From: Candidatus Bathyarchaeum sp.
Lineage (GTDB): Archaea; Thermoproteota; Bathyarchaeia; Bathyarchaeales; Bathyarchaeaceae
DNA: 64,000 nt
Direction of reading: 5' to 3'
Assembly (NCBI GenBank): GCA_026014495.1
Contig: JAOZIF010000171.1
Span: forward strand, 34,997-98,996
The position numbers were made by a program, and so were the translations under genes. Below the pieces are notes generated by a model. That model was not told the DNA's origin and made no database searches. It saw only the letters and a program-made list of their open reading frames with translations. This document shows, in pieces, positions 1 through 64,000 of the stretch (position 1 is its first letter; each line of letters starts with the position of its first letter).

Positions 1-13
1 TTTTTGTCTCCTT

Positions 14-988
14 TTATGTGATTGTTACCTCTTCAAACAGCCAAGTTTTGACTGTGAATTCTGTGCGCCAAATGTAGGGCTTAAAGCGCACATCATCGGT
101 GTCCCTGTAAGAGACCATGTCCACGTAGCAGATTCCCTCAACAGTTACAATACAGTCTGCATAGTCACAGTGGATAGCCGCTGGAGAAACACCGTCGCTT
201 GGGTTGGTTGTTCTGGCAAGCAGATACATGTAACCTTCAGAATCTATGTAGTCTGCGACGGAAGACTCCAAACTTATCGTGACATCCTCGTCTGCGTCTC
301 CTGTTCCAGTTTGCGTGTTCTGCCACTCAGACCCTTCAGAGTTCCAAACTTTCACTGTAACTCCGTTTCCTGCAGGCGCAGTTCCATAGCCTTCAAACTT
401 GAGCACAGCCTTCTTGACAAATTCCTTGTTGGATTCGATTTTGATACAAAACAACAAAAGCGAATATTCTCCATTTTCAGCCTGTTCGTAACTGAAGCTG
501 TTCTCGTCGCTTTGCCACAGCTTCTTGTAATCTGCTGATGAAAACTCTGTCCACTCTACAGAGCTCGGAGCTAATTCAGAAGACGACCCTGTATAGTATG
601 CTCCGTGACCTGCCGTTTCTGCTCCAATATTGACGTAATTGTAGACTGTTTGGTTGGGTTTTGTTCTCTTTTCCCGAACAACCCTGTTAACTTCCTCTCT
701 GAGCTTGTTTCTGATTTGCCTTCCAGCAAAACCTGTCCTCTCAACAACCCAAATTTTGATCCGAGCATACCCGACTCTTCGTCGCAAAGTCGCAGAAAAG
801 CCAAGTTTTTGGTCATCACTATGGTCTAGTCCAACCGTTACCTGTCCGTCAACATCTTTGAGCAACTCCCTGTTATAGTACTCTGTTGTGACACAGATGT
901 CCGCCAAAGAGCCATCATCCTTCACAACCTGAATGTTATTCTCCAACAGCCGCGCAAGAGTCACTGTCGGCTCCTCAATCTGCGCCAT
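14..988 (-). CDS. Putative tail-terminator/tail-completion-like virion protein with an inserted beta-rich domain
   Basis: ATG at 988 overlaps the upstream stop (TAATG); N-terminal TLARLLENN...RIKIWVV...NKLREEVNRVVR and C-terminal IWRTEFTV pattern; follows adaptor and closure genes. Confidence 0.45.
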   Translation of the reverse strand: MAQIEEPTVTLARLLENNIQVVKDDGSLADICVTTEYYNRELLKDVDGQVTVGLDHSDDQKLGFSATLRRRVGYARIKIWVVERTGFAGRQIRNKLREEVNRVVREKRTKPNQTVYNYVNIGAETAGHGAYYTGSSSELAPSSVEWTEFSSADYKKLWQSDENSFSYEQAENGEYSLLLFCIKIESNKEFVKKAVLKFEGYGTAPAGNGVTVKVWNSEGSEWQNTQTGTGDADEDVTISLESSVADYIDSEGYMYLLARTTNPSDGVSPAAIHCDYADCIVTVEGICYVDMVSYRDTDDVRFKPYIWRTEFTVKTWLFEEVTIT

Positions 989-2397
989 TATGCTATAAGC
1001 CTCCTGCAAACTGATCTGCGAAACAAAACTTGCCCCCGAAAACTGTAACACTCAACCGGGCCCACTTCATAGTCGGTGCCGTTGTATCGTAGTTTGCTGT
1101 GGTGCAGTATAGGAGCAAAAGTGTGAACCGTAACGTAGTCGTTTACAACGTAACCCGGCTCCATTACGGTCTCGTCGCTTTTGGCTGGGCAGACTAACGC
1201 TTTGATTGTTGTGCCTTCCCCATAACTGAATGTTTGCTTGTTTTCTACCACTGGATAAACTGTAACATCTACACCATGCGACCGCAAAATTCTGGTGAAT
1301 GGGGTTAGTGGAGCCTGGTAATTCAAAAACAGCAATCCCAGCCACGAAACAGTTACAACAGACTGCTTGTTTTCCACAGCACTGTAATCGTCAAATTTGG
1401 TTCCCCAAAACATGAACTCGCTGCTGTGGTTGCTTATGACATTGAAGCTAAACTCTAGGGATGACTTGTCGTGCCCACTTCTAAGCTGCCACAATATTCC
1501 CGAGGTTACAGCATCATAGTAGTTGCTATCCACCTTTCTGGCAACCACGTCAACGTACCCTGACCAGCAAACCGCAGGATTATATGCAGGATAATCTGCA
1601 CTTGAGCCAATAGCGTTGATGTAATCGTAAACCTGCTTAACCGTGCAACTCCAGCCTTCATAACTAAAAAGCCCATTTAATGCGTAGCCAAAGTCATCAT
1701 CATAGACTACGTCTGATTCTGCAATTCTGTGCCATTCACCGTCTCCGGTTGGAAGTGGAGAATAACGGCTATACAGAGCCTCAAACCCGCTTCTATAAAA
1801 TGCTGTGGCATCATCAATCATGGATTGATACACTGTTTCGCCTGTTTTACTATAGAGCATCTGCAACCCAATCAAGCCATAAAGGTCGATGATGTGCATC
1901 TCACCAAACCACTCATCTGCAATAGTGACTGCCTGAGCAAACCCACCATAATACTGGTCATGCACCCCCAAGTTGCTGGGCTGATGCTGCGTACTGTACA
2001 GAAAAGTTTCCCCAGCCAAAGTAGCACAGTCAAGGTAGGAACTGGTGCCTGTTATATCGTAGGCTTTCAGGAGCGCAGGAATTGCTCGCATTGCATCAAT
2101 GCTGTAATACTGCTCACTGCCATCTTTGCTCTGAAAACCCCCATACGCCAGTTTCCCATCATCTGTACACTGGATTGAAACCAGATAATCCGCAAGCTCA
2201 ACGATTTTATCGAAAATATCCGTTATTTGTTCCTCAAACTGGGAACTCTCATACGTTTCAGCTAAAAAGTCGATAGCATGAGCTGCTGGAGCTGGACCTT
2301 GCCCCCACTGTGTGTCAACTCCTGTTCCGGGGATGACATAAAAGTATGGAGCATAATCCATAATAAAATCGAAATATGCTTGCGGAACTGTTTCCAT
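988..2397 (-). CDS. Helical six-hairpin glycosidase-like domain fused to a C-terminal head-closure-like domain
   Basis: About 360 aa of aromatic/acidic helical repeats (YYSIDAMRAIPALLKAY, DLYGLIGLQML, DDFGYALNGL), then about 105 aa beta-rich tail (IKALV...EPG...YNGTDYEV) in the head-closure gene position. Confidence 0.45.
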   Translation of the reverse strand: METVPQAYFDFIMDYAPYFYVIPGTGVDTQWGQGPAPAAHAIDFLAETYESSQFEEQITDIFDKIVELADYLVSIQCTDDGKLAYGGFQSKDGSEQYYSIDAMRAIPALLKAYDITGTSSYLDCATLAGETFLYSTQHQPSNLGVHDQYYGGFAQAVTIADEWFGEMHIIDLYGLIGLQMLYSKTGETVYQSMIDDATAFYRSGFEALYSRYSPLPTGDGEWHRIAESDVVYDDDFGYALNGLFSYEGWSCTVKQVYDYINAIGSSADYPAYNPAVCWSGYVDVVARKVDSNYYDAVTSGILWQLRSGHDKSSLEFSFNVISNHSSEFMFWGTKFDDYSAVENKQSVVTVSWLGLLFLNYQAPLTPFTRILRSHGVDVTVYPVVENKQTFSYGEGTTIKALVCPAKSDETVMEPGYVVNDYVTVHTFAPILHHSKLRYNGTDYEVGPVECYSFRGQVLFRRSVCRRLIA

Positions 2398-2400
2398 CTT

Positions 2401-2769
2401 CTATATTCTCCTCAGGGTTGACCCCCGCAGCTTGTTCAGGATTCGTTCCAGTTCAGACTGCAGAACCATCAATGGTGGAGCACTATCCAAAACATTGACG
2501 TCTTGGTCGCCCACCGAAAAGCTCAGTCCCACGGCTGAGCCGCCTGTCAGGTAGCAGATTGCATATACTGCAGAAAGGATGGTTATGGCCTCTTTTTCTG
2601 CCTCACTGCAGTCGCTACTGTCTACCTGTTTGTTTGTTTCCAGCTCCAGCGTGACTTGGGCTCGTTTGATCATTTTGGATATTTTATCGTCTGAGACCTC
2701 TTCTGAGGTTATGTTGATTACGTCACGGACGTCGTCGGCTGAAACGGATGCCAAATCGCAAGTCACCAA
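2401..2769 (-). CDS. Head-tail connector/adaptor (gp6/gp15-like)
   Basis: 122 aa, helical VSADDVRDVI...ISDDKISKMIKRA...FSVGD pattern; 3 nt from the next virion gene. Confidence 0.6.
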   Translation of the reverse strand: MVTCDLASVSADDVRDVINITSEEVSDDKISKMIKRAQVTLELETNKQVDSSDCSEAEKEAITILSAVYAICYLTGGSAVGLSFSVGDQDVNVLDSAPPLMVLQSELERILNKLRGSTLRRI

Positions 2770-3059
2770 ACATAATAGAGGAAATAAGGCAGATTTAATG
2801 TTAGTTCACAAAAATAACTGTTTAAAAAGGATTATTTGTAAAATAAAGCGTTTAAATCAGAGTTTTTATTTGATGGTTTGTAGATTAATTGCTCGAAAAC
2901 AGCCTCTCAAAATCAAGGAAACCGAAACGTGGAAACATGACTTCGTGGATGCGACTGTAATTATTTTTGTCAAGAAACTTTGACTGACTTGTATCTTAAG
3001 TTGGTCAAGAAAGTTTTACAAAAATCCTTTTAGACCTATTTTGGACACATTTTCTTGTT

Positions 3060-4364
3060 ATGCATTATAACTTAAGGAAAACTGTAGCAACAGTTGGCTT
3101 GTTTCTTGTTTTTTCTTTTGTTTTAGTACTTGTTGCTCCAGCAGTTAAAGTTGAAACGGAACCGAACACTCTTGTTGTTCCAGACGATTACGCCACGATT
3201 CAGCACGCTATTAACAGTGCAACTCCTAGAGACACTGTGTTTGTTAGAAAAGGCATCTATAACGAAAGTCTGGTAATCAGCAACAAATCTATACAGCTAG
3301 TAGGCGAAGACATGAACTCAACAATTGTGGTTGGAAATGGAAACACTGCTCTTGTTATTCAACATGACAACGTTAACGTGACAGGCTTTACGTTCAAACG
3401 CCCTTCAACGATGAGGTGGCACCGTGGAATTCATCTGCTTGAAGTCAAAAACTGTAATGTGTACGGAAACATGATAACAAGCACCTACTACGGTATATGG
3501 TGCTACAATTCTATGTTCAATAATGTTTACGAAAACATCGTAACAGGAAACATGGCTGGAATAATCTTAGAAATATCGCACAACAACACGGTAACCAGAA
3601 ACTACGTCATAGGCAACGATGGTCAAGGCATAGGAACAATTGGAGCAGATAATAACACAATAACCGAAAACTACGTTGCATCAAATGGTTGGGTGGGCAT
3701 CTGCTTGGATGGCGGCAGCCCCAACTGTAATAACTTGATTTCAGCAAATGTTGTGACACAGAATACTGCCGTTGGAATAAGCATAACATCTGACGGTTCA
3801 GCCTTCAACAGGATTATAGGAAACAACGTTACTGCAAATGGAGACTTAATCGCCTATAATCCGAGTGGCACTGGAATATTACTTAACATTCACGACAACT
3901 TGGTGATGGACAATTACATTATTGGAAATCAAGCGGGAATTCAGCTTGAGTATGCATACAACAACACAGTATACCGCAACTTGATAGCAAACAACACCTA
4001 CGGTGGTATTCGCGACCGCTTCCTGTCAGCTTCTCAAAACATAATTTACGAAAACAACTTCATCAATAACACCGCTAATTTTTCCCAGAATGTCGGCGTA
4101 AACGTTTGGGATGTTAACTCCAAAGGTAACTACTGGAACAACTACAACGGCACAGACAGTAACAATGATGGAATCGGAGATACAGCCCACATCATAGCCG
4201 AAAACAACACTGACTACTATCCACTGATGGAACCTGTTCAAATCCCTGCGCTTGAAATACCTGACACAATCCCAGAATTTCCTTTATGGCTTGTATTGCC
4301 CTTATTTTTTGTTGTTAGTCTAACTGTTTTTGTTGCCAAAACCAAAATTTGCCATCCAATTTAA
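3060..4364 (+). CDS. Secreted right-handed beta-helix (NosD/CASH) surface protein with PEF-CTERM-like tail
   Basis: Signal peptide, VVPDDYATIQHAIN, Asn-rich NNTxxxN repeats, GNYWNNYNGTDSNNDGIGD, C-terminal IPEFPLW + TM + basic residues. Confidence 0.8.
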   Translation: MHYNLRKTVATVGLFLVFSFVLVLVAPAVKVETEPNTLVVPDDYATIQHAINSATPRDTVFVRKGIYNESLVISNKSIQLVGEDMNSTIVVGNGNTALVIQHDNVNVTGFTFKRPSTMRWHRGIHLLEVKNCNVYGNMITSTYYGIWCYNSMFNNVYENIVTGNMAGIILEISHNNTVTRNYVIGNDGQGIGTIGADNNTITENYVASNGWVGICLDGGSPNCNNLISANVVTQNTAVGISITSDGSAFNRIIGNNVTANGDLIAYNPSGTGILLNIHDNLVMDNYIIGNQAGIQLEYAYNNTVYRNLIANNTYGGIRDRFLSASQNIIYENNFINNTANFSQNVGVNVWDVNSKGNYWNNYNGTDSNNDGIGDTAHIIAENNTDYYPLMEPVQIPALEIPDTIPEFPLWLVLPLFFVVSLTVFVAKTKICHPI

Positions 4365-4401
4365 TAGTCAATACGTAACAAAATACAATCAAGGGTACAC
4401 A

Positions 4402-5187
4402 ATGTTCTACGAGAAGTACTTGAAGGCAACCAATGAAAAAGGTAGTTTCATTAACATCAACCTTGATCCAGCACTGCCAAAACAAAGAAGCAGCAACGTA
4501 GTCCCAGACAAATACACATCCAAAGAAGATGCGCAAGCGCTGCTAGACTTTTCTTTGGACATCATCGAGCAGGTCAGCGATTACTGCTGTTCCATAAAAC
4601 CTAATACCCAATATTTCCTTGGACACACAGAGATACTAAAGAAGATAGCAAAAAAGACCCACGACGAAGGTATGCTAGCAATTCTTGACCATAAGCTTAG
4701 TGACATAGGTTCTACAAATGGTTCTGCAATGTTTTGGATACGCGAAATGGGGTTTGATGCGTTCACTTTTTCTCCGTTTGCTGGTAACACGCAAAAGACT
4801 GTGGAGAAAGCTCACGAAAACAACTTGGGCGTAATAGTTCTTACGTTAATGTCTAATCCTGAAGCTGAAAAGATGATGCTGGATGCAACAGTCAACGGGC
4901 GACCTTACTATTTGCACACCGCTAAAACCGTGAAAGAAACACAAGCAGACGGCTGTGTGGTAGGTTTAACCTGCTTTGTTGAAGACAAGTACATCAAAAA
5001 CATCCAGGAGAGTGTAGGAGACAAAGTGATATTTTTGTTGCAGGGCATAGGACCTCAAGGTGGAAGCGCTAACAAGATACGCTATGTTACTAACCCCTTG
5101 GTTAGTTTAGGACGGGCGGTCATCTATTCTGACGACCCCAAAGATGCTGTTGAACAGTATCATCAAATCTTCAAAAAATACCTGTAA
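4402..5187 (+). CDS. pyrF: Orotidine-5'-phosphate decarboxylase
   Basis: NLDP, KPNTQYF, catalytic ILDHKLSDIGST (DxKxxD), GIGPQGG; ATG at 4402 in the 4330 ORF frame. Confidence 0.92.
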   Translation: MFYEKYLKATNEKGSFININLDPALPKQRSSNVVPDKYTSKEDAQALLDFSLDIIEQVSDYCCSIKPNTQYFLGHTEILKKIAKKTHDEGMLAILDHKLSDIGSTNGSAMFWIREMGFDAFTFSPFAGNTQKTVEKAHENNLGVIVLTLMSNPEAEKMMLDATVNGRPYYLHTAKTVKETQADGCVVGLTCFVEDKYIKNIQESVGDKVIFLLQGIGPQGGSANKIRYVTNPLVSLGRAVIYSDDPKDAVEQYHQIFKKYL

Positions 5188-5193
5188 CCTTTG

Positions 5194-5436
5194 TTATATT
5201 ACTTCCATGTATTTTGTTCCTTTCTCTGTAATTGTGTACACTCCTCTGCTAACCCGTTCAATGTACTCTTTTTGCAGTAAATACCTCAGCCGATTATCAA
5301 ACCGTGTCCGAGTAGCCAAAGAATGACAGGTAGTCAAAACATTCTTCTCCAAAACTGTCCAACGCATATCACCCCCCTTAAGGGCAGACAAAATAACCTT
5401 ATCCATCATGTCCTGTTCCTCTCGGCGACGACTCAT
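5194..5436 (-). CDS. Winged helix-turn-helix protein
   Basis: 80 aa; LRYLLQKEYIERVSRGVYTITEKG wing motif. Confidence 0.65.
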   Translation of the reverse strand: MSRRREEQDMMDKVILSALKGGDMRWTVLEKNVLTTCHSLATRTRFDNRLRYLLQKEYIERVSRGVYTITEKGTKYMEVI

Positions 5437-5747
5437 GACATCTTCACCTCCACAGGCTTCTGGCTAGAATAATACGGCGGAGAATGATTATTGCACACAT
5501 AAACTGTTTCTACACTCCACTCTGACGACTCCACAGCTTGCCCCTTCAAAGCTGCACTCTGTTGACTTCCATACGTTTTGGCGTTTAAATCAGCATAAAA
5601 CGGGGTCATCTCGGCGCCACACAAAGGGCAAACACGATAACAACTACACACTGCAGTGTCAGCTGGCCGCTTTTGGTGCATGGTTTTTCCGCACCGCGAA
5701 CAGGTTCCTGTTGCGTATCCAATTTTTGTTGTCAAGTTCCCACCCAC
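5433..5747 (-). CDS. Small Cys-rich zinc-finger protein
   Basis: CSRC, CSC...CPLC, C-x2-H; overlaps both neighbours. Confidence 0.55.
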   Translation of the reverse strand: MGGNLTTKIGYATGTCSRCGKTMHQKRPADTAVCSCYRVCPLCGAEMTPFYADLNAKTYGSQQSAALKGQAVESSEWSVETVYVCNNHSPPYYSSQKPVEVKMS

Positions 5748-7039
5748 ACGTAAGGTTTCGAAATGTTCAAAACGATTTTTCCGTTTTCGTCAAGCCACAG
5801 TTCTGGTAGCCTAACCTTGTACGCGAACACAGCATCTAAGCCAACAGTTTTTGTGTAAGTTTCTGCCTCAACTGCTCCAAAGTAAGCGTCTAAACCAAAA
5901 TCCGTTGCCAAATTAAGCTTCTTGAAAAGTGCATCTAGCTGCATTGCTACTGTTTTGTTGGTTAAAGTGCCAAAGCAAGTGTCCACTGTGAAATTTTTCA
6001 GTATGTCTGGTTTCTTGAAGAGTGCATCAATCTGTTTTTGAAGAGCTACACCTTTTTGAAGCATGGAGTCCAGAGCAAACGTTTTTGGAACATCCTGTTT
6101 TTGTAATTCTATGTCCAAGTTGAAGCTTTGTGTTATTCCCAATTTTTTGAAGAGCGCATCAGTTGTCCACGTTTTTGTATAAGTCTGCTCAGTGGTTTCT
6201 GGTCCAATGTATGTATCTGCGACAACTACGCAGTCAACGTATGTTGTTATTGCTGTTCCTTGTTGTGCACGTTGACCTATGTCGATGCTGTCAAACTCTG
6301 CTGCACCTGATGTGTCCAACCCTGTTTGTGTGATGACCTCAGAGCCATCAAGCCAGACTCTAAATTCGCCATTAGAAGCGTCATTTACAACAGCTTTCAC
6401 TTCTATACAATACCATGTGTCAACTTGGAAACTATGTGTGTAATCATAGTTTGCTGAATTCAGTTGGTCTTCAAGGCGCAATGTTGTGCCAAACACTTCG
6501 ATTTCACAAATACTCGTGTAGGGTGTCCAATCTCGGCACACCATTATCCAGCTACCTGAACCCGTCGGAATTGTAGGCCATCTAAAATACGCTCTCGCAT
6601 AACCTGCTGTTAATCCAGTTGTGAAATTTCGTTTTTGAGCATACGCATTCGACCACGCAGAGGGCGTGCATTCCATTACATAGCTTCCATGATGAGTTGG
6701 GCTTTCGGCAACTGCCACGTTTCCTGACGTAGTAGTCCATGCACTAAAGCCTCCGCTTTCAAAGCCGTCATTAAGAAATTCTGTAAAATACTCAAACAAC
6801 AGTTCTCGTTGCTTTGCAGATAATTTAGGCACCAAAACCTTATGAGCATACTCACTCATGTCCTCGTGGCTTTTGAGAAACCTCGGCGGAACACGCCACC
6901 CTTCTTTTTCAAAAGGGGTTTCGCAATTAGGGCAAAACGAGACCTTAGATTCAACGTAAGTGTAGCAGTCTGGGCAGCGGTACTCCCATCTTGGAAACAG
7001 GTTTAAGACTTTTTTTGGAAGTTTAACTGGAGTCGTCAA
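5732..7039 (-). CDS. Putative virion fibre/decoration protein: zinc ribbon, LamG/concanavalin-like domain, C-terminal repeats
   Basis: CPDC/CPNC; DTWYCIEVK...FRVWLDGSEV...YVDCVVVADTYIG; repeated (L/I)DALFKK units. Confidence 0.5.
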   Translation of the reverse strand: MTTPVKLPKKVLNLFPRWEYRCPDCYTYVESKVSFCPNCETPFEKEGWRVPPRFLKSHEDMSEYAHKVLVPKLSAKQRELLFEYFTEFLNDGFESGGFSAWTTTSGNVAVAESPTHHGSYVMECTPSAWSNAYAQKRNFTTGLTAGYARAYFRWPTIPTGSGSWIMVCRDWTPYTSICEIEVFGTTLRLEDQLNSANYDYTHSFQVDTWYCIEVKAVVNDASNGEFRVWLDGSEVITQTGLDTSGAAEFDSIDIGQRAQQGTAITTYVDCVVVADTYIGPETTEQTYTKTWTTDALFKKLGITQSFNLDIELQKQDVPKTFALDSMLQKGVALQKQIDALFKKPDILKNFTVDTCFGTLTNKTVAMQLDALFKKLNLATDFGLDAYFGAVEAETYTKTVGLDAVFAYKVRLPELWLDENGKIVLNISKPYVWVGT

Positions 7040-7418
7040 TCAAGTTTCCTCCTTCGTCTATGTGCATGACCTGTTTGCCTTCAACACCCAAAACGTAGAC
7101 TATCGGTTTGTGGGCAGCTCCGCCTTTGTGTATCCGCAACTTGATTGTGTTCGTTCTGTACGCCACAAGCTTGTCTCCTTGCTCTAAACTTATGGTGTAT
7201 GACGGATTTTTGGTTGGAACAACAAGAATTTTCTCTGTTTTTAGTATCTTCTGAAATAGCTCCATCGAAAACGGATACCAACCAAAACGCTCTAGCTTCT
7301 GCTGGTTAACTTCTAGGAACATGTTTTCTTTACCTGTTTCTGGGTCAAACTGGGGCAAAGCAGAGCCATCAGTGTATTCGGCTATCCAAAAATAAACTAG
7401 GGGACGATAGCCGATCAT
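7023..7418 (-). CDS. Hypothetical protein of the viral block
   Basis: 131 aa ORF coupled to flanking minus-strand genes. Confidence 0.5.
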   Translation of the reverse strand: MIGYRPLVYFWIAEYTDGSALPQFDPETGKENMFLEVNQQKLERFGWYPFSMELFQKILKTEKILVVPTKNPSYTISLEQGDKLVAYRTNTIKLRIHKGGAAHKPIVYVLGVEGKQVMHIDEGGNLIDDSS

Positions 7419-7430
7419 CTTTTGGTCTCC

Positions 7431-8039
7431 TTAAATCTCGTCGTACTTGAAGCTTAGCGTCTCGTCTGCTTGTTCCCCTTGCACAGCGTCATTTGCTACT
7501 TTACACTGCAAAACCACTGCTTTGGTTTTCTCTGCACTGGTATGGTCAGTAGAGTCAATTATCGCAGGTGAACCTTCAGTGTCACTGGCTACGTCCGCGG
7601 TTGGAGTTGTTTGACTGTTATAGTAACTGTGTCCATTTGTGGCGTCTTCTATGCTGTCTCCCGTGTCTGCTTCTGTTCCCGTTGCCACCTCATACTCCGA
7701 GGGCATCGCACATCCGTGGTCGCCAGAGTCCCTGTTTCCACGTCGAAGTTCGCCTCCTGTTCCAAAATTCCATCCAATTGCCCCATCAGAACAAAAACGC
7801 ACATTGTTAATCTGCGTAAAAGTTCCACTAAGGTCCAAACAGACATGAATCCAGTAGCTATAATTGAAGTCACTGCTCGGTATAGAAATCGGGTAAGACG
7901 TGTCTGCAGGAGCAAACTGGTCTTTTGTCTGCAATCGCGTACTTGCTGTGACATTATTGTAGCTTGCTGGGCTGCCGTCTGAGCCGCCAACTGTTTGCTG
8001 CACATTTACTGTTGCAACCATCTCTTTTGTTTCCTCCAT
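7431..8039 (-). CDS. Putative virion structural protein (acidic, Ser/Thr/Gly-rich, beta-rich)
   Basis: Located just downstream of the capsid gene; composition typical of structural proteins. Confidence 0.5.
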   Translation of the reverse strand: MEETKEMVATVNVQQTVGGSDGSPASYNNVTASTRLQTKDQFAPADTSYPISIPSSDFNYSYWIHVCLDLSGTFTQINNVRFCSDGAIGWNFGTGGELRRGNRDSGDHGCAMPSEYEVATGTEADTGDSIEDATNGHSYYNSQTTPTADVASDTEGSPAIIDSTDHTSAEKTKAVVLQCKVANDAVQGEQADETLSFKYDEI

Positions 8040-8048
8040 TCTCCTTTT

Positions 8049-8264
8049 TTATGATATATTTTCTGAAATTTGTTCAATGAACTTAGCTGGGTCTCGGGTT
8101 ATTGTGACCGTTTTTGTGGTTGTGTCACTGGTAACTTGGAGCTGTGTGATGTAACCTGCATCATCACGGGTTATTGTGACGGTGTGTGGTGTCTTGATTC
8201 CGTGGATTGCGTCATGGATTGCTTTGTAAGCTTCAGTGTAGTTGCCCCAGTTAGTTTCACTCAT
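8049..8264 (-). CDS. Small hypothetical protein with a duplicated TVTITRD motif
   Basis: 71 aa directly after the capsid gene; AGGAG SD for the next gene follows. Confidence 0.45.
   Translation of the reverse strand: MSETNWGNYTEAYKAIHDAIHGIKTPHTVTITRDDAGYITQLQVTSDTTTKTVTITRDPAKFIEQISENIS
8095..8180. repeat. 14-bp direct repeat cgggttattgtgac (8095-8108, 8167-8180)
   Basis: Read directly; 72-nt spacing preserves frame and encodes the TVTITR duplication. Confidence 0.85.
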
Positions 8265-8314
8265 GTTTTTTCACCAAAAAATGGGGAAGTTGAGTCAACG
8301 GCTAACAAACTGTT

Positions 8315-9235
8315 TTACCAGCCTGTTCCCCGTGCCACAGCCTTACTTCGTAGTACTCCAAGACCAACACGTTCCGATGCTGCGATGCCGTATCTGTCTT
8401 GTTTGGGGTTCTCGAAGGGCTCTGTTATGATGTCTCTTCGCAGAAGCATTACAGCGGCTACGTCTGTGTCTATGCAGTAGACTGTTCCATCAGCTACTTT
8501 GGTGCTGACAACAATCTTCATTCCAAGATATGTTTCGCCCAAGATTCCTCGGCGAATGTCAGCCATGCCTCCAAAATAGAAACTGTGAATAAACTGGTCT
8601 TGCTGCCATAGGTCAGCGAGCTGCGCAGGGTTTATCACTAGTGCTTTGGCGTTGAAGTTTTCGGCTTTTATTCTGTTCCAAAATCCAACAAGCCCTGCCC
8701 AGTCTAGGGTTCCGGAGCCATTGTATTCGTTTCCTCCTGCTAGGTCGCTTGTTGCTATGTTGTCGTATGCTTCTAGGATTTTTTCGGTTTCTAGTTCTGC
8801 GATTGCTCTTCCTACTTCAGCTGTTTGGCGTTCCATTACGCCCCATGATGCGTCTTCGAAGAATTTTTTGGAGTATTCTGCTCCTGCTTTGATTTCCATG
8901 TCCGCCTTGACGTCTACAGTGTCATATTTTTCTTGGGTAATCCACACCTGTGAGAGTTCAGCTGTTCTGTGAGCTTTTCCTAGTTTTGCTTTAGGAAATC
9001 TAACAAGAGTTTCAGTAGTGGGTAAAACCCAGATGATTTCTCTTCCAATCAGTGCAGGTTGCGCTGCGTCCACGACCACATCATGCATCTTTCCAAGAGC
9101 ATTGGCAGTGTCGCTGAGGATGGCTTCTCGCATTACTGCATTGACCATCAGATTCGATTTAGCTCGCTCCAAGAGTTCAGGAAGGATTGGCTTGTATTCG
9201 GGGTCTTTTGTTATGGCTTCAAAAAGTTTTGGCAT
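8315..9235 (-). CDS. HK97-fold major capsid protein
   Basis: 306 aa; EIIWVLPT...VRFPK E-loop, LVINPAQLADL, ETYLGMKIVVST, ERVGLGVLRSKAVA; GAGGA SD. Confidence 0.85.
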   Translation of the reverse strand: MPKLFEAITKDPEYKPILPELLERAKSNLMVNAVMREAILSDTANALGKMHDVVVDAAQPALIGREIIWVLPTTETLVRFPKAKLGKAHRTAELSQVWITQEKYDTVDVKADMEIKAGAEYSKKFFEDASWGVMERQTAEVGRAIAELETEKILEAYDNIATSDLAGGNEYNGSGTLDWAGLVGFWNRIKAENFNAKALVINPAQLADLWQQDQFIHSFYFGGMADIRRGILGETYLGMKIVVSTKVADGTVYCIDTDVAAVMLLRRDIITEPFENPKQDRYGIAASERVGLGVLRSKAVARGTGW

Positions 9236-9249
9236 AGTATATTCCTCTG

Positions 9250-9669
9250 TTAGGCTTTTGTAACGTGGATCAGTCCAGTGTCGCCGCTTCCAAAGCTCTG
9301 TAGGGCTACTCCTACTGCTCTTGCGATTCTATCGGGGACTTCAGTTTGGTCGTATGTTGCTGAGCCGTCAGCTAATGATATGGCTTGGGCGTCTGCGTCT
9401 GTTTGCACAGCTTCGCCTCGAGCTATTGTGTCTCCTGCTGTTACTTTCACTACTCCACGGGTGCACACTGAGCAAAATTCTCCACTTACTACAGTGGTTA
9501 AGGCTACTCCAAGTGCATGCTGGGTTGTTGCAGTGCATTTGTTGACTGTCATGTCTGCGCTCAGGTACACAAGGTCGCCTTTTGTTATGGTTGAGGCAGC
9601 CTCAAAACTTAGTGCTGTCCCGTCGCTTATCATTTCTCCAACTTCTGCGTCAGGCCATAGGTCAGTCAC
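9250..9669 (-). CDS. Capsid cement/decoration protein (DUF2190-like)
   Basis: FEAASTITKGDLV, LGVALTTVVSGE, GVVKVTAGDTIARGEAV; GGAGG SD at 9678-9682. Confidence 0.65.
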   Translation of the reverse strand: MTDLWPDAEVGEMISDGTALSFEAASTITKGDLVYLSADMTVNKCTATTQHALGVALTTVVSGEFCSVCTRGVVKVTAGDTIARGEAVQTDADAQAISLADGSATYDQTEVPDRIARAVGVALQSFGSGDTGLIHVTKA

Positions 9670-9706
9670 GTTAACTTCCTCCAGTTTTTTTGCGGTTTCG
9701 TCAAGT

Positions 9707-10924
9707 TCATCCTTGCTTACTCCCGGTCACTTTTGTTGACTGTGAAGTTAGCCTGTGCCGTAATTGTCGCACAAGCAGTTGCGGTCCAATGCTCCAGGCT
9801 CTGACTATCCAGTCTTCGGGCAACATGTTTAGAACATCCTTTCTAAGTATCAAGTCAGAGTTCTGGGGCTCAGAAGGTGTGATAATTGCCTCTTCCAACG
9901 GTTTTGGCACTTCAGGCTCTGTTTCTGGTTGAGGCGATTTAACTGGAGGTGTTTGTGTTTGTTTTTGCACATACTGTGGATGGGTACTAACCCACTCCTT
10001 CACTTTTTCTAATGTCCAGCCTTTGTCCTTCATGAAAAGCAGTGCCATAGGCTGGGGATTCTCTGGTTTATCGCGCAGTAGCCCGTAGATTGCTTGTATT
10101 CCGTTGGTTTGGTCAATCCAAACTGTGGAGAAATGCTCTTCCATGAATACTGCGGACTCAATTATTGGATAAAATATAAATTGCTGTTGAAGCGAAACCT
10201 GTTCGTTCGCTTTTGTTTCATTCTCTTTGAACTTGTTGATTATTGCTTCCCAGAGTTCCACGGTTGTTTGGGGGTCTCCAGGCTGGTAATCTTTCAGGAG
10301 TGAAAGTCCTGTGAATTTGATTCCTCTTGGTGCGTGTCCGTTGAGTTTTTCTAGGGTTTTCCACTCGAATTCTACGCTGCAGTGTTGTATTGTGCCATCC
10401 TCGATCTGTTTTGTTATATCAGGGTCGTCAAGTTGAGCTACATATTCAATTGCTCCATCTTCATACTCTGCACCGAGTACCCTGCCGTTAATTGGTGTTT
10501 TGTGGTCAAGAATCAGATGTGTTCCTGCTAAGGTGTGAGCGGATTTTTCTAGTTCTTCTTTGAGGTATTCTCTTATCTGTGGCCACTCTTGGGGGTGGAC
10601 TGTTCTGATTGGGTGTAGGGCTTTTCCTCGGATCAGGTTTCCTGTTTGTGGAATATTTTTGATTGTGCCTGTCCAGTTGAATGATTCTTTAGCCTGTTTT
10701 TCATGCTCATTAAACCATTCTTGTGCTTTTTCTGTTGTCCATCCTTTTTCTTTGTTGAACAGGTAACTTACAACTTCTGTTGCTTCTTTATTCCATTGTT
10801 TTGCTGTTATTGCTTGAATGCCTTCTTCTTGGTTGAGGGTTATTGTTTTGAGGGTTTCTGGGTCAAAATCTTCAGGGTTGTTGTGTCCTGAACGAATGAC
10901 TGTTTGGGTTTGGTCCCATGGCAA
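9707..10924 (-). CDS. Prohead protease/scaffold-like protein
   Basis: Central LILDH...G.VL.AEYEDG...CSVEF...FTGLSLL (putative His/Ser); TTG at 10924 with AGGTG SD; upstream of cement and capsid genes. Confidence 0.65.
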   Translation of the reverse strand: MPWDQTQTVIRSGHNNPEDFDPETLKTITLNQEEGIQAITAKQWNKEATEVVSYLFNKEKGWTTEKAQEWFNEHEKQAKESFNWTGTIKNIPQTGNLIRGKALHPIRTVHPQEWPQIREYLKEELEKSAHTLAGTHLILDHKTPINGRVLGAEYEDGAIEYVAQLDDPDITKQIEDGTIQHCSVEFEWKTLEKLNGHAPRGIKFTGLSLLKDYQPGDPQTTVELWEAIINKFKENETKANEQVSLQQQFIFYPIIESAVFMEEHFSTVWIDQTNGIQAIYGLLRDKPENPQPMALLFMKDKGWTLEKVKEWVSTHPQYVQKQTQTPPVKSPQPETEPEVPKPLEEAIITPSEPQNSDLILRKDVLNMLPEDWIVRAWSIGPQLLVRQLRHRLTSQSTKVTGSKQG

Positions 10925-11104
10925 ACTTTTGCACCTAACATGATTGGTGCGATGCAATGTTAAAAGATGAAATCAGCACTTGAGACAGATTAACTATTGT
11001 GCCATACTTGGTTTTTGTTGTTTTATTTTCGGTTACCTCTCTATGGAACGTTGTTGTTTGTTGGTTAACAGCCTTTTTAGCTGTATTTAGTGAACTTCTT
11101 GGTT

Positions 11105-11320
11105 ATGGTAAAAATACAAAAACGGCTAGTGAAGAAGCGATACTACAGTAAGGCAGAATACAAGTACCCAGTGTATTCTTTGACTATACCTAAGGAGTTT
11201 CACGACCTTCTTAAACCGTTCTTAGATGAAGACTTGGAAGCAAAAGTAGAACACAAAACAGATGTTTTAACAATCACTCTAATGCCAAGCAGTCACAATT
11301 CATCCCGAACCAAGTTTTGA
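11105..11320 (+). CDS. Small AbrB/SpoVT-like DNA-binding protein
   Basis: YSLTIPKEFHDLL...LEAKVE...LTITL pattern; divergent from the capsid operon. Confidence 0.45.
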   Translation: MVKIQKRLVKKRYYSKAEYKYPVYSLTIPKEFHDLLKPFLDEDLEAKVEHKTDVLTITLMPSSHNSSRTKF

Positions 11321-12003
11321 AATCTTTTTTTGAACTTCAGAAATTATTTATCTGGATTCTTGTTAACTCAGCTTGGGGCATGCTTGTTATGTTTAATAGT
11401 AAAAAGAATCCTGAGCCTTTTACAGACTTTCTTTATTGTTTAGGGAGTTTGGAGCGCAAAAACAGCCAACTATTTGCTGAATTGGCAAGCAAAACCGTTC
11501 TTTCTGAGGTTCGGGGCAACTTGCTCAAGATTTCTGAGGGCAATGAAATGCATGCCAAAGTTCTCATCGAATTGAGTGGTCGGGTTGAGGGTCCAAAGCC
11601 AAAAACAGGTGAGTGTAAACGAAAACTAAGACCTGTGTGTAAACTTACTGAGTCACTTCTTAATCAGGTGCACAAAAAGAAGACGCTTTCTGCAGATGAG
11701 CTTTCATCTATTTTGCTGACTTTGGAGCGTTCAGGTGGTGCTATGCAGTATTTGCAGATTCAGGCTGAAACTTTTCTTTTTATGTCAAAAGAAATCAGTC
11801 AACTGTATGGCATGAACTTGGAAGTTTTTCATGACCATATTATGGAAATTGCTCAACAAGTGGAAGAACATATAGAACTTTTGGAGGAAGTGAAAACGAT
11901 GATTGCACAGAGCACTAGGAAAAAGGATGGAATGCATCATCCAGTGGTTAAGTACCAAACTCCTGATGCATGGTTTCAACCAAGAACTATGGGTGAATCA
12001 TAG
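11317..12003 (+). CDS. Ferritin-like helical protein
   Basis: Paired LE.....F..LA and E.H / EEH helices; start uncertain. Confidence 0.5.
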   Translation: MKSFFELQKLFIWILVNSAWGMLVMFNSKKNPEPFTDFLYCLGSLERKNSQLFAELASKTVLSEVRGNLLKISEGNEMHAKVLIELSGRVEGPKPKTGECKRKLRPVCKLTESLLNQVHKKKTLSADELSSILLTLERSGGAMQYLQIQAETFLFMSKEISQLYGMNLEVFHDHIMEIAQQVEEHIELLEEVKTMIAQSTRKKDGMHHPVVKYQTPDAWFQPRTMGES

Positions 12004-12507
12004 TTAAAACTGGTTTAGGCTAAACAGTTCGTCTTTTTGTTTCTTTTTTCTTGGTTTGGGTGTTTCTGCAGGATACCCAAAAGTGACTAGGGCTACGACT
12101 TTCCAGTCTTGAGGAATTTTCAGAGCCTGTTTGATTTTCTCTTCGTTGAAACTTCCTATCCAGCATGAACCGACTCCTAAGCTCCAAGCAGCAAGAACCA
12201 TGTTTTCTAAGGCAATTGTAGTGTCGATTGTTGCCCATTTTCCAGTTAACACTGCTTTTGGGTTAGCACATCCAACAATTATAACAGGGGCTTTTTCGAG
12301 GAATTGACTAAGAAGCCCCTTCAGTTCTTTTTTGATTTTGGCATCTGTTACAATAACGAAGCGGTATGGCTGTCTGTTTGCTGCGGAAGGTGACTGTCTA
12401 CCTGCTTCAACTATCTGATCCAAAACATCTTTTGGAATTTCCTTGTTTTCGTAACGTCTAATGCTTTTGCGACTTAAAATAATTTTAAGTATGGACATGA
12501 GCATCAA
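12004..12507 (-). CDS. Nitroreductase family protein
   Basis: RKSIRRY, SPSAANRQPYRFVIV, LGVGSCWIG. Confidence 0.9.
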   Translation of the reverse strand: MMLMSILKIILSRKSIRRYENKEIPKDVLDQIVEAGRQSPSAANRQPYRFVIVTDAKIKKELKGLLSQFLEKAPVIIVGCANPKAVLTGKWATIDTTIALENMVLAAWSLGVGSCWIGSFNEEKIKQALKIPQDWKVVALVTFGYPAETPKPRKKKQKDELFSLNQF

Positions 12508-12637
12508 TACTATTTTGTGGTTTATTGTATATTTATCTGTTCAAACAGTGTGTTTTTGGTTAGTTAATTGCTTGATGGAAATATTTAATTAGCTAACTAA
12601 CTATTTTTGATTGATCCTAAACACTAGAGGAATCTGA

Positions 12638-13063
12638 TTGGAAGACAGTTTGAGCTATTTGTTACGCACTGTTGCAATGCGATACCGTTACTATGCACAC
12701 AACATGTTAGGTAAAGACAAATGGGGCGTCAGCCAAGATTTAATCATTTACCATCTTGCAAAACAAAAACATCTTAATCAAAAGGACCTTGTCAACAAAC
12801 TAAACATTACACCCGCTTCAGTTTCAAGTGTTGTTGGTCAGATGGAATCTGAAGGATTACTTGTAAGAGTTCAAGACGAAGAAGATGCAAGAAAATTTAG
12901 ATTATCGCTAACCGAGAAAGGCCAGAATCTGTTGCCCCCTGTAATAAATTCGTGGCTTAACATCCAAGAAGACATAACCAAAGGGTTCACTGAAGAAGAA
13001 AAAGTAACCTTTTTACGTCTTTTAAAGCAAGTAGAACGGAATCTTGACGAGCTAACCCATTAA
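12638..13063 (+). CDS. MarR family regulator
   Basis: QKDLVNKLNITPASVSSVVGQMESEGLLVR...LSLTEKG. Confidence 0.9.
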   Translation: MEDSLSYLLRTVAMRYRYYAHNMLGKDKWGVSQDLIIYHLAKQKHLNQKDLVNKLNITPASVSSVVGQMESEGLLVRVQDEEDARKFRLSLTEKGQNLLPPVINSWLNIQEDITKGFTEEEKVTFLRLLKQVERNLDELTH

Positions 13064-13065
13064 CA

Positions 13066-14280
13066 TTGAAAGAGGACTATTTGTTGAAAAATAACCAAAA
13101 ACCTGAAGCAGACGATTTCGTGTTTGACAAGCGACTCTACGTAATATTCTTGATAATATTCACAGAAGTGTTGGGTTTCAGCATAGTCTTGCCGTTAATC
13201 CCCTTTTTAGGATTAGAGCTTGGATTAACTGCAGTGCAAATAGGGCTTATTGCAAGTGTGTTCAGTGTCTGTCAATTATTTGCCAGCCCAATAACAGGCA
13301 AACTAAGTGACCACTTTGGACGCAAACCATTGTTCATCTTAAGTCAAATAAGCACATTTGCTGGTTTCATCTTCCTTGGATTTGCTACAACTGCAATTCT
13401 GTTAATTATTGCACGGTTAATTGACGGATTACTCGGAAGTAACATGACTGTCAGCGAAGCCTACATCAGCGACATAACTGAACCTAAACACCGAACCCGA
13501 GTCTACGGATATTCCAGTGGAGTATTTGGCGCTGGGTTGATATTTGGTCCTGTTATTGGCGGTGTTCTATCTACAATTAATTATTCTATTCCAATGTTCT
13601 TTGCAGCAGGCATAACATTGGTTTCAATTATCCTGATTTTTTTCCTTCCTGAAACAGTAACTAAAAAGACAGGCAAACTTTCTCTTAGCTTCAATGATGT
13701 TCTTCCTGTTAATGATGTTAAATCCTTCATAAAAAACCACAAAGTAAGAAACAGTTTGTTAATGTTTTTTATTTACAACATCGGATTTCAATTGTTTATC
13801 TCTAACTTTAGTTTACTCGCAGAAAGCCAATTTAACGCCAGCGCTAACCAAGTTAGCTTTTACATGGCATGGATTGGCATACTACGCGTAATCATCCAAA
13901 CACTCCTAATTGCCCGTGTACTGCGCGCCTTGGGTGAAAGACACATCCTAATAACAGGAATACTTTCCATGGCCCTTTCAATGATAACTATTGCATTTTC
14001 GACAGAATATCTGTTTGTTTTCGTTCCATTAATCTTTCTTGCCTATGGCACAGGAGTCAGCAGACCCATTTTAACAAGTAAACTAACAAACAGCGTTACA
14101 CAAAAGGAAACTGCAACAATCCTAGGCGTTAACAACTCACTAAATAGCGTAGCCCAAATAATAACACCAATTGTAGGAGGATTTGTAATTGAGTACTTGC
14201 CATCACAAACGTTACCTATAATGTCAACTGTGTTCTTTGCATCACTGTTACTCTTTCTAAGAAACAGGGCTAAACCTTAA
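13066..14280 (+). CDS. MFS transporter (TetA/DHA1-like)
   Basis: GKLSDHFGRK motif A, about 12 TM segments. Confidence 0.9.
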   Translation: MKEDYLLKNNQKPEADDFVFDKRLYVIFLIIFTEVLGFSIVLPLIPFLGLELGLTAVQIGLIASVFSVCQLFASPITGKLSDHFGRKPLFILSQISTFAGFIFLGFATTAILLIIARLIDGLLGSNMTVSEAYISDITEPKHRTRVYGYSSGVFGAGLIFGPVIGGVLSTINYSIPMFFAAGITLVSIILIFFLPETVTKKTGKLSLSFNDVLPVNDVKSFIKNHKVRNSLLMFFIYNIGFQLFISNFSLLAESQFNASANQVSFYMAWIGILRVIIQTLLIARVLRALGERHILITGILSMALSMITIAFSTEYLFVFVPLIFLAYGTGVSRPILTSKLTNSVTQKETATILGVNNSLNSVAQIITPIVGGFVIEYLPSQTLPIMSTVFFASLLLFLRNRAKP

Positions 14281-14313
14281 TCCTACTACCATACAAATAG
14301 TGTTTGAATTAGC

Positions 14314-15588
14314 ATGGTTAATTTAGCAGTTATAGGCGCAGGAATCGGAGGTTGTTCTGCAGCATATTTTGCTCACAAATATATTCCAGACTCAAAGGTG
14401 ACTGTTTATGAGATGGAAAACAGAGTCGGTGGAAGAGCCTTTACTTACTCTAAAGAAGAAATGAACACTGAGTTGGGTGCAGAGTTCTTCAATCCCACTA
14501 ACAAGACAGTCTGCAACCTTGTAGATGAACTGGGTCTCAAAGTAAAGAAACTCAAGGAGACTACAGATATTGCAGTATGGAATGGAACAGAAATCATCTT
14601 CAAGTCAAGTCAGCCAATGTTTTATAATCTGCTAAAACTGTTCACCAAATACAAGCTTAGTGTGCCACGGCTACTTCGCATGTTAAGAGAAGCAAATGGA
14701 CAAATAAAAAAATTATACACAAAAGAAAAACCTGCAGAGTTCTGGGAACATTTTGAAAATGTTGGTCTTGACAAGTGGCATAAACTGCGGTTTGACAACA
14801 TTTTGGTTAACATGGGAATTGACCACAAATTTATAGATGAAATAATCACGCCTATCACAAGGATAATTTACTCCCAAAACGCTGAGCTGGGAGGATTCGC
14901 TGGGCTCTCAGCTTTACTGGGCGTCTATGGAGAAGCAATTTACCGTCTCAAAGACGGCAACGATAGTTTGCCAAGAAAGCTTCTTGAAGCATCCCCTTCT
15001 AAGCTTGAATTAGAAAGCAAAGTGAAAAGCATCGAAAAAACCTCTAAAGGCTCTTTTAGGATCTTAGTTGGAGAGAATGCCTCAGTTTTTGATGCCGTGA
15101 TTATTGCAACACCATTAGAAGTCGCTGATATAGCCATTGACGGAGTGCCAAAACAGTTGCAAGCACGTGAATACCAGAAAATCTACATCAGATTAATGAA
15201 GGGAACTGTAAATTTGAGGTATTTTAATCTTAATGCATCCGATAAATTGCCCTCTATTATCCTCACTTCCAAACAAGCAGATCCACTAACTCGGTTTTCA
15301 TTTAATAAATCACCAAAAAGCGATGAAACGTGGGTGAGTGTCACCTCAACGGAGCCAATAGGAAACGATCTTTTAGACGAGCTTTTCGAGAACGGGAGAA
15401 CTATTGTAGATCATACTTGGAATGCAGCATACCCAATTTTCAAACCAACCCCGAAACTTCCATCTACTTGCCTTGACAAGGGACTACTATACCTTAACTC
15501 GATAGAATCTGCAGCCTCAAGCCTAGAATCATCAACGTTTGCCGCCCTAAACAGCATAAAAATAATAAAAGAACAACTAGACACCTAA
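14314..15588 (+). CDS. FAD-dependent oxidoreductase, prenylcysteine oxidase/lyase-like
   Basis: VIGAGIGGCSAAY, VGGRA, ELGAEFFNPTN, VWNG, ITRIIYSQN, GNDSL. Confidence 0.7.
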   Translation: MVNLAVIGAGIGGCSAAYFAHKYIPDSKVTVYEMENRVGGRAFTYSKEEMNTELGAEFFNPTNKTVCNLVDELGLKVKKLKETTDIAVWNGTEIIFKSSQPMFYNLLKLFTKYKLSVPRLLRMLREANGQIKKLYTKEKPAEFWEHFENVGLDKWHKLRFDNILVNMGIDHKFIDEIITPITRIIYSQNAELGGFAGLSALLGVYGEAIYRLKDGNDSLPRKLLEASPSKLELESKVKSIEKTSKGSFRILVGENASVFDAVIIATPLEVADIAIDGVPKQLQAREYQKIYIRLMKGTVNLRYFNLNASDKLPSIILTSKQADPLTRFSFNKSPKSDETWVSVTSTEPIGNDLLDELFENGRTIVDHTWNAAYPIFKPTPKLPSTCLDKGLLYLNSIESAASSLESSTFAALNSIKIIKEQLDT

Positions 15589-15733
15589 CATTGCAGCAAA
15601 ACTAATGCTAGATTGTGTTATCACCTGAATAACAGTAATTGCCAGTTCTCTCAAGCTGAGGATTAAAATTTGACTTTTCCTTTTTTATTTATTCAAGATA
15701 TCTTTTTATCAACTAGCTAATCTAGTAATATTC

Positions 15734-16636
15734 ATGCCTGAGAGGGAGAAACGGGTTCGTTTTGCTGCGTTTTTGAATGTTGCCTTCACTATCTTAGAGC
15801 TTGTTGGCGGATTGTGGACAAACAGCCTTGCAATTCTTTCTGACGCATTACATGACTTCGGCGACAGTGTCGCATTACTAGCCTCATGGCTTTTCGAACG
15901 TGGCGCACGCAAATCACCTGATACAAACCGAACATTCGGGTACCAACGGCTATCCCTGTTTTCTGCAATATTTGCCGCTTCTATCCTTATTGGAGGTTCT
16001 ATCATAATCATCTTTCAGGCCATACCTCGTTTATTAAATCCAGAAGCTGTAAACGCAACTGGAATGGTTGGCATCGCCATCATAGGCATCGTATTCAATG
16101 GCACAGGATTCTTTTTACTAAAAAAAGGAGAAAGCCTAAACGAAAAAGTGCTTTCTTGGCATCTCCTAGAAGATGTACTAGGTTGGGTAGGCATTCTTGC
16201 TGGAGCAATAGTAATCTACTTCTGGAAAATTTACATCCTTGACCCAATAATAACAATCGGCTTAACTGTCTTCATCCTCTACAACGTAACAAAAAGTCTC
16301 ACAGAAGCAATCAATATCCTTTTGCAGGGTGTGCCAAAACACATCAATCTCGAAGTCGTCAAACAAGACCTAAAATCAATCAAAGGCGTAATTGGAATCC
16401 ACGATATCCACATCTGGTCCTTAGAGGGAGAAACCGATGTCTTCACAGCACATGTAGTGCTAGACAATGAAACCCTAAAAAGCCCTGAACCCACCAAACA
16501 AACAATCAAAAAAACACTCCAAAAACATCACATTGAACATTCAACAATTGAACTAGAAAGCAAATACCACTGCTCAGGCATGATATGTGAAGAACGGCAC
16601 ACAAACAACAAACCAAACAGCGCCCCTGAAAAATAG
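15734..16636 (+). CDS. Cation diffusion facilitator (CzcD-like Zn/Co/Cd exporter)
   Basis: LSDALHDFGD, HLLED, IHDIHIW, EHSTIELE. Confidence 0.92.
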   Translation: MPEREKRVRFAAFLNVAFTILELVGGLWTNSLAILSDALHDFGDSVALLASWLFERGARKSPDTNRTFGYQRLSLFSAIFAASILIGGSIIIIFQAIPRLLNPEAVNATGMVGIAIIGIVFNGTGFFLLKKGESLNEKVLSWHLLEDVLGWVGILAGAIVIYFWKIYILDPIITIGLTVFILYNVTKSLTEAINILLQGVPKHINLEVVKQDLKSIKGVIGIHDIHIWSLEGETDVFTAHVVLDNETLKSPEPTKQTIKKTLQKHHIEHSTIELESKYHCSGMICEERHTNNKPNSAPEK

Positions 16637-16870
16637 TTCTTATCCAAGAAAAACAAGGTTTTTGACCCCGGCAAAACAACACAAACAGCCTCACTCAAGC
16701 AGCAGTTTTAACATGAACTTAGATACTGTTTTCATATATCTACCCGAAGAAACGTTTTCGCCCTAGGCGTTTCTTTCCGAATAACTGTTTTACCGCAGCC
16801 CAAAACAGACCAAACATGTAAAAAAAAGTGATAGCTCCGAAAAAGCTTTCATTTTAGTTGGTGATGCTGT

Positions 16871-17182
16871 ATGCGTCGTGGACCAAAAAAAGGCTCAAAA
16901 TTCTGTGACTTGCTAGAGGCACTAAAATTTCTTAACATGTTCAAAAAAACTCCAAAAAACGTGTACCAACTCTATCACAGTAGCCTGCATTTTGACACCA
17001 AAAAAATCTACCGTTACCTTAGATACTGTATCAAAGAAGAGCTTCTAGAAATTGACCACATCGAAGAGGCAAAATTTCTTCCCTCAAAATACTACAGGCT
17101 CACACAGAAAGGAAGAGACTTCATTGACCTCTTCAATGATTCACACAAGAAACCATTAGCACCTAAACAAAACTCGGCATAG
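16871..17182 (+). CDS. Winged helix-turn-helix protein
   Basis: YRYLRYC...YYRLTQKGRDF wing motif; directly upstream of the portal gene. Confidence 0.65.
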   Translation: MRRGPKKGSKFCDLLEALKFLNMFKKTPKNVYQLYHSSLHFDTKKIYRYLRYCIKEELLEIDHIEEAKFLPSKYYRLTQKGRDFIDLFNDSHKKPLAPKQNSA

Positions 17183-17224
17183 ATGCTCATTTTAACTTAA
17201 GACCAAAAATCACCCACAAAACTG

Positions 17225-18442
17225 TTGGATGTAACAACCTTGAGCGCAGTTGTAAAAAAATTCAAACACCTATACGAAAAACTGCAACCAAACACCGGAA
17301 CTCTTCTTCCTGCATGGCGACAAGTCTATGGAGAAACTCGAACAGTCAGTTTCGGTGACATGCTAACCGCTTATGGTCAAGATCCAAGCTGCAAGGCTTT
17401 TGTTGATTTCTTGGCTGACCAAGCTGTAGGTGCAGGGTTCTATACTACAGTTAACGAGCAATACGGCAAAGCTGACCAAACAAAACAAATAGTGGACGAC
17501 TTCAACGAAGCCGTCAACCTTGATGAACTACTCCAAATCGCAGCCAGAGAAATTGTAGCATCAGGCAATAGTTTTTGGCTAAAAACTGAACCCGAAAATC
17601 TGCAAAACCTCAAAATCCTTCCACTAACCGGATTTGATAACCCAACTGCAATAAAACGAAACCAATACGGCACCGTAACAGGTTACAACTACATCTACGG
17701 CGAAGTAAAAACGGCCTTTACACCAGAAAAAATAGTCCACTTCCGTTGGAACCCAACAAATTTTTCAGCATATGGAACTGGTGTCCTTCAAGTATTGCTC
17801 AGCGAACTATGCTTCAACGGAGAAACCAGACTCAGCTTTTTGGAAATGAAAGCCCGAATCGAAAAAATTATGCCTGAAATCTTCGAAAAATATGCAGGAC
17901 CAGACGAACTGTGGATATTCGCCGGGGCAAGCGACGAAAAACTTGCAGAATACCAAAAACTCATAAAAACAAAACCCAAAGCTGGTGCACGATTTGTTTA
18001 CAACAAACCAGAAGCAGACATAAAAACTGTTTCTGTTGACCCAAGGGCACGGTACGAACCCTACATAGATCATGTTCTAAACCAAGTCTATCTGGGCGGA
18101 CAAACTCCCCTGCCAAAGCTTTTTACAACTCCTGGATTCACAGAAGCATCTGCCCGAGCAGCCCTAGACATCGCAGAAAGGAAAGTCATGGCACTGCAAC
18201 GCTTCGTAAAACGAACCTGCGAGCGAGAAATCTTTTCTCCTATAATACAGCAGGCGGGACTTGACCCCAAAAAGGCAAATTGCAGACTAAACTGGGGCAC
18301 AGAAAAACCTGAAGTTAAACTCGAAGACCTAATCCGATTAGCCGAAATGAGCTCTAATCAAGAAAATCCGATTGTGAGACCTGAGGAAGTGAGAAAAAAC
18401 TTGGTTAAAGCAGGCTTTGAGTTGTGGGAAAGAAACCAGTAA
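17225..18442 (+). CDS. Phage-type portal protein
   Basis: 405 aa; AREIVASGNSFW, LKILP, EKIVHFRWN...YGTGVL, ERKVMALQRFV...EIFSPI. Confidence 0.75.
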   Translation: MDVTTLSAVVKKFKHLYEKLQPNTGTLLPAWRQVYGETRTVSFGDMLTAYGQDPSCKAFVDFLADQAVGAGFYTTVNEQYGKADQTKQIVDDFNEAVNLDELLQIAAREIVASGNSFWLKTEPENLQNLKILPLTGFDNPTAIKRNQYGTVTGYNYIYGEVKTAFTPEKIVHFRWNPTNFSAYGTGVLQVLLSELCFNGETRLSFLEMKARIEKIMPEIFEKYAGPDELWIFAGASDEKLAEYQKLIKTKPKAGARFVYNKPEADIKTVSVDPRARYEPYIDHVLNQVYLGGQTPLPKLFTTPGFTEASARAALDIAERKVMALQRFVKRTCEREIFSPIIQQAGLDPKKANCRLNWGTEKPEVKLEDLIRLAEMSSNQENPIVRPEEVRKNLVKAGFELWERNQ

Positions 18443-18458
18443 CCGGGAGGTGAGGTAT

Positions 18459-18662
18459 TTGGGATTAGAATTTAAGCCAAAACTCTCCGTTATTATAGCG
18501 GCAATTCATGGTGTATCTATAGCTTTGTCTTACATAGTTACTCAGGGCGACATTACCGCCATGGTTTTGTGGGCAGCGGTATCTGCGGGTGCAACAGCGG
18601 GACTAAGTTACTACACGGAGCAAGAACAAACAGACGATTCAGTCGAGAGTTCTGCATCATAA
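18459..18662 (+). CDS. Small two-TM protein (holin-like)
   Basis: TTG at 18459 after GGAGGTGA (18446-18453); two hydrophobic segments and an acidic tail. Confidence 0.4.
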   Translation: MGLEFKPKLSVIIAAIHGVSIALSYIVTQGDITAMVLWAAVSAGATAGLSYYTEQEQTDDSVESSAS

Positions 18663-18797
18663 GCATGTGCTAACATTTTTACGTTAGTTGTAGTATTTCA
18701 CATCCATTTTTCTATATTTTTTTTCTATAACATAACTTCAGAAGCCATTTAAATGAATGTATGCTTACGTAACTAGTCTCTAAAGGAGATTTCCGTC

Positions 18798-19028
18798 ATG
18801 CCGACTGAGACAATTCTTCAACTACTGGAGAACGGAAAATGGCATTATCTCAAGGACATGCCTGAAAAAACGCGTTTAACCAGTTTCACGGTTGAGGCTG
18901 TTACAAATTTTCTGGTAAATTACAATTTTGTCAAATTTGATGCTTCAAAACAAAAAATAAGGTTAGATTCGCCAGCAAACAAATTCTTTAAAAGATTTCG
19001 GCAACTGGAAACTGTTGAAAATCTCTAA
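18798..19028 (+). CDS. Small winged-helix protein
   Basis: ILQLLENGKWHYLKDM...FLVNYNFVKFD pattern. Confidence 0.5.
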   Translation: MPTETILQLLENGKWHYLKDMPEKTRLTSFTVEAVTNFLVNYNFVKFDASKQKIRLDSPANKFFKRFRQLETVENL

Positions 19029-19166
19029 AATACTATTGTCTTGTTAATCTTGATTGTGCTTGTAGTCTATGTTTTTCAGAAATTGTTGTTGCTCTTTGTC
19101 AGTAAACTTGTTTAGGTAACTTGCAGACTTTTTCAATCGCACATATTACTATGTTTTGGAGTTAAG

Positions 19167-20051
19167 CTAGGAAACATATCCCATAAAATTATAAAGTTTA
19201 ATCAAAGGGTGGACGATGCAAATCAAAGGATTTCTCATTTTAGCGGAAATAAAAACTCCAACGAAAGGGCTCATCAGCAACCTGTTGAGAGAATGTTTAG
19301 GACCGTATCGTAGCTTGTTAGTTGAAAACCCTAGCTGTTCAAGTTTAATTGTTATCTCTTGAGATGCTACTGCATACCATTTTTGGTGATTAAGAATTTG
19401 CTGAAAGCCTCTTCGTAAATGAACGCTCTGACACAATGGGTTAACTTTCCACTCGTAGCCGTGCTTAAGTAACTGGAAAACTAGAATTGTGTCGATGCCA
19501 CAATTCCCAGATGCCATATACGGGAAACCTCCAGCAGCACGAACAATGTCTGTTTTGTACATTGTATTGTCAAGAGTTTTTCCAAGAGTTAAAGAGCTTA
19601 GCTTACGGTTGCTCAAATAGGAAGCGATATTTTTGTCAACTAAATATTTGCGGTAAACAAATTTTTCCAAGTCATGAACTGCCTGCGGTTTGCTACTGAA
19701 TCGGACACCAGATGCAGTCCCGATTTTGTCATCATTTAGTAAAGGAGAGACTTGGTTCCACCAGTTTTTGGATAGCAACAAATCCTGTTCTACACTCATA
19801 AAGTATGGGCAGTCAACCATGCTTAACGCGAAATTAGCTCCGCTTGAAATTCCAGATTCAGGGTTTGTGTAAACTTCCCAGCCAAAACTCTTGGCGATTT
19901 CTCTTGTTTCGTCTGTGCTGCGGTCGTCAACCATTATTTTGCGGTGCACCAGCTTGTTTGGCAAAACCTGTTCTAGTCTACGAAGAGTTGTAGGTAACAC
20001 CCAAGCGCCATCTTTTGCCCACATGACTATGTCAAAGCTTTGTATGCTCAA
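19167..20051 (-). CDS. Glycosyltransferase family 2
   Basis: IMVDDRSTDET, SVEQD, GIDT. Confidence 0.85.
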   Translation of the reverse strand: MSIQSFDIVMWAKDGAWVLPTTLRRLEQVLPNKLVHRKIMVDDRSTDETREIAKSFGWEVYTNPESGISSGANFALSMVDCPYFMSVEQDLLLSKNWWNQVSPLLNDDKIGTASGVRFSSKPQAVHDLEKFVYRKYLVDKNIASYLSNRKLSSLTLGKTLDNTMYKTDIVRAAGGFPYMASGNCGIDTILVFQLLKHGYEWKVNPLCQSVHLRRGFQQILNHQKWYAVASQEITIKLEQLGFSTNKLRYGPKHSLNRLLMSPFVGVFISAKMRNPLICIVHPLIKLYNFMGYVS

Positions 20052-20081
20052 CGTTTTTTGTCTCCTTTAAACATTGCACCG

Positions 20082-21188
20082 TTACAATTCTAAACTTTCT
20101 AGAACAGCTAATATTTGCTCAATGCCTTTTTTGTCAACCAACGGATGAACAGGCAAACTTAACACCTTTTTACAAGCTTCTTCAGTGTTAGGGCACAAAG
20201 TCTCTTTGTAGCCTAAGGCTTGATATATCGGCTGACGATAAATGGGAACTGGATAATGAACGGCAACGCCAACACCATTCTCTGTTAGACTTTCAGCAAG
20301 CTCGTTTCTGTCTAGGGAACAATTATCTTCCACTCTTATTACATACTGATGGAAAACGTGCTTCACGTCTTTCATTACGTATGGTACCGTTAAACCCTGC
20401 AACTTGCGGATTCCATTACTCAAAAGCTGGGCGTTCTCTATTCTTTTTTCGTTAAATCCGTCAAGTTTCTTAAGTTGGGCTAATCCAATGGCTGCACAGA
20501 ACTCGGTCATGCGGTAATTGTAGCCCAAAATTTCATGGTGATATTTCTGGCTTTCTCCATGACTTCTAAGTAATCGTGCTTTATCTGCCAGTTTCTGGTT
20601 GTCGGTGGTGATTACTCCTCCTTCACCCTGTGTTATGTTTTTTGTTGCGTAGAAACTAAAGCATCCCATGTCTCCAAGGCTCCCTGCCTTCTGTTCTTTG
20701 TATGTGGCGCCATGGGCTTGAGCAGCATCTTCTACTACTGCAATTTTATTGTCTTGAGCAATTTCTTTTAGAGCCCCCATGTTTGCAGGTTGACCAAACA
20801 GGTGAACTGGTATTACTGCCTTGGTTTTCGACGTTATTTTCTCAGCTACCTCTTGGGGGTCGATGTTGAATGTTTTTGGGTCTATGTCCGCGAAAACAGG
20901 TTTTGCATTCTGGAATAATATGCAGTTTCCTGATGCGATGAAAGAGAACGCTGAGGTTATCACTTCGTCTCCTGGACCTATATCTAGTGCTTTAAGTGCC
21001 ACATCTAAAGATACTGTCCCGTTTGTTACTGCAACAGCATGTTTTACGCCAACATATTCTGCGTATTGTTTTTCAAACAGTCTAGTTTTTGGTCCAGAAA
21101 CTAGAATCCCTGATTCCAAAACCTCTTTCATTGCGGCTAATTCTTCTTTGCCTAAATTGGGTTTTGCGATGGGAATCTTTTGTGTCAA
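20082..21188 (-). CDS. DegT/DnrJ/EryC1/StrS PLP aminotransferase (WbpE-like)
   Basis: VEDAAQAHGA, SFYATKNIT-GEGG, GYNYRM. Confidence 0.93.
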   Translation of the reverse strand: MTQKIPIAKPNLGKEELAAMKEVLESGILVSGPKTRLFEKQYAEYVGVKHAVAVTNGTVSLDVALKALDIGPGDEVITSAFSFIASGNCILFQNAKPVFADIDPKTFNIDPQEVAEKITSKTKAVIPVHLFGQPANMGALKEIAQDNKIAVVEDAAQAHGATYKEQKAGSLGDMGCFSFYATKNITQGEGGVITTDNQKLADKARLLRSHGESQKYHHEILGYNYRMTEFCAAIGLAQLKKLDGFNEKRIENAQLLSNGIRKLQGLTVPYVMKDVKHVFHQYVIRVEDNCSLDRNELAESLTENGVGVAVHYPVPIYRQPIYQALGYKETLCPNTEEACKKVLSLPVHPLVDKKGIEQILAVLESLEL

Positions 21189-21195
21189 CAGCTTT

Positions 21196-21807
21196 TCACT
21201 CTTCCTTTTTTATTCTAGCGTAATCTTCTGCAGGTATCTTGATTTGTGTGTTGCAAATTTGACACTCCATGACAACATGTTTTTCTTCCCTCTTTATTGT
21301 CTCAAGTTTTCTGCCGCACCTGCAAACAAATCCTCGTATGCTAGCTGGATTTCCATAAGCTAAAGCATAATCAGGTATTTTCTCTGTTACTACGCTCCCT
21401 GCCCCTATTAACGCATATTTTCCTATTGTGGTTCCGCAAACTATTACTGTTCTTGCCCCAATTGAACTACCTTCTTTTACAAGTGTTGGCTGGATTTTCC
21501 AGTCTTTGTTAAAACTTCTTGGATGCCTGTCATTTGTGAATGTAACGTGAGGCCCAACAAAAACGTCATCTTTGATTGTCACTCCTTCATAAACTGTTGC
21601 TCTGTTTTCCAGCTTTACTTTATTTCCAATTTTTACGGCTCTGCCCACATAAACATAATCTGCGATTATGCAATCTTTGCCTATTTGTGCATCTTGCATT
21701 ATGTGAACAAAATGCCAAACTTTTGTGCCGCTTCCTAGGTTGACCCCATTATCAATGATTGCCGTAGGATCCACGTAAACGTTGGTCACGAAACTCCCCC
21801 TTTTCAT
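21196..21807 (-). CDS. Hexapeptide N-acetyltransferase (WbpD-like)
   Basis: VWHFVHI, hexapeptide repeats, FTNDRHPRS, GNPA, CRCG. Confidence 0.9.
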   Translation of the reverse strand: MKRGSFVTNVYVDPTAIIDNGVNLGSGTKVWHFVHIMQDAQIGKDCIIADYVYVGRAVKIGNKVKLENRATVYEGVTIKDDVFVGPHVTFTNDRHPRSFNKDWKIQPTLVKEGSSIGARTVIVCGTTIGKYALIGAGSVVTEKIPDYALAYGNPASIRGFVCRCGRKLETIKREEKHVVMECQICNTQIKIPAEDYARIKKEE

Positions 21808-22113
21808 ACTGAACCTGAACTAAATAACAGTTTACTTGATGTTGTAATTATTAATTTTAGCCATGAGCGCTTTTGTGCTCAAAACTGGTTATATTTGTTG
21901 CTCGGAGTCTGCTGGTTTATTACAAAATTTATTGTTGCTGATTTGTGTTGATGTTGTGGATGGGAGATTTCGTTGTTGTGTGTGTTTTTTGAGTTGACTT
22001 TTTAATCTGGAATAAAGTTATAATTAAAAGTTATATTTTTAGTTTTACTAAATGAAATAATCACCAAACAATATTATACTCAAAAACCTTAATTGTGTGC
22101 TTAGTGAAAACTG

Positions 22114-23388
22114 ATGTCTTATAAGAAACAATTTGCCTCAAGCATTGTTCTAGTGTTGCTTATTTTTTCATTAATTACTTTTGTTGGAGCATCTTCGACA
22201 ATGTGGAGCCAAACCTATGGAGGCGCAAGTTCTGATGTTGCTTATGCCTTCATCAAAACATCTGATGGCGGGTACGCTATTGCTGGAGGTACAGAATCTT
22301 TTGGTGCTGGTGGCGCCGATTTTTGGTTAGTCAAAGCGGACTCCTCTGGTAACATGGAATGGAATCAAACATACGGCGGAGAAAACGATGATTGTGCTAA
22401 CGCGTTGATTGAGTCTTCTGATGGTGGATACGTTCTAGCTGGAGGCACCGACTCTTTTGGTGCTGGTCTTTATGATTTTTGGTTAATTAAAACTGACGCG
22501 ACTGGAAATATGGAATGGAATCAAACATACGGCGGAGAAGAAGATGATTGCGCTTACACGCTGATTGAAGCATCTGGTGGTGGATACGTTCTAGCTGGAG
22601 AAACATCTTCTGTTGGTGCTGGTGAAGTTGATTTTTGGTTAATTAAAGTTGATTCCTCTGGTAACATGGAATGGAATCAAACATACGGAGGAACCGCGTA
22701 TGAAAATGTTTACGCAATAGTTGAGGTATCTGATGGCGGGTACGTTCTAGCTGGAGAAACAGAAACCTTCAGTACTCTTGGTTATGATTGCTGGTTAATT
22801 AAAACTGATGCGGCTGGAAACATGGAATGGAACCAGACATACAGCGGAGAAAGCTCTACTGGTGGTTCTGCATTTGTTCAAACGTCTGATGGTGGCTACG
22901 CCTTGGCTGGAGGTGCAGCTTCTGTTGACGGTGCTGACTATGATTTTTGGTTAGTTAAAACCGATGCAAATGGAACTCTACTGTGGACCCAAACATACGG
23001 CGGAGAAAGTTATGATGTTGCTTGGTCAATCGCTGAGGCATCTGATGGCGGCTACCTTATAGCTGGAGGCACATCGTCTTTTGGTGCTGGCGTTTATGAT
23101 TTTTGGTTAGTCAAAACCGATGAAACTGGAAACATGGACTGGAACCAGACATACGGCGGAGAAAGTTATGATGTTGCTTGGTCAATCGCTGAGGCATCTG
23201 ATGGCGGCTACATTTTAGTTGGAGAAACATCTTCTTTTGGTGCTGGAGACTCTGACTTTTGGTTAGTTAAAACTGACGAAAACGGAATTATCCCCGAGTT
23301 TCCCTCTTGGATTCTTGTTCCACTATTTGTCACTGCAACAATGGTTGCTATGCTTTACAAAAAGAAACTAAAACATACAATTACGTGA
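22114..23388 (+). CDS. Secreted repeat (beta-propeller-like) surface protein with PEF-CTERM-like tail
   Basis: Signal peptide; about 7 units of TYGG...SDGGYxLAG...DFWLVKTD.xGNMEWNQ; IPEFPSW + TM + KKK. Confidence 0.8.
   Translation: MSYKKQFASSIVLVLLIFSLITFVGASSTMWSQTYGGASSDVAYAFIKTSDGGYAIAGGTESFGAGGADFWLVKADSSGNMEWNQTYGGENDDCANALIESSDGGYVLAGGTDSFGAGLYDFWLIKTDATGNMEWNQTYGGEEDDCAYTLIEASGGGYVLAGETSSVGAGEVDFWLIKVDSSGNMEWNQTYGGTAYENVYAIVEVSDGGYVLAGETETFSTLGYDCWLIKTDAAGNMEWNQTYSGESSTGGSAFVQTSDGGYALAGGAASVDGADYDFWLVKTDANGTLLWTQTYGGESYDVAWSIAEASDGGYLIAGGTSSFGAGVYDFWLVKTDETGNMDWNQTYGGESYDVAWSIAEASDGGYILVGETSSFGAGDSDFWLVKTDENGIIPEFPSWILVPLFVTATMVAMLYKKKLKHTIT
22993..23211. repeat. 63-bp exact direct repeat (22993-23055, 23149-23211), 156-nt period
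   Basis: acatacggcggagaaagttatgatgttgcttggtcaatcgctgaggcatctgatggcggctac read twice. Confidence 0.9.
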
Positions 23389-23432
23389 TAACCACAAACG
23401 CCCTTTCTGGGCACTAACCTTTTGCGTAATAT

Positions 23433-23804
23433 TTACGTTAGTTTTGCTGTCTTTTTCTTTTTAGAACACTCTTTCAGGACGCTCAGCAGTGTTTCCATCT
23501 CTTGAACATCTATATTGAGAAGGTTTCCGTTGATGCACAGCTTCAGTTTTGGGTTTTCAATATTATGCTGTTTTTCTCTTTCTCGAAGCCAATTAATAGT
23601 TGTTTTAACCAGTGCCTCTGTTACATCAACGAACATTCCTGAAATAACTGCATCACCAAAATCGGTTGAGTCTGGTATTGGCGGAGGAGAAATGTTTACG
23701 TAATAATCTTCATCCAAATTCAGGTCTATCTTTCGTTTTATTAACGCCATTATTAGACTGTCGACAGCATATGAAACTCCAAAAATTAATGCTTTCTCAC
23801 CCAT
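23433..23804 (-). CDS. Hypothetical protein
   Basis: 123 aa ORF, no recognised motif. Confidence 0.55.
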   Translation of the reverse strand: MGEKALIFGVSYAVDSLIMALIKRKIDLNLDEDYYVNISPPPIPDSTDFGDAVISGMFVDVTEALVKTTINWLREREKQHNIENPKLKLCINGNLLNIDVQEMETLLSVLKECSKKKKTAKLT

Positions 23805-23955
23805 ATTTTAATCCTCCAGCACACTATTTTTCCAATTAACTATAAAAAATGTAGCCATTTTTGAGAAATTGTGTTGCCTTCTGCACTTTCAAGTTATGTT
23901 ATCAAATTAGTGAAAAAAAGGGAAATGTGGGAGATGTCTCCATTTTTATTTGGAT

Positions 23956-24537
23956 TCAACTCTGATCTGGAGGACTTGCTGCATCTGTTTCCTCTTTTTG
24001 TTCCTGCTCTTTATCCTTCCTCTTGCCTAAAATGAATAGAACAATGATCAACACTAGCACTATGATTGCAAGAATCAGCAGCCATATTGCATTTTGGTAT
24101 AGCATCCATGCAAGGGCTAAAAGGAACGCTTCAGGCACTTGCAAAGAAGTTTGAGCTGTTGTTGTTGCACCACTTGTTGTGGTTCCTGTTGCCGTAACTG
24201 CCTTTGTGCCTCCTGATATGTACTTCGATAGCCGATAGTCAACTGTAACTGACCCGCCAGGATTCAATGTTCCACCAGTTAAGCTAAGAACGTTACCTGC
24301 CAAGTTTGTAGTCCATCCTGCGGCTTGTTCGTCAGCGATTGCGTCAGCTAGCTCTTGGGGCAACGTGTAAGTGATAGAAACTATGGGTTCGCTCCCTGCC
24401 ATATACGTGTAGGTGAACGACCCTCTAGCTGTTAAACTACTCACAAGTTCAACGAGTGTGCCTGCAAACAAGAACAAGAACAGCAATATGATAAAGAGGA
24501 TGATTAGCGGGATTGATGGTCTTCTACGTTTTGCCAT
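23956..24537 (-). CDS. Membrane protein with an extracellular Thr-rich beta domain
   Basis: N-terminal TM, Thr/Gly-rich middle, C-terminal TM and charged tail. Confidence 0.65.
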   Translation of the reverse strand: MAKRRRPSIPLIILFIILLFLFLFAGTLVELVSSLTARGSFTYTYMAGSEPIVSITYTLPQELADAIADEQAAGWTTNLAGNVLSLTGGTLNPGGSVTVDYRLSKYISGGTKAVTATGTTTSGATTTAQTSLQVPEAFLLALAWMLYQNAIWLLILAIIVLVLIIVLFILGKRKDKEQEQKEETDAASPPDQS

Positions 24538-24623
24538 ATTAAAAACAACTCCAAATGTAGAAAAACGTATCTTCCGTTTTAGATATTTAATATTTGTCTC
24601 TGAACTAGACGCTAAATCCTATC

Positions 24624-25457
24624 TTATGACTTTATTAACTTGGTTCTATCTACTCCTTTTTTTGCATCCAAGTAGCCTTTTATCATGTTAAATCTGTTAA
24701 AAATAATGGCTTGCGCCAAAATTAGTGGAAATGACCTTTTCGCTACATTCCAAGAAATCTGCCCTCTTACATAATGACGTTTTGGCGATTCCACAGGTCT
24801 TAAATGAAGAGTATTTGTTAAAACGATTACACTTTTACGGTGCTGCTCTGAAATCAGCAACTTGTGAAACAGTGTATCTTCTCCTCTTTTTATGTTAGTC
24901 AAATCCACTTTCTTGTTCTCGTCTTCCTGTCTTTTGCTAAATGCCATTTTCCAATCTTCAAGAAAAAAGAGAATATTTCCGCCAAGCCAACTCTCGTTTT
25001 GAGGTAATGGCGCTTTTATTTTCTCTAAAAACCGCTTTATCATGTGCCTGTAAGAAATGGGATAATCAAGGTACTCAAAAGTTATAATCCCCACATTATT
25101 CCTTCCAAGCAAAGGAATGTACTTCTTTATTTTTGGGTCTAACACCAAGTCCGCGTCAGTCTTTAATATCTTGTTGCATTTCGCCATTGAATAGCCCATT
25201 CTTCTCAAAAATGTTGGTCTAAACGAAAATTGAGCGCCCTCTTCGCCACTAACCTCCTTGAAGATTGTTTTTTCAAAGAATTTTGTTTTCTTTGCTATAT
25301 TCACAGCCACATTGTATGACTCGTCTGTACAATTATCAAAGAGCAAAATCGTTTCTGCTGGGTCTAGCCTGTATACAGATGGTAAGCTGAGTTTTAGTAG
25401 CTCAGATTCGTTATGAATTGGCATTACAACAGAAAAATCTGTAATTGTTTCATACAT
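24624..25457 (-). CDS. Glycosyltransferase family 2
   Basis: VVMPIHNE, FDNCTD, KTDAD, GED. Confidence 0.85.
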   Translation of the reverse strand: MYETITDFSVVMPIHNESELLKLSLPSVYRLDPAETILLFDNCTDESYNVAVNIAKKTKFFEKTIFKEVSGEEGAQFSFRPTFLRRMGYSMAKCNKILKTDADLVLDPKIKKYIPLLGRNNVGIITFEYLDYPISYRHMIKRFLEKIKAPLPQNESWLGGNILFFLEDWKMAFSKRQEDENKKVDLTNIKRGEDTLFHKLLISEQHRKSVIVLTNTLHLRPVESPKRHYVRGQISWNVAKRSFPLILAQAIIFNRFNMIKGYLDAKKGVDRTKLIKS

Positions 25458-25576
25458 ATCTACTCATCTTTCACGACTGCTATATGCGACCTAACTGGCA
25501 CGTAAACAAAAACAGATGAAACAAAAATCCCCCTTTCAGGCTCTGGTTTAGTCAAGTTAACTCACCATCAATTATA

Positions 25577-26980
25577 TCATCCAGATTTTAGTGGCTTTCC
25601 TAAACATCGGTAAATTATCGACTTTTTTAATTTTGATGAATCAATGAAGTTTCTAGTGTCAATTAGACAACAGTTAGGCGCCAGCTCATTTATTTTGTCT
25701 TCAATACTGTTTTCTCTAAAATAGGAGTGATTAACCAACAAAATTATGCAATCCTTGCCTTTGATTGTTTCTTCTAGGCTTCCAGTTTTTGCGCCAAAAG
25801 TTTCGTCAGTTAAAGGGTCAAACGCCATAACATTTTTTGATACTTTTCTTAATTCGGTTATAACCGTTTTTGAAGGCGTTCGACGTATGTCCAGCACATC
25901 CTTTTTGTATGTGACCCCCAGAACAGCAAAACTTGACTCCCGCACATTCTTGTTACATGTGTTAAGAGTTTCTTCTGCAATGTGAACCACATAAAGTGGC
26001 ATGTTCCTGTTTATGCATGCTGCTTCCTCAATAAATTCAAGATTGGTTCCCATTTTTCTTGCCTTATACAGAAGATAAAATGGGTCTTTTGGAATACAAT
26101 GACCGCCAACTCCTGGTCCTGGATAATGAGGCAAAAACCCAAACGGCTTTGTTGAGGCTGCTGCAACGGTTTCCCAAGTGTCTATTCCCATTTTTTCAAA
26201 AAACTTTGAAAGGTCATTAACAAGTGCAATGTTAACGCTTCTGAAAATGTTTTCCAGCATTTTTGTGGCTTCTGCAACTTGCAAAGAAGACACTGGAACC
26301 ACTTTTTCAACGATTTGAGAAAACAGTGAACTTGCAACATCAACGCTTTCTTTGTTTATTCCGCCAACAATTTTAGGTATCTTTTCGAGGCTCCATTTTT
26401 TGTTTCCAGGGTCAATTCGTTCTGGAGAAAACGATAGATAAAAATCGTCTCCAGCATGAAGCCCAGATTCTTCGAGTAACGGTTTGACTATTTCTTCTGT
26501 TGCTCCAGGATAGATTGTGCTCTCTACTATCACTAGAGTTTCTTTTCTAAGAAATTTGGTGATTGTTTTACATGTTTTTGTTAGGAAAAGCAGGTTTGGT
26601 GTCTCGTTTTCTTTCAAGGGCGTAGGCACGTCAACAACAAAAACATCGGCGCTCTTCAGGATTTCTTCTTTATTTGAAATCTTCAGATTATTTGCGATTT
26701 CCGATAACGTTTTTTGCTTGTGTGTTTCATCATTTGGCAGTATAGACGTAAGTTCAGAGATGACCTTGCCTTGATTTATATCGCTTAATCTTTTACTACT
26801 AATGTCATAGCCGATGGTTTGGAACCCATTTTTAGCAAAAAGTGAGGACATCGGATACCCTACGTGTCCTAAACCTAAGACTGCGACCACAACTGTCTTG
26901 TCTTTGATTTTTTGCTTTAACATTTCAGTTCTATACTGAACTTTAGGTGTATTTGTTTTTTGTCCATGTTTTTGTAACAT
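25577..26980 (-). CDS. UDP-N-acetylhexosamine 6-dehydrogenase (WbpA/WecC-like)
   Basis: GLGHVG, VPTP, ESTIYPG, SPERIDPG, GVGGHCIPKDP. Confidence 0.92.
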   Translation of the reverse strand: MLQKHGQKTNTPKVQYRTEMLKQKIKDKTVVVAVLGLGHVGYPMSSLFAKNGFQTIGYDISSKRLSDINQGKVISELTSILPNDETHKQKTLSEIANNLKISNKEEILKSADVFVVDVPTPLKENETPNLLFLTKTCKTITKFLRKETLVIVESTIYPGATEEIVKPLLEESGLHAGDDFYLSFSPERIDPGNKKWSLEKIPKIVGGINKESVDVASSLFSQIVEKVVPVSSLQVAEATKMLENIFRSVNIALVNDLSKFFEKMGIDTWETVAAASTKPFGFLPHYPGPGVGGHCIPKDPFYLLYKARKMGTNLEFIEEAACINRNMPLYVVHIAEETLNTCNKNVRESSFAVLGVTYKKDVLDIRRTPSKTVITELRKVSKNVMAFDPLTDETFGAKTGSLEETIKGKDCIILLVNHSYFRENSIEDKINELAPNCCLIDTRNFIDSSKLKKSIIYRCLGKPLKSG

Positions 26981-27060
26981 TTACGGCTATAGTTCGTTTT
27001 TTAAAATAGAAAACATTTAAATCCTGTGAGGCATCGTTACCAAGTTTAGAGGCTTATATA

Positions 27061-27231
27061 ATGTCAGAAAGAGTTTCACGTGGATTAACATATGAATGCG
27101 TGAAATGTGGCGCCAAAGTTAAAACCGAAGAACTTGAGTTACGTGGCGGAGGCGTAAAATGCACTTACTGTGGTTATCGTGTCCTAAAAAAGAAGAGACC
27201 ACCAGTAGTGAAACGGGTCTCCACCGGATAA
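27061..27231 (+). CDS. rpo12: RNA polymerase subunit Rpo12 (P); not in the ORF track
   Basis: Translated by hand: MSERVSRGLTYECVKCGAKVKTEELELRGGGVKCTYCGYRVLKKKRPPVVKRVSTG. Confidence 0.92.
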   Translation: MSERVSRGLTYECVKCGAKVKTEELELRGGGVKCTYCGYRVLKKKRPPVVKRVSTG

Positions 27232-27405
27232 AATGAACAATATTCTTATAAAAATAGCTTCTAGTCTTTATTGCTTAAGCAAAAAAGCCGATTTTTCAAG
27301 GTATTTTCTTGTAAGAAGCTGGTTTTTCGTCTTTTTTCCAAAAACTGCATGTTTAAATACGAGTCTAGCAGACACGTTTAAAATTAAAAAAGGAGATTAA
27401 ATCAT

Positions 27406-28470
27406 ATGAGAATCCCTTTGACTAAAAAAGTTGAAGGTTTCACCGTTAAGGAAAAATCTGTTTCTCAGCTTATTTCCGAAATGGGCAAAACAGCGTATCA
27501 GGGCAGAAAACTTGCAGAAGCTGTGGACCTATGGGAAAAAATGGTGAAAGAAGACGACCTTGTAATTGTTTTGGGCTTAGCTGGTTCCATGAGCACTGCT
27601 GGACAGTGGACTCTTGTTAATTGGCTCATCAAAAATAGGTTCGTTGACGTTATTGTTTCTACAGGCGCAAACGTGTCAGAGGATATTGTTGATGCAATGG
27701 GACTTGGATATTATCAAGCCACCCAAAACATTAACGATGAAGAGCTTTTGGAAGCAGACATAAACAGATACTACGACGTTTACGGCATAGAAACAGACTA
27801 CAGAAAAATGGAAGAGCTTCTTACAGAGTTCCTGTTAACTCTGAAACCAGACAGTCCATACTCTTCCATGGAGATTTTACACTTGCTCGGTAAGTATTTG
27901 AGCAAAAAGAAGATAGAAAGCATAACTGCGACTGCCGCAGAGAATGGTGTTCCAATTTTTAGTCCTGCGTTACTTGACAGCGCGTACGGAGAAGCTGTTT
28001 TAATGGCAAAAAATGAGGGACACAACCTAATAGTGGATCAAGTTAAAGAGTTCGACCAGTTTGTTGGCATCGGCGAAAAAACCAAAGAGACTGCGGTCAT
28101 TTATGTTGGTGGTGGAGTGCCAAAAGATTTCACTCAGCTCTTAGCAATTTCGATTTCGCCAAAAACTATGGATCAGCAGATACCTGGGCGCGAAGGCAAC
28201 TGCCGTAAAAGCCTGCAGGAATACTATTATCCCCACAAATATGCCATTCAAATTACAACTGATTCGCCGCAATGGGGTGGACTATCAGGCTGTACTCTTG
28301 AGGAAGCTAAAAGTTGGGGCAAAGTTTCAGGCAAAGGAAAAGATGTTACCTGTTACTGTGATGCAACCATCGCTTTGCCTCTTATAACTCATGCACTTAA
28401 CGAACGTGTGAAAGCGGACGCACGCAAGAAACGGGCTCCAGATTTTTCATGGCTTTTCCCAAAAACTTGA
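27406..28470 (+). CDS. Deoxyhypusine synthase-family protein
   Basis: STGAN, GGGVPKDF, ITTDSPQWGGLSGCTLEEAKSWGK (catalytic Lys retained), CDATIALP. Confidence 0.88.
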   Translation: MRIPLTKKVEGFTVKEKSVSQLISEMGKTAYQGRKLAEAVDLWEKMVKEDDLVIVLGLAGSMSTAGQWTLVNWLIKNRFVDVIVSTGANVSEDIVDAMGLGYYQATQNINDEELLEADINRYYDVYGIETDYRKMEELLTEFLLTLKPDSPYSSMEILHLLGKYLSKKKIESITATAAENGVPIFSPALLDSAYGEAVLMAKNEGHNLIVDQVKEFDQFVGIGEKTKETAVIYVGGGVPKDFTQLLAISISPKTMDQQIPGREGNCRKSLQEYYYPHKYAIQITTDSPQWGGLSGCTLEEAKSWGKVSGKGKDVTCYCDATIALPLITHALNERVKADARKKRAPDFSWLFPKT

Positions 28471-28503
28471 ACAAAAAACTAATAAACCTGTGGTAGGAGG
28501 TAA

Positions 28504-29055
28504 TTGAACGAAATGATTCCAAAATATGTGTTCCTCACAAAGGGTGTAGGCAAACATAAAGACTATTTACAGTCATTTGAGTTAGCCCTAAGAAACGCTG
28601 GCATACAGGCATGCAACATAGTAACTGTTTCTAGTATACTGCCGCCAGGATGTAAAGTAATCTCAAAAGAGCAAGGTCTAAAGATGCTTCACCCGGGTGA
28701 GATAACGTTTGCCGTCATGTCAAAAAACTCTGTTCAGGAGCCGCACCGGCTAATTGCAGCGTCAATTGGTATGGCGATTCCCGCAAGCCAAAACACTTAC
28801 GGTTACCTCTCTGAGCACCACTCTTTTGGTCAAACAGCAGTAATGGCAGGAAACTATGCTGAAGACTTGGCGGCGACAATGTTGGCAACAACTATGGGTA
28901 TTCCTTTTGACTCTGAGCAAGCGTGGGACGAGAAAAAGCAGATTTTTCAAACTAGCGGATTGATAATAAAGACAAGTAACATAACACAATCGGCGAAAGG
29001 AGAAAAAACGGGTCAGTGGACAACGGTTCTCGCAGCCGCAGTTTTTGTGCCTTAA
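28504..29055 (+). CDS. pdaD: Pyruvoyl-dependent arginine decarboxylase
   Basis: [22 protein letters not shown] self-cleavage Ser-Ser, YLSEH. Confidence 0.9.
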
Positions 29056-29239
29056 ACTTTTTAATAAATAGCATTGCTCCTTAACTAAGCTTTGCAACAA
29101 TACTTCAACAGTTTCTCTAAAACTTCTGTTACCCAAAAGTTGTCTTACGCGTCTTATTGACTACTTTTGGCCTCACCGAACTATATTTTGATGAACCGCT
29201 TTTAGAGGAATAAGCTGTACTAGAAACTGTGATGAAACT

Positions 29240-29554
29240 CTAGTAGAAGTCTTTGTCGCCTAATCTTCGTAACGTTTTGCCTTTTAGTTTCACCGCTGGT
29301 GTTATGTCTTCTTCTGGTCTTATTTCAACGGTTCTGCGTTTCACAGATTCACCGCATACGCCTTCTGGTAGCAACTGTCTCCTTGCACATGTTGCGTAGC
29401 TACAGTTTGCGATGCTACATTCCTCATCGGTCCATCTACACCAGATTCTGTTTCCTTGATAGATTACCGCTCGTTTCATACATTTAAACAAACGACATTT
29501 TGGGGAACAATATTTAGTTTCAACCAATATGTGCCACGACCTTCGTTCGAACAA
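29240..29554 (-). CDS. Cys-rich hypothetical protein
   Basis: CSPKC..FKC, C.WTDEEC...C.YA.C. Confidence 0.55.
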   Translation of the reverse strand: MFERRSWHILVETKYCSPKCRLFKCMKRAVIYQGNRIWCRWTDEECSIANCSYATCARRQLLPEGVCGESVKRRTVEIRPEEDITPAVKLKGKTLRRLGDKDFY

Positions 29555-29694
29555 AAATTCTTTTGCAGTTTACGTTATATCAGCAAATTATGCTTTAACC
29601 ACGAAGTTATAAATTTTTTGTTTTTCAAATCTACATCTAACTTGTAGTTCTTTGAAATCTGAAATAGTTAAAAAACAAGAAAAGATGTGAATTG

Positions 29695-29717
29695 TGCCCT
29701 TTTTGAGAAAAAGGGCA
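29695..29717 (-). terminator. Hairpin downstream of mer followed by a U-rich tract
   Basis: tgcccttttt-gag-aaaaagggca, perfect 10-bp stem 19 nt past the mer stop. Confidence 0.6.
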
Positions 29718-29735
29718 TTTTTTGGGTTTTGTTGT

Positions 29736-30731
29736 TTATTGTTTAAAGTTTGGAATAACCTGCTCGCTTATGAGGTCAATCGAGTTTCGCACGTTAGGTC
29801 CTATTGGTGATCCTACAACAAACTGTGTTATTCCCGATTTGAGTAGTCGCGCAATTTTTTCGTTGCAAATGTCGGGTGTGCCTGCAATAGAGAATGCTTC
29901 TATCATTTTTGGTGTTACTGAACCAAAAGCTGCTCCGAAGTCGCCTTTCTTTAAGCCTGCTCTGATGGCGTTTGCTTTTTCCATTTCTAGTCCGTGTCTT
30001 TCTAGTATAATATCTGGGCTGCCCGCAACGATAAATGCAACTACTGGTGATGCTGCCTGCATTGCTTTATCAAGCTTTTTGTGCACTGAAAAAGACGTGT
30101 ATGCTGTAACGTCTACATCTGACATGTTCTTTCCTGCTTCGTCTACACCCTTCTTTATCTGTGACACTGCATAGTCCACGTCTTTTGGATGTGAAGCGTT
30201 GATTAGAACTCCGTCACCTATTTTTCCTGCGGTGGCAAGCATCTTTGGTCCTTGGGCTCCTATGTAAACTGGAATTTGTCCTCTTGGTTTAAAGTTGAAT
30301 TTTGTGCCAGAAACTTTGAAGACATTTCCTTCATAGTTGACGCTCTTGCCTTCCAGCATCTTTTTGAAGATTGTAATCGCGTCTACAACAGCTGATAACT
30401 GTTTGTTTGCCTCTATTCCTGTGGATGCAAGGGTTGTTTTGTCTCCTGCACCCATGCCTAAAACTACTCGTCCCGGAGCTAACTCATCCAAAGTTGCCAA
30501 AGACTGGGTGGTCATTATGGGATTAACAAGGAATGGGTTGGTTACTCCTGGACCAAACACAATCTTTTTGGTGTACATCGCAGTTGCGGCGAGAGTAACG
30601 TACACGTTACGGTTGTTGTAGTGGTCAGTTATCCACAGGTTATCAAATCCTCTTTTCTCTGATTGAATTGCGTAATAGACTGTTTTCCAGTATGCTTCTT
30701 TAGGAACAAATTCTACTCCAAACTTTACCAT
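29736..30731 (-). CDS. mer: F420-dependent methylene-H4MPT reductase
   Basis: MVKFGVEFVP, WITDHYNNR, GPGVTNP, GAQGPKML, DGVLINASHP, VGSPIGP. Confidence 0.92.
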   Translation of the reverse strand: MVKFGVEFVPKEAYWKTVYYAIQSEKRGFDNLWITDHYNNRNVYVTLAATAMYTKKIVFGPGVTNPFLVNPIMTTQSLATLDELAPGRVVLGMGAGDKTTLASTGIEANKQLSAVVDAITIFKKMLEGKSVNYEGNVFKVSGTKFNFKPRGQIPVYIGAQGPKMLATAGKIGDGVLINASHPKDVDYAVSQIKKGVDEAGKNMSDVDVTAYTSFSVHKKLDKAMQAASPVVAFIVAGSPDIILERHGLEMEKANAIRAGLKKGDFGAAFGSVTPKMIEAFSIAGTPDICNEKIARLLKSGITQFVVGSPIGPNVRNSIDLISEQVIPNFKQ

Positions 30732-30747
30732 AATCAAACAACCCCTT

Positions 30748-31059
30748 CTATGCTGCTGCCTCTTTGATTGCTTTAGCAACATCAGCTAACTGCAAATCTT
30801 TTTCAACAAATTCTGTGGTCTTTTCAAGCTCAACAGTTGCAGTCGCCTCAAGGAGCACTGCAAGACCAGCTTCATCGTCGAATGTGCTTGTTTGCCATTG
30901 AGTAAGGAAGCAGTTTGCCATGCTGCTGGGCATCTTTGCCTCCTTTTTAGTTTTTAACAAGTAGTTTAGGAGTTTATCTGAAAGTGTTTCTCGTTTTTCA
31001 ACGGGAATCATCTTAACAATTTTTTTGTAAACCACAACGTACACCTCTTTCAGCACCAC
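30748..31059 (-). CDS. Small helical hypothetical protein
   Basis: 103 aa ORF co-oriented with mer. Confidence 0.55.
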   Translation of the reverse strand: MVLKEVYVVVYKKIVKMIPVEKRETLSDKLLNYLLKTKKEAKMPSSMANCFLTQWQTSTFDDEAGLAVLLEATATVELEKTTEFVEKDLQLADVAKAIKEAAA

Positions 31060-31118
31060 GTAGTTTTTATTACAACGATTTAATCTTTATCCTTCTAACA
31101 AGTTGGCAGGCTAAAATA

Positions 31119-32075
31119 TTGCAATCTTTGGTTCCTGATGAAATAATTCAAATGCTGCAGCGGCAAAAGTATCATCTGGTGGGAAGCCACTCGGCTGTAA
31201 AACGGTGTAGGTGGCTCTACAACAGTATAGTTCAGGGCAGAACCTGTTACAAGCAGAAATTTTATGGAATAAATAGTCACCAGTGCCTGCAGATGACGCC
31301 TTCAGTTTTTCATTGCACATTAGGTTGCGTTTTTTGTTGGCGCGCCCAGAGCGGAGACAACAACTTAACATGGGACGAAACCAAACTGCCCGAATGGGAT
31401 GACCCCGAAGACATAATTGATGGCTGTATCAAAGAGCAGAAGCGTATATTGACGGGGTATAAGGCAACCCCAAACGCAGACCAAACTAAGCGCTTGGAAG
31501 CGCTTACGCCAAAGCATGCAGCTATAAGCCTGACAGGAGAACCCACCATGTACCCTCATTTGGATGGCTTAATCAATGGCTTTCACAAACGAGGATTCAC
31601 TACCTTTCTTGTATCTAACGGAACTATTCCCGAAGCACTCTCAAATCTAAGTGAGGAACCCACCCAGCTTTACATATCAGTTTCAGCGTTTGCCCAGAGT
31701 GCATTCTCAAAAATTTGTCGCCCCCACGCTAAGAGTTCGTGGAAAAAACTTAATGAAACTTTAGAACTGCTTCCAAGCTTTAAATGCCCTACTGTAATCC
31801 GATTCACTTTGGCAAGGCACCTAAACCTTGAGTATCCAGAGCTCTTTGCGGAGCTGGTCAAAAAAGCAAATCCAACATACTTGGAGCCGAAGGCCTACAT
31901 GCATGTGGGCTTTTCGAGGCTGCGCCTTAACTTCAGTAACATGCCAACTCACAGCGAAATCAAAGATTTTGGCTCTAAGCTGGCAACAAAACTGGGTTAC
32001 AATATGCTTGATGAGTCTCCTGACAGCAGGGTAGTTTTGCTTAGCCGCTTGGAAAAGGCTATTAAGTTAGCCTAG
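31119..32075 (+). CDS. tyw1: 4-demethylwyosine synthase (radical SAM)
   Basis: HSAVKRC.W, CYKQKFYGI.SHQC, CTLGCVFC, ISLTGEPTMY, YLEPKAYMHVG.SR. Confidence 0.93.
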   Translation: MQSLVPDEIIQMLQRQKYHLVGSHSAVKRCRWLYNSIVQGRTCYKQKFYGINSHQCLQMTPSVFHCTLGCVFCWRAQSGDNNLTWDETKLPEWDDPEDIIDGCIKEQKRILTGYKATPNADQTKRLEALTPKHAAISLTGEPTMYPHLDGLINGFHKRGFTTFLVSNGTIPEALSNLSEEPTQLYISVSAFAQSAFSKICRPHAKSSWKKLNETLELLPSFKCPTVIRFTLARHLNLEYPELFAELVKKANPTYLEPKAYMHVGFSRLRLNFSNMPTHSEIKDFGSKLATKLGYNMLDESPDSRVVLLSRLEKAIKLA

Positions 32076-32088
32076 GCTTCATTTTGAA

Positions 32089-32766
32089 TTGTTTCTGGCT
32101 GTGAACTTTATGTCATTGAAGGAAATTCTGGAAAAGATTCAGGACGAATTGAGTGAACGCGAGCAAGTACGTGAAGAAGTTCAAAGGGACATGCGAAAGG
32201 CAACGCGTCTTTCTAAGCAAGCCATCCAAGTTACTCATCAGGAAAGATTTGATGACGCTAAAGCAATGCTTGAAGAGGCAAAGAGGCTCTTTGTTAAGCT
32301 TCGGGAAACTGCAAAAGAGTATCCATACCTGTTTTACAGTGGTTCTGTTGGAGCCGCTTTTGAAGAAAATGCTGAAGCTCACATACTGCTTACGCTGATT
32401 CAGGAAGGCAGATTTCCAAGCCCAAAAGAAATACATGTTCCTGTAACGCCTTATGCGCTGTCTTTAGGGGACGTGATTGGGGAACTCAGGCGTAGAGCCC
32501 TCGATTTGATTCGAAGAGGAAAAATTGACGAGTCTGGTAAATGCCTAGAGTGGATGGAGCACATTTACAGCGAATTGACTGCTCTGGATGACGCCTATGT
32601 AATCATTAATGGTCTTAGACGAAAAGGCGATGTTGCTAGACGACTTATTGAAATCACCCGAGGCGACCTAACCATCGAAGTTAGGCGAAGCGCCCTAGAA
32701 CGTTCAATTTCAAAGCTAGAGGAGACCCTTGAAAACAAAACTGCTGATGAAACGCCCGAAACCTAA
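32089..32766 (+). CDS. Translin/TRAX family protein
   Basis: REEVQRDMRKATRLS, EENAEA, LGDVIGELRR, LRRKGDVAR. Confidence 0.85.
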   Translation: MFLAVNFMSLKEILEKIQDELSEREQVREEVQRDMRKATRLSKQAIQVTHQERFDDAKAMLEEAKRLFVKLRETAKEYPYLFYSGSVGAAFEENAEAHILLTLIQEGRFPSPKEIHVPVTPYALSLGDVIGELRRRALDLIRRGKIDESGKCLEWMEHIYSELTALDDAYVIINGLRRKGDVARRLIEITRGDLTIEVRRSALERSISKLEETLENKTADETPET

Positions 32767-32771
32767 CCCGT

Positions 32772-33464
32772 TTGGGGTATAAATTGGAATTGTCAATAAA
32801 GCTTAACCCAAAGTTTTCTATTAAAAAAGCTCATGAACTGCAGGGTCGGCTATCAGAGAAGCTAAGTTTTGAAGATACATTGCCTGAGACCGTTGATTAC
32901 GTTGCAGGAGTCGATGTTGCATATCTAAAGGGATTATCTGTTGGTGCTGTTGTTGTCCTAGACTTTGACACCCTCTCGGTTGTTGAGTTTCAGGTTGCTC
33001 ACGTTAAAACCCGTTTTCCTTATGTGCCCACTTTGTTGTCTTTCATGGAAATTCCACCTGCATATTTGGCGATAAGAAAGCTTCACCTTGAACCAGACGT
33101 TTTTCTGGTTGATGGTCAAGGTTTTGCTCATCCTTATGGGCTGGGGTTTGCTTCCCATCTGGGTTTGATTCTGGATAAACCAACTGTTGGAGTGGCTAAA
33201 AGCCGTTTATGTGGTAAATTGGAATCGATTGGTAACCATCAACAGGTTGCACTTCTTAATGATGATGGAGTTGTCATCGGCGCGGAGGTTATAACAAAAC
33301 AGAGAACAAAACCTGTCTATGTCAGTGTTGGTAATAAAGTGTCATTGGAGCGAGCAGTAAGGCTGGTTGTGTCTTGTGCACAAAAATATCGGTTACCTGA
33401 ACCTGTTAGAATGGCACACCTAATTGCTGGTAGCGAAAAAAGGAAGCTTCAGTCTGCTCTTTGA
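32772..33464 (+). CDS. nfi: Endonuclease V
   Basis: GVDVAY, FPYVPTLLSFMEIP, VDGQGFAHP.G.GFASH, LPEPVRMAH. Confidence 0.92.
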   Translation: MGYKLELSIKLNPKFSIKKAHELQGRLSEKLSFEDTLPETVDYVAGVDVAYLKGLSVGAVVVLDFDTLSVVEFQVAHVKTRFPYVPTLLSFMEIPPAYLAIRKLHLEPDVFLVDGQGFAHPYGLGFASHLGLILDKPTVGVAKSRLCGKLESIGNHQQVALLNDDGVVIGAEVITKQRTKPVYVSVGNKVSLERAVRLVVSCAQKYRLPEPVRMAHLIAGSEKRKLQSAL

Positions 33465-33587
33465 GCACCCTATTTGTGAACCTGTTTAATGTAGACTTAC
33501 ACCTGTTTTGCTAAGTACGTTGAATGTAGAGTGTGCCTTCATAAATGATTAATTAAAAACAGCTTTTCTTTTATACTGTCTTAACAG

Positions 33588-34319
33588 GTGTTATCGTTGA
33601 CTGCAATTCCACAGGTACCCGAAAATATTGCCCGTATGAAGATTATTGTCTACAAATCTAAGGTAGACCCTGCAGTGCTAAAACAAAAAGCAGAAGAAAT
33701 GAAGAACGAACTTTTTGTTAAACGCTTTTCAAAACCTAGACCCGAAGACATACATGTTGTTTCGGTTGACAAACATTATGAACCCTACGTTTTTGTTGAC
33801 GCAAAATACAGAATCGAATACTACACCAAACAACTTTACACCATTGAAGTTGCTGACAAAATCAAAAAAGTAAAGATACTTGGAGAATCATTCGCGCCAC
33901 AAATGGTGACTGTTCCTAATTCTGAGCCTGAACAGTTCCGTAATGTTGTAAGCCTTGAAGCTCAAGAGTGGTCTTTTTATGAAGACAAAGCATACATTAT
34001 TCTTGACAAAAGTGGAAATGAGGTTTCACCTGACAAAGTTCCTATTGCTCCCTCTGAAGACAATCCTAAAAAACTCTTGAAACAGTTCTCCAAGAACACT
34101 GAAAAGGTAACAGTTTCGAATCAAGAGGTAATATTGATGGCTAAAACCAAGCTTATCAAAAGACCCTCACAAATGGACACTGTAGAAAATGAGATCTTTC
34201 AGGTCACTGAACATGCAACAATCTACAACCCAATATATATAATCACACTAAGAAACATAAAGACCAAAGAAGAAAAAACTGTCAGCATAGACGGCGTCAC
34301 CGCTGAGGTAATCACGTAA
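33588..34319 (+). CDS. Hypothetical protein
   Basis: 243 aa ORF, no recognised motif. Confidence 0.55.
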   Translation: MLSLTAIPQVPENIARMKIIVYKSKVDPAVLKQKAEEMKNELFVKRFSKPRPEDIHVVSVDKHYEPYVFVDAKYRIEYYTKQLYTIEVADKIKKVKILGESFAPQMVTVPNSEPEQFRNVVSLEAQEWSFYEDKAYIILDKSGNEVSPDKVPIAPSEDNPKKLLKQFSKNTEKVTVSNQEVILMAKTKLIKRPSQMDTVENEIFQVTEHATIYNPIYIITLRNIKTKEEKTVSIDGVTAEVIT

Positions 34320-34419
34320 AATCCTGCCGACCTTAAGAAGCCATAAACCAATCTTTTTACATGCTTATTCAAAAACTCATTTACCGAACTATTATGCTGT
34401 GGCGTACAGCTGATTTTAG

Positions 34420-34950
34420 TTAGTTTTCTGTTAATATGCAATCATCGTATTCTTTTTCAAGCTTGTTTTTGTGTCCAAGCTCTTCTTGTGCTAATCTAGA
34501 AAACGCTTCACCCATTTTTGTTCCTTTAAGCCCCATAGCTAATGTTCTGTAGTAATCGTAGGTGCTTTTTTCTCGTTTTGCAGCGTAAACCAGTATCGCC
34601 CCATAGTCTGCGTCTTTAGACAATGGGACATCCTTTAGCGTGTCAACAATCTTGAGGTCTTGAACTGCTCCACCGTGGGCACCCAGTTCATAAATCTTGG
34701 TTTTGTCTTTCATTATTGCTTCTAGTTTCTTTTTGTGCCCCGTTTCTTCTTCTACTAGTTGTTTGAGAAAAACTTTGGATGATGGATATTTTGCGTTCTT
34801 TAGTGCCATGCTATACATGGTAATGGATTGCTCTTCAACTTTTATTGCGGCCTCAATAATTTTTTTCCAATTTTGTTCAGACAAAAACACATCTCCCCTA
34901 ACTTTTTGTGTTTGTTTACAGAAAATAAACTTTTCGAAAACCGCTAACAA
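34420..34950 (-). CDS. Rubrerythrin/ferritin-like protein
   Basis: Paired EE..H motifs (EEETGH, QEELGH); start probably internal. Confidence 0.8.
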   Translation of the reverse strand: MLAVFEKFIFCKQTQKVRGDVFLSEQNWKKIIEAAIKVEEQSITMYSMALKNAKYPSSKVFLKQLVEEETGHKKKLEAIMKDKTKIYELGAHGGAVQDLKIVDTLKDVPLSKDADYGAILVYAAKREKSTYDYYRTLAMGLKGTKMGEAFSRLAQEELGHKNKLEKEYDDCILTEN

Positions 34951-35183
34951 CCAATTCTATATGTACGCTACAACAGTCATCACAATAAAACATATGTTAC
35001 CAAGGCAGGCATCTGAACGAAACAGTTCATTTTTCAGACTTTTCTTTCTTGGAGCATTTCTCGTTCACCAAATGTCTGAAATCCCCTCGTTACATTTGGT
35101 CTTTTGTCAACGCTCCATCTTCTAACTTTTTGGAGCCTATATATACCTAAAAAATTTCGCACACAAAAACAAAACATTCCTTG

Positions 35184-35660
35184 TTACTTTCCGTAACGCT
35201 CAAAGTATTCTTCAGGTGTGCGAAACAGTGACTTCACCCTATCTTTCCCCTTTCTTAAGTTGATGTTACGCAGTAGCTTACAAACATCTTTGGCATTGCT
35301 GAATCTTTCAGTTTTGCCGTCAGGACGCTTTCTTGTAACTCGGATGCAATCATCTACCATGCAGTTGGCTACGCATGCAGTGCAGTGTATGCACAGGTCT
35401 TCTACAATGCCAATTTCTCCCGCTTTCCAGTACAGAGCATTAGTGGGACAAGCTTTCACGCACAAATTACACTCTATTCCTCGACATGTTCGCATGTCAA
35501 TGCTTATGCTTCCCTCTTCAAAGCAGTCCTTGATGCCCATTGGCTCTAAAAGCTCAGCCCTTCTGCTTTTTGTTTTATCAACTTTTTTTTCTTCTTCAGG
35601 AGCTTCTTCCGAGAGGAGGTCAAAAATGTTCACACTTTGCTCCTCATCTTTTGTGGGCAT
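35184..35660 (-). CDS. 2x[4Fe-4S] dicluster ferredoxin-domain protein
   Basis: CRGIECNLCVKACP and CIHCTACVANC. Confidence 0.85.
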   Translation of the reverse strand: MPTKDEEQSVNIFDLLSEEAPEEEKKVDKTKSRRAELLEPMGIKDCFEEGSISIDMRTCRGIECNLCVKACPTNALYWKAGEIGIVEDLCIHCTACVANCMVDDCIRVTRKRPDGKTERFSNAKDVCKLLRNINLRKGKDRVKSLFRTPEEYFERYGK

Positions 35661-35760
35661 CTTTAGCTTCCTCTTAGCTTCTTACCTATTCAAAGATGTA
35701 ATCTTCCTACAAAATGTTACCTATTTATTTTGAGCAATCTTCTTAGAAACTAATACACTA

Positions 35761-36636
35761 TTGTTGCTCGTGATGAACTTGGCTGGCAGATACCTAGCTG
35801 TTGCAGTTGAAACCCGATACTGGAAACCTAGAGATGATTACGTTCAAGATATAATCAACGCTATATCTTGTATAGTGGCTGACGGCGACTTTGTAACAGT
35901 GTCTGAAAAGGCGGTTTCTACTGCTCTTGGCAATATAGTGGACGAAAAAACTGTTAAACCAAGCAGTCTGGCACGCTTCATCGCAAAATACTGGATGCAA
36001 ATTGTTTGGCCTTACATTTTAGGGCCAATATGCCACCTGAGACAGAAAACTATCGATTATCTTCGTTCATACCCGCCTGAAGAGGGAAGCCATCACAAAC
36101 AACTAGCTCTTGAGCGCGGAGGCTTTCTTCAGGCCCTGATGCATGGGTCAGAGGGCGGAATCGACGGAAGCAACATCGCCCATTCGTATGTATGTATTCC
36201 CTTAGAAAACGCCCAAGAGCTTGTAAATGAACTAAGGGAGCGAATACAAACTGAGCTTGGAAAACGTGTAACTGTTGCAATCGTGGATACAGACAAAACT
36301 TACTCACTAAAAGGCTTCCATTTTACGCCACGCCCAAAACCATTGAAAGGAATTCATTCTCTTGGAGGCGTCTTGGCATACGTTGTTGGCAGGTCTCTTA
36401 AGCTACAAAAGAGAGCCACTCCATTAGCCGTATCTGGGTCTCAATTATCAACCGAGGATGCTATTGATGTTGCTCGTATCGCTAATCGAACACGTGGAGT
36501 GGGGGCTGGGAGAACTGTTTGGGATATGGCTCAAACTTTTAACGTTAATTTGACCGATGTAACTTGGGAAATGCTCAGAAGTGTGAAACATCGTCCCGTA
36601 GTAATTATAAGACACAAAACGCACATGAGAACGTAA
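35761..36636 (+). CDS. Coenzyme F420:L-glutamate ligase-family protein
   Basis: VTVSEKAVS, GGIDGSN, VAIVDTD, RGVGAG. Confidence 0.75.
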   Translation: MLLVMNLAGRYLAVAVETRYWKPRDDYVQDIINAISCIVADGDFVTVSEKAVSTALGNIVDEKTVKPSSLARFIAKYWMQIVWPYILGPICHLRQKTIDYLRSYPPEEGSHHKQLALERGGFLQALMHGSEGGIDGSNIAHSYVCIPLENAQELVNELRERIQTELGKRVTVAIVDTDKTYSLKGFHFTPRPKPLKGIHSLGGVLAYVVGRSLKLQKRATPLAVSGSQLSTEDAIDVARIANRTRGVGAGRTVWDMAQTFNVNLTDVTWEMLRSVKHRPVVIIRHKTHMRT

Positions 36637-36668
36637 CTGTAAATTCACATGTTAAGGAGCACAGAAAA

Positions 36669-38165
36669 ATGGATTCTCTAGTTGAGCAAATGAACACCTT
36701 TTTTGAGCCGAAGGCAGTTGCGATAATAGGTGCCTCCCGTAGAAGCATGAAAGCAGGTCATGTTATCTTCAAGAACTTTGTTATAAACAAACAACGAAAT
36801 CTATTCAAAGCAAAACTGTATCCCGTTAACCCTGGAGAAAAAACCATCCAAGGCTTCCCTTGTTATGCATCAATTTTAGATATAAAAGACGAGGTTGACC
36901 TAGCGGTTATTGTTGTTCCAGCAAAATTTGTTCCAGACGTCATGAAAGAAGTCGCCCAAAAAAAAGTGAAAGCCGCAGCAATAATAACGTCTGGCTTTAG
37001 CGAAGTTGGAAACCACGAACTAGAAAAAGAGGTAACTGAAATTGCCAAAAAGGCGGGGATTCGTGTTCTTGGTCCAAACTGTTTGGGTGTTTATGACTCC
37101 AAAACTGGAGTAGATATGCTGTTTCTTCCTGAAACAAAAACTCTCACTACCGGAGACGAAGTTGTTGCTACACCCCGTCCAATGGCGGGACCAATTGCTA
37201 TAGTAACCCAGAGTGGCGCCTTCGGAGCTGCCGCCTTGGACTATCTGGCTGGTAAACAGATGGGTGTAAGCAAGTTTGTTAGTTTCGGAAACAAAGCAGA
37301 CGTAACTGCCTCAGAGATGCTTGAATATCTGTTGCATGACTCAAAAACTCAGGTTATTCTTTTCTATTCTGAGAGCATAGACAATGGGCGCGAGTTCATG
37401 AAAGTTGCCCGAAAAGTCACCTGTAAAAAGCCTGTTGTTGCTTTGAAGGTTGGACGTTCAGAGGCGGGAGCCCGTGCAGCTGCGTCCCACACTGGTTCGA
37501 TTGCTGGTTCTGACAAAATCTATGACAGCGCCTTCAAGCAGGTTGGCGTTCTAAGAGCAGCTGACTTGGAGGAGTTTTTTGATATGGGTAAAGCTTTGGC
37601 TTTTCAGCCTCCCGTTGCTGGAAACACTGTTGCGATAATCACCGACGCTGGGGGTCCTGGTATCATGGCTGTTGATGAGTGTGTAAATCAGGGCTTGAAC
37701 GTGAAACGTTTTTCGGCTGAAACTATAGCAAAGTTTGAGAAGCTAAAAAGTGAAGGAAAGATTCCACGTTTTGCTACTAATTATAATCCTGTTGACTTGA
37801 CTGGTTCAGTGACTTCTGAGATGTTTGAAGAGGGTATACGGATTCTTTTTGAGGACACAGAAATAGATGGTATTATTGTTTTGGGTTTGCATCATCTTCC
37901 TGCCCTTCAGGAGGATTTTGTTGATCGTGTGGCTGAACTTCGTAAGAAATATAACAAGTCAGTTGTTGCTTGTGATGTGGGCGAAACTGAGATGGCCCTT
38001 CATATCCGTTCAAGATTTGACAAGTTTGGGATTCCTTCTTATTTCTCTCCTGAGGATGCGGCTCGTGGCATGGCTGCCCTTGTTAAGTATGGAATGTACC
38101 TGAAGAAATGTGGGCAGTTTGATGCTTATGTGGCGTCATTCATGAAACGAAAAAATATGCTTTGA
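36669..38165 (+). CDS. acdA: ADP-forming acetate-CoA ligase subunit alpha
   Basis: AIIGASR, GFSEVG, GPNCLG, QSGAFG, AASHTGSIAG (phospho-His), NPVDLTG. Confidence 0.9.
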   Translation: MDSLVEQMNTFFEPKAVAIIGASRRSMKAGHVIFKNFVINKQRNLFKAKLYPVNPGEKTIQGFPCYASILDIKDEVDLAVIVVPAKFVPDVMKEVAQKKVKAAAIITSGFSEVGNHELEKEVTEIAKKAGIRVLGPNCLGVYDSKTGVDMLFLPETKTLTTGDEVVATPRPMAGPIAIVTQSGAFGAAALDYLAGKQMGVSKFVSFGNKADVTASEMLEYLLHDSKTQVILFYSESIDNGREFMKVARKVTCKKPVVALKVGRSEAGARAAASHTGSIAGSDKIYDSAFKQVGVLRAADLEEFFDMGKALAFQPPVAGNTVAIITDAGGPGIMAVDECVNQGLNVKRFSAETIAKFEKLKSEGKIPRFATNYNPVDLTGSVTSEMFEEGIRILFEDTEIDGIIVLGLHHLPALQEDFVDRVAELRKKYNKSVVACDVGETEMALHIRSRFDKFGIPSYFSPEDAARGMAALVKYGMYLKKCGQFDAYVASFMKRKNML

Positions 38166-38196
38166 TACCCGAAAAATATTTCATCACAAAAAAAGC

Positions 38197-38595
38197 TTAG
38201 GTCTGCTCTTTTAGCCATTGCGCAACCTTGCTAAACAGGTTGCTTGTGGACATGTCAATAACTGGTACCATAATTCTTTCTTTTGTTTCTATTATTGACT
38301 TGTACTGGGGCATGAGTGCGTAACTTACGAATGCCCAGTAAACTTTCTTTTCTTCGATGATCGCTTTTGCCGCGATTTCAGTTGATGTTGGTAGTGGATA
38401 GTAAATGAAGACAACTCCGTTTGCCCAGTATAGTCCAGTTGTTTTTCCTCCAACTGTAATGTTTGCGAATCGTGCCAGATCATCCACGTTTTTGAAGCGG
38501 GTTCGTTCCATTACTATGATTTCTCTGAAAGCTTCATCTTTGATAGTCGGGTCTTGCATACGAAATTTCTCCACACCACAGTTTCTCATAGCCAA
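38197..38595 (-). CDS. Conserved hypothetical protein
   Basis: 132 aa ORF; LYWANGVVF, IPV-type motif. Confidence 0.55.
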   Translation of the reverse strand: MAMRNCGVEKFRMQDPTIKDEAFREIIVMERTRFKNVDDLARFANITVGGKTTGLYWANGVVFIYYPLPTSTEIAAKAIIEEKKVYWAFVSYALMPQYKSIIETKERIMVPVIDMSTSNLFSKVAQWLKEQT

Positions 38596-38831
38596 GATAA
38601 TAAGAATTTGGGTAACAGCTTTTTAGCTGCAAAAAACTATTGGAAAAAACAAATCAAATCCCAAGTCAGGTTACACTGCAGACTACAGCGAACTGTTCTG
38701 GATACAAACAAGAGTTGATGGTGCATGCTAGTTTTTTTAACTATTCAAAACTAGGTTTCAACTGTTTTGGTCAAACTTTCTTGACAAAAATCTTTTTCAG
38801 TTCTACTTTTAGCTGTAATATTGGTGCCTTA

Positions 38832-41720
38832 GTGAAGAAAAAATGGGCAGTTCTTTTTGTGTTTCTCACTGTTTTATTATTGCCTGTTATTCCAAGCATT
38901 AAGACTGTTAATACACACGAAACTTTTTACATCAGGGCTAACGGAAGCGTTGACCCCGATACGGGAGTCATTAAACGAAATGGGGATGTCTACGTGCTCA
39001 CATCAGACCTTGAGGGGTCAATTTTTGTGGAGAGAGATAATGTTGTTGTCGATGGAGCAGGCTACATGCTTCATGGACCAGGGCCTAGGGAGTCAGAGGC
39101 AAGCGTGAAGTACTCTCATGGTGTAGAGATGCGAAACAGGTACAATGTTACCGTCAAGAATTTTTTGATAGACCGTTACGATTTTGGTTTCTGGCAGCAA
39201 GACTCTACAAATAATCTGGTTACTGGGAACACTATAACTAACAGCTTTATTCGAGCGGTGTATCTTCGTGGGGACTCCAACAATAATATTTTATCCAACA
39301 ATATCATAACCACTACTACAATTGGCATAGCTTTTGACCCGAATACAGGAAACAGTATTTTAGAAAACACGATAACAAACACGACATATGCGATTTCGTT
39401 GTATAATGCGCCAAACAACAGGTTCATTGGAAACATCATACATACCAACAAGTATGGGATATCTTTCGTCCAATCATCCAATAATGTGCTCAGAAACAAC
39501 ATGCTGTTTGATAACGAACAAAACTTGGTTATTTCCAGCAGCGACAGTGTCGCATTTTATGAAAGTTCAGACTTTATTCATGACATCGATACATCAAACA
39601 CAGTTAATGGTAAACCCATTTACTATTGGCTAAACGAGCATGACAAGATAGTTCCGTCTGATGCTGGATATGTTGGTCTGGTAAACTGCGTTAACATTAC
39701 TGTTCAAGACTTGCAGATTAGCAACAATGGTCCGGGCATATTACTGGCTCATACAACACATTCCAAAATAGCCAATAACAAAATAACAAACTGTGCAGAT
39801 GGCATCGCACTGGAATCAGCTTCTGAAAACAATATAGTGCATGGAAATGTGATGACAGGATGCGAGCGAGGGATTCATTTTTACAATTCTTCAAACATCA
39901 AAATTTACGATAATGTTATAGTTGGCAGTAGCGGAGACGGCATTGACCTCAGAGAGTATTCAACAGATAATGCGATTTATGACAACATAATCAAAGAAAA
40001 TGGGGGCAAAGCCATTTACACTGACACAATTTTAAACATCAGCATTTCCGGAAACAGCATAACGAACAATGAAGCAGGAATCTTTTCCGTTAATGCAAGA
40101 AGCACCAAAATACTCCTTTCTGGAAACTTTATAGCAAACAACAACGATTTTGGGGTTCGTTTTAGTGGCTACAGTTTGTTTTCAAGTAACATCAACGTAA
40201 CCGAGAACATTATATCAAATAACACGTGTGGTGTCTGGCTTCACGTTTTATCTGCTGTCAGGTTTACTGGAAATATGATAACAAACAATAGTATAGGCAT
40301 CAAGTTTAACGGATGCTACAATAATGTATTTCGAAGCAACAATATGCGTGGAAATCAGCAGACAATTGTTGTTTTAGGTGAAGACTTGGCAAGTTTCACT
40401 CAGGACATGGACGCATCTAATACGATTAACGGTAAACCAGTCTACTATTGGGTGGGCGTGAAAGACAAAGTTGTGCCATCTGACGCGGCTTATGTTGTTC
40501 TTGTAGACTGCGTTAACGTAACGGTTCAAGGTTTAGATTTTGTTAACAATACACAGGGATTGCTGTTAGCTTACACCAGCGACTCAACAATCATGTATAA
40601 CCGTTTGGCAGCAAACTACGGAAACGGCATTAATCTCTGGGAATCCAATGACAACTGTATTGTTGGAAACATTGTGACAGAAAACAATGATTGGGGCATT
40701 CAAATCTCTAACTCTTCTAACAACCTTATTGTGGGAAACACTATAACAAACAACGAGAATGGCATCCTGTTAAAGGAATCTAACGAGAACAGAGTTGTTG
40801 ACAATAGTATCTCAGACAACAATGGCATAGGCATCAGAATGCTTAGGTCTTCTACAAACACCATAAACGAAAACTACCTGACAAACAATCTTGTTGGTAT
40901 CGAACTGGAAAGTTCTCCAAATAATGTGTTCAGAACAAATAGCCTACTTAGTAACCCGTGCAACCTCAATATTGCAGGCGACAGTTACGTCAATGACATA
41001 GACACTTCAAACCTAATAGAAAGTAAACCAGTCTACTACTGGGTAAGTGTACGCGATAAGGCTGTGCCGTCTGACGCAGGATACGTGGCTCTCGTAAACT
41101 GCACAAACGTAACTGTTCAGAATCTACAGCTGTCACATAACGGGAAAGGTATACTGTTAGTTTACACAACAAGCTCAACAATAACTTTGAACACTCTGAC
41201 CGACAATCAGGTAGGGATCGGAATCTATAATTCAAGCAAAAATTTCATTTCTGAAAACTATGTCGCCAACAATGGATGGGGAATCGAGGTTGGGGATTCG
41301 TTCGAAAATGAGCTTGTCAGTAATCTGGTGGCCGAAAATAGCGGCTGGGGCATCCGTTTTACAGGCTCACAAAAAGACAACATTATTTATCATAACAATT
41401 TTGTCAACAACAACGTATCTGGGGGGATTCAGGTGTCCATCGATAAGCGTTATGGTCTTGGATTAGGTAATGCGTGGGACAATGGCTCTGAAGGCAACTA
41501 CTGGAGCGACTACGCATCAAGGTATCCTAACGCTACAGAAATCGAAGCCACAAAAATAGGCAACACAGTTTTTTACATCAACGAAAACAATCAAGATAAT
41601 TACCCATTGATGACCCAAACGATAATCCCTGAATTTTCATCATGGGTACTTGTTGTCTTATCGCTAATTCTAGTTTCAATATCTTCTACAGTATACCAAC
41701 GTAGACTGACCAAAAAGTAA
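38832..41720 (+). CDS. Large NosD/beta-helix surface protein with PEF-CTERM-like tail
   Basis: GTG 38832 plus signal peptide; YIRANGSVDP; three IDTSN..NGKP.YYW...VPSDA.YV.LV.C modules; GNYWSDY; IPEFSSW + TM. Confidence 0.8.
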   Translation: MKKKWAVLFVFLTVLLLPVIPSIKTVNTHETFYIRANGSVDPDTGVIKRNGDVYVLTSDLEGSIFVERDNVVVDGAGYMLHGPGPRESEASVKYSHGVEMRNRYNVTVKNFLIDRYDFGFWQQDSTNNLVTGNTITNSFIRAVYLRGDSNNNILSNNIITTTTIGIAFDPNTGNSILENTITNTTYAISLYNAPNNRFIGNIIHTNKYGISFVQSSNNVLRNNMLFDNEQNLVISSSDSVAFYESSDFIHDIDTSNTVNGKPIYYWLNEHDKIVPSDAGYVGLVNCVNITVQDLQISNNGPGILLAHTTHSKIANNKITNCADGIALESASENNIVHGNVMTGCERGIHFYNSSNIKIYDNVIVGSSGDGIDLREYSTDNAIYDNIIKENGGKAIYTDTILNISISGNSITNNEAGIFSVNARSTKILLSGNFIANNNDFGVRFSGYSLFSSNINVTENIISNNTCGVWLHVLSAVRFTGNMITNNSIGIKFNGCYNNVFRSNNMRGNQQTIVVLGEDLASFTQDMDASNTINGKPVYYWVGVKDKVVPSDAAYVVLVDCVNVTVQGLDFVNNTQGLLLAYTSDSTIMYNRLAANYGNGINLWESNDNCIVGNIVTENNDWGIQISNSSNNLIVGNTITNNENGILLKESNENRVVDNSISDNNGIGIRMLRSSTNTINENYLTNNLVGIELESSPNNVFRTNSLLSNPCNLNIAGDSYVNDIDTSNLIESKPVYYWVSVRDKAVPSDAGYVALVNCTNVTVQNLQLSHNGKGILLVYTTSSTITLNTLTDNQVGIGIYNSSKNFISENYVANNGWGIEVGDSFENELVSNLVAENSGWGIRFTGSQKDNIIYHNNFVNNNVSGGIQVSIDKRYGLGLGNAWDNGSEGNYWSDYASRYPNATEIEATKIGNTVFYINENNQDNYPLMTQTIIPEFSSWVLVVLSLILVSISSTVYQRRLTKK

Positions 41721-41735
41721 AGCCTAAAAAATCAA

Positions 41736-42755
41736 CTATAGTGGAGCAGCTTTTGCTGGTATTTTTAGCCGCTTTTCGATTTCTCTGGCGAAAATGTTTG
41801 CTGCCTCTGACCTGTGCTTGTCTGTTATAACAATTCTTGGATTGCACCTTTCCACATATTCTAGTAGCTCATTAAAGTCTGAGTGGTCACTTAGTGCAAC
41901 CACGTACTTGTTTGCTCCAACTCTTCGACATGGCTTTCTGAACTCCCAGCCGCTTGCGTGAATCTGTAAGGCTTCGTTTTCAACTTTTTTTCGGGAGTAT
42001 GAATGATAAAAGACGATTGATGGCTCATTTTGGTTTAGCATTGATTGAGCTTGTTCGCCGTCAAATGGGATTAGTTGTTTGCCCAGTTTCATTCCATGCT
42101 GTTCGCAAACCTTTGAAACTCTGAAAATTTTTTCTGGAACAATGAACGGCAGCTTTATTTTTGCCTCATAGAGTATTCTCATCATTTTCTGGAGCTTGCC
42201 ATGATATCCGAAAACGTATACTGGTCCTTGTTTTAAGCCCTGTTCAACCAAAGAGACAAACATGCCTTCAGCCATCATTCCGAATGGTCTGACACGAACA
42301 GGGTCACCGTAAGTTGCTTCCATGACCAGTATGTCTGTTTCCACTAGTGGTGTTCGAGAGTATCTGAAGTCGCTGGTGTAGAGTATCCGCGTTTGTTCTT
42401 TATCTTCAACAAGTGCTTGTGCTGTTCCTAAAATGTGGTCTGCATAATGAAAAGTCAATGTTTCATCCTCGTAGGTGAAGGCTTCGCCGTAATCGAGTGT
42501 TTTCACTGGTCCTCTGGCTAACCATTGTTGACCCTTTAGTGCATCTATCAAATCTTTTGTGGCTGGGGTCATCACTGTTATTTCGCTGTTCTTTAGGCTC
42601 TTTCCCAGCCCAACCATGTGGTCAGCGTGGGCGTGGGTGACTACTCTTATTGGTCTAGATTCGTCGTAGGCGTCGCATGCGACATGTTTTCCTAGCAGAA
42701 CTGCGCCCAGTTTGCTTACGTTAGCTTTTGATTGTAAGTGCGGCGCCTCAGACAC
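41736..42755 (-). CDS. MBL-fold (beta-CASP/SNM1-like) nuclease
   Basis: THAHADH, ADHILG, SDF, EATYG, SDHSDF. Confidence 0.8.
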   Translation of the reverse strand: MSEAPHLQSKANVSKLGAVLLGKHVACDAYDESRPIRVVTHAHADHMVGLGKSLKNSEITVMTPATKDLIDALKGQQWLARGPVKTLDYGEAFTYEDETLTFHYADHILGTAQALVEDKEQTRILYTSDFRYSRTPLVETDILVMEATYGDPVRVRPFGMMAEGMFVSLVEQGLKQGPVYVFGYHGKLQKMMRILYEAKIKLPFIVPEKIFRVSKVCEQHGMKLGKQLIPFDGEQAQSMLNQNEPSIVFYHSYSRKKVENEALQIHASGWEFRKPCRRVGANKYVVALSDHSDFNELLEYVERCNPRIVITDKHRSEAANIFAREIEKRLKIPAKAAPL

Positions 42756-42913
42756 TTTTTGTTTCTCCGATTAAATGAAACTGTTTCTGTGGACACTTTT
42801 AAACAATTCTTGTATTTTTCGATTTGGTTGCCAAACTAGACTATGGTGTTACTCTTGTTTATTGTGGTAATACTTTTAAGTTGTTGCAAGAAACTAACTC
42901 TGAGGTTCAAAAC

Positions 42914-43252
42914 ATGAACAGCAGAAACAAACATGAAGAAACCTCAAGAGTCCAATTTTTCCTTAAGAAAACTGACGCAGAGATTGCGCAGGCATTCAAA
43001 AAGCTGCATTTTGAGATAATGAAAGATGGATGTCTTTCTCGGAAAGACAAACTCATTATTGCTGTTGCCTCTGCAGTCGCAGCTAAGTGTGAACATTGTG
43101 TAAAAACGCTTTCAAAAGAAGCATTGCGTCAGGGAGTTACAATCGAGGAGTTAACTGAAGCAACATCAGTTGCAGCGGTTGTGTGTGGTGGTTCAGGTTT
43201 TAATTCTGCATCACTAATATTTGATTGTGTAGAGGATGAAAACATTGAGTGA
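42914..43252 (+). CDS. Carboxymuconolactone decarboxylase/AhpD family
   Basis: LSRKDKLIIAVASAVAAKCEHC, EELTEA. Confidence 0.85.
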   Translation: MNSRNKHEETSRVQFFLKKTDAEIAQAFKKLHFEIMKDGCLSRKDKLIIAVASAVAAKCEHCVKTLSKEALRQGVTIEELTEATSVAAVVCGGSGFNSASLIFDCVEDENIE

Positions 43253-43628
43253 AAACAAACAAAATAAATGCCAACAGTGTGGATGCCCTGTTTCATCTGA
43301 AGACCAATACGTCCTAAATGGTGTTACACTTTGTGATGACTGCTATTTGGAAGAAAAAAACCCTGTTCAAGCCTGTAATCCATTGGCTGTTTATTCTGCT
43401 AAACGTTTTCAGGAGTCAGGTGGACCAGACGCAGATGCAAACTTAACTGAGCAACAAAAGGCTATCTATAGTTTTGTAAAATCAAAGGGCAAAGTTACGC
43501 CACAAGAGCTTTGTAGCAAATTTGGTTTATCTCAAAGGCAACTTGAAAATCAGGTGGCTATTCTGCGGCACCTTGAATTGACTAAAGGCAAAAAAGAAGG
43601 AAACAAAATATACATAGTTCCTTTCTAG
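43236..43628 (+). CDS. Zinc finger plus winged-helix protein
   Basis: CQQC...CDDC, CNPLAV, C-terminal wHTH (LRHLEL.KG.KEG). Confidence 0.7.
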   Translation: MKTLSENKQNKCQQCGCPVSSEDQYVLNGVTLCDDCYLEEKNPVQACNPLAVYSAKRFQESGGPDADANLTEQQKAIYSFVKSKGKVTPQELCSKFGLSQRQLENQVAILRHLELTKGKKEGNKIYIVPF

Positions 43629-44266
43629 TCATCTTTAATTTTGAGCATGCAGTCAACCATTTTCCTGCAGAGCAAGCACTCCTGTGGGATGGGCTTGTCT
43701 TTTGGTCTATTAGCCAAGTATCCGAACTCTTCTGGGCAACCTGATGGCTCTGGCTCTTTTGTGGGTGTATCGTCTGTTTCTGGTTCGTTGTTGATTGTTT
43801 CCTCTTGTTCTAAAGATTCCAAAGGAATAGTTTCTTCTAATTCTTCTTCGCCAATAGCTTCTGGTTGTGGTTCTTGTTCCAGTTCTTCTTGTATAACTGC
43901 GGGGTCATCTTCCTCTATTTCATATTCGTTCTCTTTGTTTAGTCCATTGTTGGGAATCAAGGCTTTAACTTTCTGTAAAAATCTGGGACCTGAATCCTTG
44001 ACTTTTTCTATAACACCATCTACTTGGTTTTCTGCGGTTGGCTCTTCTTCCTGTTCAACTGCAGGTTCTGCAATTTCGTTTTGTTCGATTGATTGTTCTA
44101 ACTCTTCATTTTCAATTAGTGGTTCTTGTTCTAGTTTTGCAAAACAGTATGGGCAAGCTTCGTACTTTATTGGTGGCGTGACAGAAAGAACAGTTAACAC
44201 TATAGGTTCTTCGATTTCCCTTTGACATCTTGGATTTGGACAAATAACCACTACGGCTTCGGTCAA
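43625..44266 (-). CDS. Zn-finger / acidic linker / Cys-rich C-terminal domain protein
   Basis: CPNPRC, CPYC, Glu-rich middle, CPEEFGYL...CLLC....C. Confidence 0.65.
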   Translation of the reverse strand: MTEAVVVICPNPRCQREIEEPIVLTVLSVTPPIKYEACPYCFAKLEQEPLIENEELEQSIEQNEIAEPAVEQEEEPTAENQVDGVIEKVKDSGPRFLQKVKALIPNNGLNKENEYEIEEDDPAVIQEELEQEPQPEAIGEEELEETIPLESLEQEETINNEPETDDTPTKEPEPSGCPEEFGYLANRPKDKPIPQECLLCRKMVDCMLKIKDD

Positions 44267-44560
44267 TCTTGTTGCATCTCAACTCTTCTTTGATAAACAG
44301 TTGCTTTGTTCAACGTATTTAGGTTTAATGAATCTAAAATCTAGACACTCAATCTCCCGAAAAAACCTGTTTTTGATGTTTTCACCTCTTTTTTGGTGCT
44401 TTTTTTTACTATTAAAAATAGTTTTTCTGAAGTTTCGGAGTTAACTTTGTACCGCTTAAAGAGTTGTGCCTGATGTTTTTCTGATTATATTTAAATCAGT
44501 GGTAGCATAAGTTTGTGTTTGAGGGCTAATCACTAATCTTTGTCTATCAGGTGAAATTGT

Positions 44561-46015
44561 ATGGTTTTACGAGTTTTCAACACAATGAGCGGGCAACTTG
44601 AGGATTTCAAGCCAATACACGACAAACATGTTGGTTTGTATGTTTGTGGACCCACCGTTTACGACTGGGCTCATTTAGGTCACGCCCGAACATACATCGC
44701 TTTTGATGTTATTGTTCGTTGGCTTGAGTTTAAGGAATACTCTGTTTTTTACGTGCAAAACATAACTGATGTTGGTCACTTGACCACGGACACTGCTGAA
44801 GACAAGATTGTAAAGCGCGCAATAGAACGAAAAGTTGAGCCCATGCAGCTTGTAGAGTTTTACATGCGAGAATACTTCAAGGATTTAGATGCGTTGGGTG
44901 TGAAGCGACCAGATATTTCTCCCCGAGCCACAGGACATCTTCTTGAAATGATTGAATCTATCCAAGAGTTGATACAGAAGGGAATTGCGTATGAAGTTGA
45001 TGGGAACGTGTTCTTTGATGTGTCCAAACTCGATGATTATGGCAAACTTTCTAAGATTAAGCTTGATGAAATGCTTGAGGGCTCCAGATTCGAGGTTCAC
45101 AAGGACAAAAGAAATGCTCGAGACTTTGCGCTTTGGAAACGTGCTACGTCTGAAACCGTTCTTAAGTGGTGGAGTCCATGGGGTACAGGTTTTCCGGGAT
45201 GGCACATCGAGTGCGCGATTATGGGTTTAAAGTATCTGGGAAGCCAGTTTGACATTCACGGTGGGGCTCGTGACTTGATTTTTCCGCATCATGAAAACGA
45301 GATTGCTCAGAGTGAGGCATTAACTGGAAAGAAGCCTTTTGTTCAGTATTGGTTGCATACAGGTTTTCTGAAGATTAACGGCGAAAAGATGGCAAAGTCG
45401 CTGGGCAACTACATCACGGTCAGGGAGGCGCTCAAGAAGTATTCTGCTGAAGCTATTCGCCTTTTTGTAATGTCTACGCACTACCGAAGCGAAATCGATT
45501 TCACTGACGAGCGGCTAAAAGGCGCTGAAACCAGTTTGGCGAGGCTCTATAATGCTTTGGAGTCTTTGGAAGATGCCCAGACTGTTTCGGTGCATCGAGA
45601 ACCAAATGAGGCAGAAACCAAATTAGGTGAGAGCGTGGAGAATCTTAGAGAACAATTTGTAAACGCCATGGATGACGACTTTAATACTCCACAGGCGCTG
45701 GCTGCACTTTTTGATATGTCAAAGGCCATTAACAGGTTTTTGGACGAACAAAAACAAGTGAGCACAACGCTTCTAGAGAAAGTTTATGACAGTTTTTCTG
45801 GGCTTGGCAAAGCTTTGGGCATCTTTCAGCAAGAGAAAACCAAGGCTGTTGGCGAGAAACTGGTTGATGATTTGGTGAAGCTTTTGTTCGATTTGAGGAC
45901 GGAGCTACGTGAGAAGAAAGAGTATGGTTTGTCGGATGAGATTAGAGCCAGAATGAAGCAGTTTGGTTTGGTTATTGAGGATACGGCTGAGGGACCTAAG
46001 TGGAAACTAGCTTAA
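44561..46015 (+). CDS. cysS: Cysteinyl-tRNA synthetase
   Basis: CGPTVY...HLGH, GFPGWHIEC, HHENE, KMAKS. Confidence 0.97.
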   Translation: MVLRVFNTMSGQLEDFKPIHDKHVGLYVCGPTVYDWAHLGHARTYIAFDVIVRWLEFKEYSVFYVQNITDVGHLTTDTAEDKIVKRAIERKVEPMQLVEFYMREYFKDLDALGVKRPDISPRATGHLLEMIESIQELIQKGIAYEVDGNVFFDVSKLDDYGKLSKIKLDEMLEGSRFEVHKDKRNARDFALWKRATSETVLKWWSPWGTGFPGWHIECAIMGLKYLGSQFDIHGGARDLIFPHHENEIAQSEALTGKKPFVQYWLHTGFLKINGEKMAKSLGNYITVREALKKYSAEAIRLFVMSTHYRSEIDFTDERLKGAETSLARLYNALESLEDAQTVSVHREPNEAETKLGESVENLREQFVNAMDDDFNTPQALAALFDMSKAINRFLDEQKQVSTTLLEKVYDSFSGLGKALGIFQQEKTKAVGEKLVDDLVKLLFDLRTELREKKEYGLSDEIRARMKQFGLVIEDTAEGPKWKLA

Positions 46016-47193
46016 ACAGCGTTTATGACTCCGTTATTATCCACTTTAGCGGAGAGCTTTGGCTCAAAAAGCTTTGGACAAGAAAATATTACGAGAAGCG
46101 GCTTGCCAGAAACATAAAGCAAACCCTGAAGTTCTATCAAATTTCTTACAGTGAGCTTGTTCGTAGGCATGGCAGATTCTACTTGAAGACTGATTCAGCA
46201 GTCGAGGCGGCGGATAAACTGGCAAGGGTTTTTGGGATTTCATCTGTTTCGCCTGCAGTTGAAACTTCTTCTAAACTCGATGATGTAATCAAAAAGAGCC
46301 TGTTTGTGGCGGGTATCGCGTTAGAGGTGGGGAACAGTTTTGCTGTTAGATGTAAACGTGTTGGTGATCAAGAGTATTCAAGTTCTGATATACGTAATTT
46401 GTTGGGTCAAAAAGTCTTAGATGAGTTCGGTGAAAAACTGGGTTTGAGGGTTGATTTGGGTAACCCTGACATTGTTTTAGGTGTTGAAGTTAGAGACAAT
46501 CAGGCTTTTGTTTACTCGCAGACCTTTGAGGCTGTTGGTGGTATGCCTCTGGGTGTTCAGCCAAGGCTTGTTGGCTTGTTTAGTGGGGGAATTGATTCTG
46601 CTGTTGGGCTTTGGATGGTTATGAAGAGGGGCGGTCCAGTTGTGCCTGTCTATTTTGATAACAGTCCATTCACGGATGAGACCGTAACAGATAGAGCGTT
46701 GAAGGTTGCTGAGGTGCTTTTTAGTTGGGCAATCGGGTTCCCACGAAAGGTTTACGTTGTTCAGCACGGCGAAAACCTCAAACAAATTATGCAAACTAAC
46801 AGAAAATATTCTTGTCTTCTTTGTAAACGTATGATGTATCGTGTTGCTGAGCGGCTTGCAGAACAGTTGCATGCTGAAGGGATAGTCACCGGTGAAGCCA
46901 TAGGAGAGCAGGCTAGTCAAACCTTAACTAACCTGCGAGTGCTCAGCGCTGCTGTGAAAGAGTACCCTGTTCATAGGCCTTTGCTGGGTTTTGACAAACA
47001 AGAAACAGAGGCAATCGGAAGAAAAATTGGAACCTACGAGCTTTCAAGCACAAAAGCGGCAAGTTGTGGTGCTGTGCCATATCAACCATCCACCAAGGCA
47101 AAACTGGAAGAAATTCTCAAGGCAGAAGAAAAGCTGGACATACAAGCGATGGTTGAGCGATCGCTGGAATCCATCAAAATTGTTGAATTATAA
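46000..47193 (+). CDS. thiI: tRNA 4-thiouridine synthase (THUMP + PP-loop, no rhodanese domain)
   Basis: FSGGIDS, CLLCKR, TGEAIGEQASQT, RPLLG.DK, SCG. Confidence 0.9.
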   Translation: METSLNSVYDSVIIHFSGELWLKKLWTRKYYEKRLARNIKQTLKFYQISYSELVRRHGRFYLKTDSAVEAADKLARVFGISSVSPAVETSSKLDDVIKKSLFVAGIALEVGNSFAVRCKRVGDQEYSSSDIRNLLGQKVLDEFGEKLGLRVDLGNPDIVLGVEVRDNQAFVYSQTFEAVGGMPLGVQPRLVGLFSGGIDSAVGLWMVMKRGGPVVPVYFDNSPFTDETVTDRALKVAEVLFSWAIGFPRKVYVVQHGENLKQIMQTNRKYSCLLCKRMMYRVAERLAEQLHAEGIVTGEAIGEQASQTLTNLRVLSAAVKEYPVHRPLLGFDKQETEAIGRKIGTYELSSTKAASCGAVPYQPSTKAKLEEILKAEEKLDIQAMVERSLESIKIVEL

Positions 47194-47306
47194 CTTTCTG
47201 TTTGTGTTTGGGTTTTCAGGACCTTTGGTTCAAATGCTGGCATCAGTGATTACAGTTTTTATGTTCGACCTTACATATTATACTATATCGAACTGGAGGC
47301 AAACTA

Positions 47307-47579
47307 ATGGACGACCTGCTCACTGTTTCTTTAGCTAGTTTAGCCGTGCTCTTAGTTTCAGCACTTATTTTGGTATTAGTTTTGCAGAAAAACCGTGAAC
47401 ATAAGGGAGCAAAGGAACCAAACTATCAAATCTTTTTTTGGATTGGCGTAGCGTTTGTGCCAATGGGCCTTGTTTTTGTATTGTTGTCGTTTACTTCAGG
47501 CTTTCCACTGTATGTTGGTATTCCGTTTATTGGTATCGGTCTAATGTTTTTACTGATTGGTTGGTCTAAACGAAAATAG
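47307..47579 (+). CDS. Small three-TM membrane protein
   Basis: Three hydrophobic segments; EPNYQIFF. Confidence 0.6.
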   Translation: MDDLLTVSLASLAVLLVSALILVLVLQKNREHKGAKEPNYQIFFWIGVAFVPMGLVFVLLSFTSGFPLYVGIPFIGIGLMFLLIGWSKRK

Positions 47580-47647
47580 CTGAAAAGAAACAAAAAATGA
47601 CTAACCTTAAGTCAGTTGCATATACAGGAATTAACTTTCAAAATTTG

Positions 47648-47992
47648 CTAAACTGTTTCCTCTTTATCTTTAAGCCATTTCTCTGTTCCAACTTCTTTTC
47701 TTTTCGTTAGGTCATTTTGTCGCAAAACAAGAGCCTTCTTAGCTTCTTCGTCACTTAAAGCTGGGTCACGTAACGCTAGGAACGTGTCACATGGAAGTTC
47801 ATTGCATACCCCACAATGCTCTAAGTGTTTAGTGTTAACGCAGCAGTTGTATAGTGGACAATACTCAACATTCATCATGGATGTCCAAAACGGTTTGCCT
47901 TTTTGGTGTCCGCATCCCCTACATTTTGTGTTTAAATGTTCACAGGTTCCACAAAATAGTCCACATACCGCTGCTAACTTTTTGTCAAGCAA
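47648..47992 (-). CDS. DUF3795-like Cys-rich protein
   Basis: CGLFCGTC, C.GC, C.LY.CC...HCGVC.E.PC. Confidence 0.75.
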   Translation of the reverse strand: MLDKKLAAVCGLFCGTCEHLNTKCRGCGHQKGKPFWTSMMNVEYCPLYNCCVNTKHLEHCGVCNELPCDTFLALRDPALSDEEAKKALVLRQNDLTKRKEVGTEKWLKDKEETV

Positions 47993-48061
47993 TAGCTTTC
48001 GCCCGTAGATTTAATACGTCTTTATTGTTTTGTCAAGAAAAGAATTGTGGTGTGATACCTT

Positions 48062-48485
48062 ATGGAGTTTAAGGATTGTATCAAGTTTGCTAACGAAAAC
48101 AAGTCTAGCTATCTTGCTACTGTTGAGGGCAATCAGCGCGGGTAAGAGACTTTTTTATGTGATATACTGACGAGTCTGGGTTTTATTTTCACACAGGTGC
48201 TATGAGGTCTGTACAGTCAATTGAACTCAAACCCTAATGTTGAGATTTGCTTTTATCATCTCAAATGAGAATGGCGAGTTATGATGAGAGTCACTGGAAC
48301 TGTTGAATTCTTAAATGATGTAGCAATGAGGGGAAAGTTGATTGAAGAACGGTAGTTTTTGAAGGCTTGGGGCTTTACTGCTGAAAACCCTGATTTAGTT
48401 ATTTTCAGAATACCCCAAAGATGAATCATATTTTTGGAATATGGAAACCAATTTTGATTCAAAGAGCGTAATCAAATTTGGATAA
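48062..48485 (+). pseudogene. Pyridoxamine-5'-phosphate oxidase-family pseudogene
   Basis: Manual translation across frames: MEFKDCIKFANENKSSYLATVEGNQ/RVR...GFYFHT...NPNVEICF...MRVTGTVEF...ENPDLVIFRI...FW, with several frameshifts and stops. Confidence 0.8.
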
Positions 48486-48560
48486 AACTAAACGCAAAAC
48501 AGCGAAAACTTGTTTATAATTTAGTGTGTTGAGCCAAAAACAGCTTTTTGGGTTGTGAAT

Positions 48561-48683
48561 TTATGCGGTTACGCAGACCGTCCACAATGTTTCCATTCTT
48601 CCACAGACTTCACATCTGTATTGTTTCATGTAGCCCGATTCTTTGTCTACCTGCATTTCTGAGTTACAGTCAGAGCATTTCAT
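48561..48683 (-). CDS. 40-aa zinc-ribbon microprotein
   Basis: MKCSDC...YRCEVCG; GGAGGTGA SD immediately upstream of ATG 48683. Confidence 0.65.
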   Translation of the reverse strand: MKCSDCNSEMQVDKESGYMKQYRCEVCGRMETLWTVCVTA

Positions 48684-48886
48684 TTCTGCGTTCACCTCCG
48701 ATTGCTTGCATTGTTTCTTGTTGTTAGCATTCAGTATTCCAATACCTGAGCGAATAATATATACATATACCACATAAACTATATAGACTCTATACTTATT
48801 TAGAATCAATAACGCCAATCAAAATAGTAAACAAAAAAATAAACGGGATGATGCACCCAAACGCTAACAGATTCCGTCTCGTACTG

Positions 48887-49324
48887 TTATGTGTAGTTCA
48901 GATTGAATGTTATAGGCACATCATCGCCCCAAGACTGACGAAGCGGACATATCTTTTGTGCAATCTGGTAAACCTTGTTTGCTTTAGCTCTTTCACGTTC
49001 ATTATCTGCTACTAAACCTATGTTCATCGTAAAATGTATGTGCGTGAAAACAAGCTTCTCTAGACCCTCAACGTTCATTGTGACCGCAGCTTTTGTTTGA
49101 AGACTCTTAAGTCCCAGCTTGGAGTTGCCTGCAACCAACAAAAAGATGGTGTTCATGCACGACGCTAACGACGCCGCAAAAACTTCTTCGGGAACACAGT
49201 ATCCAGCTTTTCCACCAAACTCAGGTGGAGGACTAACAGTAGCTATCGTTTTATTTTTTATTGTTAACTCGCATTCGGTTCCGCCTTTCCAATTGGCTGC
49301 ACCTTCAAAAACCATATCAGGCAT
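48887..49324 (-). CDS. OsmC family protein
   Basis: PPEFGG, PEEVFAASLASC, CPL. Confidence 0.88.
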   Translation of the reverse strand: MPDMVFEGAANWKGGTECELTIKNKTIATVSPPPEFGGKAGYCVPEEVFAASLASCMNTIFLLVAGNSKLGLKSLQTKAAVTMNVEGLEKLVFTHIHFTMNIGLVADNERERAKANKVYQIAQKICPLRQSWGDDVPITFNLNYT

Positions 49325-49418
49325 AAAACAAAACCCCCAACCTAAACCTGATCAAACCGGAAATTTAATGCTTATGTATCTACGTAGAAATAAAACAAAA
49401 AAAGGAAGAAGCAAAAAG

Positions 49419-49649
49419 CTAAACTACTAATTTGCTTCCTTCTGGAGTTATTTGATATTTATCATCTTCTTGTTTTGCGAATCCAGCGTTAACAAGTTCC
49501 CTAAGACCGCTTCTAACCTTGAACAGTGGGTTTCCTGTGACTTTTGAAACATCTTCTGGGGTTGCTGCTCCGCTTTTCAAAGCAGACAGCGTAGCAATGC
49601 CGCTTTTGGTAGGTTTTCCGTCTGGAGACACGCAAGGCATGACGATCAC
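49419..49649 (-). CDS. Small winged-helix protein
   Basis: CVSPDG, LFKVRSGLREL...YQITPEG; overlaps the peroxiredoxin stop. Confidence 0.65.
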   Translation of the reverse strand: MIVMPCVSPDGKPTKSGIATLSALKSGAATPEDVSKVTGNPLFKVRSGLRELVNAGFAKQEDDKYQITPEGSKLVV

Positions 49650-50293
49650 AGCTTCTTAAAGCAAAGGTACCAGTCCTTGCAGTCATAGCCTTCTTTGGTT
49701 CGTTCTTCTGCTTGTTCTGTTGTGCCGGGTGGAGGAACAACAACAGGGTCTCCTGGTTTCCAGTTGGCAGGTGTAGCAACCTTGTGTTTGTCTGTAGTCT
49801 GTAGGGCATCAATTATTCGCAAGATTTCTTTCATGTTTCTGCCAGTTGTCAGCGGATAGTACAGGATTGTTCTGATTTTGCTTTCGGGGTCTATTATGAA
49901 TACGCAGCGAACTGTTTCGGTTTTGCTCTGTGCCGGGTGTATCATTCCATATTTTTGGGACACTTCCTTGTTGAGGTCCGCAATGATTGGGAACGGAATT
50001 GTTACTCCCATTTTTTCTTTGACATTTCTTACCCATGCAATATGCGATGAGACGCTGTCAACACTTAAACCAAGTAGCTCAGTGTTCTTTTGCTTTAGTT
50101 CGCCATAGATTTCTGCGAATGCCATGAACTCTGTTGTGCAAACTGGCGTAAAGTCTGCGGGGTGCGAAAACATGACGAGCCAGCTTCCAGCAAAATCTGA
50201 GAGCCTCAAAGTTCCTTGAGTTGTGGGTGCTTCAAAATCGGGTGCTTTTTCACCAATTAATGGTAACCTAATTTCATCTGTTTTTTCTTCCAT
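49646..50293 (-). CDS. Peroxiredoxin (Prx6/archaeal TPx type)
   Basis: HPADFTPVCTTE, GRN..EILR, ATPANW, CKDWYLC. Confidence 0.93.
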   Translation of the reverse strand: MEEKTDEIRLPLIGEKAPDFEAPTTQGTLRLSDFAGSWLVMFSHPADFTPVCTTEFMAFAEIYGELKQKNTELLGLSVDSVSSHIAWVRNVKEKMGVTIPFPIIADLNKEVSQKYGMIHPAQSKTETVRCVFIIDPESKIRTILYYPLTTGRNMKEILRIIDALQTTDKHKVATPANWKPGDPVVVPPPGTTEQAEERTKEGYDCKDWYLCFKKL

Positions 50294-50458
50294 CAAAATC
50301 ACCATATACATAAAATATTTGTTAGCAGTTGAAATAAAGTTATCTAAATTGCACTAGAAAAAATAGCCATAATTTGTTTTTTGCTGTAAAGTTTTATCTG
50401 CAGAAACGTTAGACATGTTATCTGTTTACTGCAATCACTTGGGTGTGGTGACACAAAG

Positions 50459-51007
50459 ATGGATTACCCCCGTGACTGGGAAGTCGAATTCACGACTAAG
50501 AATGGCATGAATGTGCTTTTTCGTCCAGAGCAACATACTGATTTGGAGTTGCTGTGGGAAATGTTTTCGTCACTGTCAAAAGAGAGTGTGTCAAATTTGT
50601 TGCCTCCTTTTACCCGAGAACGTGTAGAAGGCTTTACACGCGACATAGATTATGATGAGCTGTTGGCTATTGTTGCTGTGATACACAAGAACAGTAGTCA
50701 AAAAATCATTGGGTCCTCGTCACTAAGATTCAATTCACAGAAAGCTCTCAAGCATAAGGCAGAGCTGGGACTTACTGTACATGACGAATATCAAAACATG
50801 GGCATAGGTACGGCATTGCTTGCACATCTTGTTTATGTTGCTCGAACAAAAAAGCTGACCAAACTTTACCTGAACGTGAGCACTGCCAATAACCGTGCAA
50901 TTCATGTTTACACAAAAGCAGGTTTTATTATAGAAGGAATACTTTGCAAAGAAAGCCGCGTCGATGGCAAATACCGCGACGAGTACAGAATGGCGCTTTT
51001 CTTGTAG
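50459..51007 (+). CDS. GNAT N-acetyltransferase
   Basis: VHDEYQNMGIGTALL, NNRAIHVYTKAGF. Confidence 0.9.
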   Translation: MDYPRDWEVEFTTKNGMNVLFRPEQHTDLELLWEMFSSLSKESVSNLLPPFTRERVEGFTRDIDYDELLAIVAVIHKNSSQKIIGSSSLRFNSQKALKHKAELGLTVHDEYQNMGIGTALLAHLVYVARTKKLTKLYLNVSTANNRAIHVYTKAGFIIEGILCKESRVDGKYRDEYRMALFL

Positions 51008-51066
51008 TATTGCTTTGAGTGTTCGGTAAACTCCTTAAGTGTTCTTTTCACATTACTTGTTTGGTT

Positions 51067-51984
51067 ATGTCTGCCGTTAATATTGCTGTGCGCGCGTTTC
51101 GTAAACTTGAACCTGAAGACATTAAGTTACTGCAAGCCATGGAAGAGCAAATGAAAAACTATGAGTATGCGCCAAAAGATGCAATCCAAAAGCAGTCAGA
51201 GTTTGCGTTCTCAGAAATCGAGTATCGGCTACCCCTTCTCATAAAAAATGGGCTAGTGCAGGGTTGGCGCGGAAAATACGTTGGCTACGGTCTAACAACA
51301 GCAGGACACGATGCCCTAGCGATAAATGCCCTAGTGAAAGCAGATGTAATCGAAGCTTTTGGTAAACCCCTGGGTGTAGGAAAAGAATCAGATGTCTACA
51401 ATGCCCTAGCACCAGACGAAAAACAGGTGGCACTCAAGTTTCATCGCATAGGACGAACAAGCTTCAAAAAAACTAAGCTAAAACGAAACTACACCGTCAC
51501 ATACAGCTACACGCCCGATTGGCACCACCAATCAAGAATCTCAGCCAAAAAAGAATACCTTGCACTAAAACTGTTGTATCCAAAAGGTGTAGCTGTTCCA
51601 GAGCCAATCAAGCAGACCCGTCATGTTTTGGTTATGAGCATGATAGATGGTGCAGAACTTTACCATTACCCTGAACTGCCCAACGCACAGGCTGTATACG
51701 ATGAGATACTATCTAACGTAAAAATAGCCTACCAAGACGCCGACATGATACATGGTGACCTGAGCCCCTACAATATTATACTTCAGCCAGATATGCACAT
51801 TTTAATAATAGACTGGCCTCAGGCAGTTTCCACAAAACACCCAAACGCAAAAGAACTCATAGAACGAGACCTGCGAAACGTTCTAACTTTTTTCCAACGC
51901 AAATACGGACTAAAAAACAGATTAGAAGATGCCGTAACTTATGTCACAACGAATACCAAAACTAACTTGACGGCACAAGATTGA
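51067..51984 (+). CDS. rio2: RIO2 atypical kinase
   Basis: N-terminal wHTH, GVGKESDVY, KFHRIGRTSF, IHGDLSPYNI, IIDWPQ. Confidence 0.93.
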   Translation: MSAVNIAVRAFRKLEPEDIKLLQAMEEQMKNYEYAPKDAIQKQSEFAFSEIEYRLPLLIKNGLVQGWRGKYVGYGLTTAGHDALAINALVKADVIEAFGKPLGVGKESDVYNALAPDEKQVALKFHRIGRTSFKKTKLKRNYTVTYSYTPDWHHQSRISAKKEYLALKLLYPKGVAVPEPIKQTRHVLVMSMIDGAELYHYPELPNAQAVYDEILSNVKIAYQDADMIHGDLSPYNIILQPDMHILIIDWPQAVSTKHPNAKELIERDLRNVLTFFQRKYGLKNRLEDAVTYVTTNTKTNLTAQD

Positions 51985-52009
51985 ACTGGAAACTGAATGC
52001 TTATCCTAT

Positions 52010-52249
52010 TTATTCGGGAGGCACATCAACGCAGATGTACAAAATGTTGTTTCCTCTTAGGAGGATGCTTCCATAGTTCGCGGTCAATCTTTCGTTAACT
52101 CGTTCAGTTGCTTTCTCAAGCAGCACGTTCATGTGGCTATCACAGCGGACCATGGTGCCTCTATATTCTACTCCATTTTTCAAAACAATTGCCACATAGT
52201 TATTCAACTGTTTTGTTAAAGCATTCAAAGGTTTTCTACTTGGTTCCAA
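52010..52249 (-). CDS. Sm-like archaeal protein (SmAP/Lsm)
   Basis: LKNGVEYRG.M...D.HMNV.L, ILLRGNNI. Confidence 0.92.
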   Translation of the reverse strand: MEPSRKPLNALTKQLNNYVAIVLKNGVEYRGTMVRCDSHMNVLLEKATERVNERLTANYGSILLRGNNILYICVDVPPE

Positions 52250-52386
52250 CGAATCACACCAGCAATAGACCTACTAACATCAATGACTGTTTATAAAAGT
52301 TATGAGCAAGAAATAAAAATAAGAAACTGCCGTTTGGAGCCGTTTACCCCAAAAACAGCACTTCAAAGCAATAAAAAGACAGGTTC

Positions 52387-53139
52387 TTAGTCCAGAATTT
52401 CCTTAAACACTTCATTAACAAGCTGAGGGTCCAGTTTTTCGTAGGCTTCGGTGCTAAGAACATCATACCAGAACGCTTTTGAGACATAACCATAGACTGG
52501 TTTTCCCTCTTTTAGAAGATAAGGTAACACTTCGCCCATGAAATCTAGTTCTGGCTTTTTTCCCTTTAATTGTTTCATATACTCCAGCATTTTTCCATTC
52601 AATACAGAGATTCCCACGCTTACTGGTTTTTCTAATGTTGGTTTTTCTTCAAATCCAAGAACCTTTGAGTCGGAGTCAAGATTTGCTAAGCCAACTCTGA
52701 CTTTGAAGCCTGAAGACAAAGCAACCGTGCTCCACGCCTGCTTGTCTTTGTGGTACTGCAGTAACTCTGTGAGATTCATGTTTGTTACAATGTCTCCGTA
52801 ATACACAAGCAAAGTATCATCTGCATTTACTTCTCCATTGTTGTATGCCGTTAAAACTGCACCGCCAGTTCCTTTCGAGTTGGGGTCATCTTCCACGTAG
52901 GAGATGTTCACGCCAAATCTGGAGCCATCCTCAAAGTAGTTTATGATCTGCTCTGACTTGTAGTTGACCAGAAAAACTAGGTCTTTAATTCCATGAAAAC
53001 GGAATAGGCGAACAACATATTCTAAGAGCGGCTTTTGTTTTAGTCCCACTGGAACCATAGTTTTCTGAATATAATGGGTAAGGGGTCTAAGGCGTGTACC
53101 TTTTCCCCCGCAAAGCACTACTCCTTTAACTTTGTTCAC
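52387..53139 (-). CDS. NDP-sugar pyrophosphorylase (nucleotidyltransferase)
   Basis: CGGKGTRLRPLT, GTGGA, YGD, FEEKP, WYD; GTG at 53139. Confidence 0.88.
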   Translation of the reverse strand: MNKVKGVVLCGGKGTRLRPLTHYIQKTMVPVGLKQKPLLEYVVRLFRFHGIKDLVFLVNYKSEQIINYFEDGSRFGVNISYVEDDPNSKGTGGAVLTAYNNGEVNADDTLLVYYGDIVTNMNLTELLQYHKDKQAWSTVALSSGFKVRVGLANLDSDSKVLGFEEKPTLEKPVSVGISVLNGKMLEYMKQLKGKKPELDFMGEVLPYLLKEGKPVYGYVSKAFWYDVLSTEAYEKLDPQLVNEVFKEILD

Positions 53140-53191
53140 TTGAAACACTACCAAAATTGAAGGAAAAGGAAGAAAATAGGGGTTTTTATTG

Positions 53192-53467
53192 TTAATCTGT
53201 GCTCTCAGATTCAAGATCTTCGATTGGTCTTGGTGGCGGAGTAGTTCCCATTGTCCAGCCAATCCATGCTCCTATCGCCAAGACTGCGACAAAAGCGATT
53301 AGTACTGGAAATGCAACTAGATACAATCGGAATGTTTGTGATGACAAATTCCAATCGAGCAAATCAACTACTTCGCTTGCCCATACCATGCTAACCGTGT
53401 ATGCAAGTGCAACTAACGCACAGACTAGAAATATTACCCATCCGATGGCTTGATCTTTACTAACCAT
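53192..53467 (-). CDS. Two-TM small membrane protein, DPM2-like by motif
   Basis: DQAIG...YT and YLVAFP...IG.WIGWTM followed by PPPRP. Confidence 0.6.
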   Translation of the reverse strand: MVSKDQAIGWVIFLVCALVALAYTVSMVWASEVVDLLDWNLSSQTFRLYLVAFPVLIAFVAVLAIGAWIGWTMGTTPPPRPIEDLESESTD

Positions 53468-53530
53468 TTATTTATTCACCACGATGTAGCCAATTCTATC
53501 TTGAACCATATTATAAGCTTTATTGTTAAA

Positions 53531-54787
53531 TTAGATAGTTCCTTCATCCCACGTTGCTAAATATTTCTTCTGTTTTTCAGTAAGTTCATCAATTTCTACT
53601 TGTATCGCCTTAAGCTTTAGACCTGCTACAAGTTCATCTATGTCTTTTGGTACACGATAAACTTTGATTTCCAGACCCTTATTTTTCACTAGATACTCAG
53701 CGTTAAGTGCTTGATTAGCAAATGACATATCCATAACCTCTGACGGGTGTCCTTCTGCAGCAGCAAGATTCACCAATCTTCCCTCAGCTAACAAATGAAT
53801 TTTCTTTCCATCCTGTAGCGTATACTCTTCCATGTTTGGCCTTAGAGTTCTTTTTGCTGTCGCCATTTCATCCAAATCTTGTATGTCAATTTCCACATTG
53901 AAATGTCCGCTGTTTGCGATTATGGCACCATCTTTCATTTTTAGCATGTGCTCTTTTCTGATGACGCTAGTGTTTCCTGTAAGCGTTACAAAAACATCTC
54001 CAAGTTCTGATGCTTCATCCATGGGCATTACAAGGAAGCCATCCATTACTGCTTCTAATGCTTTTGTTGGGTCAACTTCAGTGACGATTACCTTAGCTCC
54101 CATGCCTTTGGCTCTCATGGCTAAGCCTCGTCCACACCATCCGTAGCCTGCAACAACAAAGTATTTTCCAGCTAGCAAGACGCTTGTGGCACGTAGTATT
54201 CCATCTATTGTGCTTTGTCCTGTTCCATATCTGTTGTCAAAGAGATATTTGGTGTATGCATCGTTTACGGCTATAATTGGGTATTTGAGTGCGCCATCTT
54301 GTTCCATGGCTCGTAGGCGGATTACTCCTGTGGTGGTTTCTTCTGTTCCACCAATTACATTTTCTATCAAATCTGTTCGTTCCTTGTGAAGAACGCCAAC
54401 AACGTCAGCCCCATCATCCATTGTGACTTGTGGCTTGTAGTCTAGAACGGTGTTTATACACCAGAAGTATTCGTCGGTTTTTTGTTCACGCCAAGCATAC
54501 ACATGAATCCCCTTAGTTGCAAGGTAGGCGGCTACTTCATCTTGTGTAGAAAGAGGATTTGAGCCACACAACGCAACGGTTGCGCCTCCAGCCTTGAGAG
54601 TTTCTGCTAATACTGCAGTCTCTTTGGTGACGTGAAGGCATGCGCCTATAGTGATGCCCTTTAGAGGTTTTTCTTTCTCGAATCTTTCTCGGATTTGGGC
54701 TAATACGGGCATGTGTTTTGCTGCCCATTCAACAAGTAATGCTCCCTGAGGAGCCAAATTCAAATCTTTAACCTTATAATCTTCCAT
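53531..54787 (-). CDS. ahcY: S-adenosylhomocysteine hydrolase
   Basis: [49 protein letters not shown]. Confidence 0.97.
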
Positions 54788-55009
54788 AAGTGATTCCTCT
54801 TGCTTTCAGTAAATTTTAACCTAGTATTATATGGTTGTTACGGTTAAGGAGAAACAAAAATAAAGGAGAATAATTAAAGCGCTCCAGTCAACTTAATTTA
54901 CCAAATGCTTTTTTGCTTTCAAATCTGCTAGACTCTACTGATTTTTAGGCGTTGACAAACAGATTGTCTTTTATAGTAAATGTGACAAAAAACGCACGGG
55001 GTTACCTTT

Positions 55010-55378
55010 ATGGTTTATTGTTCTAAATGTGGCACAAAAAATGACGACACAGCACTGTATTGTGTAAACTGTGGTACAAAACTTGATGGGTCACCGAAAA
55101 GTTGGGACAAACGTCTTGATGAAGGAGCAGAAGAGTTTGGAAAACGAATGGAAGAGTGGGGCGAGAATTTTGGAAAACAATTTGAAGAAGGAGAATGCTT
55201 TGGACTTCATCACGGCGGATTACCTTTTGGACTCATAATTGGAATTCTCATAATAATTGTTGGAATACTAACACTTGCAGGAATCGAGTTTTGGAGTTCC
55301 TTTTGGGCAATCATAATTATAATGTTCGGTTTGCTGATTCTTGGAGGAACAATATACAACTTAACTCGAAAACACTAA
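55010..55378 (+). CDS. Zinc-ribbon membrane protein
   Basis: YCSKCG.KN.D...YC.NCG and two C-terminal TM segments. Confidence 0.75.
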   Translation: MVYCSKCGTKNDDTALYCVNCGTKLDGSPKSWDKRLDEGAEEFGKRMEEWGENFGKQFEEGECFGLHHGGLPFGLIIGILIIIVGILTLAGIEFWSSFWAIIIIMFGLLILGGTIYNLTRKH

Positions 55379-55456
55379 CACCAAACCGCATTGTTAACAC
55401 TAAAAATACAAAAGAAGCATGCACCAATCAAAAGGTGCACGAGAAAACAGACTTTG

Positions 55457-55732
55457 TTACTCTAGCCGTTTGATTATGTGGTAACCAAACTGTGTTTTCA
55501 CAATTCCAGATATTTGTCCCTTGTCAAGGGCAAATGCGGCTGTTTCAAACTCTTTTACCATCTGTCCTCTGCCAAATGTTCCGAGGTCTCCGCCGCGCTT
55601 TTTGGATGGGCAAAGCGAAACGTCTTTGGCTATGGCTGAAAACTTTTCTCCCTTCTTTAACCGTTCTAAAACTGCGTTGACTTCTTTTTCTGTTTTTACG
55701 AGAATATGGGCACAATGAACTTTATTTGACAT
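55457..55732 (-). CDS. Minimal parvulin-type peptidyl-prolyl isomerase
   Basis: HCAHILV, SLCPS...GGDLG.F.RGQMV.EFE, TQFGYHII. Confidence 0.93.
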   Translation of the reverse strand: MSNKVHCAHILVKTEKEVNAVLERLKKGEKFSAIAKDVSLCPSKKRGGDLGTFGRGQMVKEFETAAFALDKGQISGIVKTQFGYHIIKRLE

Positions 55733-55869
55733 ACCAACAAAATACCAAAAAACAGTTTATAACAATTATGGATTACCATCTGCTTGACGTTAACAGGTTT
55801 TGTTGGGCTTTGCAGGAAATGTTATGTTTGTTTCCTTTAGTTTGGTTTCATTTGGATTTTATGTGTTTT

Positions 55870-56097
55870 TTATTCTGAAACCATTCTATTAACTAGTCTT
55901 CTCACTAACGGAATTGCCACATAGCTTGTCGGGAACGCTACAACAGCACCTGTTATCCACGAGTGTGCAAACCTTTCAAGAAAACCTTCAGTCCATCCCG
56001 TGTTTATCGAAACCATCGCGAATGACATAATTGTACCCAAAATTATCGTCATGAATGTTGCTATCAATACCCCCTTGTATTGTTTGTTAATTTTCAA
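55870..56097 (-). CDS. DUF2798-like membrane protein
   Basis: IMS..M...N.G..EGF...F...W.....VAFP. Confidence 0.7.
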   Translation of the reverse strand: MKINKQYKGVLIATFMTIILGTIMSFAMVSINTGWTEGFLERFAHSWITGAVVAFPTSYVAIPLVRRLVNRMVSE

Positions 56098-56231
56098 ATC
56101 TAAGTCTCTCCTCTATGCTTCCTATATGTATCTCTTATTTTTTATATTTATTTATGTAAATTTAGTTTCTTTATAAGGCCATGACTAACAATTGTCAGTC
56201 ATGCTTAAATACAAAAAAGTCCTCATTTAAT

Positions 56232-56330
56232 GTAAGGTGCATGGGGAGCTGAGTTAACTCGGCTGAGAGGACAACTGCTTTGTTGTCGACCCTAAGGAAC
56301 CTGATCCAGGTAATGCTGGCGGAGGGAAAA
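56232..56330 (+). promoter_or_regulatory. TPP (THI-box) riboswitch
   Basis: GGGG(56243-46)/CCCU(56290-93) P2; AGCTGAG-ttaa-CTCGGCT P3; UGAGA 56264-68; GACAAC/GTTGTC P3a; AACCTGAT; CCAG-gtaatg-CTGG P5; GCGGAGGGA; P1 not clearly resolved. Confidence 0.92.
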
Positions 56331-56333
56331 AAA

Positions 56334-56858
56334 GTGAACATAAATAAACATAGGTTTTCGACAAAAATACTGGCAGAGATAGTTGTTTTTGTGTCTCTTG
56401 CTACAGTTTTAAGTTACATCAAACTTTTTAGTCTACCACAAGGAGGGTCCGTAACTGCGGCTTCGATGATGCCGATTTTATGGTTGGCGTTGCGAAGAGG
56501 ACCAAAAGTTGGGTTATTTGCGGCTACACTTTATGGTGTGGTGCAGTTTGCGCTTGGACCATACATTTTTCACCCTGCACAGGTGCTACTTGATTACCCA
56601 GTCGCGTTTGGGTTGCTTGGAATTGCGGGCTTCTTCCAAAATCGTCCCTACATTGGAACAACTTTAGGTATAGTTGGACGATTCGTTGCTCACTTCTTGT
56701 CAGGTGTAATCTTTTTTGCCAATTATGCGCCAGAAGGAATGCATCCTGCAATATACTCTGCAGTATATAACGGAGGCTACTTGCTGGTTGAGCTTGTGAT
56801 AACAATATACATCATGTACTTGCTTCGGGCAAGTAAAGTGCTTAACATCTACTTATAA
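56334..56858 (+). CDS. thiT: ECF thiamine S-component
   Basis: LPQGGSVT, RRGPK.G, QVLLDYPVAF, HFLSGVIFF..YAPEG, YS..YNG; GTG at 56334. Confidence 0.9.
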   Translation: MNINKHRFSTKILAEIVVFVSLATVLSYIKLFSLPQGGSVTAASMMPILWLALRRGPKVGLFAATLYGVVQFALGPYIFHPAQVLLDYPVAFGLLGIAGFFQNRPYIGTTLGIVGRFVAHFLSGVIFFANYAPEGMHPAIYSAVYNGGYLLVELVITIYIMYLLRASKVLNIYL

Positions 56859-56873
56859 CTGGGGAACGTAACA

Positions 56874-57881
56874 GTGAAGCTTGCAGCCAAAGACCTCAAA
56901 AGTATGTTAAGTTACATCAAAAAAGACCCTAGAGTTGTTGTTTCGCCTCAGCTGGGATTTGACGCGGGTGTCCACCTTATAGACGGCGACCGCTACCTTG
57001 TTGTTTCTACAGACCCCTGCCTTGGGGTTCCTGAAGAGTGGTTTGGTTGGTTGCTTGTCAACTATGTCGCGTCTGATGTTGCCCTTTTCGGAGCCAAAAT
57101 GGAGTTTTGTACAATTAACCTGTTAGCTCCTTTAACAACAACTCCAGAAGTTTTCCAAAAGATTATGAAACAAGCCTGTGACGCTGCAAACGAACTTGGA
57201 ATTGCTATTGTAACTGGGCACACAGGAACTTATGAGGGCGTATCCACGCTTGTTGGAGTATGCACCGGTTATGGTTATGTTGACAAAGACATGCTGATAA
57301 CTCCCCGAGACGCAAAACCAAAAGACGACATATTGTGCATCAAGCCAATCGGTTTAGAGACAGTGGTCAATTTTGCTTGGACTCGTAGTGCCTTGGCTAA
57401 ACGACTCTTTGGGGCTCAGCGGACAAGAGCGCTCACAAAACTTGTTTCAATGCAAAGCTGTGTTAAAGAAGCACTACTACTTGCAAAAACCAAAGGCGTG
57501 CATGCTCTGCATGATGCCACAGAAGGCGGATTAACGTCTGCGTTAAACGAGATGGCTCAAGCATCCAATGTTGGTTTTACTGTTAATTGGGAGAACCTGT
57601 TAATTCTAGAAGAGGTGCACAAATTAAAGACTGCTTACCATCTATCAGACGCACAGGTGCTCTCTTTATCATCAACTGGCACAATCGTGGCTGCCGTCAG
57701 CCCTCAAGCCAGAAGCAAAATTGAGGATATTCTGCTCCAAAACGGAATTGAATTTAGTTTTCTGGGTTCATTCACAAAAAATGTGCAACGTGTTCTCGTG
57801 AAACATGGAACCAAAACATTGTTTCCGCAAGATGCTGATGACCCGTATGCACGTTTTGTTTCAATAAATGATAGAATCTAA
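56874..57881 (+). CDS. AIR synthase (PurM/ThiL/HypE)-family protein
   Basis: G.DAG, STDP, SDVA..GA, GHTG, HDATEGG, SSTGT. Confidence 0.8.
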   Translation: MKLAAKDLKSMLSYIKKDPRVVVSPQLGFDAGVHLIDGDRYLVVSTDPCLGVPEEWFGWLLVNYVASDVALFGAKMEFCTINLLAPLTTTPEVFQKIMKQACDAANELGIAIVTGHTGTYEGVSTLVGVCTGYGYVDKDMLITPRDAKPKDDILCIKPIGLETVVNFAWTRSALAKRLFGAQRTRALTKLVSMQSCVKEALLLAKTKGVHALHDATEGGLTSALNEMAQASNVGFTVNWENLLILEEVHKLKTAYHLSDAQVLSLSSTGTIVAAVSPQARSKIEDILLQNGIEFSFLGSFTKNVQRVLVKHGTKTLFPQDADDPYARFVSINDRI

Positions 57882-58732
57882 TTATGTTTCAGGAAATCTT
57901 CTGTGCTTTGCTGTTTTCGTTTAATTTTTCCTATAGTGATTTTTTCGTCTATTTGCAGTTTCATTCCGTCAAAGGCTGCTATTGTGGGGACTCCAGTTGT
58001 ATTTTCGATTAGTTTTACTTCGTAGGCAGGTCCGCTGTAGATCATCTTCATTCCAAAGTGCGTGGCTACTGCCATTTCTGGCTTTACATCTTCAACGAGT
58101 TTGGCGGCTTCTTTTGGAGTCATGTGCCCTTTCCATGGGCTTCCTGTTGGTCTCATCACGGAGAGAATCAGCAACCGAACTCCTTTGTACTCTTTTTCGA
58201 TGCCTTCAAAGTATTCTGTGTCTGCTGTGTATCCGATGGCTCCTATTTCTGGGATTTCAAATCTAAAACCAACTGTTTCAGGGTCAGAGTGCACGGTTTT
58301 TGTGCCTGATATTTTTGTTTTATCAACAGTGAATTTGACTCCGGGCTTTAGTGTTATTGCCTTTTCTATCATGTTTTGGTGGTACGTAGAGATTGCTGGT
58401 CCAGTTTCGCCGTTTCCGGATAGGATGTTAGATGGCGCAGCTACAATTCCTCTTTTTTTGAGCATGCCTCGGGTCATGGCTTCAACTAGAACTTCTGCGT
58501 TGCTGTAGTGGTCTGGGTGCCTGTGAGAAACAATTACTGTTTTTATTTTTTGTGGATTTAAGCCCGCTTCTAGCGAATAAATGAGGGCTCCTGGGCCTGG
58601 GTCAACATGGATGTTGAGTTTTTCGGATATGAGCCTGATTCCTCCTGTTCTTCGTTTTTGGGTTATGGTGGCAAATCTTCCGCCGCCTGTTCCCAAGAAG
58701 ACCAGTTTGACTCCATCCATTTTTTTCACCAA
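57878..58732 (-). CDS. MBL-fold metallo-hydrolase
   Basis: FLGTGGG, VDPGPG, SHRHPDH, DTEY, THFG. Confidence 0.88.
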   Translation of the reverse strand: MVKKMDGVKLVFLGTGGGRFATITQKRRTGGIRLISEKLNIHVDPGPGALIYSLEAGLNPQKIKTVIVSHRHPDHYSNAEVLVEAMTRGMLKKRGIVAAPSNILSGNGETGPAISTYHQNMIEKAITLKPGVKFTVDKTKISGTKTVHSDPETVGFRFEIPEIGAIGYTADTEYFEGIEKEYKGVRLLILSVMRPTGSPWKGHMTPKEAAKLVEDVKPEMAVATHFGMKMIYSGPAYEVKLIENTTGVPTIAAFDGMKLQIDEKITIGKIKRKQQSTEDFLKHN

Positions 58733-58859
58733 AAGATGATTTTGGATTGCAGTTTTTGTTTGTTAGAATATGTCTGGATTCAGTTATAAGGCTTTGAATG
58801 TTGGGATTGCAGAGACTGTTATATTGTGTTGCTGTGAACTATTCTGTGGAGGCTTTGGG

Positions 58860-59534
58860 ATGAAGGTTATTGTTCGTGTTGGCGGTTCAGTTGTGGGTTC
58901 CCCTCTTGACGCGTCAATGATAAACAGGTACGTCACTTTCTTGAAGGATTTGAAAAATCAAGGACATGAAGTTGCTGCAGTTGTAGGTGGAGGCAGTTTA
59001 GCTCGAGAGTTCATCAAAGTTGCTGCAGGCTTATGTTTGGATGAGACACGTAGAGACTGGGCTGCAATTCATGTTTCGCGTCTGTTTGCACAGTTGTTTG
59101 TGTTGGGTTTAGGTGATGCTGGCTGTGGAACTGTGCCCACTACATTGGATGAAGCTCAGGCTTGCATGAACCGCGGCAAGATTGTTGTTATGGGCGGTTT
59201 GCGTCCTGGAATGACAACAGACACTGTGGCTGCGTTGGTTGGAGAGCGTGTAAAAGCTGATTTGCTTGTGAAAGGCTCAAACGTTGACGGCATATACACC
59301 AAGGATCCACGGAAGTTTTCTGACGCAAAAAAGCTGGACGCCCTAAAGTTTGAGGAGCTTGCGAATCTTTTTGACGAAAAACAGCACAAGGCGGGAATTA
59401 ATCAGGTTATTGATCCTGAGGCGGTGCGGATTTTGGCTAAAATCAAGTTGAAGACGATGGTTGTGGATGGCTATGACACTGCTAATCTTGTGTTTGCTGT
59501 TGAGGGCAGACGTGTTGGAACCGTTATTACCTAA
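58860..59534 (+). CDS. pyrH: UMP kinase
   Basis: RVGGS, VVGGGSLAR, GGLRPGMTTD.VA, VDGIYTKDP. Confidence 0.93.
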   Translation: MKVIVRVGGSVVGSPLDASMINRYVTFLKDLKNQGHEVAAVVGGGSLAREFIKVAAGLCLDETRRDWAAIHVSRLFAQLFVLGLGDAGCGTVPTTLDEAQACMNRGKIVVMGGLRPGMTTDTVAALVGERVKADLLVKGSNVDGIYTKDPRKFSDAKKLDALKFEELANLFDEKQHKAGINQVIDPEAVRILAKIKLKTMVVDGYDTANLVFAVEGRRVGTVIT

Positions 59535-59562
59535 AAGTTTGTTTTGAGATTTTTTTACTGTT

Positions 59563-60084
59563 GTGCTGGGTGTGCAATCATTGAACGTTAAAGATTTGCT
59601 TCGCAGCAACAACAAAGACCTCTTTTACATTATGCACCTAAGTTATGAAGGGTGCGAGCAAGAAAGGTTCTGGAATTACGCGCGAGAAAAAAGCATCATC
59701 GGGATTAGTCATCCTTTCATAACAGAAGACTGGAACTCAAACCGTGACTTTAACAAAAAAGCGTTGACGTCTACTTGGGTTAAGCAGTTTGACATGTTCT
59801 GCAACGAAATGACTACAGGCGATGTTGTTTTGGTGCTAAGTGGTTGTGCTTCTCTTCTTGGAGTTGCTGAAGTTATCGAGCCAGACTACATGTTTGATGG
59901 TGCTCTTTCTGGGGATGCATGTGAGCCGTTTTTTGAGCATATACGAAAAGTCAAGTGGCACAAAACTTACACGTATGCTGGTCGGCTGTTGTTGCCTCAG
60001 CCTGTTGAAGGTTTTGTTAATGTTTTATCTAAGGTTGAGCCCATGACTGAACGTTGGCAAGTTTTGGAGAATGTTGATGTTTAA
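59563..60084 (+). CDS. Hypothetical protein, EVE/PUA-like (restriction-system N-terminal domain-like)
   Basis: F..EM..GDVVLV......LGVAEV..DY.F...HIRKVKW. Confidence 0.5.
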   Translation: MLGVQSLNVKDLLRSNNKDLFYIMHLSYEGCEQERFWNYAREKSIIGISHPFITEDWNSNRDFNKKALTSTWVKQFDMFCNEMTTGDVVLVLSGCASLLGVAEVIEPDYMFDGALSGDACEPFFEHIRKVKWHKTYTYAGRLLLPQPVEGFVNVLSKVEPMTERWQVLENVDV

Positions 60085-60133
60085 GGTAAACGGCTGTATT
60101 GTTTAGTTTTACTGGCGTCCTGTTGGGTAAGGC

Positions 60134-60147
60134 TTAAATTAATTATA
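60134..60147 (+). promoter_or_regulatory. TATA-like element upstream of tRNA-Leu
   Basis: ttaaattaattata ending about 24 nt before the tRNA 5' end. Confidence 0.5.
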
Positions 60148-60170
60148 TCCTGTTTGTTTTGAAGGGATGG

Positions 60171-60273
60171 GCGGCGGTAGCGAAGCCAGGCCAAACGCGG
60201 AGGACTCAAGATCAGCGTTTGATGAGCTATCCTTTCCCATAGGGGTTCGCAGGTTCGATTCCTGCCCGCCGCA
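60171..60273 (+). tRNA. tRNA-Leu(CAA) with an 18-nt intron at 37/38 (60211-60228); CCA not encoded
   Basis: Acceptor GCGGCGG/CCGCCGC+A; anticodon CAA 60207-09; long variable arm; GTTCGATTC T-loop; canonical BHB (AG|A and CU|A bulges around CUCA/UGAG). Confidence 0.95.
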
Positions 60274-60344
60274 CTTACACACCTGCCCGCCCCACTTTTA
60301 CCAAAATTCCAACAAGAAATATACAACACAATAAACGGAATGAG

Positions 60345-60533
60345 AAAAGAACTACTAGCAGACATAAAAACATCAAAAACACGCTAATTTACATGCATTT
60401 AACAAGCTTCAAAGATGATGAATTTGTAAGCGCAACAGCAAAAACAGTAGAAGAAGCCTGCAAACTTATTGAAGCTGGTTTTGAATACATCACTGAACTG
60501 GAAGGAGTTAAACTCTTCAGAAAAAGAAAGTGA
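60345..60533 (+). pseudogene. C-terminal remnant of a tyrosine recombinase/integrase
   Basis: KELL(frameshift)HKNIKNTLIYMHL...KTVEEACKLIEAGFEY...GVKLFRKRK*; LLGH...T..Y catalytic box broken by a 2-nt insertion; no N-terminal part. Confidence 0.8.
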
Positions 60534-60536
60534 CTC

Positions 60537-60693
60537 TTCCTACTTTCAAAATACAATTGAGATTCCGACAATAAAACATGGAAAACGACAAACGCTTGAT
60601 ACACTCATTACGGAAGAAATGTTATTGTTGGCTAAATTTTTGAGAAATGAAAAGAAACAATGGATTCCACGACTTTCAACAATAACTAACTAA
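60537..60693 (+). pseudogene. Probable C-terminal remnant of a stand-alone Cas1 (Cas1-solo)
   Basis: YF...EIP.IK.GKRQTLDTLITEEMLLLAKFLRNEKKQWIPR resembles recalled C-termini of archaeal solo Cas1 proteins; unverified. Confidence 0.45.
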
Positions 60694-62128
60694 TTTTTGT
60701 TAGTTTAATCTTAGAAACAATAATCAAAATAGTTGCAATCAAGAATAATGGTAATATGATCCATGATGGAAATTCTGGGATTACCGGGTTTGATGAGAAA
60801 TCGTGGGTTAAAATTGATAATGTTTCAGGGTGGGGCTCAATTAAGAAAGGAGTGAAACCAACATGTCCTGTATTAAAAGTATACTTGTAATCGTATATTG
60901 TTTGATTAATCGCTTGGGTGTCAGTTGTTCCCCACCAATTGTATGTGGCATTCACGTCCCCGTGAGGTTCATCGGATACGACGTTATACTGAGTGTTGTT
61001 TATGATGTTGTTGTAAATTATAGTCCCCGCAGAATCGAGTCCAACTTCATTTTGGGTGATTATGTTATACCTAATTATTGTTGAACGCCCACCGCCATCA
61101 ATTCCGTAACTGTTGTTAGTAATAAGATTTTTTTCAATTATCGCCATACCCCCTGAAAGTCGTATCCCTATCGCGTTATTGACAAACAGATTGTTTTTGA
61201 TTGTTGCTTTAGCTTCCACGTTAATTCCTGCTACGGTACAACCAGAAATGGTGTTTCCAGTGATTATTGGATCAGTTTCTCTTAGATAAGAGTCACGTAA
61301 ATCAATCCCAGTCGTTCCTGTGATACTGTTATTCGCGATTATAGGAAGACCAAAATTCACAAGAATTGTGCCAGTAATTAGGTTACCAGTAATTACTGGT
61401 GAACCCCAAACATCGATTTTAGAAATTGTGTTATTTACGAATGTTGTTACATTTCCGTTATCAATTATTGTCCCAATTGTGTTAAACGAAAACACGACAT
61501 CACGGGTACCTACAACAACACGGCTTTCTCCACCAATGGTGTTATTTGAAAGGGTACATGGTTTCCTAACATCAACGCCATTATTAATGACATTATTCGA
61601 AACTAAAGATCGCCCACCTGAAGTTATATGCAAATCTTCGGTGATTGTGTTATTCGAAATTATAGATGTACCAACAATGGCTACTTGAGAATTTACATAA
61701 TTGTTGTTTATTTTGCAACCAGAAGGTAATATTCGAGTTGACTCTAAAATAGCATTTTCAATTATGCAACCAGAACCTGTTGTTTCGTTCCAAGATCCAA
61801 AACCGTAAAACTGTATTTGTCCACCGTTGAAGTGAATCTTTTCAGTGTCAGTGCCTTGTGCACGAAGGGTCTGATTTACCAGTAGCTCGTAGTCACCAAG
61901 GTTTACTGTAACACCTGGTTCGATTGTTAAGATCTTGTTCACAAAGACGTTTCCAGTAAGTACGTAAGGACTGTTTGCTTTGGTCCAAGTAGTGTCTGTA
62001 GCAATCATTCCAGTAAATTCTGTAGAAGCACGAACCACACCAAAATTTGCAGTGCAAACAAATGTCAAATAGGCAACTAGAATAGTTATCAATAATACAG
62101 GAAAAAATGAAAAACCACTCTTATTCAT
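60686..62128 (-). CDS. Secreted parallel beta-helix protein with PEF-CTERM-like tail
   Basis: Signal peptide, TTWTKANSPY, LTIEPGV, Asn-rich repeats, NATYNWWG, IPEFPSW + TM. Confidence 0.8.
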   Translation of the reverse strand: MNKSGFSFFPVLLITILVAYLTFVCTANFGVVRASTEFTGMIATDTTWTKANSPYVLTGNVFVNKILTIEPGVTVNLGDYELLVNQTLRAQGTDTEKIHFNGGQIQFYGFGSWNETTGSGCIIENAILESTRILPSGCKINNNYVNSQVAIVGTSIISNNTITEDLHITSGGRSLVSNNVINNGVDVRKPCTLSNNTIGGESRVVVGTRDVVFSFNTIGTIIDNGNVTTFVNNTISKIDVWGSPVITGNLITGTILVNFGLPIIANNSITGTTGIDLRDSYLRETDPIITGNTISGCTVAGINVEAKATIKNNLFVNNAIGIRLSGGMAIIEKNLITNNSYGIDGGGRSTIIRYNIITQNEVGLDSAGTIIYNNIINNTQYNVVSDEPHGDVNATYNWWGTTDTQAINQTIYDYKYTFNTGHVGFTPFLIEPHPETLSILTHDFSSNPVIPEFPSWIILPLFLIATILIIVSKIKLTKIS

Positions 62129-62250
62129 CCCAAATGGTCCTCAATAATAATTAGATTGTCTTACCTAAAAAGGGTTTTTCTAAAGAAAATTTGACAAAAA
62201 TTGCCAATAGTTGCTCAAGAAAAATTGACAATATTTTTTCTATGTCAAAC

Positions 62251-63135
62251 CTACAAGTTGAAGCGTTCGAATGTCTTAAATCGAGTTAACAATGGCTTAG
62301 ACGTTATTCCTAAATTATTCTCCAATTGCGTTAGAAAGACATCATATTGTTGTTCTACCGCTTTCCATCCAAACAATTTAATTAAATAATATTCTGTTTG
62401 TAAGCTGTGGATGAAGACAATTCTTTTTAGAGAAAAATCCAAGTCCCCTTTAGGTCCTTGACCATACAGTCGAAATAGCAAATATGCGTCTTGATAAGTG
62501 ACCCAATCTCTCAAACATTTGAGATAATGTGGGATTGATGTTATTTGCCTTTCTTTGTGGGCTAGTTTTAAACACTCATCAATATCTGGAATTTTATGTT
62601 CATGTGCATATTTCCAATTTATTTTCTCCGAAAGGTCATTTGGTATTTTGCATTCTTGGTTTAAATACAAATTAACAGGCGGAAGAAAGAAGTCTTTTCT
62701 TGCTCTATTACACAGAAATTCGTTGGCGTAAATACTTAGAGTCTTATCAATTGATTTTTTTGGTGGATGATGACAACAAACAATAGATGCCACAGCTGCA
62801 AATACTGAGTAATAGCACTGGATAATCTTCCATGAAGCAAACTTTAATCGCTCATCAAGGTCTTCAACAGGATAATTCAAAGAACATTCATGATACCAAC
62901 AATTCCTCAAATTTCTGAATTCAATTGTTTCATGTCCAGGGTCTTTTCTTTGTTTACGCTGTTTTGCTCCTTGGTCAATAAGCGTTGTAATCATGTTCAT
63001 TGATGCCAATTTCATGTTATCTCTATCAAAATACATTACTTGAATTATGTCGGCTATACTCTTCAGGTAAACACTATGAGTTTTAAGATATCTTTCTCGA
63101 AAAACTTGAGGCAAGTCTCCAAGGAAATCTCCCAA
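62251..63135 (-). CDS. HEPN-like protein
   Basis: CYYSVFAAV helix and LRDWVTY (Rx4Y), plus RNCWYH (Rx4H). Confidence 0.5.
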   Translation of the reverse strand: MGDFLGDLPQVFRERYLKTHSVYLKSIADIIQVMYFDRDNMKLASMNMITTLIDQGAKQRKQRKDPGHETIEFRNLRNCWYHECSLNYPVEDLDERLKFASWKIIQCYYSVFAAVASIVCCHHPPKKSIDKTLSIYANEFLCNRARKDFFLPPVNLYLNQECKIPNDLSEKINWKYAHEHKIPDIDECLKLAHKERQITSIPHYLKCLRDWVTYQDAYLLFRLYGQGPKGDLDFSLKRIVFIHSLQTEYYLIKLFGWKAVEQQYDVFLTQLENNLGITSKPLLTRFKTFERFNL

Positions 63136-63249
63136 TAAAACACACCCTCATTGCGATTAAACGTGTATTCATTAGTTTGATTTTTTGTTTAAATTTTGTG
63201 TGGAGAGCCTTCGATAGAATAAAGGAAATAAAATGGAATACAGTTAATC

Positions 63250-64000
63250 TTGACCATGAATAATTTGATAGAGAAGCATTTTGAGGTCGAAACCTTCAAA
63301 GGCGTTTTTCAAGCCAAATATGTTTCACCCATCTGGGCAAGAGGACTGGACTGTAAACCAATGACTTGTGGTTTGTGTTGCATATCAGCACGTCCTCAAT
63401 TTCTTCCTAAGAAAACTTTTCCACCACTTGATAACAAGATTTGTTCATATTTTGACATTAATAGAAAAATTTGTAAAGCATATGAAAGACGCCCTTATGG
63501 TTGTAAAGCATTTCCATTTTTCTTTGGTATAGAAAATGGACAAATGATAATTTCACCTTCCCTTTAATGTCCTTCTACAAATGAATCTAAGATTAATATG
63601 GATATGATAAAAAAAACGTTGAATCATCCAAGTGTTAAATTGGAACTAGACAACTTGAATGCCATTTACAATCAAACAAAAAGCTCAAGGGTGTGGGATT
63701 CTATCGAAGAATTTTATGATTATTTAAAGAATGAAATCAACTCTTACTTTGATTCTAACCATCAATTTCCATTCTTAGATGAATTGACAGAAATGGTTCA
63801 AGACTGTATAGACCGCTATTTCAACATCAATACGGTTCATAGTAAACAGCCTTCAATTGACCGACATGTTACAGCCATTACAAATGGGAAATGTTTCATA
63901 TCCACAAATTTCGAGTCAAACAATATTTTGTATGTGAGAATTAAAAAATTAAAAGCATATTTGACGTATTGGAATCCTAAAACGGGCGAAATTAAGAAAA
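63250..64000 (+). pseudogene. YkgJ-family Cys-cluster protein interrupted by an in-frame TAA; runs off the window
   Basis: CGLCC, C.YF....C..YERRPYGCKAFPF; TAA at 63565-67 followed by CP and an open frame to 64000. Confidence 0.65.

Follow-up and report, generated by a model that had tools for sequence, protein, structure and literature searches.

Both VTA, from Methanococcus voltae, and PBSX, from Bacillus subtilis, are virus-like particles that contain host DNA and cannot propagate themselves; PBSX, a defective prophage with a contractile tail, kills sensitive cells. To our knowledge, the genes of VTA have not been defined. Domesticated defective prophages of enterobacteria are reportedly inherited vertically, held under purifying selection and eroded by deletion. 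Among archaea, the Thaumarchaeota/Caldarchaeum elements Nvie-Pro1, NCAV2-Pro1 and CalSub-Pro are described, in the part of Krupovic et al. (2019, PMC6563490) that deals with them, as chromosomal loci carrying full virion modules and no att sites or replication genes, and a GTA-like status is suggested for them there. Judged by its gene content and by comparison across species, the locus described here, from a sediment archaeon of the genus Candidatus Bathyarchaeum, is a credible candidate for an archaeal GTA-like particle system.

Layout and gene content of the locus

The window analysed is a 64,000-nucleotide stretch of a 99-kb contig (C113) in a MAG of 196 contigs (G000). The virus-derived locus as a whole measures about 26.4 kb (C113:27,307-53,658), and the original prediction had covered its right-hand two thirds. 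The division into three blocks recognised in that prediction holds, and the virus blocks (tail/terminase, head and portal) are interleaved with host genes: a NosD-like gene and pyrF (3060-5187) part the tail block from the head block, and a redox/efflux island (11317-16636) parts the head block from the portal block. Its description of overlapping ORFs without frameshifts also holds, with tight packing or overlaps and zero stops observed. GC3 is 0.42 in the head block, 0.39 in the portal block and 0.40 in host genes, and is higher (0.46) in the tail block.

The head block, on the minus strand, runs from a 416-aa probable protease through cement and capsid to accessory genes, a zinc ribbon and an HTH gene. 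The major capsid protein, of HK97 fold (8315..9235), matches Pfam Phage_capsid_4 at 30.3 bits (cut-off 27) and the PHROG major head protein at 4e-9; its orthologs in eight other species are 91-95% identical, with dN/dS of 0.02-0.05 (0.12 for the closest pair, G001-G018). The cement/scaffold-like head protein of DUF2190 type (9250..9669) matches Phage_cement_2 (40.8 bits, 3e-10) and phrog_673 (8e-16). Both calls had been made in the original prediction and are borne out. Upstream of these two genes lies the 416-aa probable prohead protease/scaffold (9707..10957), whose true start probably lies 11 codons downstream, near 10924. Its ESM (language-model) features fall near DUF2213 (0.90) and Peptidase_S78 (0.89), and His, Asp-His and Ser positions are invariant in its alignment (A2), whereas no match came from Pfam, PHROG or PDB searches or from hhalign to HK97 gp4; the predicted protease is thus a lead, suggested by features and position and lacking a direct family match.

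Three small genes (131, 202 and 71 aa; 7023..8264) are confined to the pyrF-locus lineage. The 131-aa protein matches phrog_11178 (3e-8), and the 202-aa protein is 80-86% identical across species, with dN/dS of 0.03-0.06 when paired with G000, rising to as much as 0.24 in the closest pair. A hypervariable 435-aa lineage accessory protein (5732..7039), with an N-terminal zinc ribbon and a weak polysaccharide-lyase-like match, has an interspecies identity of just 42-49% and dN/dS of 0.13-0.30 (median about 0.23); it has a paralog on contig C73. The gene for a 104-aa protein with weak zinc-ribbon matches (5433..5747) also follows the capsid gene in compact relatives. Last in the block is an 80-aa winged-helix regulator (5194..5436; phrog_2440 transcriptional regulator, 5e-8) with orthologs at 86-90% identity and a remnant surviving in G006, G009 and G020. 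Divergent from the head operon, a 76-aa gene (11090..11320, plus strand) is predicted from its sequence pattern, in our own reading, to encode an AbrB/SpoVT-like DNA binder. Its orthologs are 72-84% identical with dN/dS of 0.03-0.09 (0.16 for G013-G011a); it is found in G033 and as a remnant in G016.

The portal block, on the plus strand, consists of a 103-aa winged-helix (PadR-like) protein (16871..17182; weak PadR and HTH_45 matches, orthologs 76-79% identical), the portal and a two-TM protein. By itself the portal (17225..18442) matches PHROG weakly (4e-5), and 30 and 20 of the 98 members of its family match Portal_Mu and Phage_portal, respectively. Its AlphaFold model (pLDDT 91) has the HFTV1, lambda, RcGTA and G20c portals as top Foldseek matches (E 2e-10 to 5e-9 for the first three), so that the predicted portal is confirmed by its modelled fold. 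Orthologs are whole in 10 other species, in two contig-end pieces in G007 and broken in G017; dN/dS is 0.06-0.07 (0.15 for G013-G011a). Two hydrophobic segments in the translation of the putative 81-aa holin-like protein (18417..18662; orthologs 59-70% identical) make that call plausible.

The tail/terminase block begins with genes for proteins of 122, 469 and 345 aa (2401..2769, 988..2397 and 14..1051, minus strand), which the original prediction had named adaptor, closure fusion and terminator-like; these names find no support. Orthologs of the 122-aa protein in G001 and G018 are 84% identical. The 469-aa protein is virus-associated, its nearest ESM Atlas clusters being 62-73% viral, and the leads (C5-epimerase, GH127, GH88), together with a weak PDB match to C5-epimerase, point instead to an (alpha/alpha)6 glycan-enzyme-like protein. 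It is kept in all copies, with dN/dS of 0.06-0.25 by pair and 0.06-0.11 in pairs with G000. The 345-aa protein has a weak phrog_5793 match and none in the PDB; its orthologs in G001 and G018 are 74-76% identical with dN/dS of 0.14-0.21.

The terminase had been reported missing, which is correct within the predicted span and reflects the window edge cutting through the locus. Directly downstream of the 345-aa gene, the tail tube gene (4e-24) has its end 2 bases outside the window's left edge. The 6.3 kb of contig to the left contain a 188-aa gene, a gp10-like gene, a 181-aa gene, a 552-aa hub-like gene (weak tail-protein and gp5/Vgr OB-fold matches), three small genes and an intact large terminase (TerL); an ABC-ATPase/GNAT fusion completes the block. 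TerL scores 71 bits, matches phrog_2 at 5e-45 and has Walker A (RQSGKS), Walker B (VYWDE), the SST motif and the nuclease aspartates. Tape-measure and small-terminase genes were not recognised in the locus.

Of the host genes, pyrF (OMP decarboxylase, 4330..5187, plus strand; Pfam OMPdecase 1.4e-25) is single-copy in the assembly, present in 24 of 25 genus genomes and at this locus in all 16 examined. The NosD-like beta-helix surface protein (3060..4364, plus strand; Pfam NosD 1.7e-28) belongs to a host multigene family with many paralogs in the genome; its presence in this slot is species-specific, and it was not found there in G001, G018 or G013. By Pfam, the island encodes a 228-aa protein, a nitroreductase, a MarR protein, an MFS transporter, an FAD oxidoreductase and a CDF transporter. 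The same island adjoins pyrF in the virus-free loci of G005 and G016, and is missing from G013 and G011.

Immobility, descent and selection

The absence of an integrase, att pair and replication gene had been noted for the predicted span, and extends further. No integrase (PF00589) was found on the 99-kb contig, nor on G001:C3 (265 kb) or G018:C6, the contigs that carry the element in those genomes; no tRNA or att pair was recognised at the locus, flanking repeats are at chance level only, and no replication gene family was recognised in any locus ORF. The sole pyrF of the genome, moreover, sits within the locus. The locus cannot move as a unit because the integrase and replication module were lost or never present. 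A complete provirus with att sites and terminase past the left edge had been named as evidence against retention; tail genes and TerL do continue there, but without att sites or integrase. In G011, a 35-kb inversion sets 17 kb of host genes between tail and head blocks, both of which are intact. Separately, capsid, TerL and portal each turned up only once in G001 and in G018, so no helper is needed.

Compact, integrase-bearing relatives of the same virus family occur in G005 (Ca. Bathyarchaeum tardum, C1, about 630-654 kb), on G011 contig C5, in fragmented form in G000 itself (C67, C160), and as IMG/VR L059-L061. They have the same gene order, with the portal divergent from protease-cement-capsid, followed by a cargo slot, tail genes, TerL and the ABC-ATPase/GNAT fusion, and capsid identity is 71-90%. 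Unlike the pyrF locus, they keep their structural genes in one unbroken run of about 19 kb, occupy other chromosomal sites, lack pyrF, the efflux island and the 71-, 202-, 131- and 435-aa genes, and, in G005 and G011, have a tyrosine integrase 4-8 kb on.

The same locus with the same interleaving is present in the independent assemblies G001, G018, G014 and G015; G013 and G011 share the locus and its pyrF junction without the island, G013 also lacking the tail block. Capsid, TerL and portal orthologs are all present and stop-free in G000, G001, G018, G014, G011, G015 and G023 (in the last, TerL is cut by the contig end). The head-block and tail-block trees are congruent with the tree built from flanking host genes. 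In the order flanks, head, tail, concatenated dS is 0.31/0.29/0.34 for G001-G018, 0.79/0.79/0.92 for G001-G011 and 1.16/1.14/1.22 for G000-G001, values above 1 in the deeper pairs being near saturation. The virus blocks thus equal their flanks and come close to the unlinked aEF-2 (0.39 for G011-G013, 1.00 for G001-G011, 1.04 for G000-G001). Tree comparison had been proposed as a check on retention, and the trees and dS both support it. In our best reading, the sampled species share an ancestor in which the locus was already interleaved, and its inheritance since then has been vertical.

Patchiness had been named as evidence against retention, and about half of the genus has indeed lost the locus. 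Piecemeal deletions are seen in G006, G009, G013, G016, G019 and G020 and total loss in G003, G005 and G024, in addition to the broken portal of G017. Because the stepwise deletions leave remnants at the same positions, the patchiness reflects loss rather than gain.

All virus blocks have dN/dS of 0.05-0.16, like host genes and not near 1, which favours retention; antisense shadow ORFs, including that of the 122-aa gene as a negative control, contain stops and have dN/dS of 0.25-0.87. The best reading is that selection of the same strength as on host genes has preserved the whole set of morphogenesis genes intact in at least seven species. What remains is the head and portal blocks in G013 and the portal alone in G006, with low dN/dS on their own branches, and TerL was not found in either genome; branch-averaged dN/dS therefore cannot prove that the full set is the target of selection.

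A candidate particle system and its alternatives

We propose, with a probability of roughly 0.55, that the locus is an immobilised provirus, passed on vertically, which selection has retained and which probably still makes DNA-packaging (GTA-like) particles; its source would be a temperate virus of Ca. Bathyarchaeum, small and tailed (Caudoviricetes, HK97 fold). Small regulators in and beside the locus may switch its operons on in some cells, where the portal, protease/scaffold, capsid and cement proteins would build a procapsid. TerL, its ATPase and nuclease motifs intact, would then fill the procapsid with DNA, which is expected to be chromosomal because the locus neither excises nor replicates. 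It is also possible that the locus itself is packaged, its 26.4 kb being close to the whole genome of compact relatives. Joining of a tube-type tail and release of the particles would yield a GTA-like or PBSX-like system. Given an intact TerL, a DNA-packaging particle is more likely than the DNA-free particle or capsid compartment entertained in the original prediction. The interpretation offered there is partly supported: dN/dS, synteny, vertical descent and the lack of an integrase speak for retention by selection, but virus genes do run past the left edge, one part of what it had named as evidence against itself. Since about half of the genus does without the locus, any benefit would be dispensable.

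The locus could instead be a still-infectious, co-speciated temperate virus that integrates at a single site, has pyrF and the efflux island as cargo within a genome of about 26 kb, and replicates and excises via the host or a compact sibling. Such a sibling is present in G000 and G011 but was not found in G001 or G018. In size the locus resembles the compact proviruses, of which the one in G005 spans about 24 kb between portal and integrase, yet no species examined has an integrase or att site, and a provirus fixed at one site gains nothing by staying infectious. A cargo role for pyrF would fit its position, where compact relatives have opposite-strand cargo, and the greater identity of the genus pyrF to other orders (39-46%) than to its own (29-35%); however, virus-free loci keep the order of pyrF and island with virus remnants between them. 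With dS and trees arguing against interspecies transfer and the G011 inversion parting intact blocks, we consider this alternative unlikely.

Somewhat more doubtful is domestication for a use other than transfer, such as PBSX/tailocin-type killing, keeping out related viruses, or employing capsid or portal on their own. The circulation of a related compact virus within the genus, the hypervariability of the 435-aa protein and the constrained partial sets of G013 and G006 would suit such uses, although their deletions may be recent. Against it, no sheath or bacteriocin-type gene was recognised in the locus, and in seven species constraint is equal across TerL, portal, capsid and tail genes, as would suit a complete particle filled with DNA. 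The deletions, losses and broken portal could also suggest an inert, slowly decaying remnant without function; this is improbable, being contradicted by about 25 ORFs that remain open at dS of 0.3 to >1 with dN/dS near 0.1 while antisense frames gained stops. Misassembly or a binning chimera, conceivable in a MAG of 196 contigs with a second, fragmented related element, is excluded by the HTH80/pyrF, tail block/pyrF and island/portal junctions in the independent G001, G018 and G014 assemblies, the first two recurring in an IMG/VR contig without the portal side.

Comparison with known systems

Like the proposed Bathyarchaeum system, RcGTA and the alphaproteobacterial GTAs (6TBA, 6TOA) are chromosomal, partly dispersed head-tail-terminase sets without integrase or replication genes. 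They also share vertical inheritance, purifying selection and some lineage losses, and the RcGTA portal matches our portal model (E 2e-9). They differ in their independent origin, with no sequence relationship beyond shared folds, and the host here is an archaeon. RcGTA has been demonstrated to package random host DNA, to have a small head and to be regulated by its host; the Bathyarchaeum locus is a candidate. In contrast to the enterobacterial defective prophages, which are bacterial and usually keep scattered genes, the Bathyarchaeum locus retains a complete morphogenesis set. The thaumarchaeal and Caldarchaeum elements belong to another virus lineage and another host class, and the argument made for them, in the part of that paper concerned with these elements (PMC6563490), draws on which genes are present and on how the morphogenetic modules are conserved; for the Bathyarchaeum locus, co-divergence, dN/dS, interleaving with host genes and stepwise decay have been measured across species.

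Virion and packaging genes

The major capsid protein, encoded on the minus strand at window positions 8315-9235, matches Pfam Phage_capsid_4 at 30.3 bits (cut-off 27) and five PHROG major-head families, giving the locus the HK97-fold major capsid expected of a Caudoviricetes virion module. A cement/scaffold-like protein (window 9250-9669) scores 40.8 bits against Phage_cement_2 and hits phrog_673 at 8e-16. Both genes were named in the original prediction, and both are backed by Pfam and PHROG. The portal (window 17225-18442), also named there, has a weak PHROG match (4e-5), and its profile found no significant match among PDB sequences. A first structural model built from 8 close orthologs was unusable (pLDDT 40) and was superseded by one based on 98 aligned sequences, drawn from the 585 relatives recovered when 1.84 billion representatives were searched with a profile. 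This second model reached pLDDT 91, and its best Foldseek matches were the portals of Haloferax tailed virus 1 (HFTV1), lambda, RcGTA and G20c (E 2e-10 to 7e-9), with a probability of 1.00 against HFTV1, lambda and RcGTA. Because these structural matches are accompanied by Pfam portal families in the aligned relatives (Portal_Mu in 30/98, Phage_portal in 20/98), we regard the portal as real, and the call is upheld.

The minus-strand operon runs past the left window edge, and tail and terminase genes continue on the same contig (stretch L002), C113 of the genome under study, G000 (196 contigs, 2.19 Mb; the window is C113:34,997-98,996). The locus as a whole spans C113:27,307-53,658, or ~26.4 kb. 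The tail tube gene ends 2 bases before the window (Phage_tube_2, 4e-24) and is followed leftward, all on the minus strand, by a 188-aa gene, a gp10-like tail-completion gene (phrog_5, 1e-20), a 181-aa gene, a 552-aa tail protein (phrog_400, with a weak gp5/Vgr OB-fold match), three small genes, the large terminase (TerL) and, leftmost, a 478-aa ABC-type ATPase/GNAT fusion (L002:9807-11243 = C113:27,310-28,743). TerL lies 4.9-6.2 kb left of the window and matches Terminase_6N at 71 bits and phrog_2 at 5e-45; its Terminase_6C match is weak (18.7 bits, under the 22.6 cut-off), and Walker A, Walker B, SST and nuclease-aspartate motifs are present, as expected of a large terminase with ATPase and nuclease domains. 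The earlier statement that there is no terminase was thus an edge effect, since the intact gene sits beyond the left window edge. The fusion joins a soluble ABC-type ATPase (Walker A GDSGSGKS, signature LSDGQ, Walker B) to a GNAT acetyltransferase domain, and it comes after TerL in all copies of the virus family that extend to this point, with 53-85% identity and dN/dS of 0.09-0.13.

The remaining virus genes are harder to name. The 416-aa protein labelled a protease has in its favour its position, invariant His/Asp-His/Ser columns in its alignment and language-model proximity to DUF2213 and Peptidase_S78 clusters, whereas hhalign against HK97 gp4 was negative and Pfam, PHROG and PDB-sequence profile searches gave no significant match; judged from sequence, it is a lead as a candidate prohead protease. 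The 469-aa protein, labelled a closure fusion, falls instead in a cluster whose members are mostly viral and whose leads point to (alpha/alpha)6 glycan enzymes, and its profile matched nothing significant among PDB sequences. The adaptor and terminator-like labels found no support. The 345-aa protein had no PDB match, PHROG, Pfam and PDB searches of the locus proteins yielded no recognisable tail tape measure, no small terminase was recognised in the locus, and a PHROG scan of divergent homologs from G005 (Ca. Bathyarchaeum tardum) and G033 (another genus) brought no added assignments. A 435-aa zinc-ribbon protein (window 5732-7039) is hypervariable among conserved neighbours (42-49% identity between species; dN/dS mostly 0.2-0.3). 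A paralog at 36% identity is encoded on contig C73, and the protein may serve in receptor binding or as a decoration protein.

Interleaved host genes and immobility

Pfam confirms the host genes between the virus blocks: a NosD-like beta-helix protein and pyrF (window 3060-5187) between the tail and head blocks, and an island of nitroreductase, MarR, MFS transporter, FAD oxidoreductase and CDF transporter genes (window 12004-16636) between the head and portal blocks. The locus therefore encloses this island and the host's only pyrF. The pyrF of the genus (window 4330-5187) is 39-46% identical to those of other orders and several other Bathyarchaeia families and 29-35% identical to those of its own order. 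Sequence comparison suggests that it may be a xenologous replacement of the native gene, and its placement in a cargo slot together with its closeness to the pyrF of other orders suggests that it possibly arrived with the virus. Gene order shared with other genera stops to the left of the locus and is uninformative on the origin of the interleaving.

No tyrosine integrase is encoded on the 99-kb contig or on the orthologous contigs of G001 and G018, and no replication family was recognised in the locus, which holds a few small ORFs without annotation. There are no tRNA genes that could serve as integration targets on the contig or in the relatives' loci, the att search at the flanks of G000, G005 and G033 returned 10-18-nt chance matches only, and window 1-20000 contains no meaningful repeats. 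An active provirus would be marked by an integrase or excision function with att repeats and by a contiguous genome leaving as one unit, and neither was found. Because the integrase is absent, the provirus should be unable to excise as a unit, much as originally predicted; with the enclosed host genes and a separation of 17 kb between blocks in one relative (G011), that prediction stands. What the chromosome carries is, as in gene transfer agents (GTAs), a set of virus-derived structural genes without integration or replication genes of its own. As to a possible control of particle production by host regulators, small HTH and putative AbrB-like genes occur within and beside the locus, and a simple scan of the G000 assembly found no CRISPR array.

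Two 242-aa paralogs of 50% identity and no Pfam match (L002:8010-8738 and window 33588-34316, ~43 kb apart) flank the locus on the contig. A glycan-synthesis cluster encoding a GT2 glycosyltransferase, a DegT-type aminotransferase and a hexapeptide acyltransferase (window 19167-21807) starts ~0.5 kb right of the portal block; its DegT and hexapeptide-transferase genes are conserved in most species examined.

Distribution, co-divergence and selection

Compact forms of the same virus family, with the appearance of genuine viruses, occur in G005, on contig C5 of G011, in G033 and on IMG/VR contigs. They match the locus in the identity and order of their structural genes, which take up ~19 kb; unlike it, they lack pyrF, the island and the 71-, 202-, 131- and 435-aa genes, and in those of G005 and G011 a tyrosine integrase lies 4-8 kb past the ABC/GNAT gene. 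In the G005 provirus, an opposite-strand restriction-enzyme-like gene occupies exactly the slot of pyrF. G000 also holds pieces of a second, fragmented element of the G005 type on contigs C67 (L049) and C160 (L050), at 88-89% identity (TerL 89%, HSDR_N-domain protein 88%). As the host genes right of the G005 provirus match the start of G000 contig C46, these two elements may share a chromosomal site. In G001 and in G018 the capsid, TerL and portal were each found as a single copy, so the element at the pyrF locus does not need a sibling.

Within the genus, capsid orthologs (91-95% identity) were found in 8 of 24 other species, TerL orthologs (81-85%) in 8 species and a whole portal (82-89%) in ten genomes besides G000; the portal of G007 consists of two contig-end pieces, and that of G017 (G017:C203) is broken in two. 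All three genes are present in G000, G001, G018, G014, G011, G015 and G023. When the proteins of contig C113 were mapped onto the fetched loci of relatives, G001, G018 and G014 proved to share the whole layout, in which pyrF separates the head block from the tail block and the efflux island separates the head block from the portal block. An IMG/VR contig covers the head block and pyrF and the first part of the tail block, but neither the island nor the portal. G011 has a 35-kb inversion relative to G000 that leaves 17 kb of host genes between an intact tail block (C4) and the head and portal blocks (C16); at this inversion (C4:1-40000, L052/L053; C16, L044/L045) a contig break falls inside the DegT gene.

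Other genomes have lost more. G013 (C9; L027-L029) lacks the tail/terminase block and keeps the head and portal blocks, G006 (C6; L032, L033) is reduced to wHTH-portal-81aa and to fragments of the ABC/GNAT, 469-, 435- and 416-aa genes, G009, G016, G019 and G020 have single virus remnants at corresponding positions, and G003, G005 and G024 have no virus remnant there. The virus-free loci keep the order HTH_45, pyrF, island, 76-aa gene, DegT, so that host order and virus order are both collinear and interleaved. Full, partial and empty states are intermixed on the tree of flanking host genes, and the most parsimonious account is a single ancient locus that was already interleaved and was then deleted repeatedly. 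Among the sequencing runs listed as carrying this DNA there was no RNA run. A sediment DNA run holding 22% of the words yielded short contigs from a mixture of relatives that are uninformative on the junctions; among them, a contig of low depth links 5836 to 10724 and resembles the G006-type deletion.

Synonymous divergence (dS, Nei-Gojobori on concatenated codon alignments, with aEF-2 as an unlinked comparison gene) is the same in the virus blocks as in the flanking host genes and close to that of aEF-2. For the two closest pairs, which are not near saturation, dS was 0.31 in host flanks, 0.29 in head and 0.34 in tail genes (G001-G018) and 0.54 in flanks, 0.48 in head and 0.39 in aEF-2 (G013-G011); the deeper values, near saturation, were 0.79, 0.79, 0.92 and 1.00 for flanks, head, tail and aEF-2 in G001-G011 and 1.16, 1.14, 1.22 and 1.04 in G000-G001. 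The head-block and tail-block trees agree with the tree of flanking host genes, and dN/dS is 0.05-0.16 in flanks, head and tail alike, far from the value near 1 or the incongruent trees that would have spoken against the original prediction. Comparisons that include G000 give a dN/dS of ~0.04 (capsid), 0.06 (portal), 0.10 (TerL) and 0.07-0.09 (tube), with somewhat higher values where the two species compared are closest. As an internal negative control, ORFs that shadow the 122-aa and cement genes in antisense contain stops, and their dN/dS is 0.25-0.87. Host genes have a GC3 of 0.40, a level matched by the head block (0.42) and the portal block (0.39), and the tail block is somewhat higher (0.46). 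Host-like dS, congruent trees and low dN/dS together indicate that the element diverged with the chromosome under purifying selection throughout, which is the vertical inheritance and constraint expected of GTAs.

Proposed function and relation to known systems

Because an immobile locus has kept its head, tail, portal and packaging genes intact at host-like dN/dS, across dS of 0.3 to above 1, we favour the domestication of a GTA-like or PBSX-like system that forms particles and packages DNA, at a probability of roughly 0.55. We propose that an integrase-less provirus holding the host's only pyrF would have been immobilised and retained for particle formation, with particles that are presumably expressed, assembled and filled with DNA. 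More tentatively, it could be a working archaeal GTA with which Bathyarchaeum cells would package and trade pieces of their own chromosome, and a virus-brought pyrF would have replaced the native gene, locked the locus in place and outlasted every later deletion around it.

We consider a still-infectious virus that co-speciates with its hosts and carries host cargo unlikely, as a provirus once fixed at a single site in a species has nothing to gain from infectivity. Counting against DNA-packaging domestication are the absence of the locus from about half of the genus, the unrecognised tape measure and small terminase, and the head and/or portal genes of G013 and G006, which are constrained on their own branches (dN/dS ~0.08-0.09, from concatenated distances) in genomes where TerL was not found. 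Domestication for another purpose must be weighed beside these two genomes, and the packaging genes kept intact elsewhere make it decidedly doubtful. Inert decay, to which the broken portal and single remnants might be assigned, is improbable given the purifying selection on the virus genes. Misassembly is ruled out, since the same junctions recur in independent assemblies and are not artefacts.

The locus provides a defined set of genes in a sediment lineage that is abundant and has a cultivated relative (Ca. Bathyarchaeum tardum), and the evidence on it is quantitative, comprising host co-divergence, strong purifying selection and a natural deletion series (full, head and portal, portal only, none) that can guide experiments. 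Should the particles carry host DNA, they would provide a route of gene exchange in Bathyarchaeia; should they carry none, the locus would still be a clear archaeal case of long-term provirus domestication.

To our knowledge, GTAs are well characterised in bacteria only, and the archaeal transfer activity (VTA) that has been reported lacks defined genes. Our literature search returned no substantive link of Bathyarchaeia to GTAs, and the searched portions of publications on viruses and proviruses of Bathyarchaeia deal with other families and mention neither GTAs nor this genus's locus. In the sections consulted, Krupovic et al. 2019 (PMC6563490) suggested that the head-tail loci found in Thaumarchaeota and Caldarchaeum, which lack att sites and replication genes, have a GTA-like status, the Thaumarchaeota loci being proposed from gene content. 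The present locus is set apart from these by its interleaving with host genes and by measured co-divergence, selection and a decay series.
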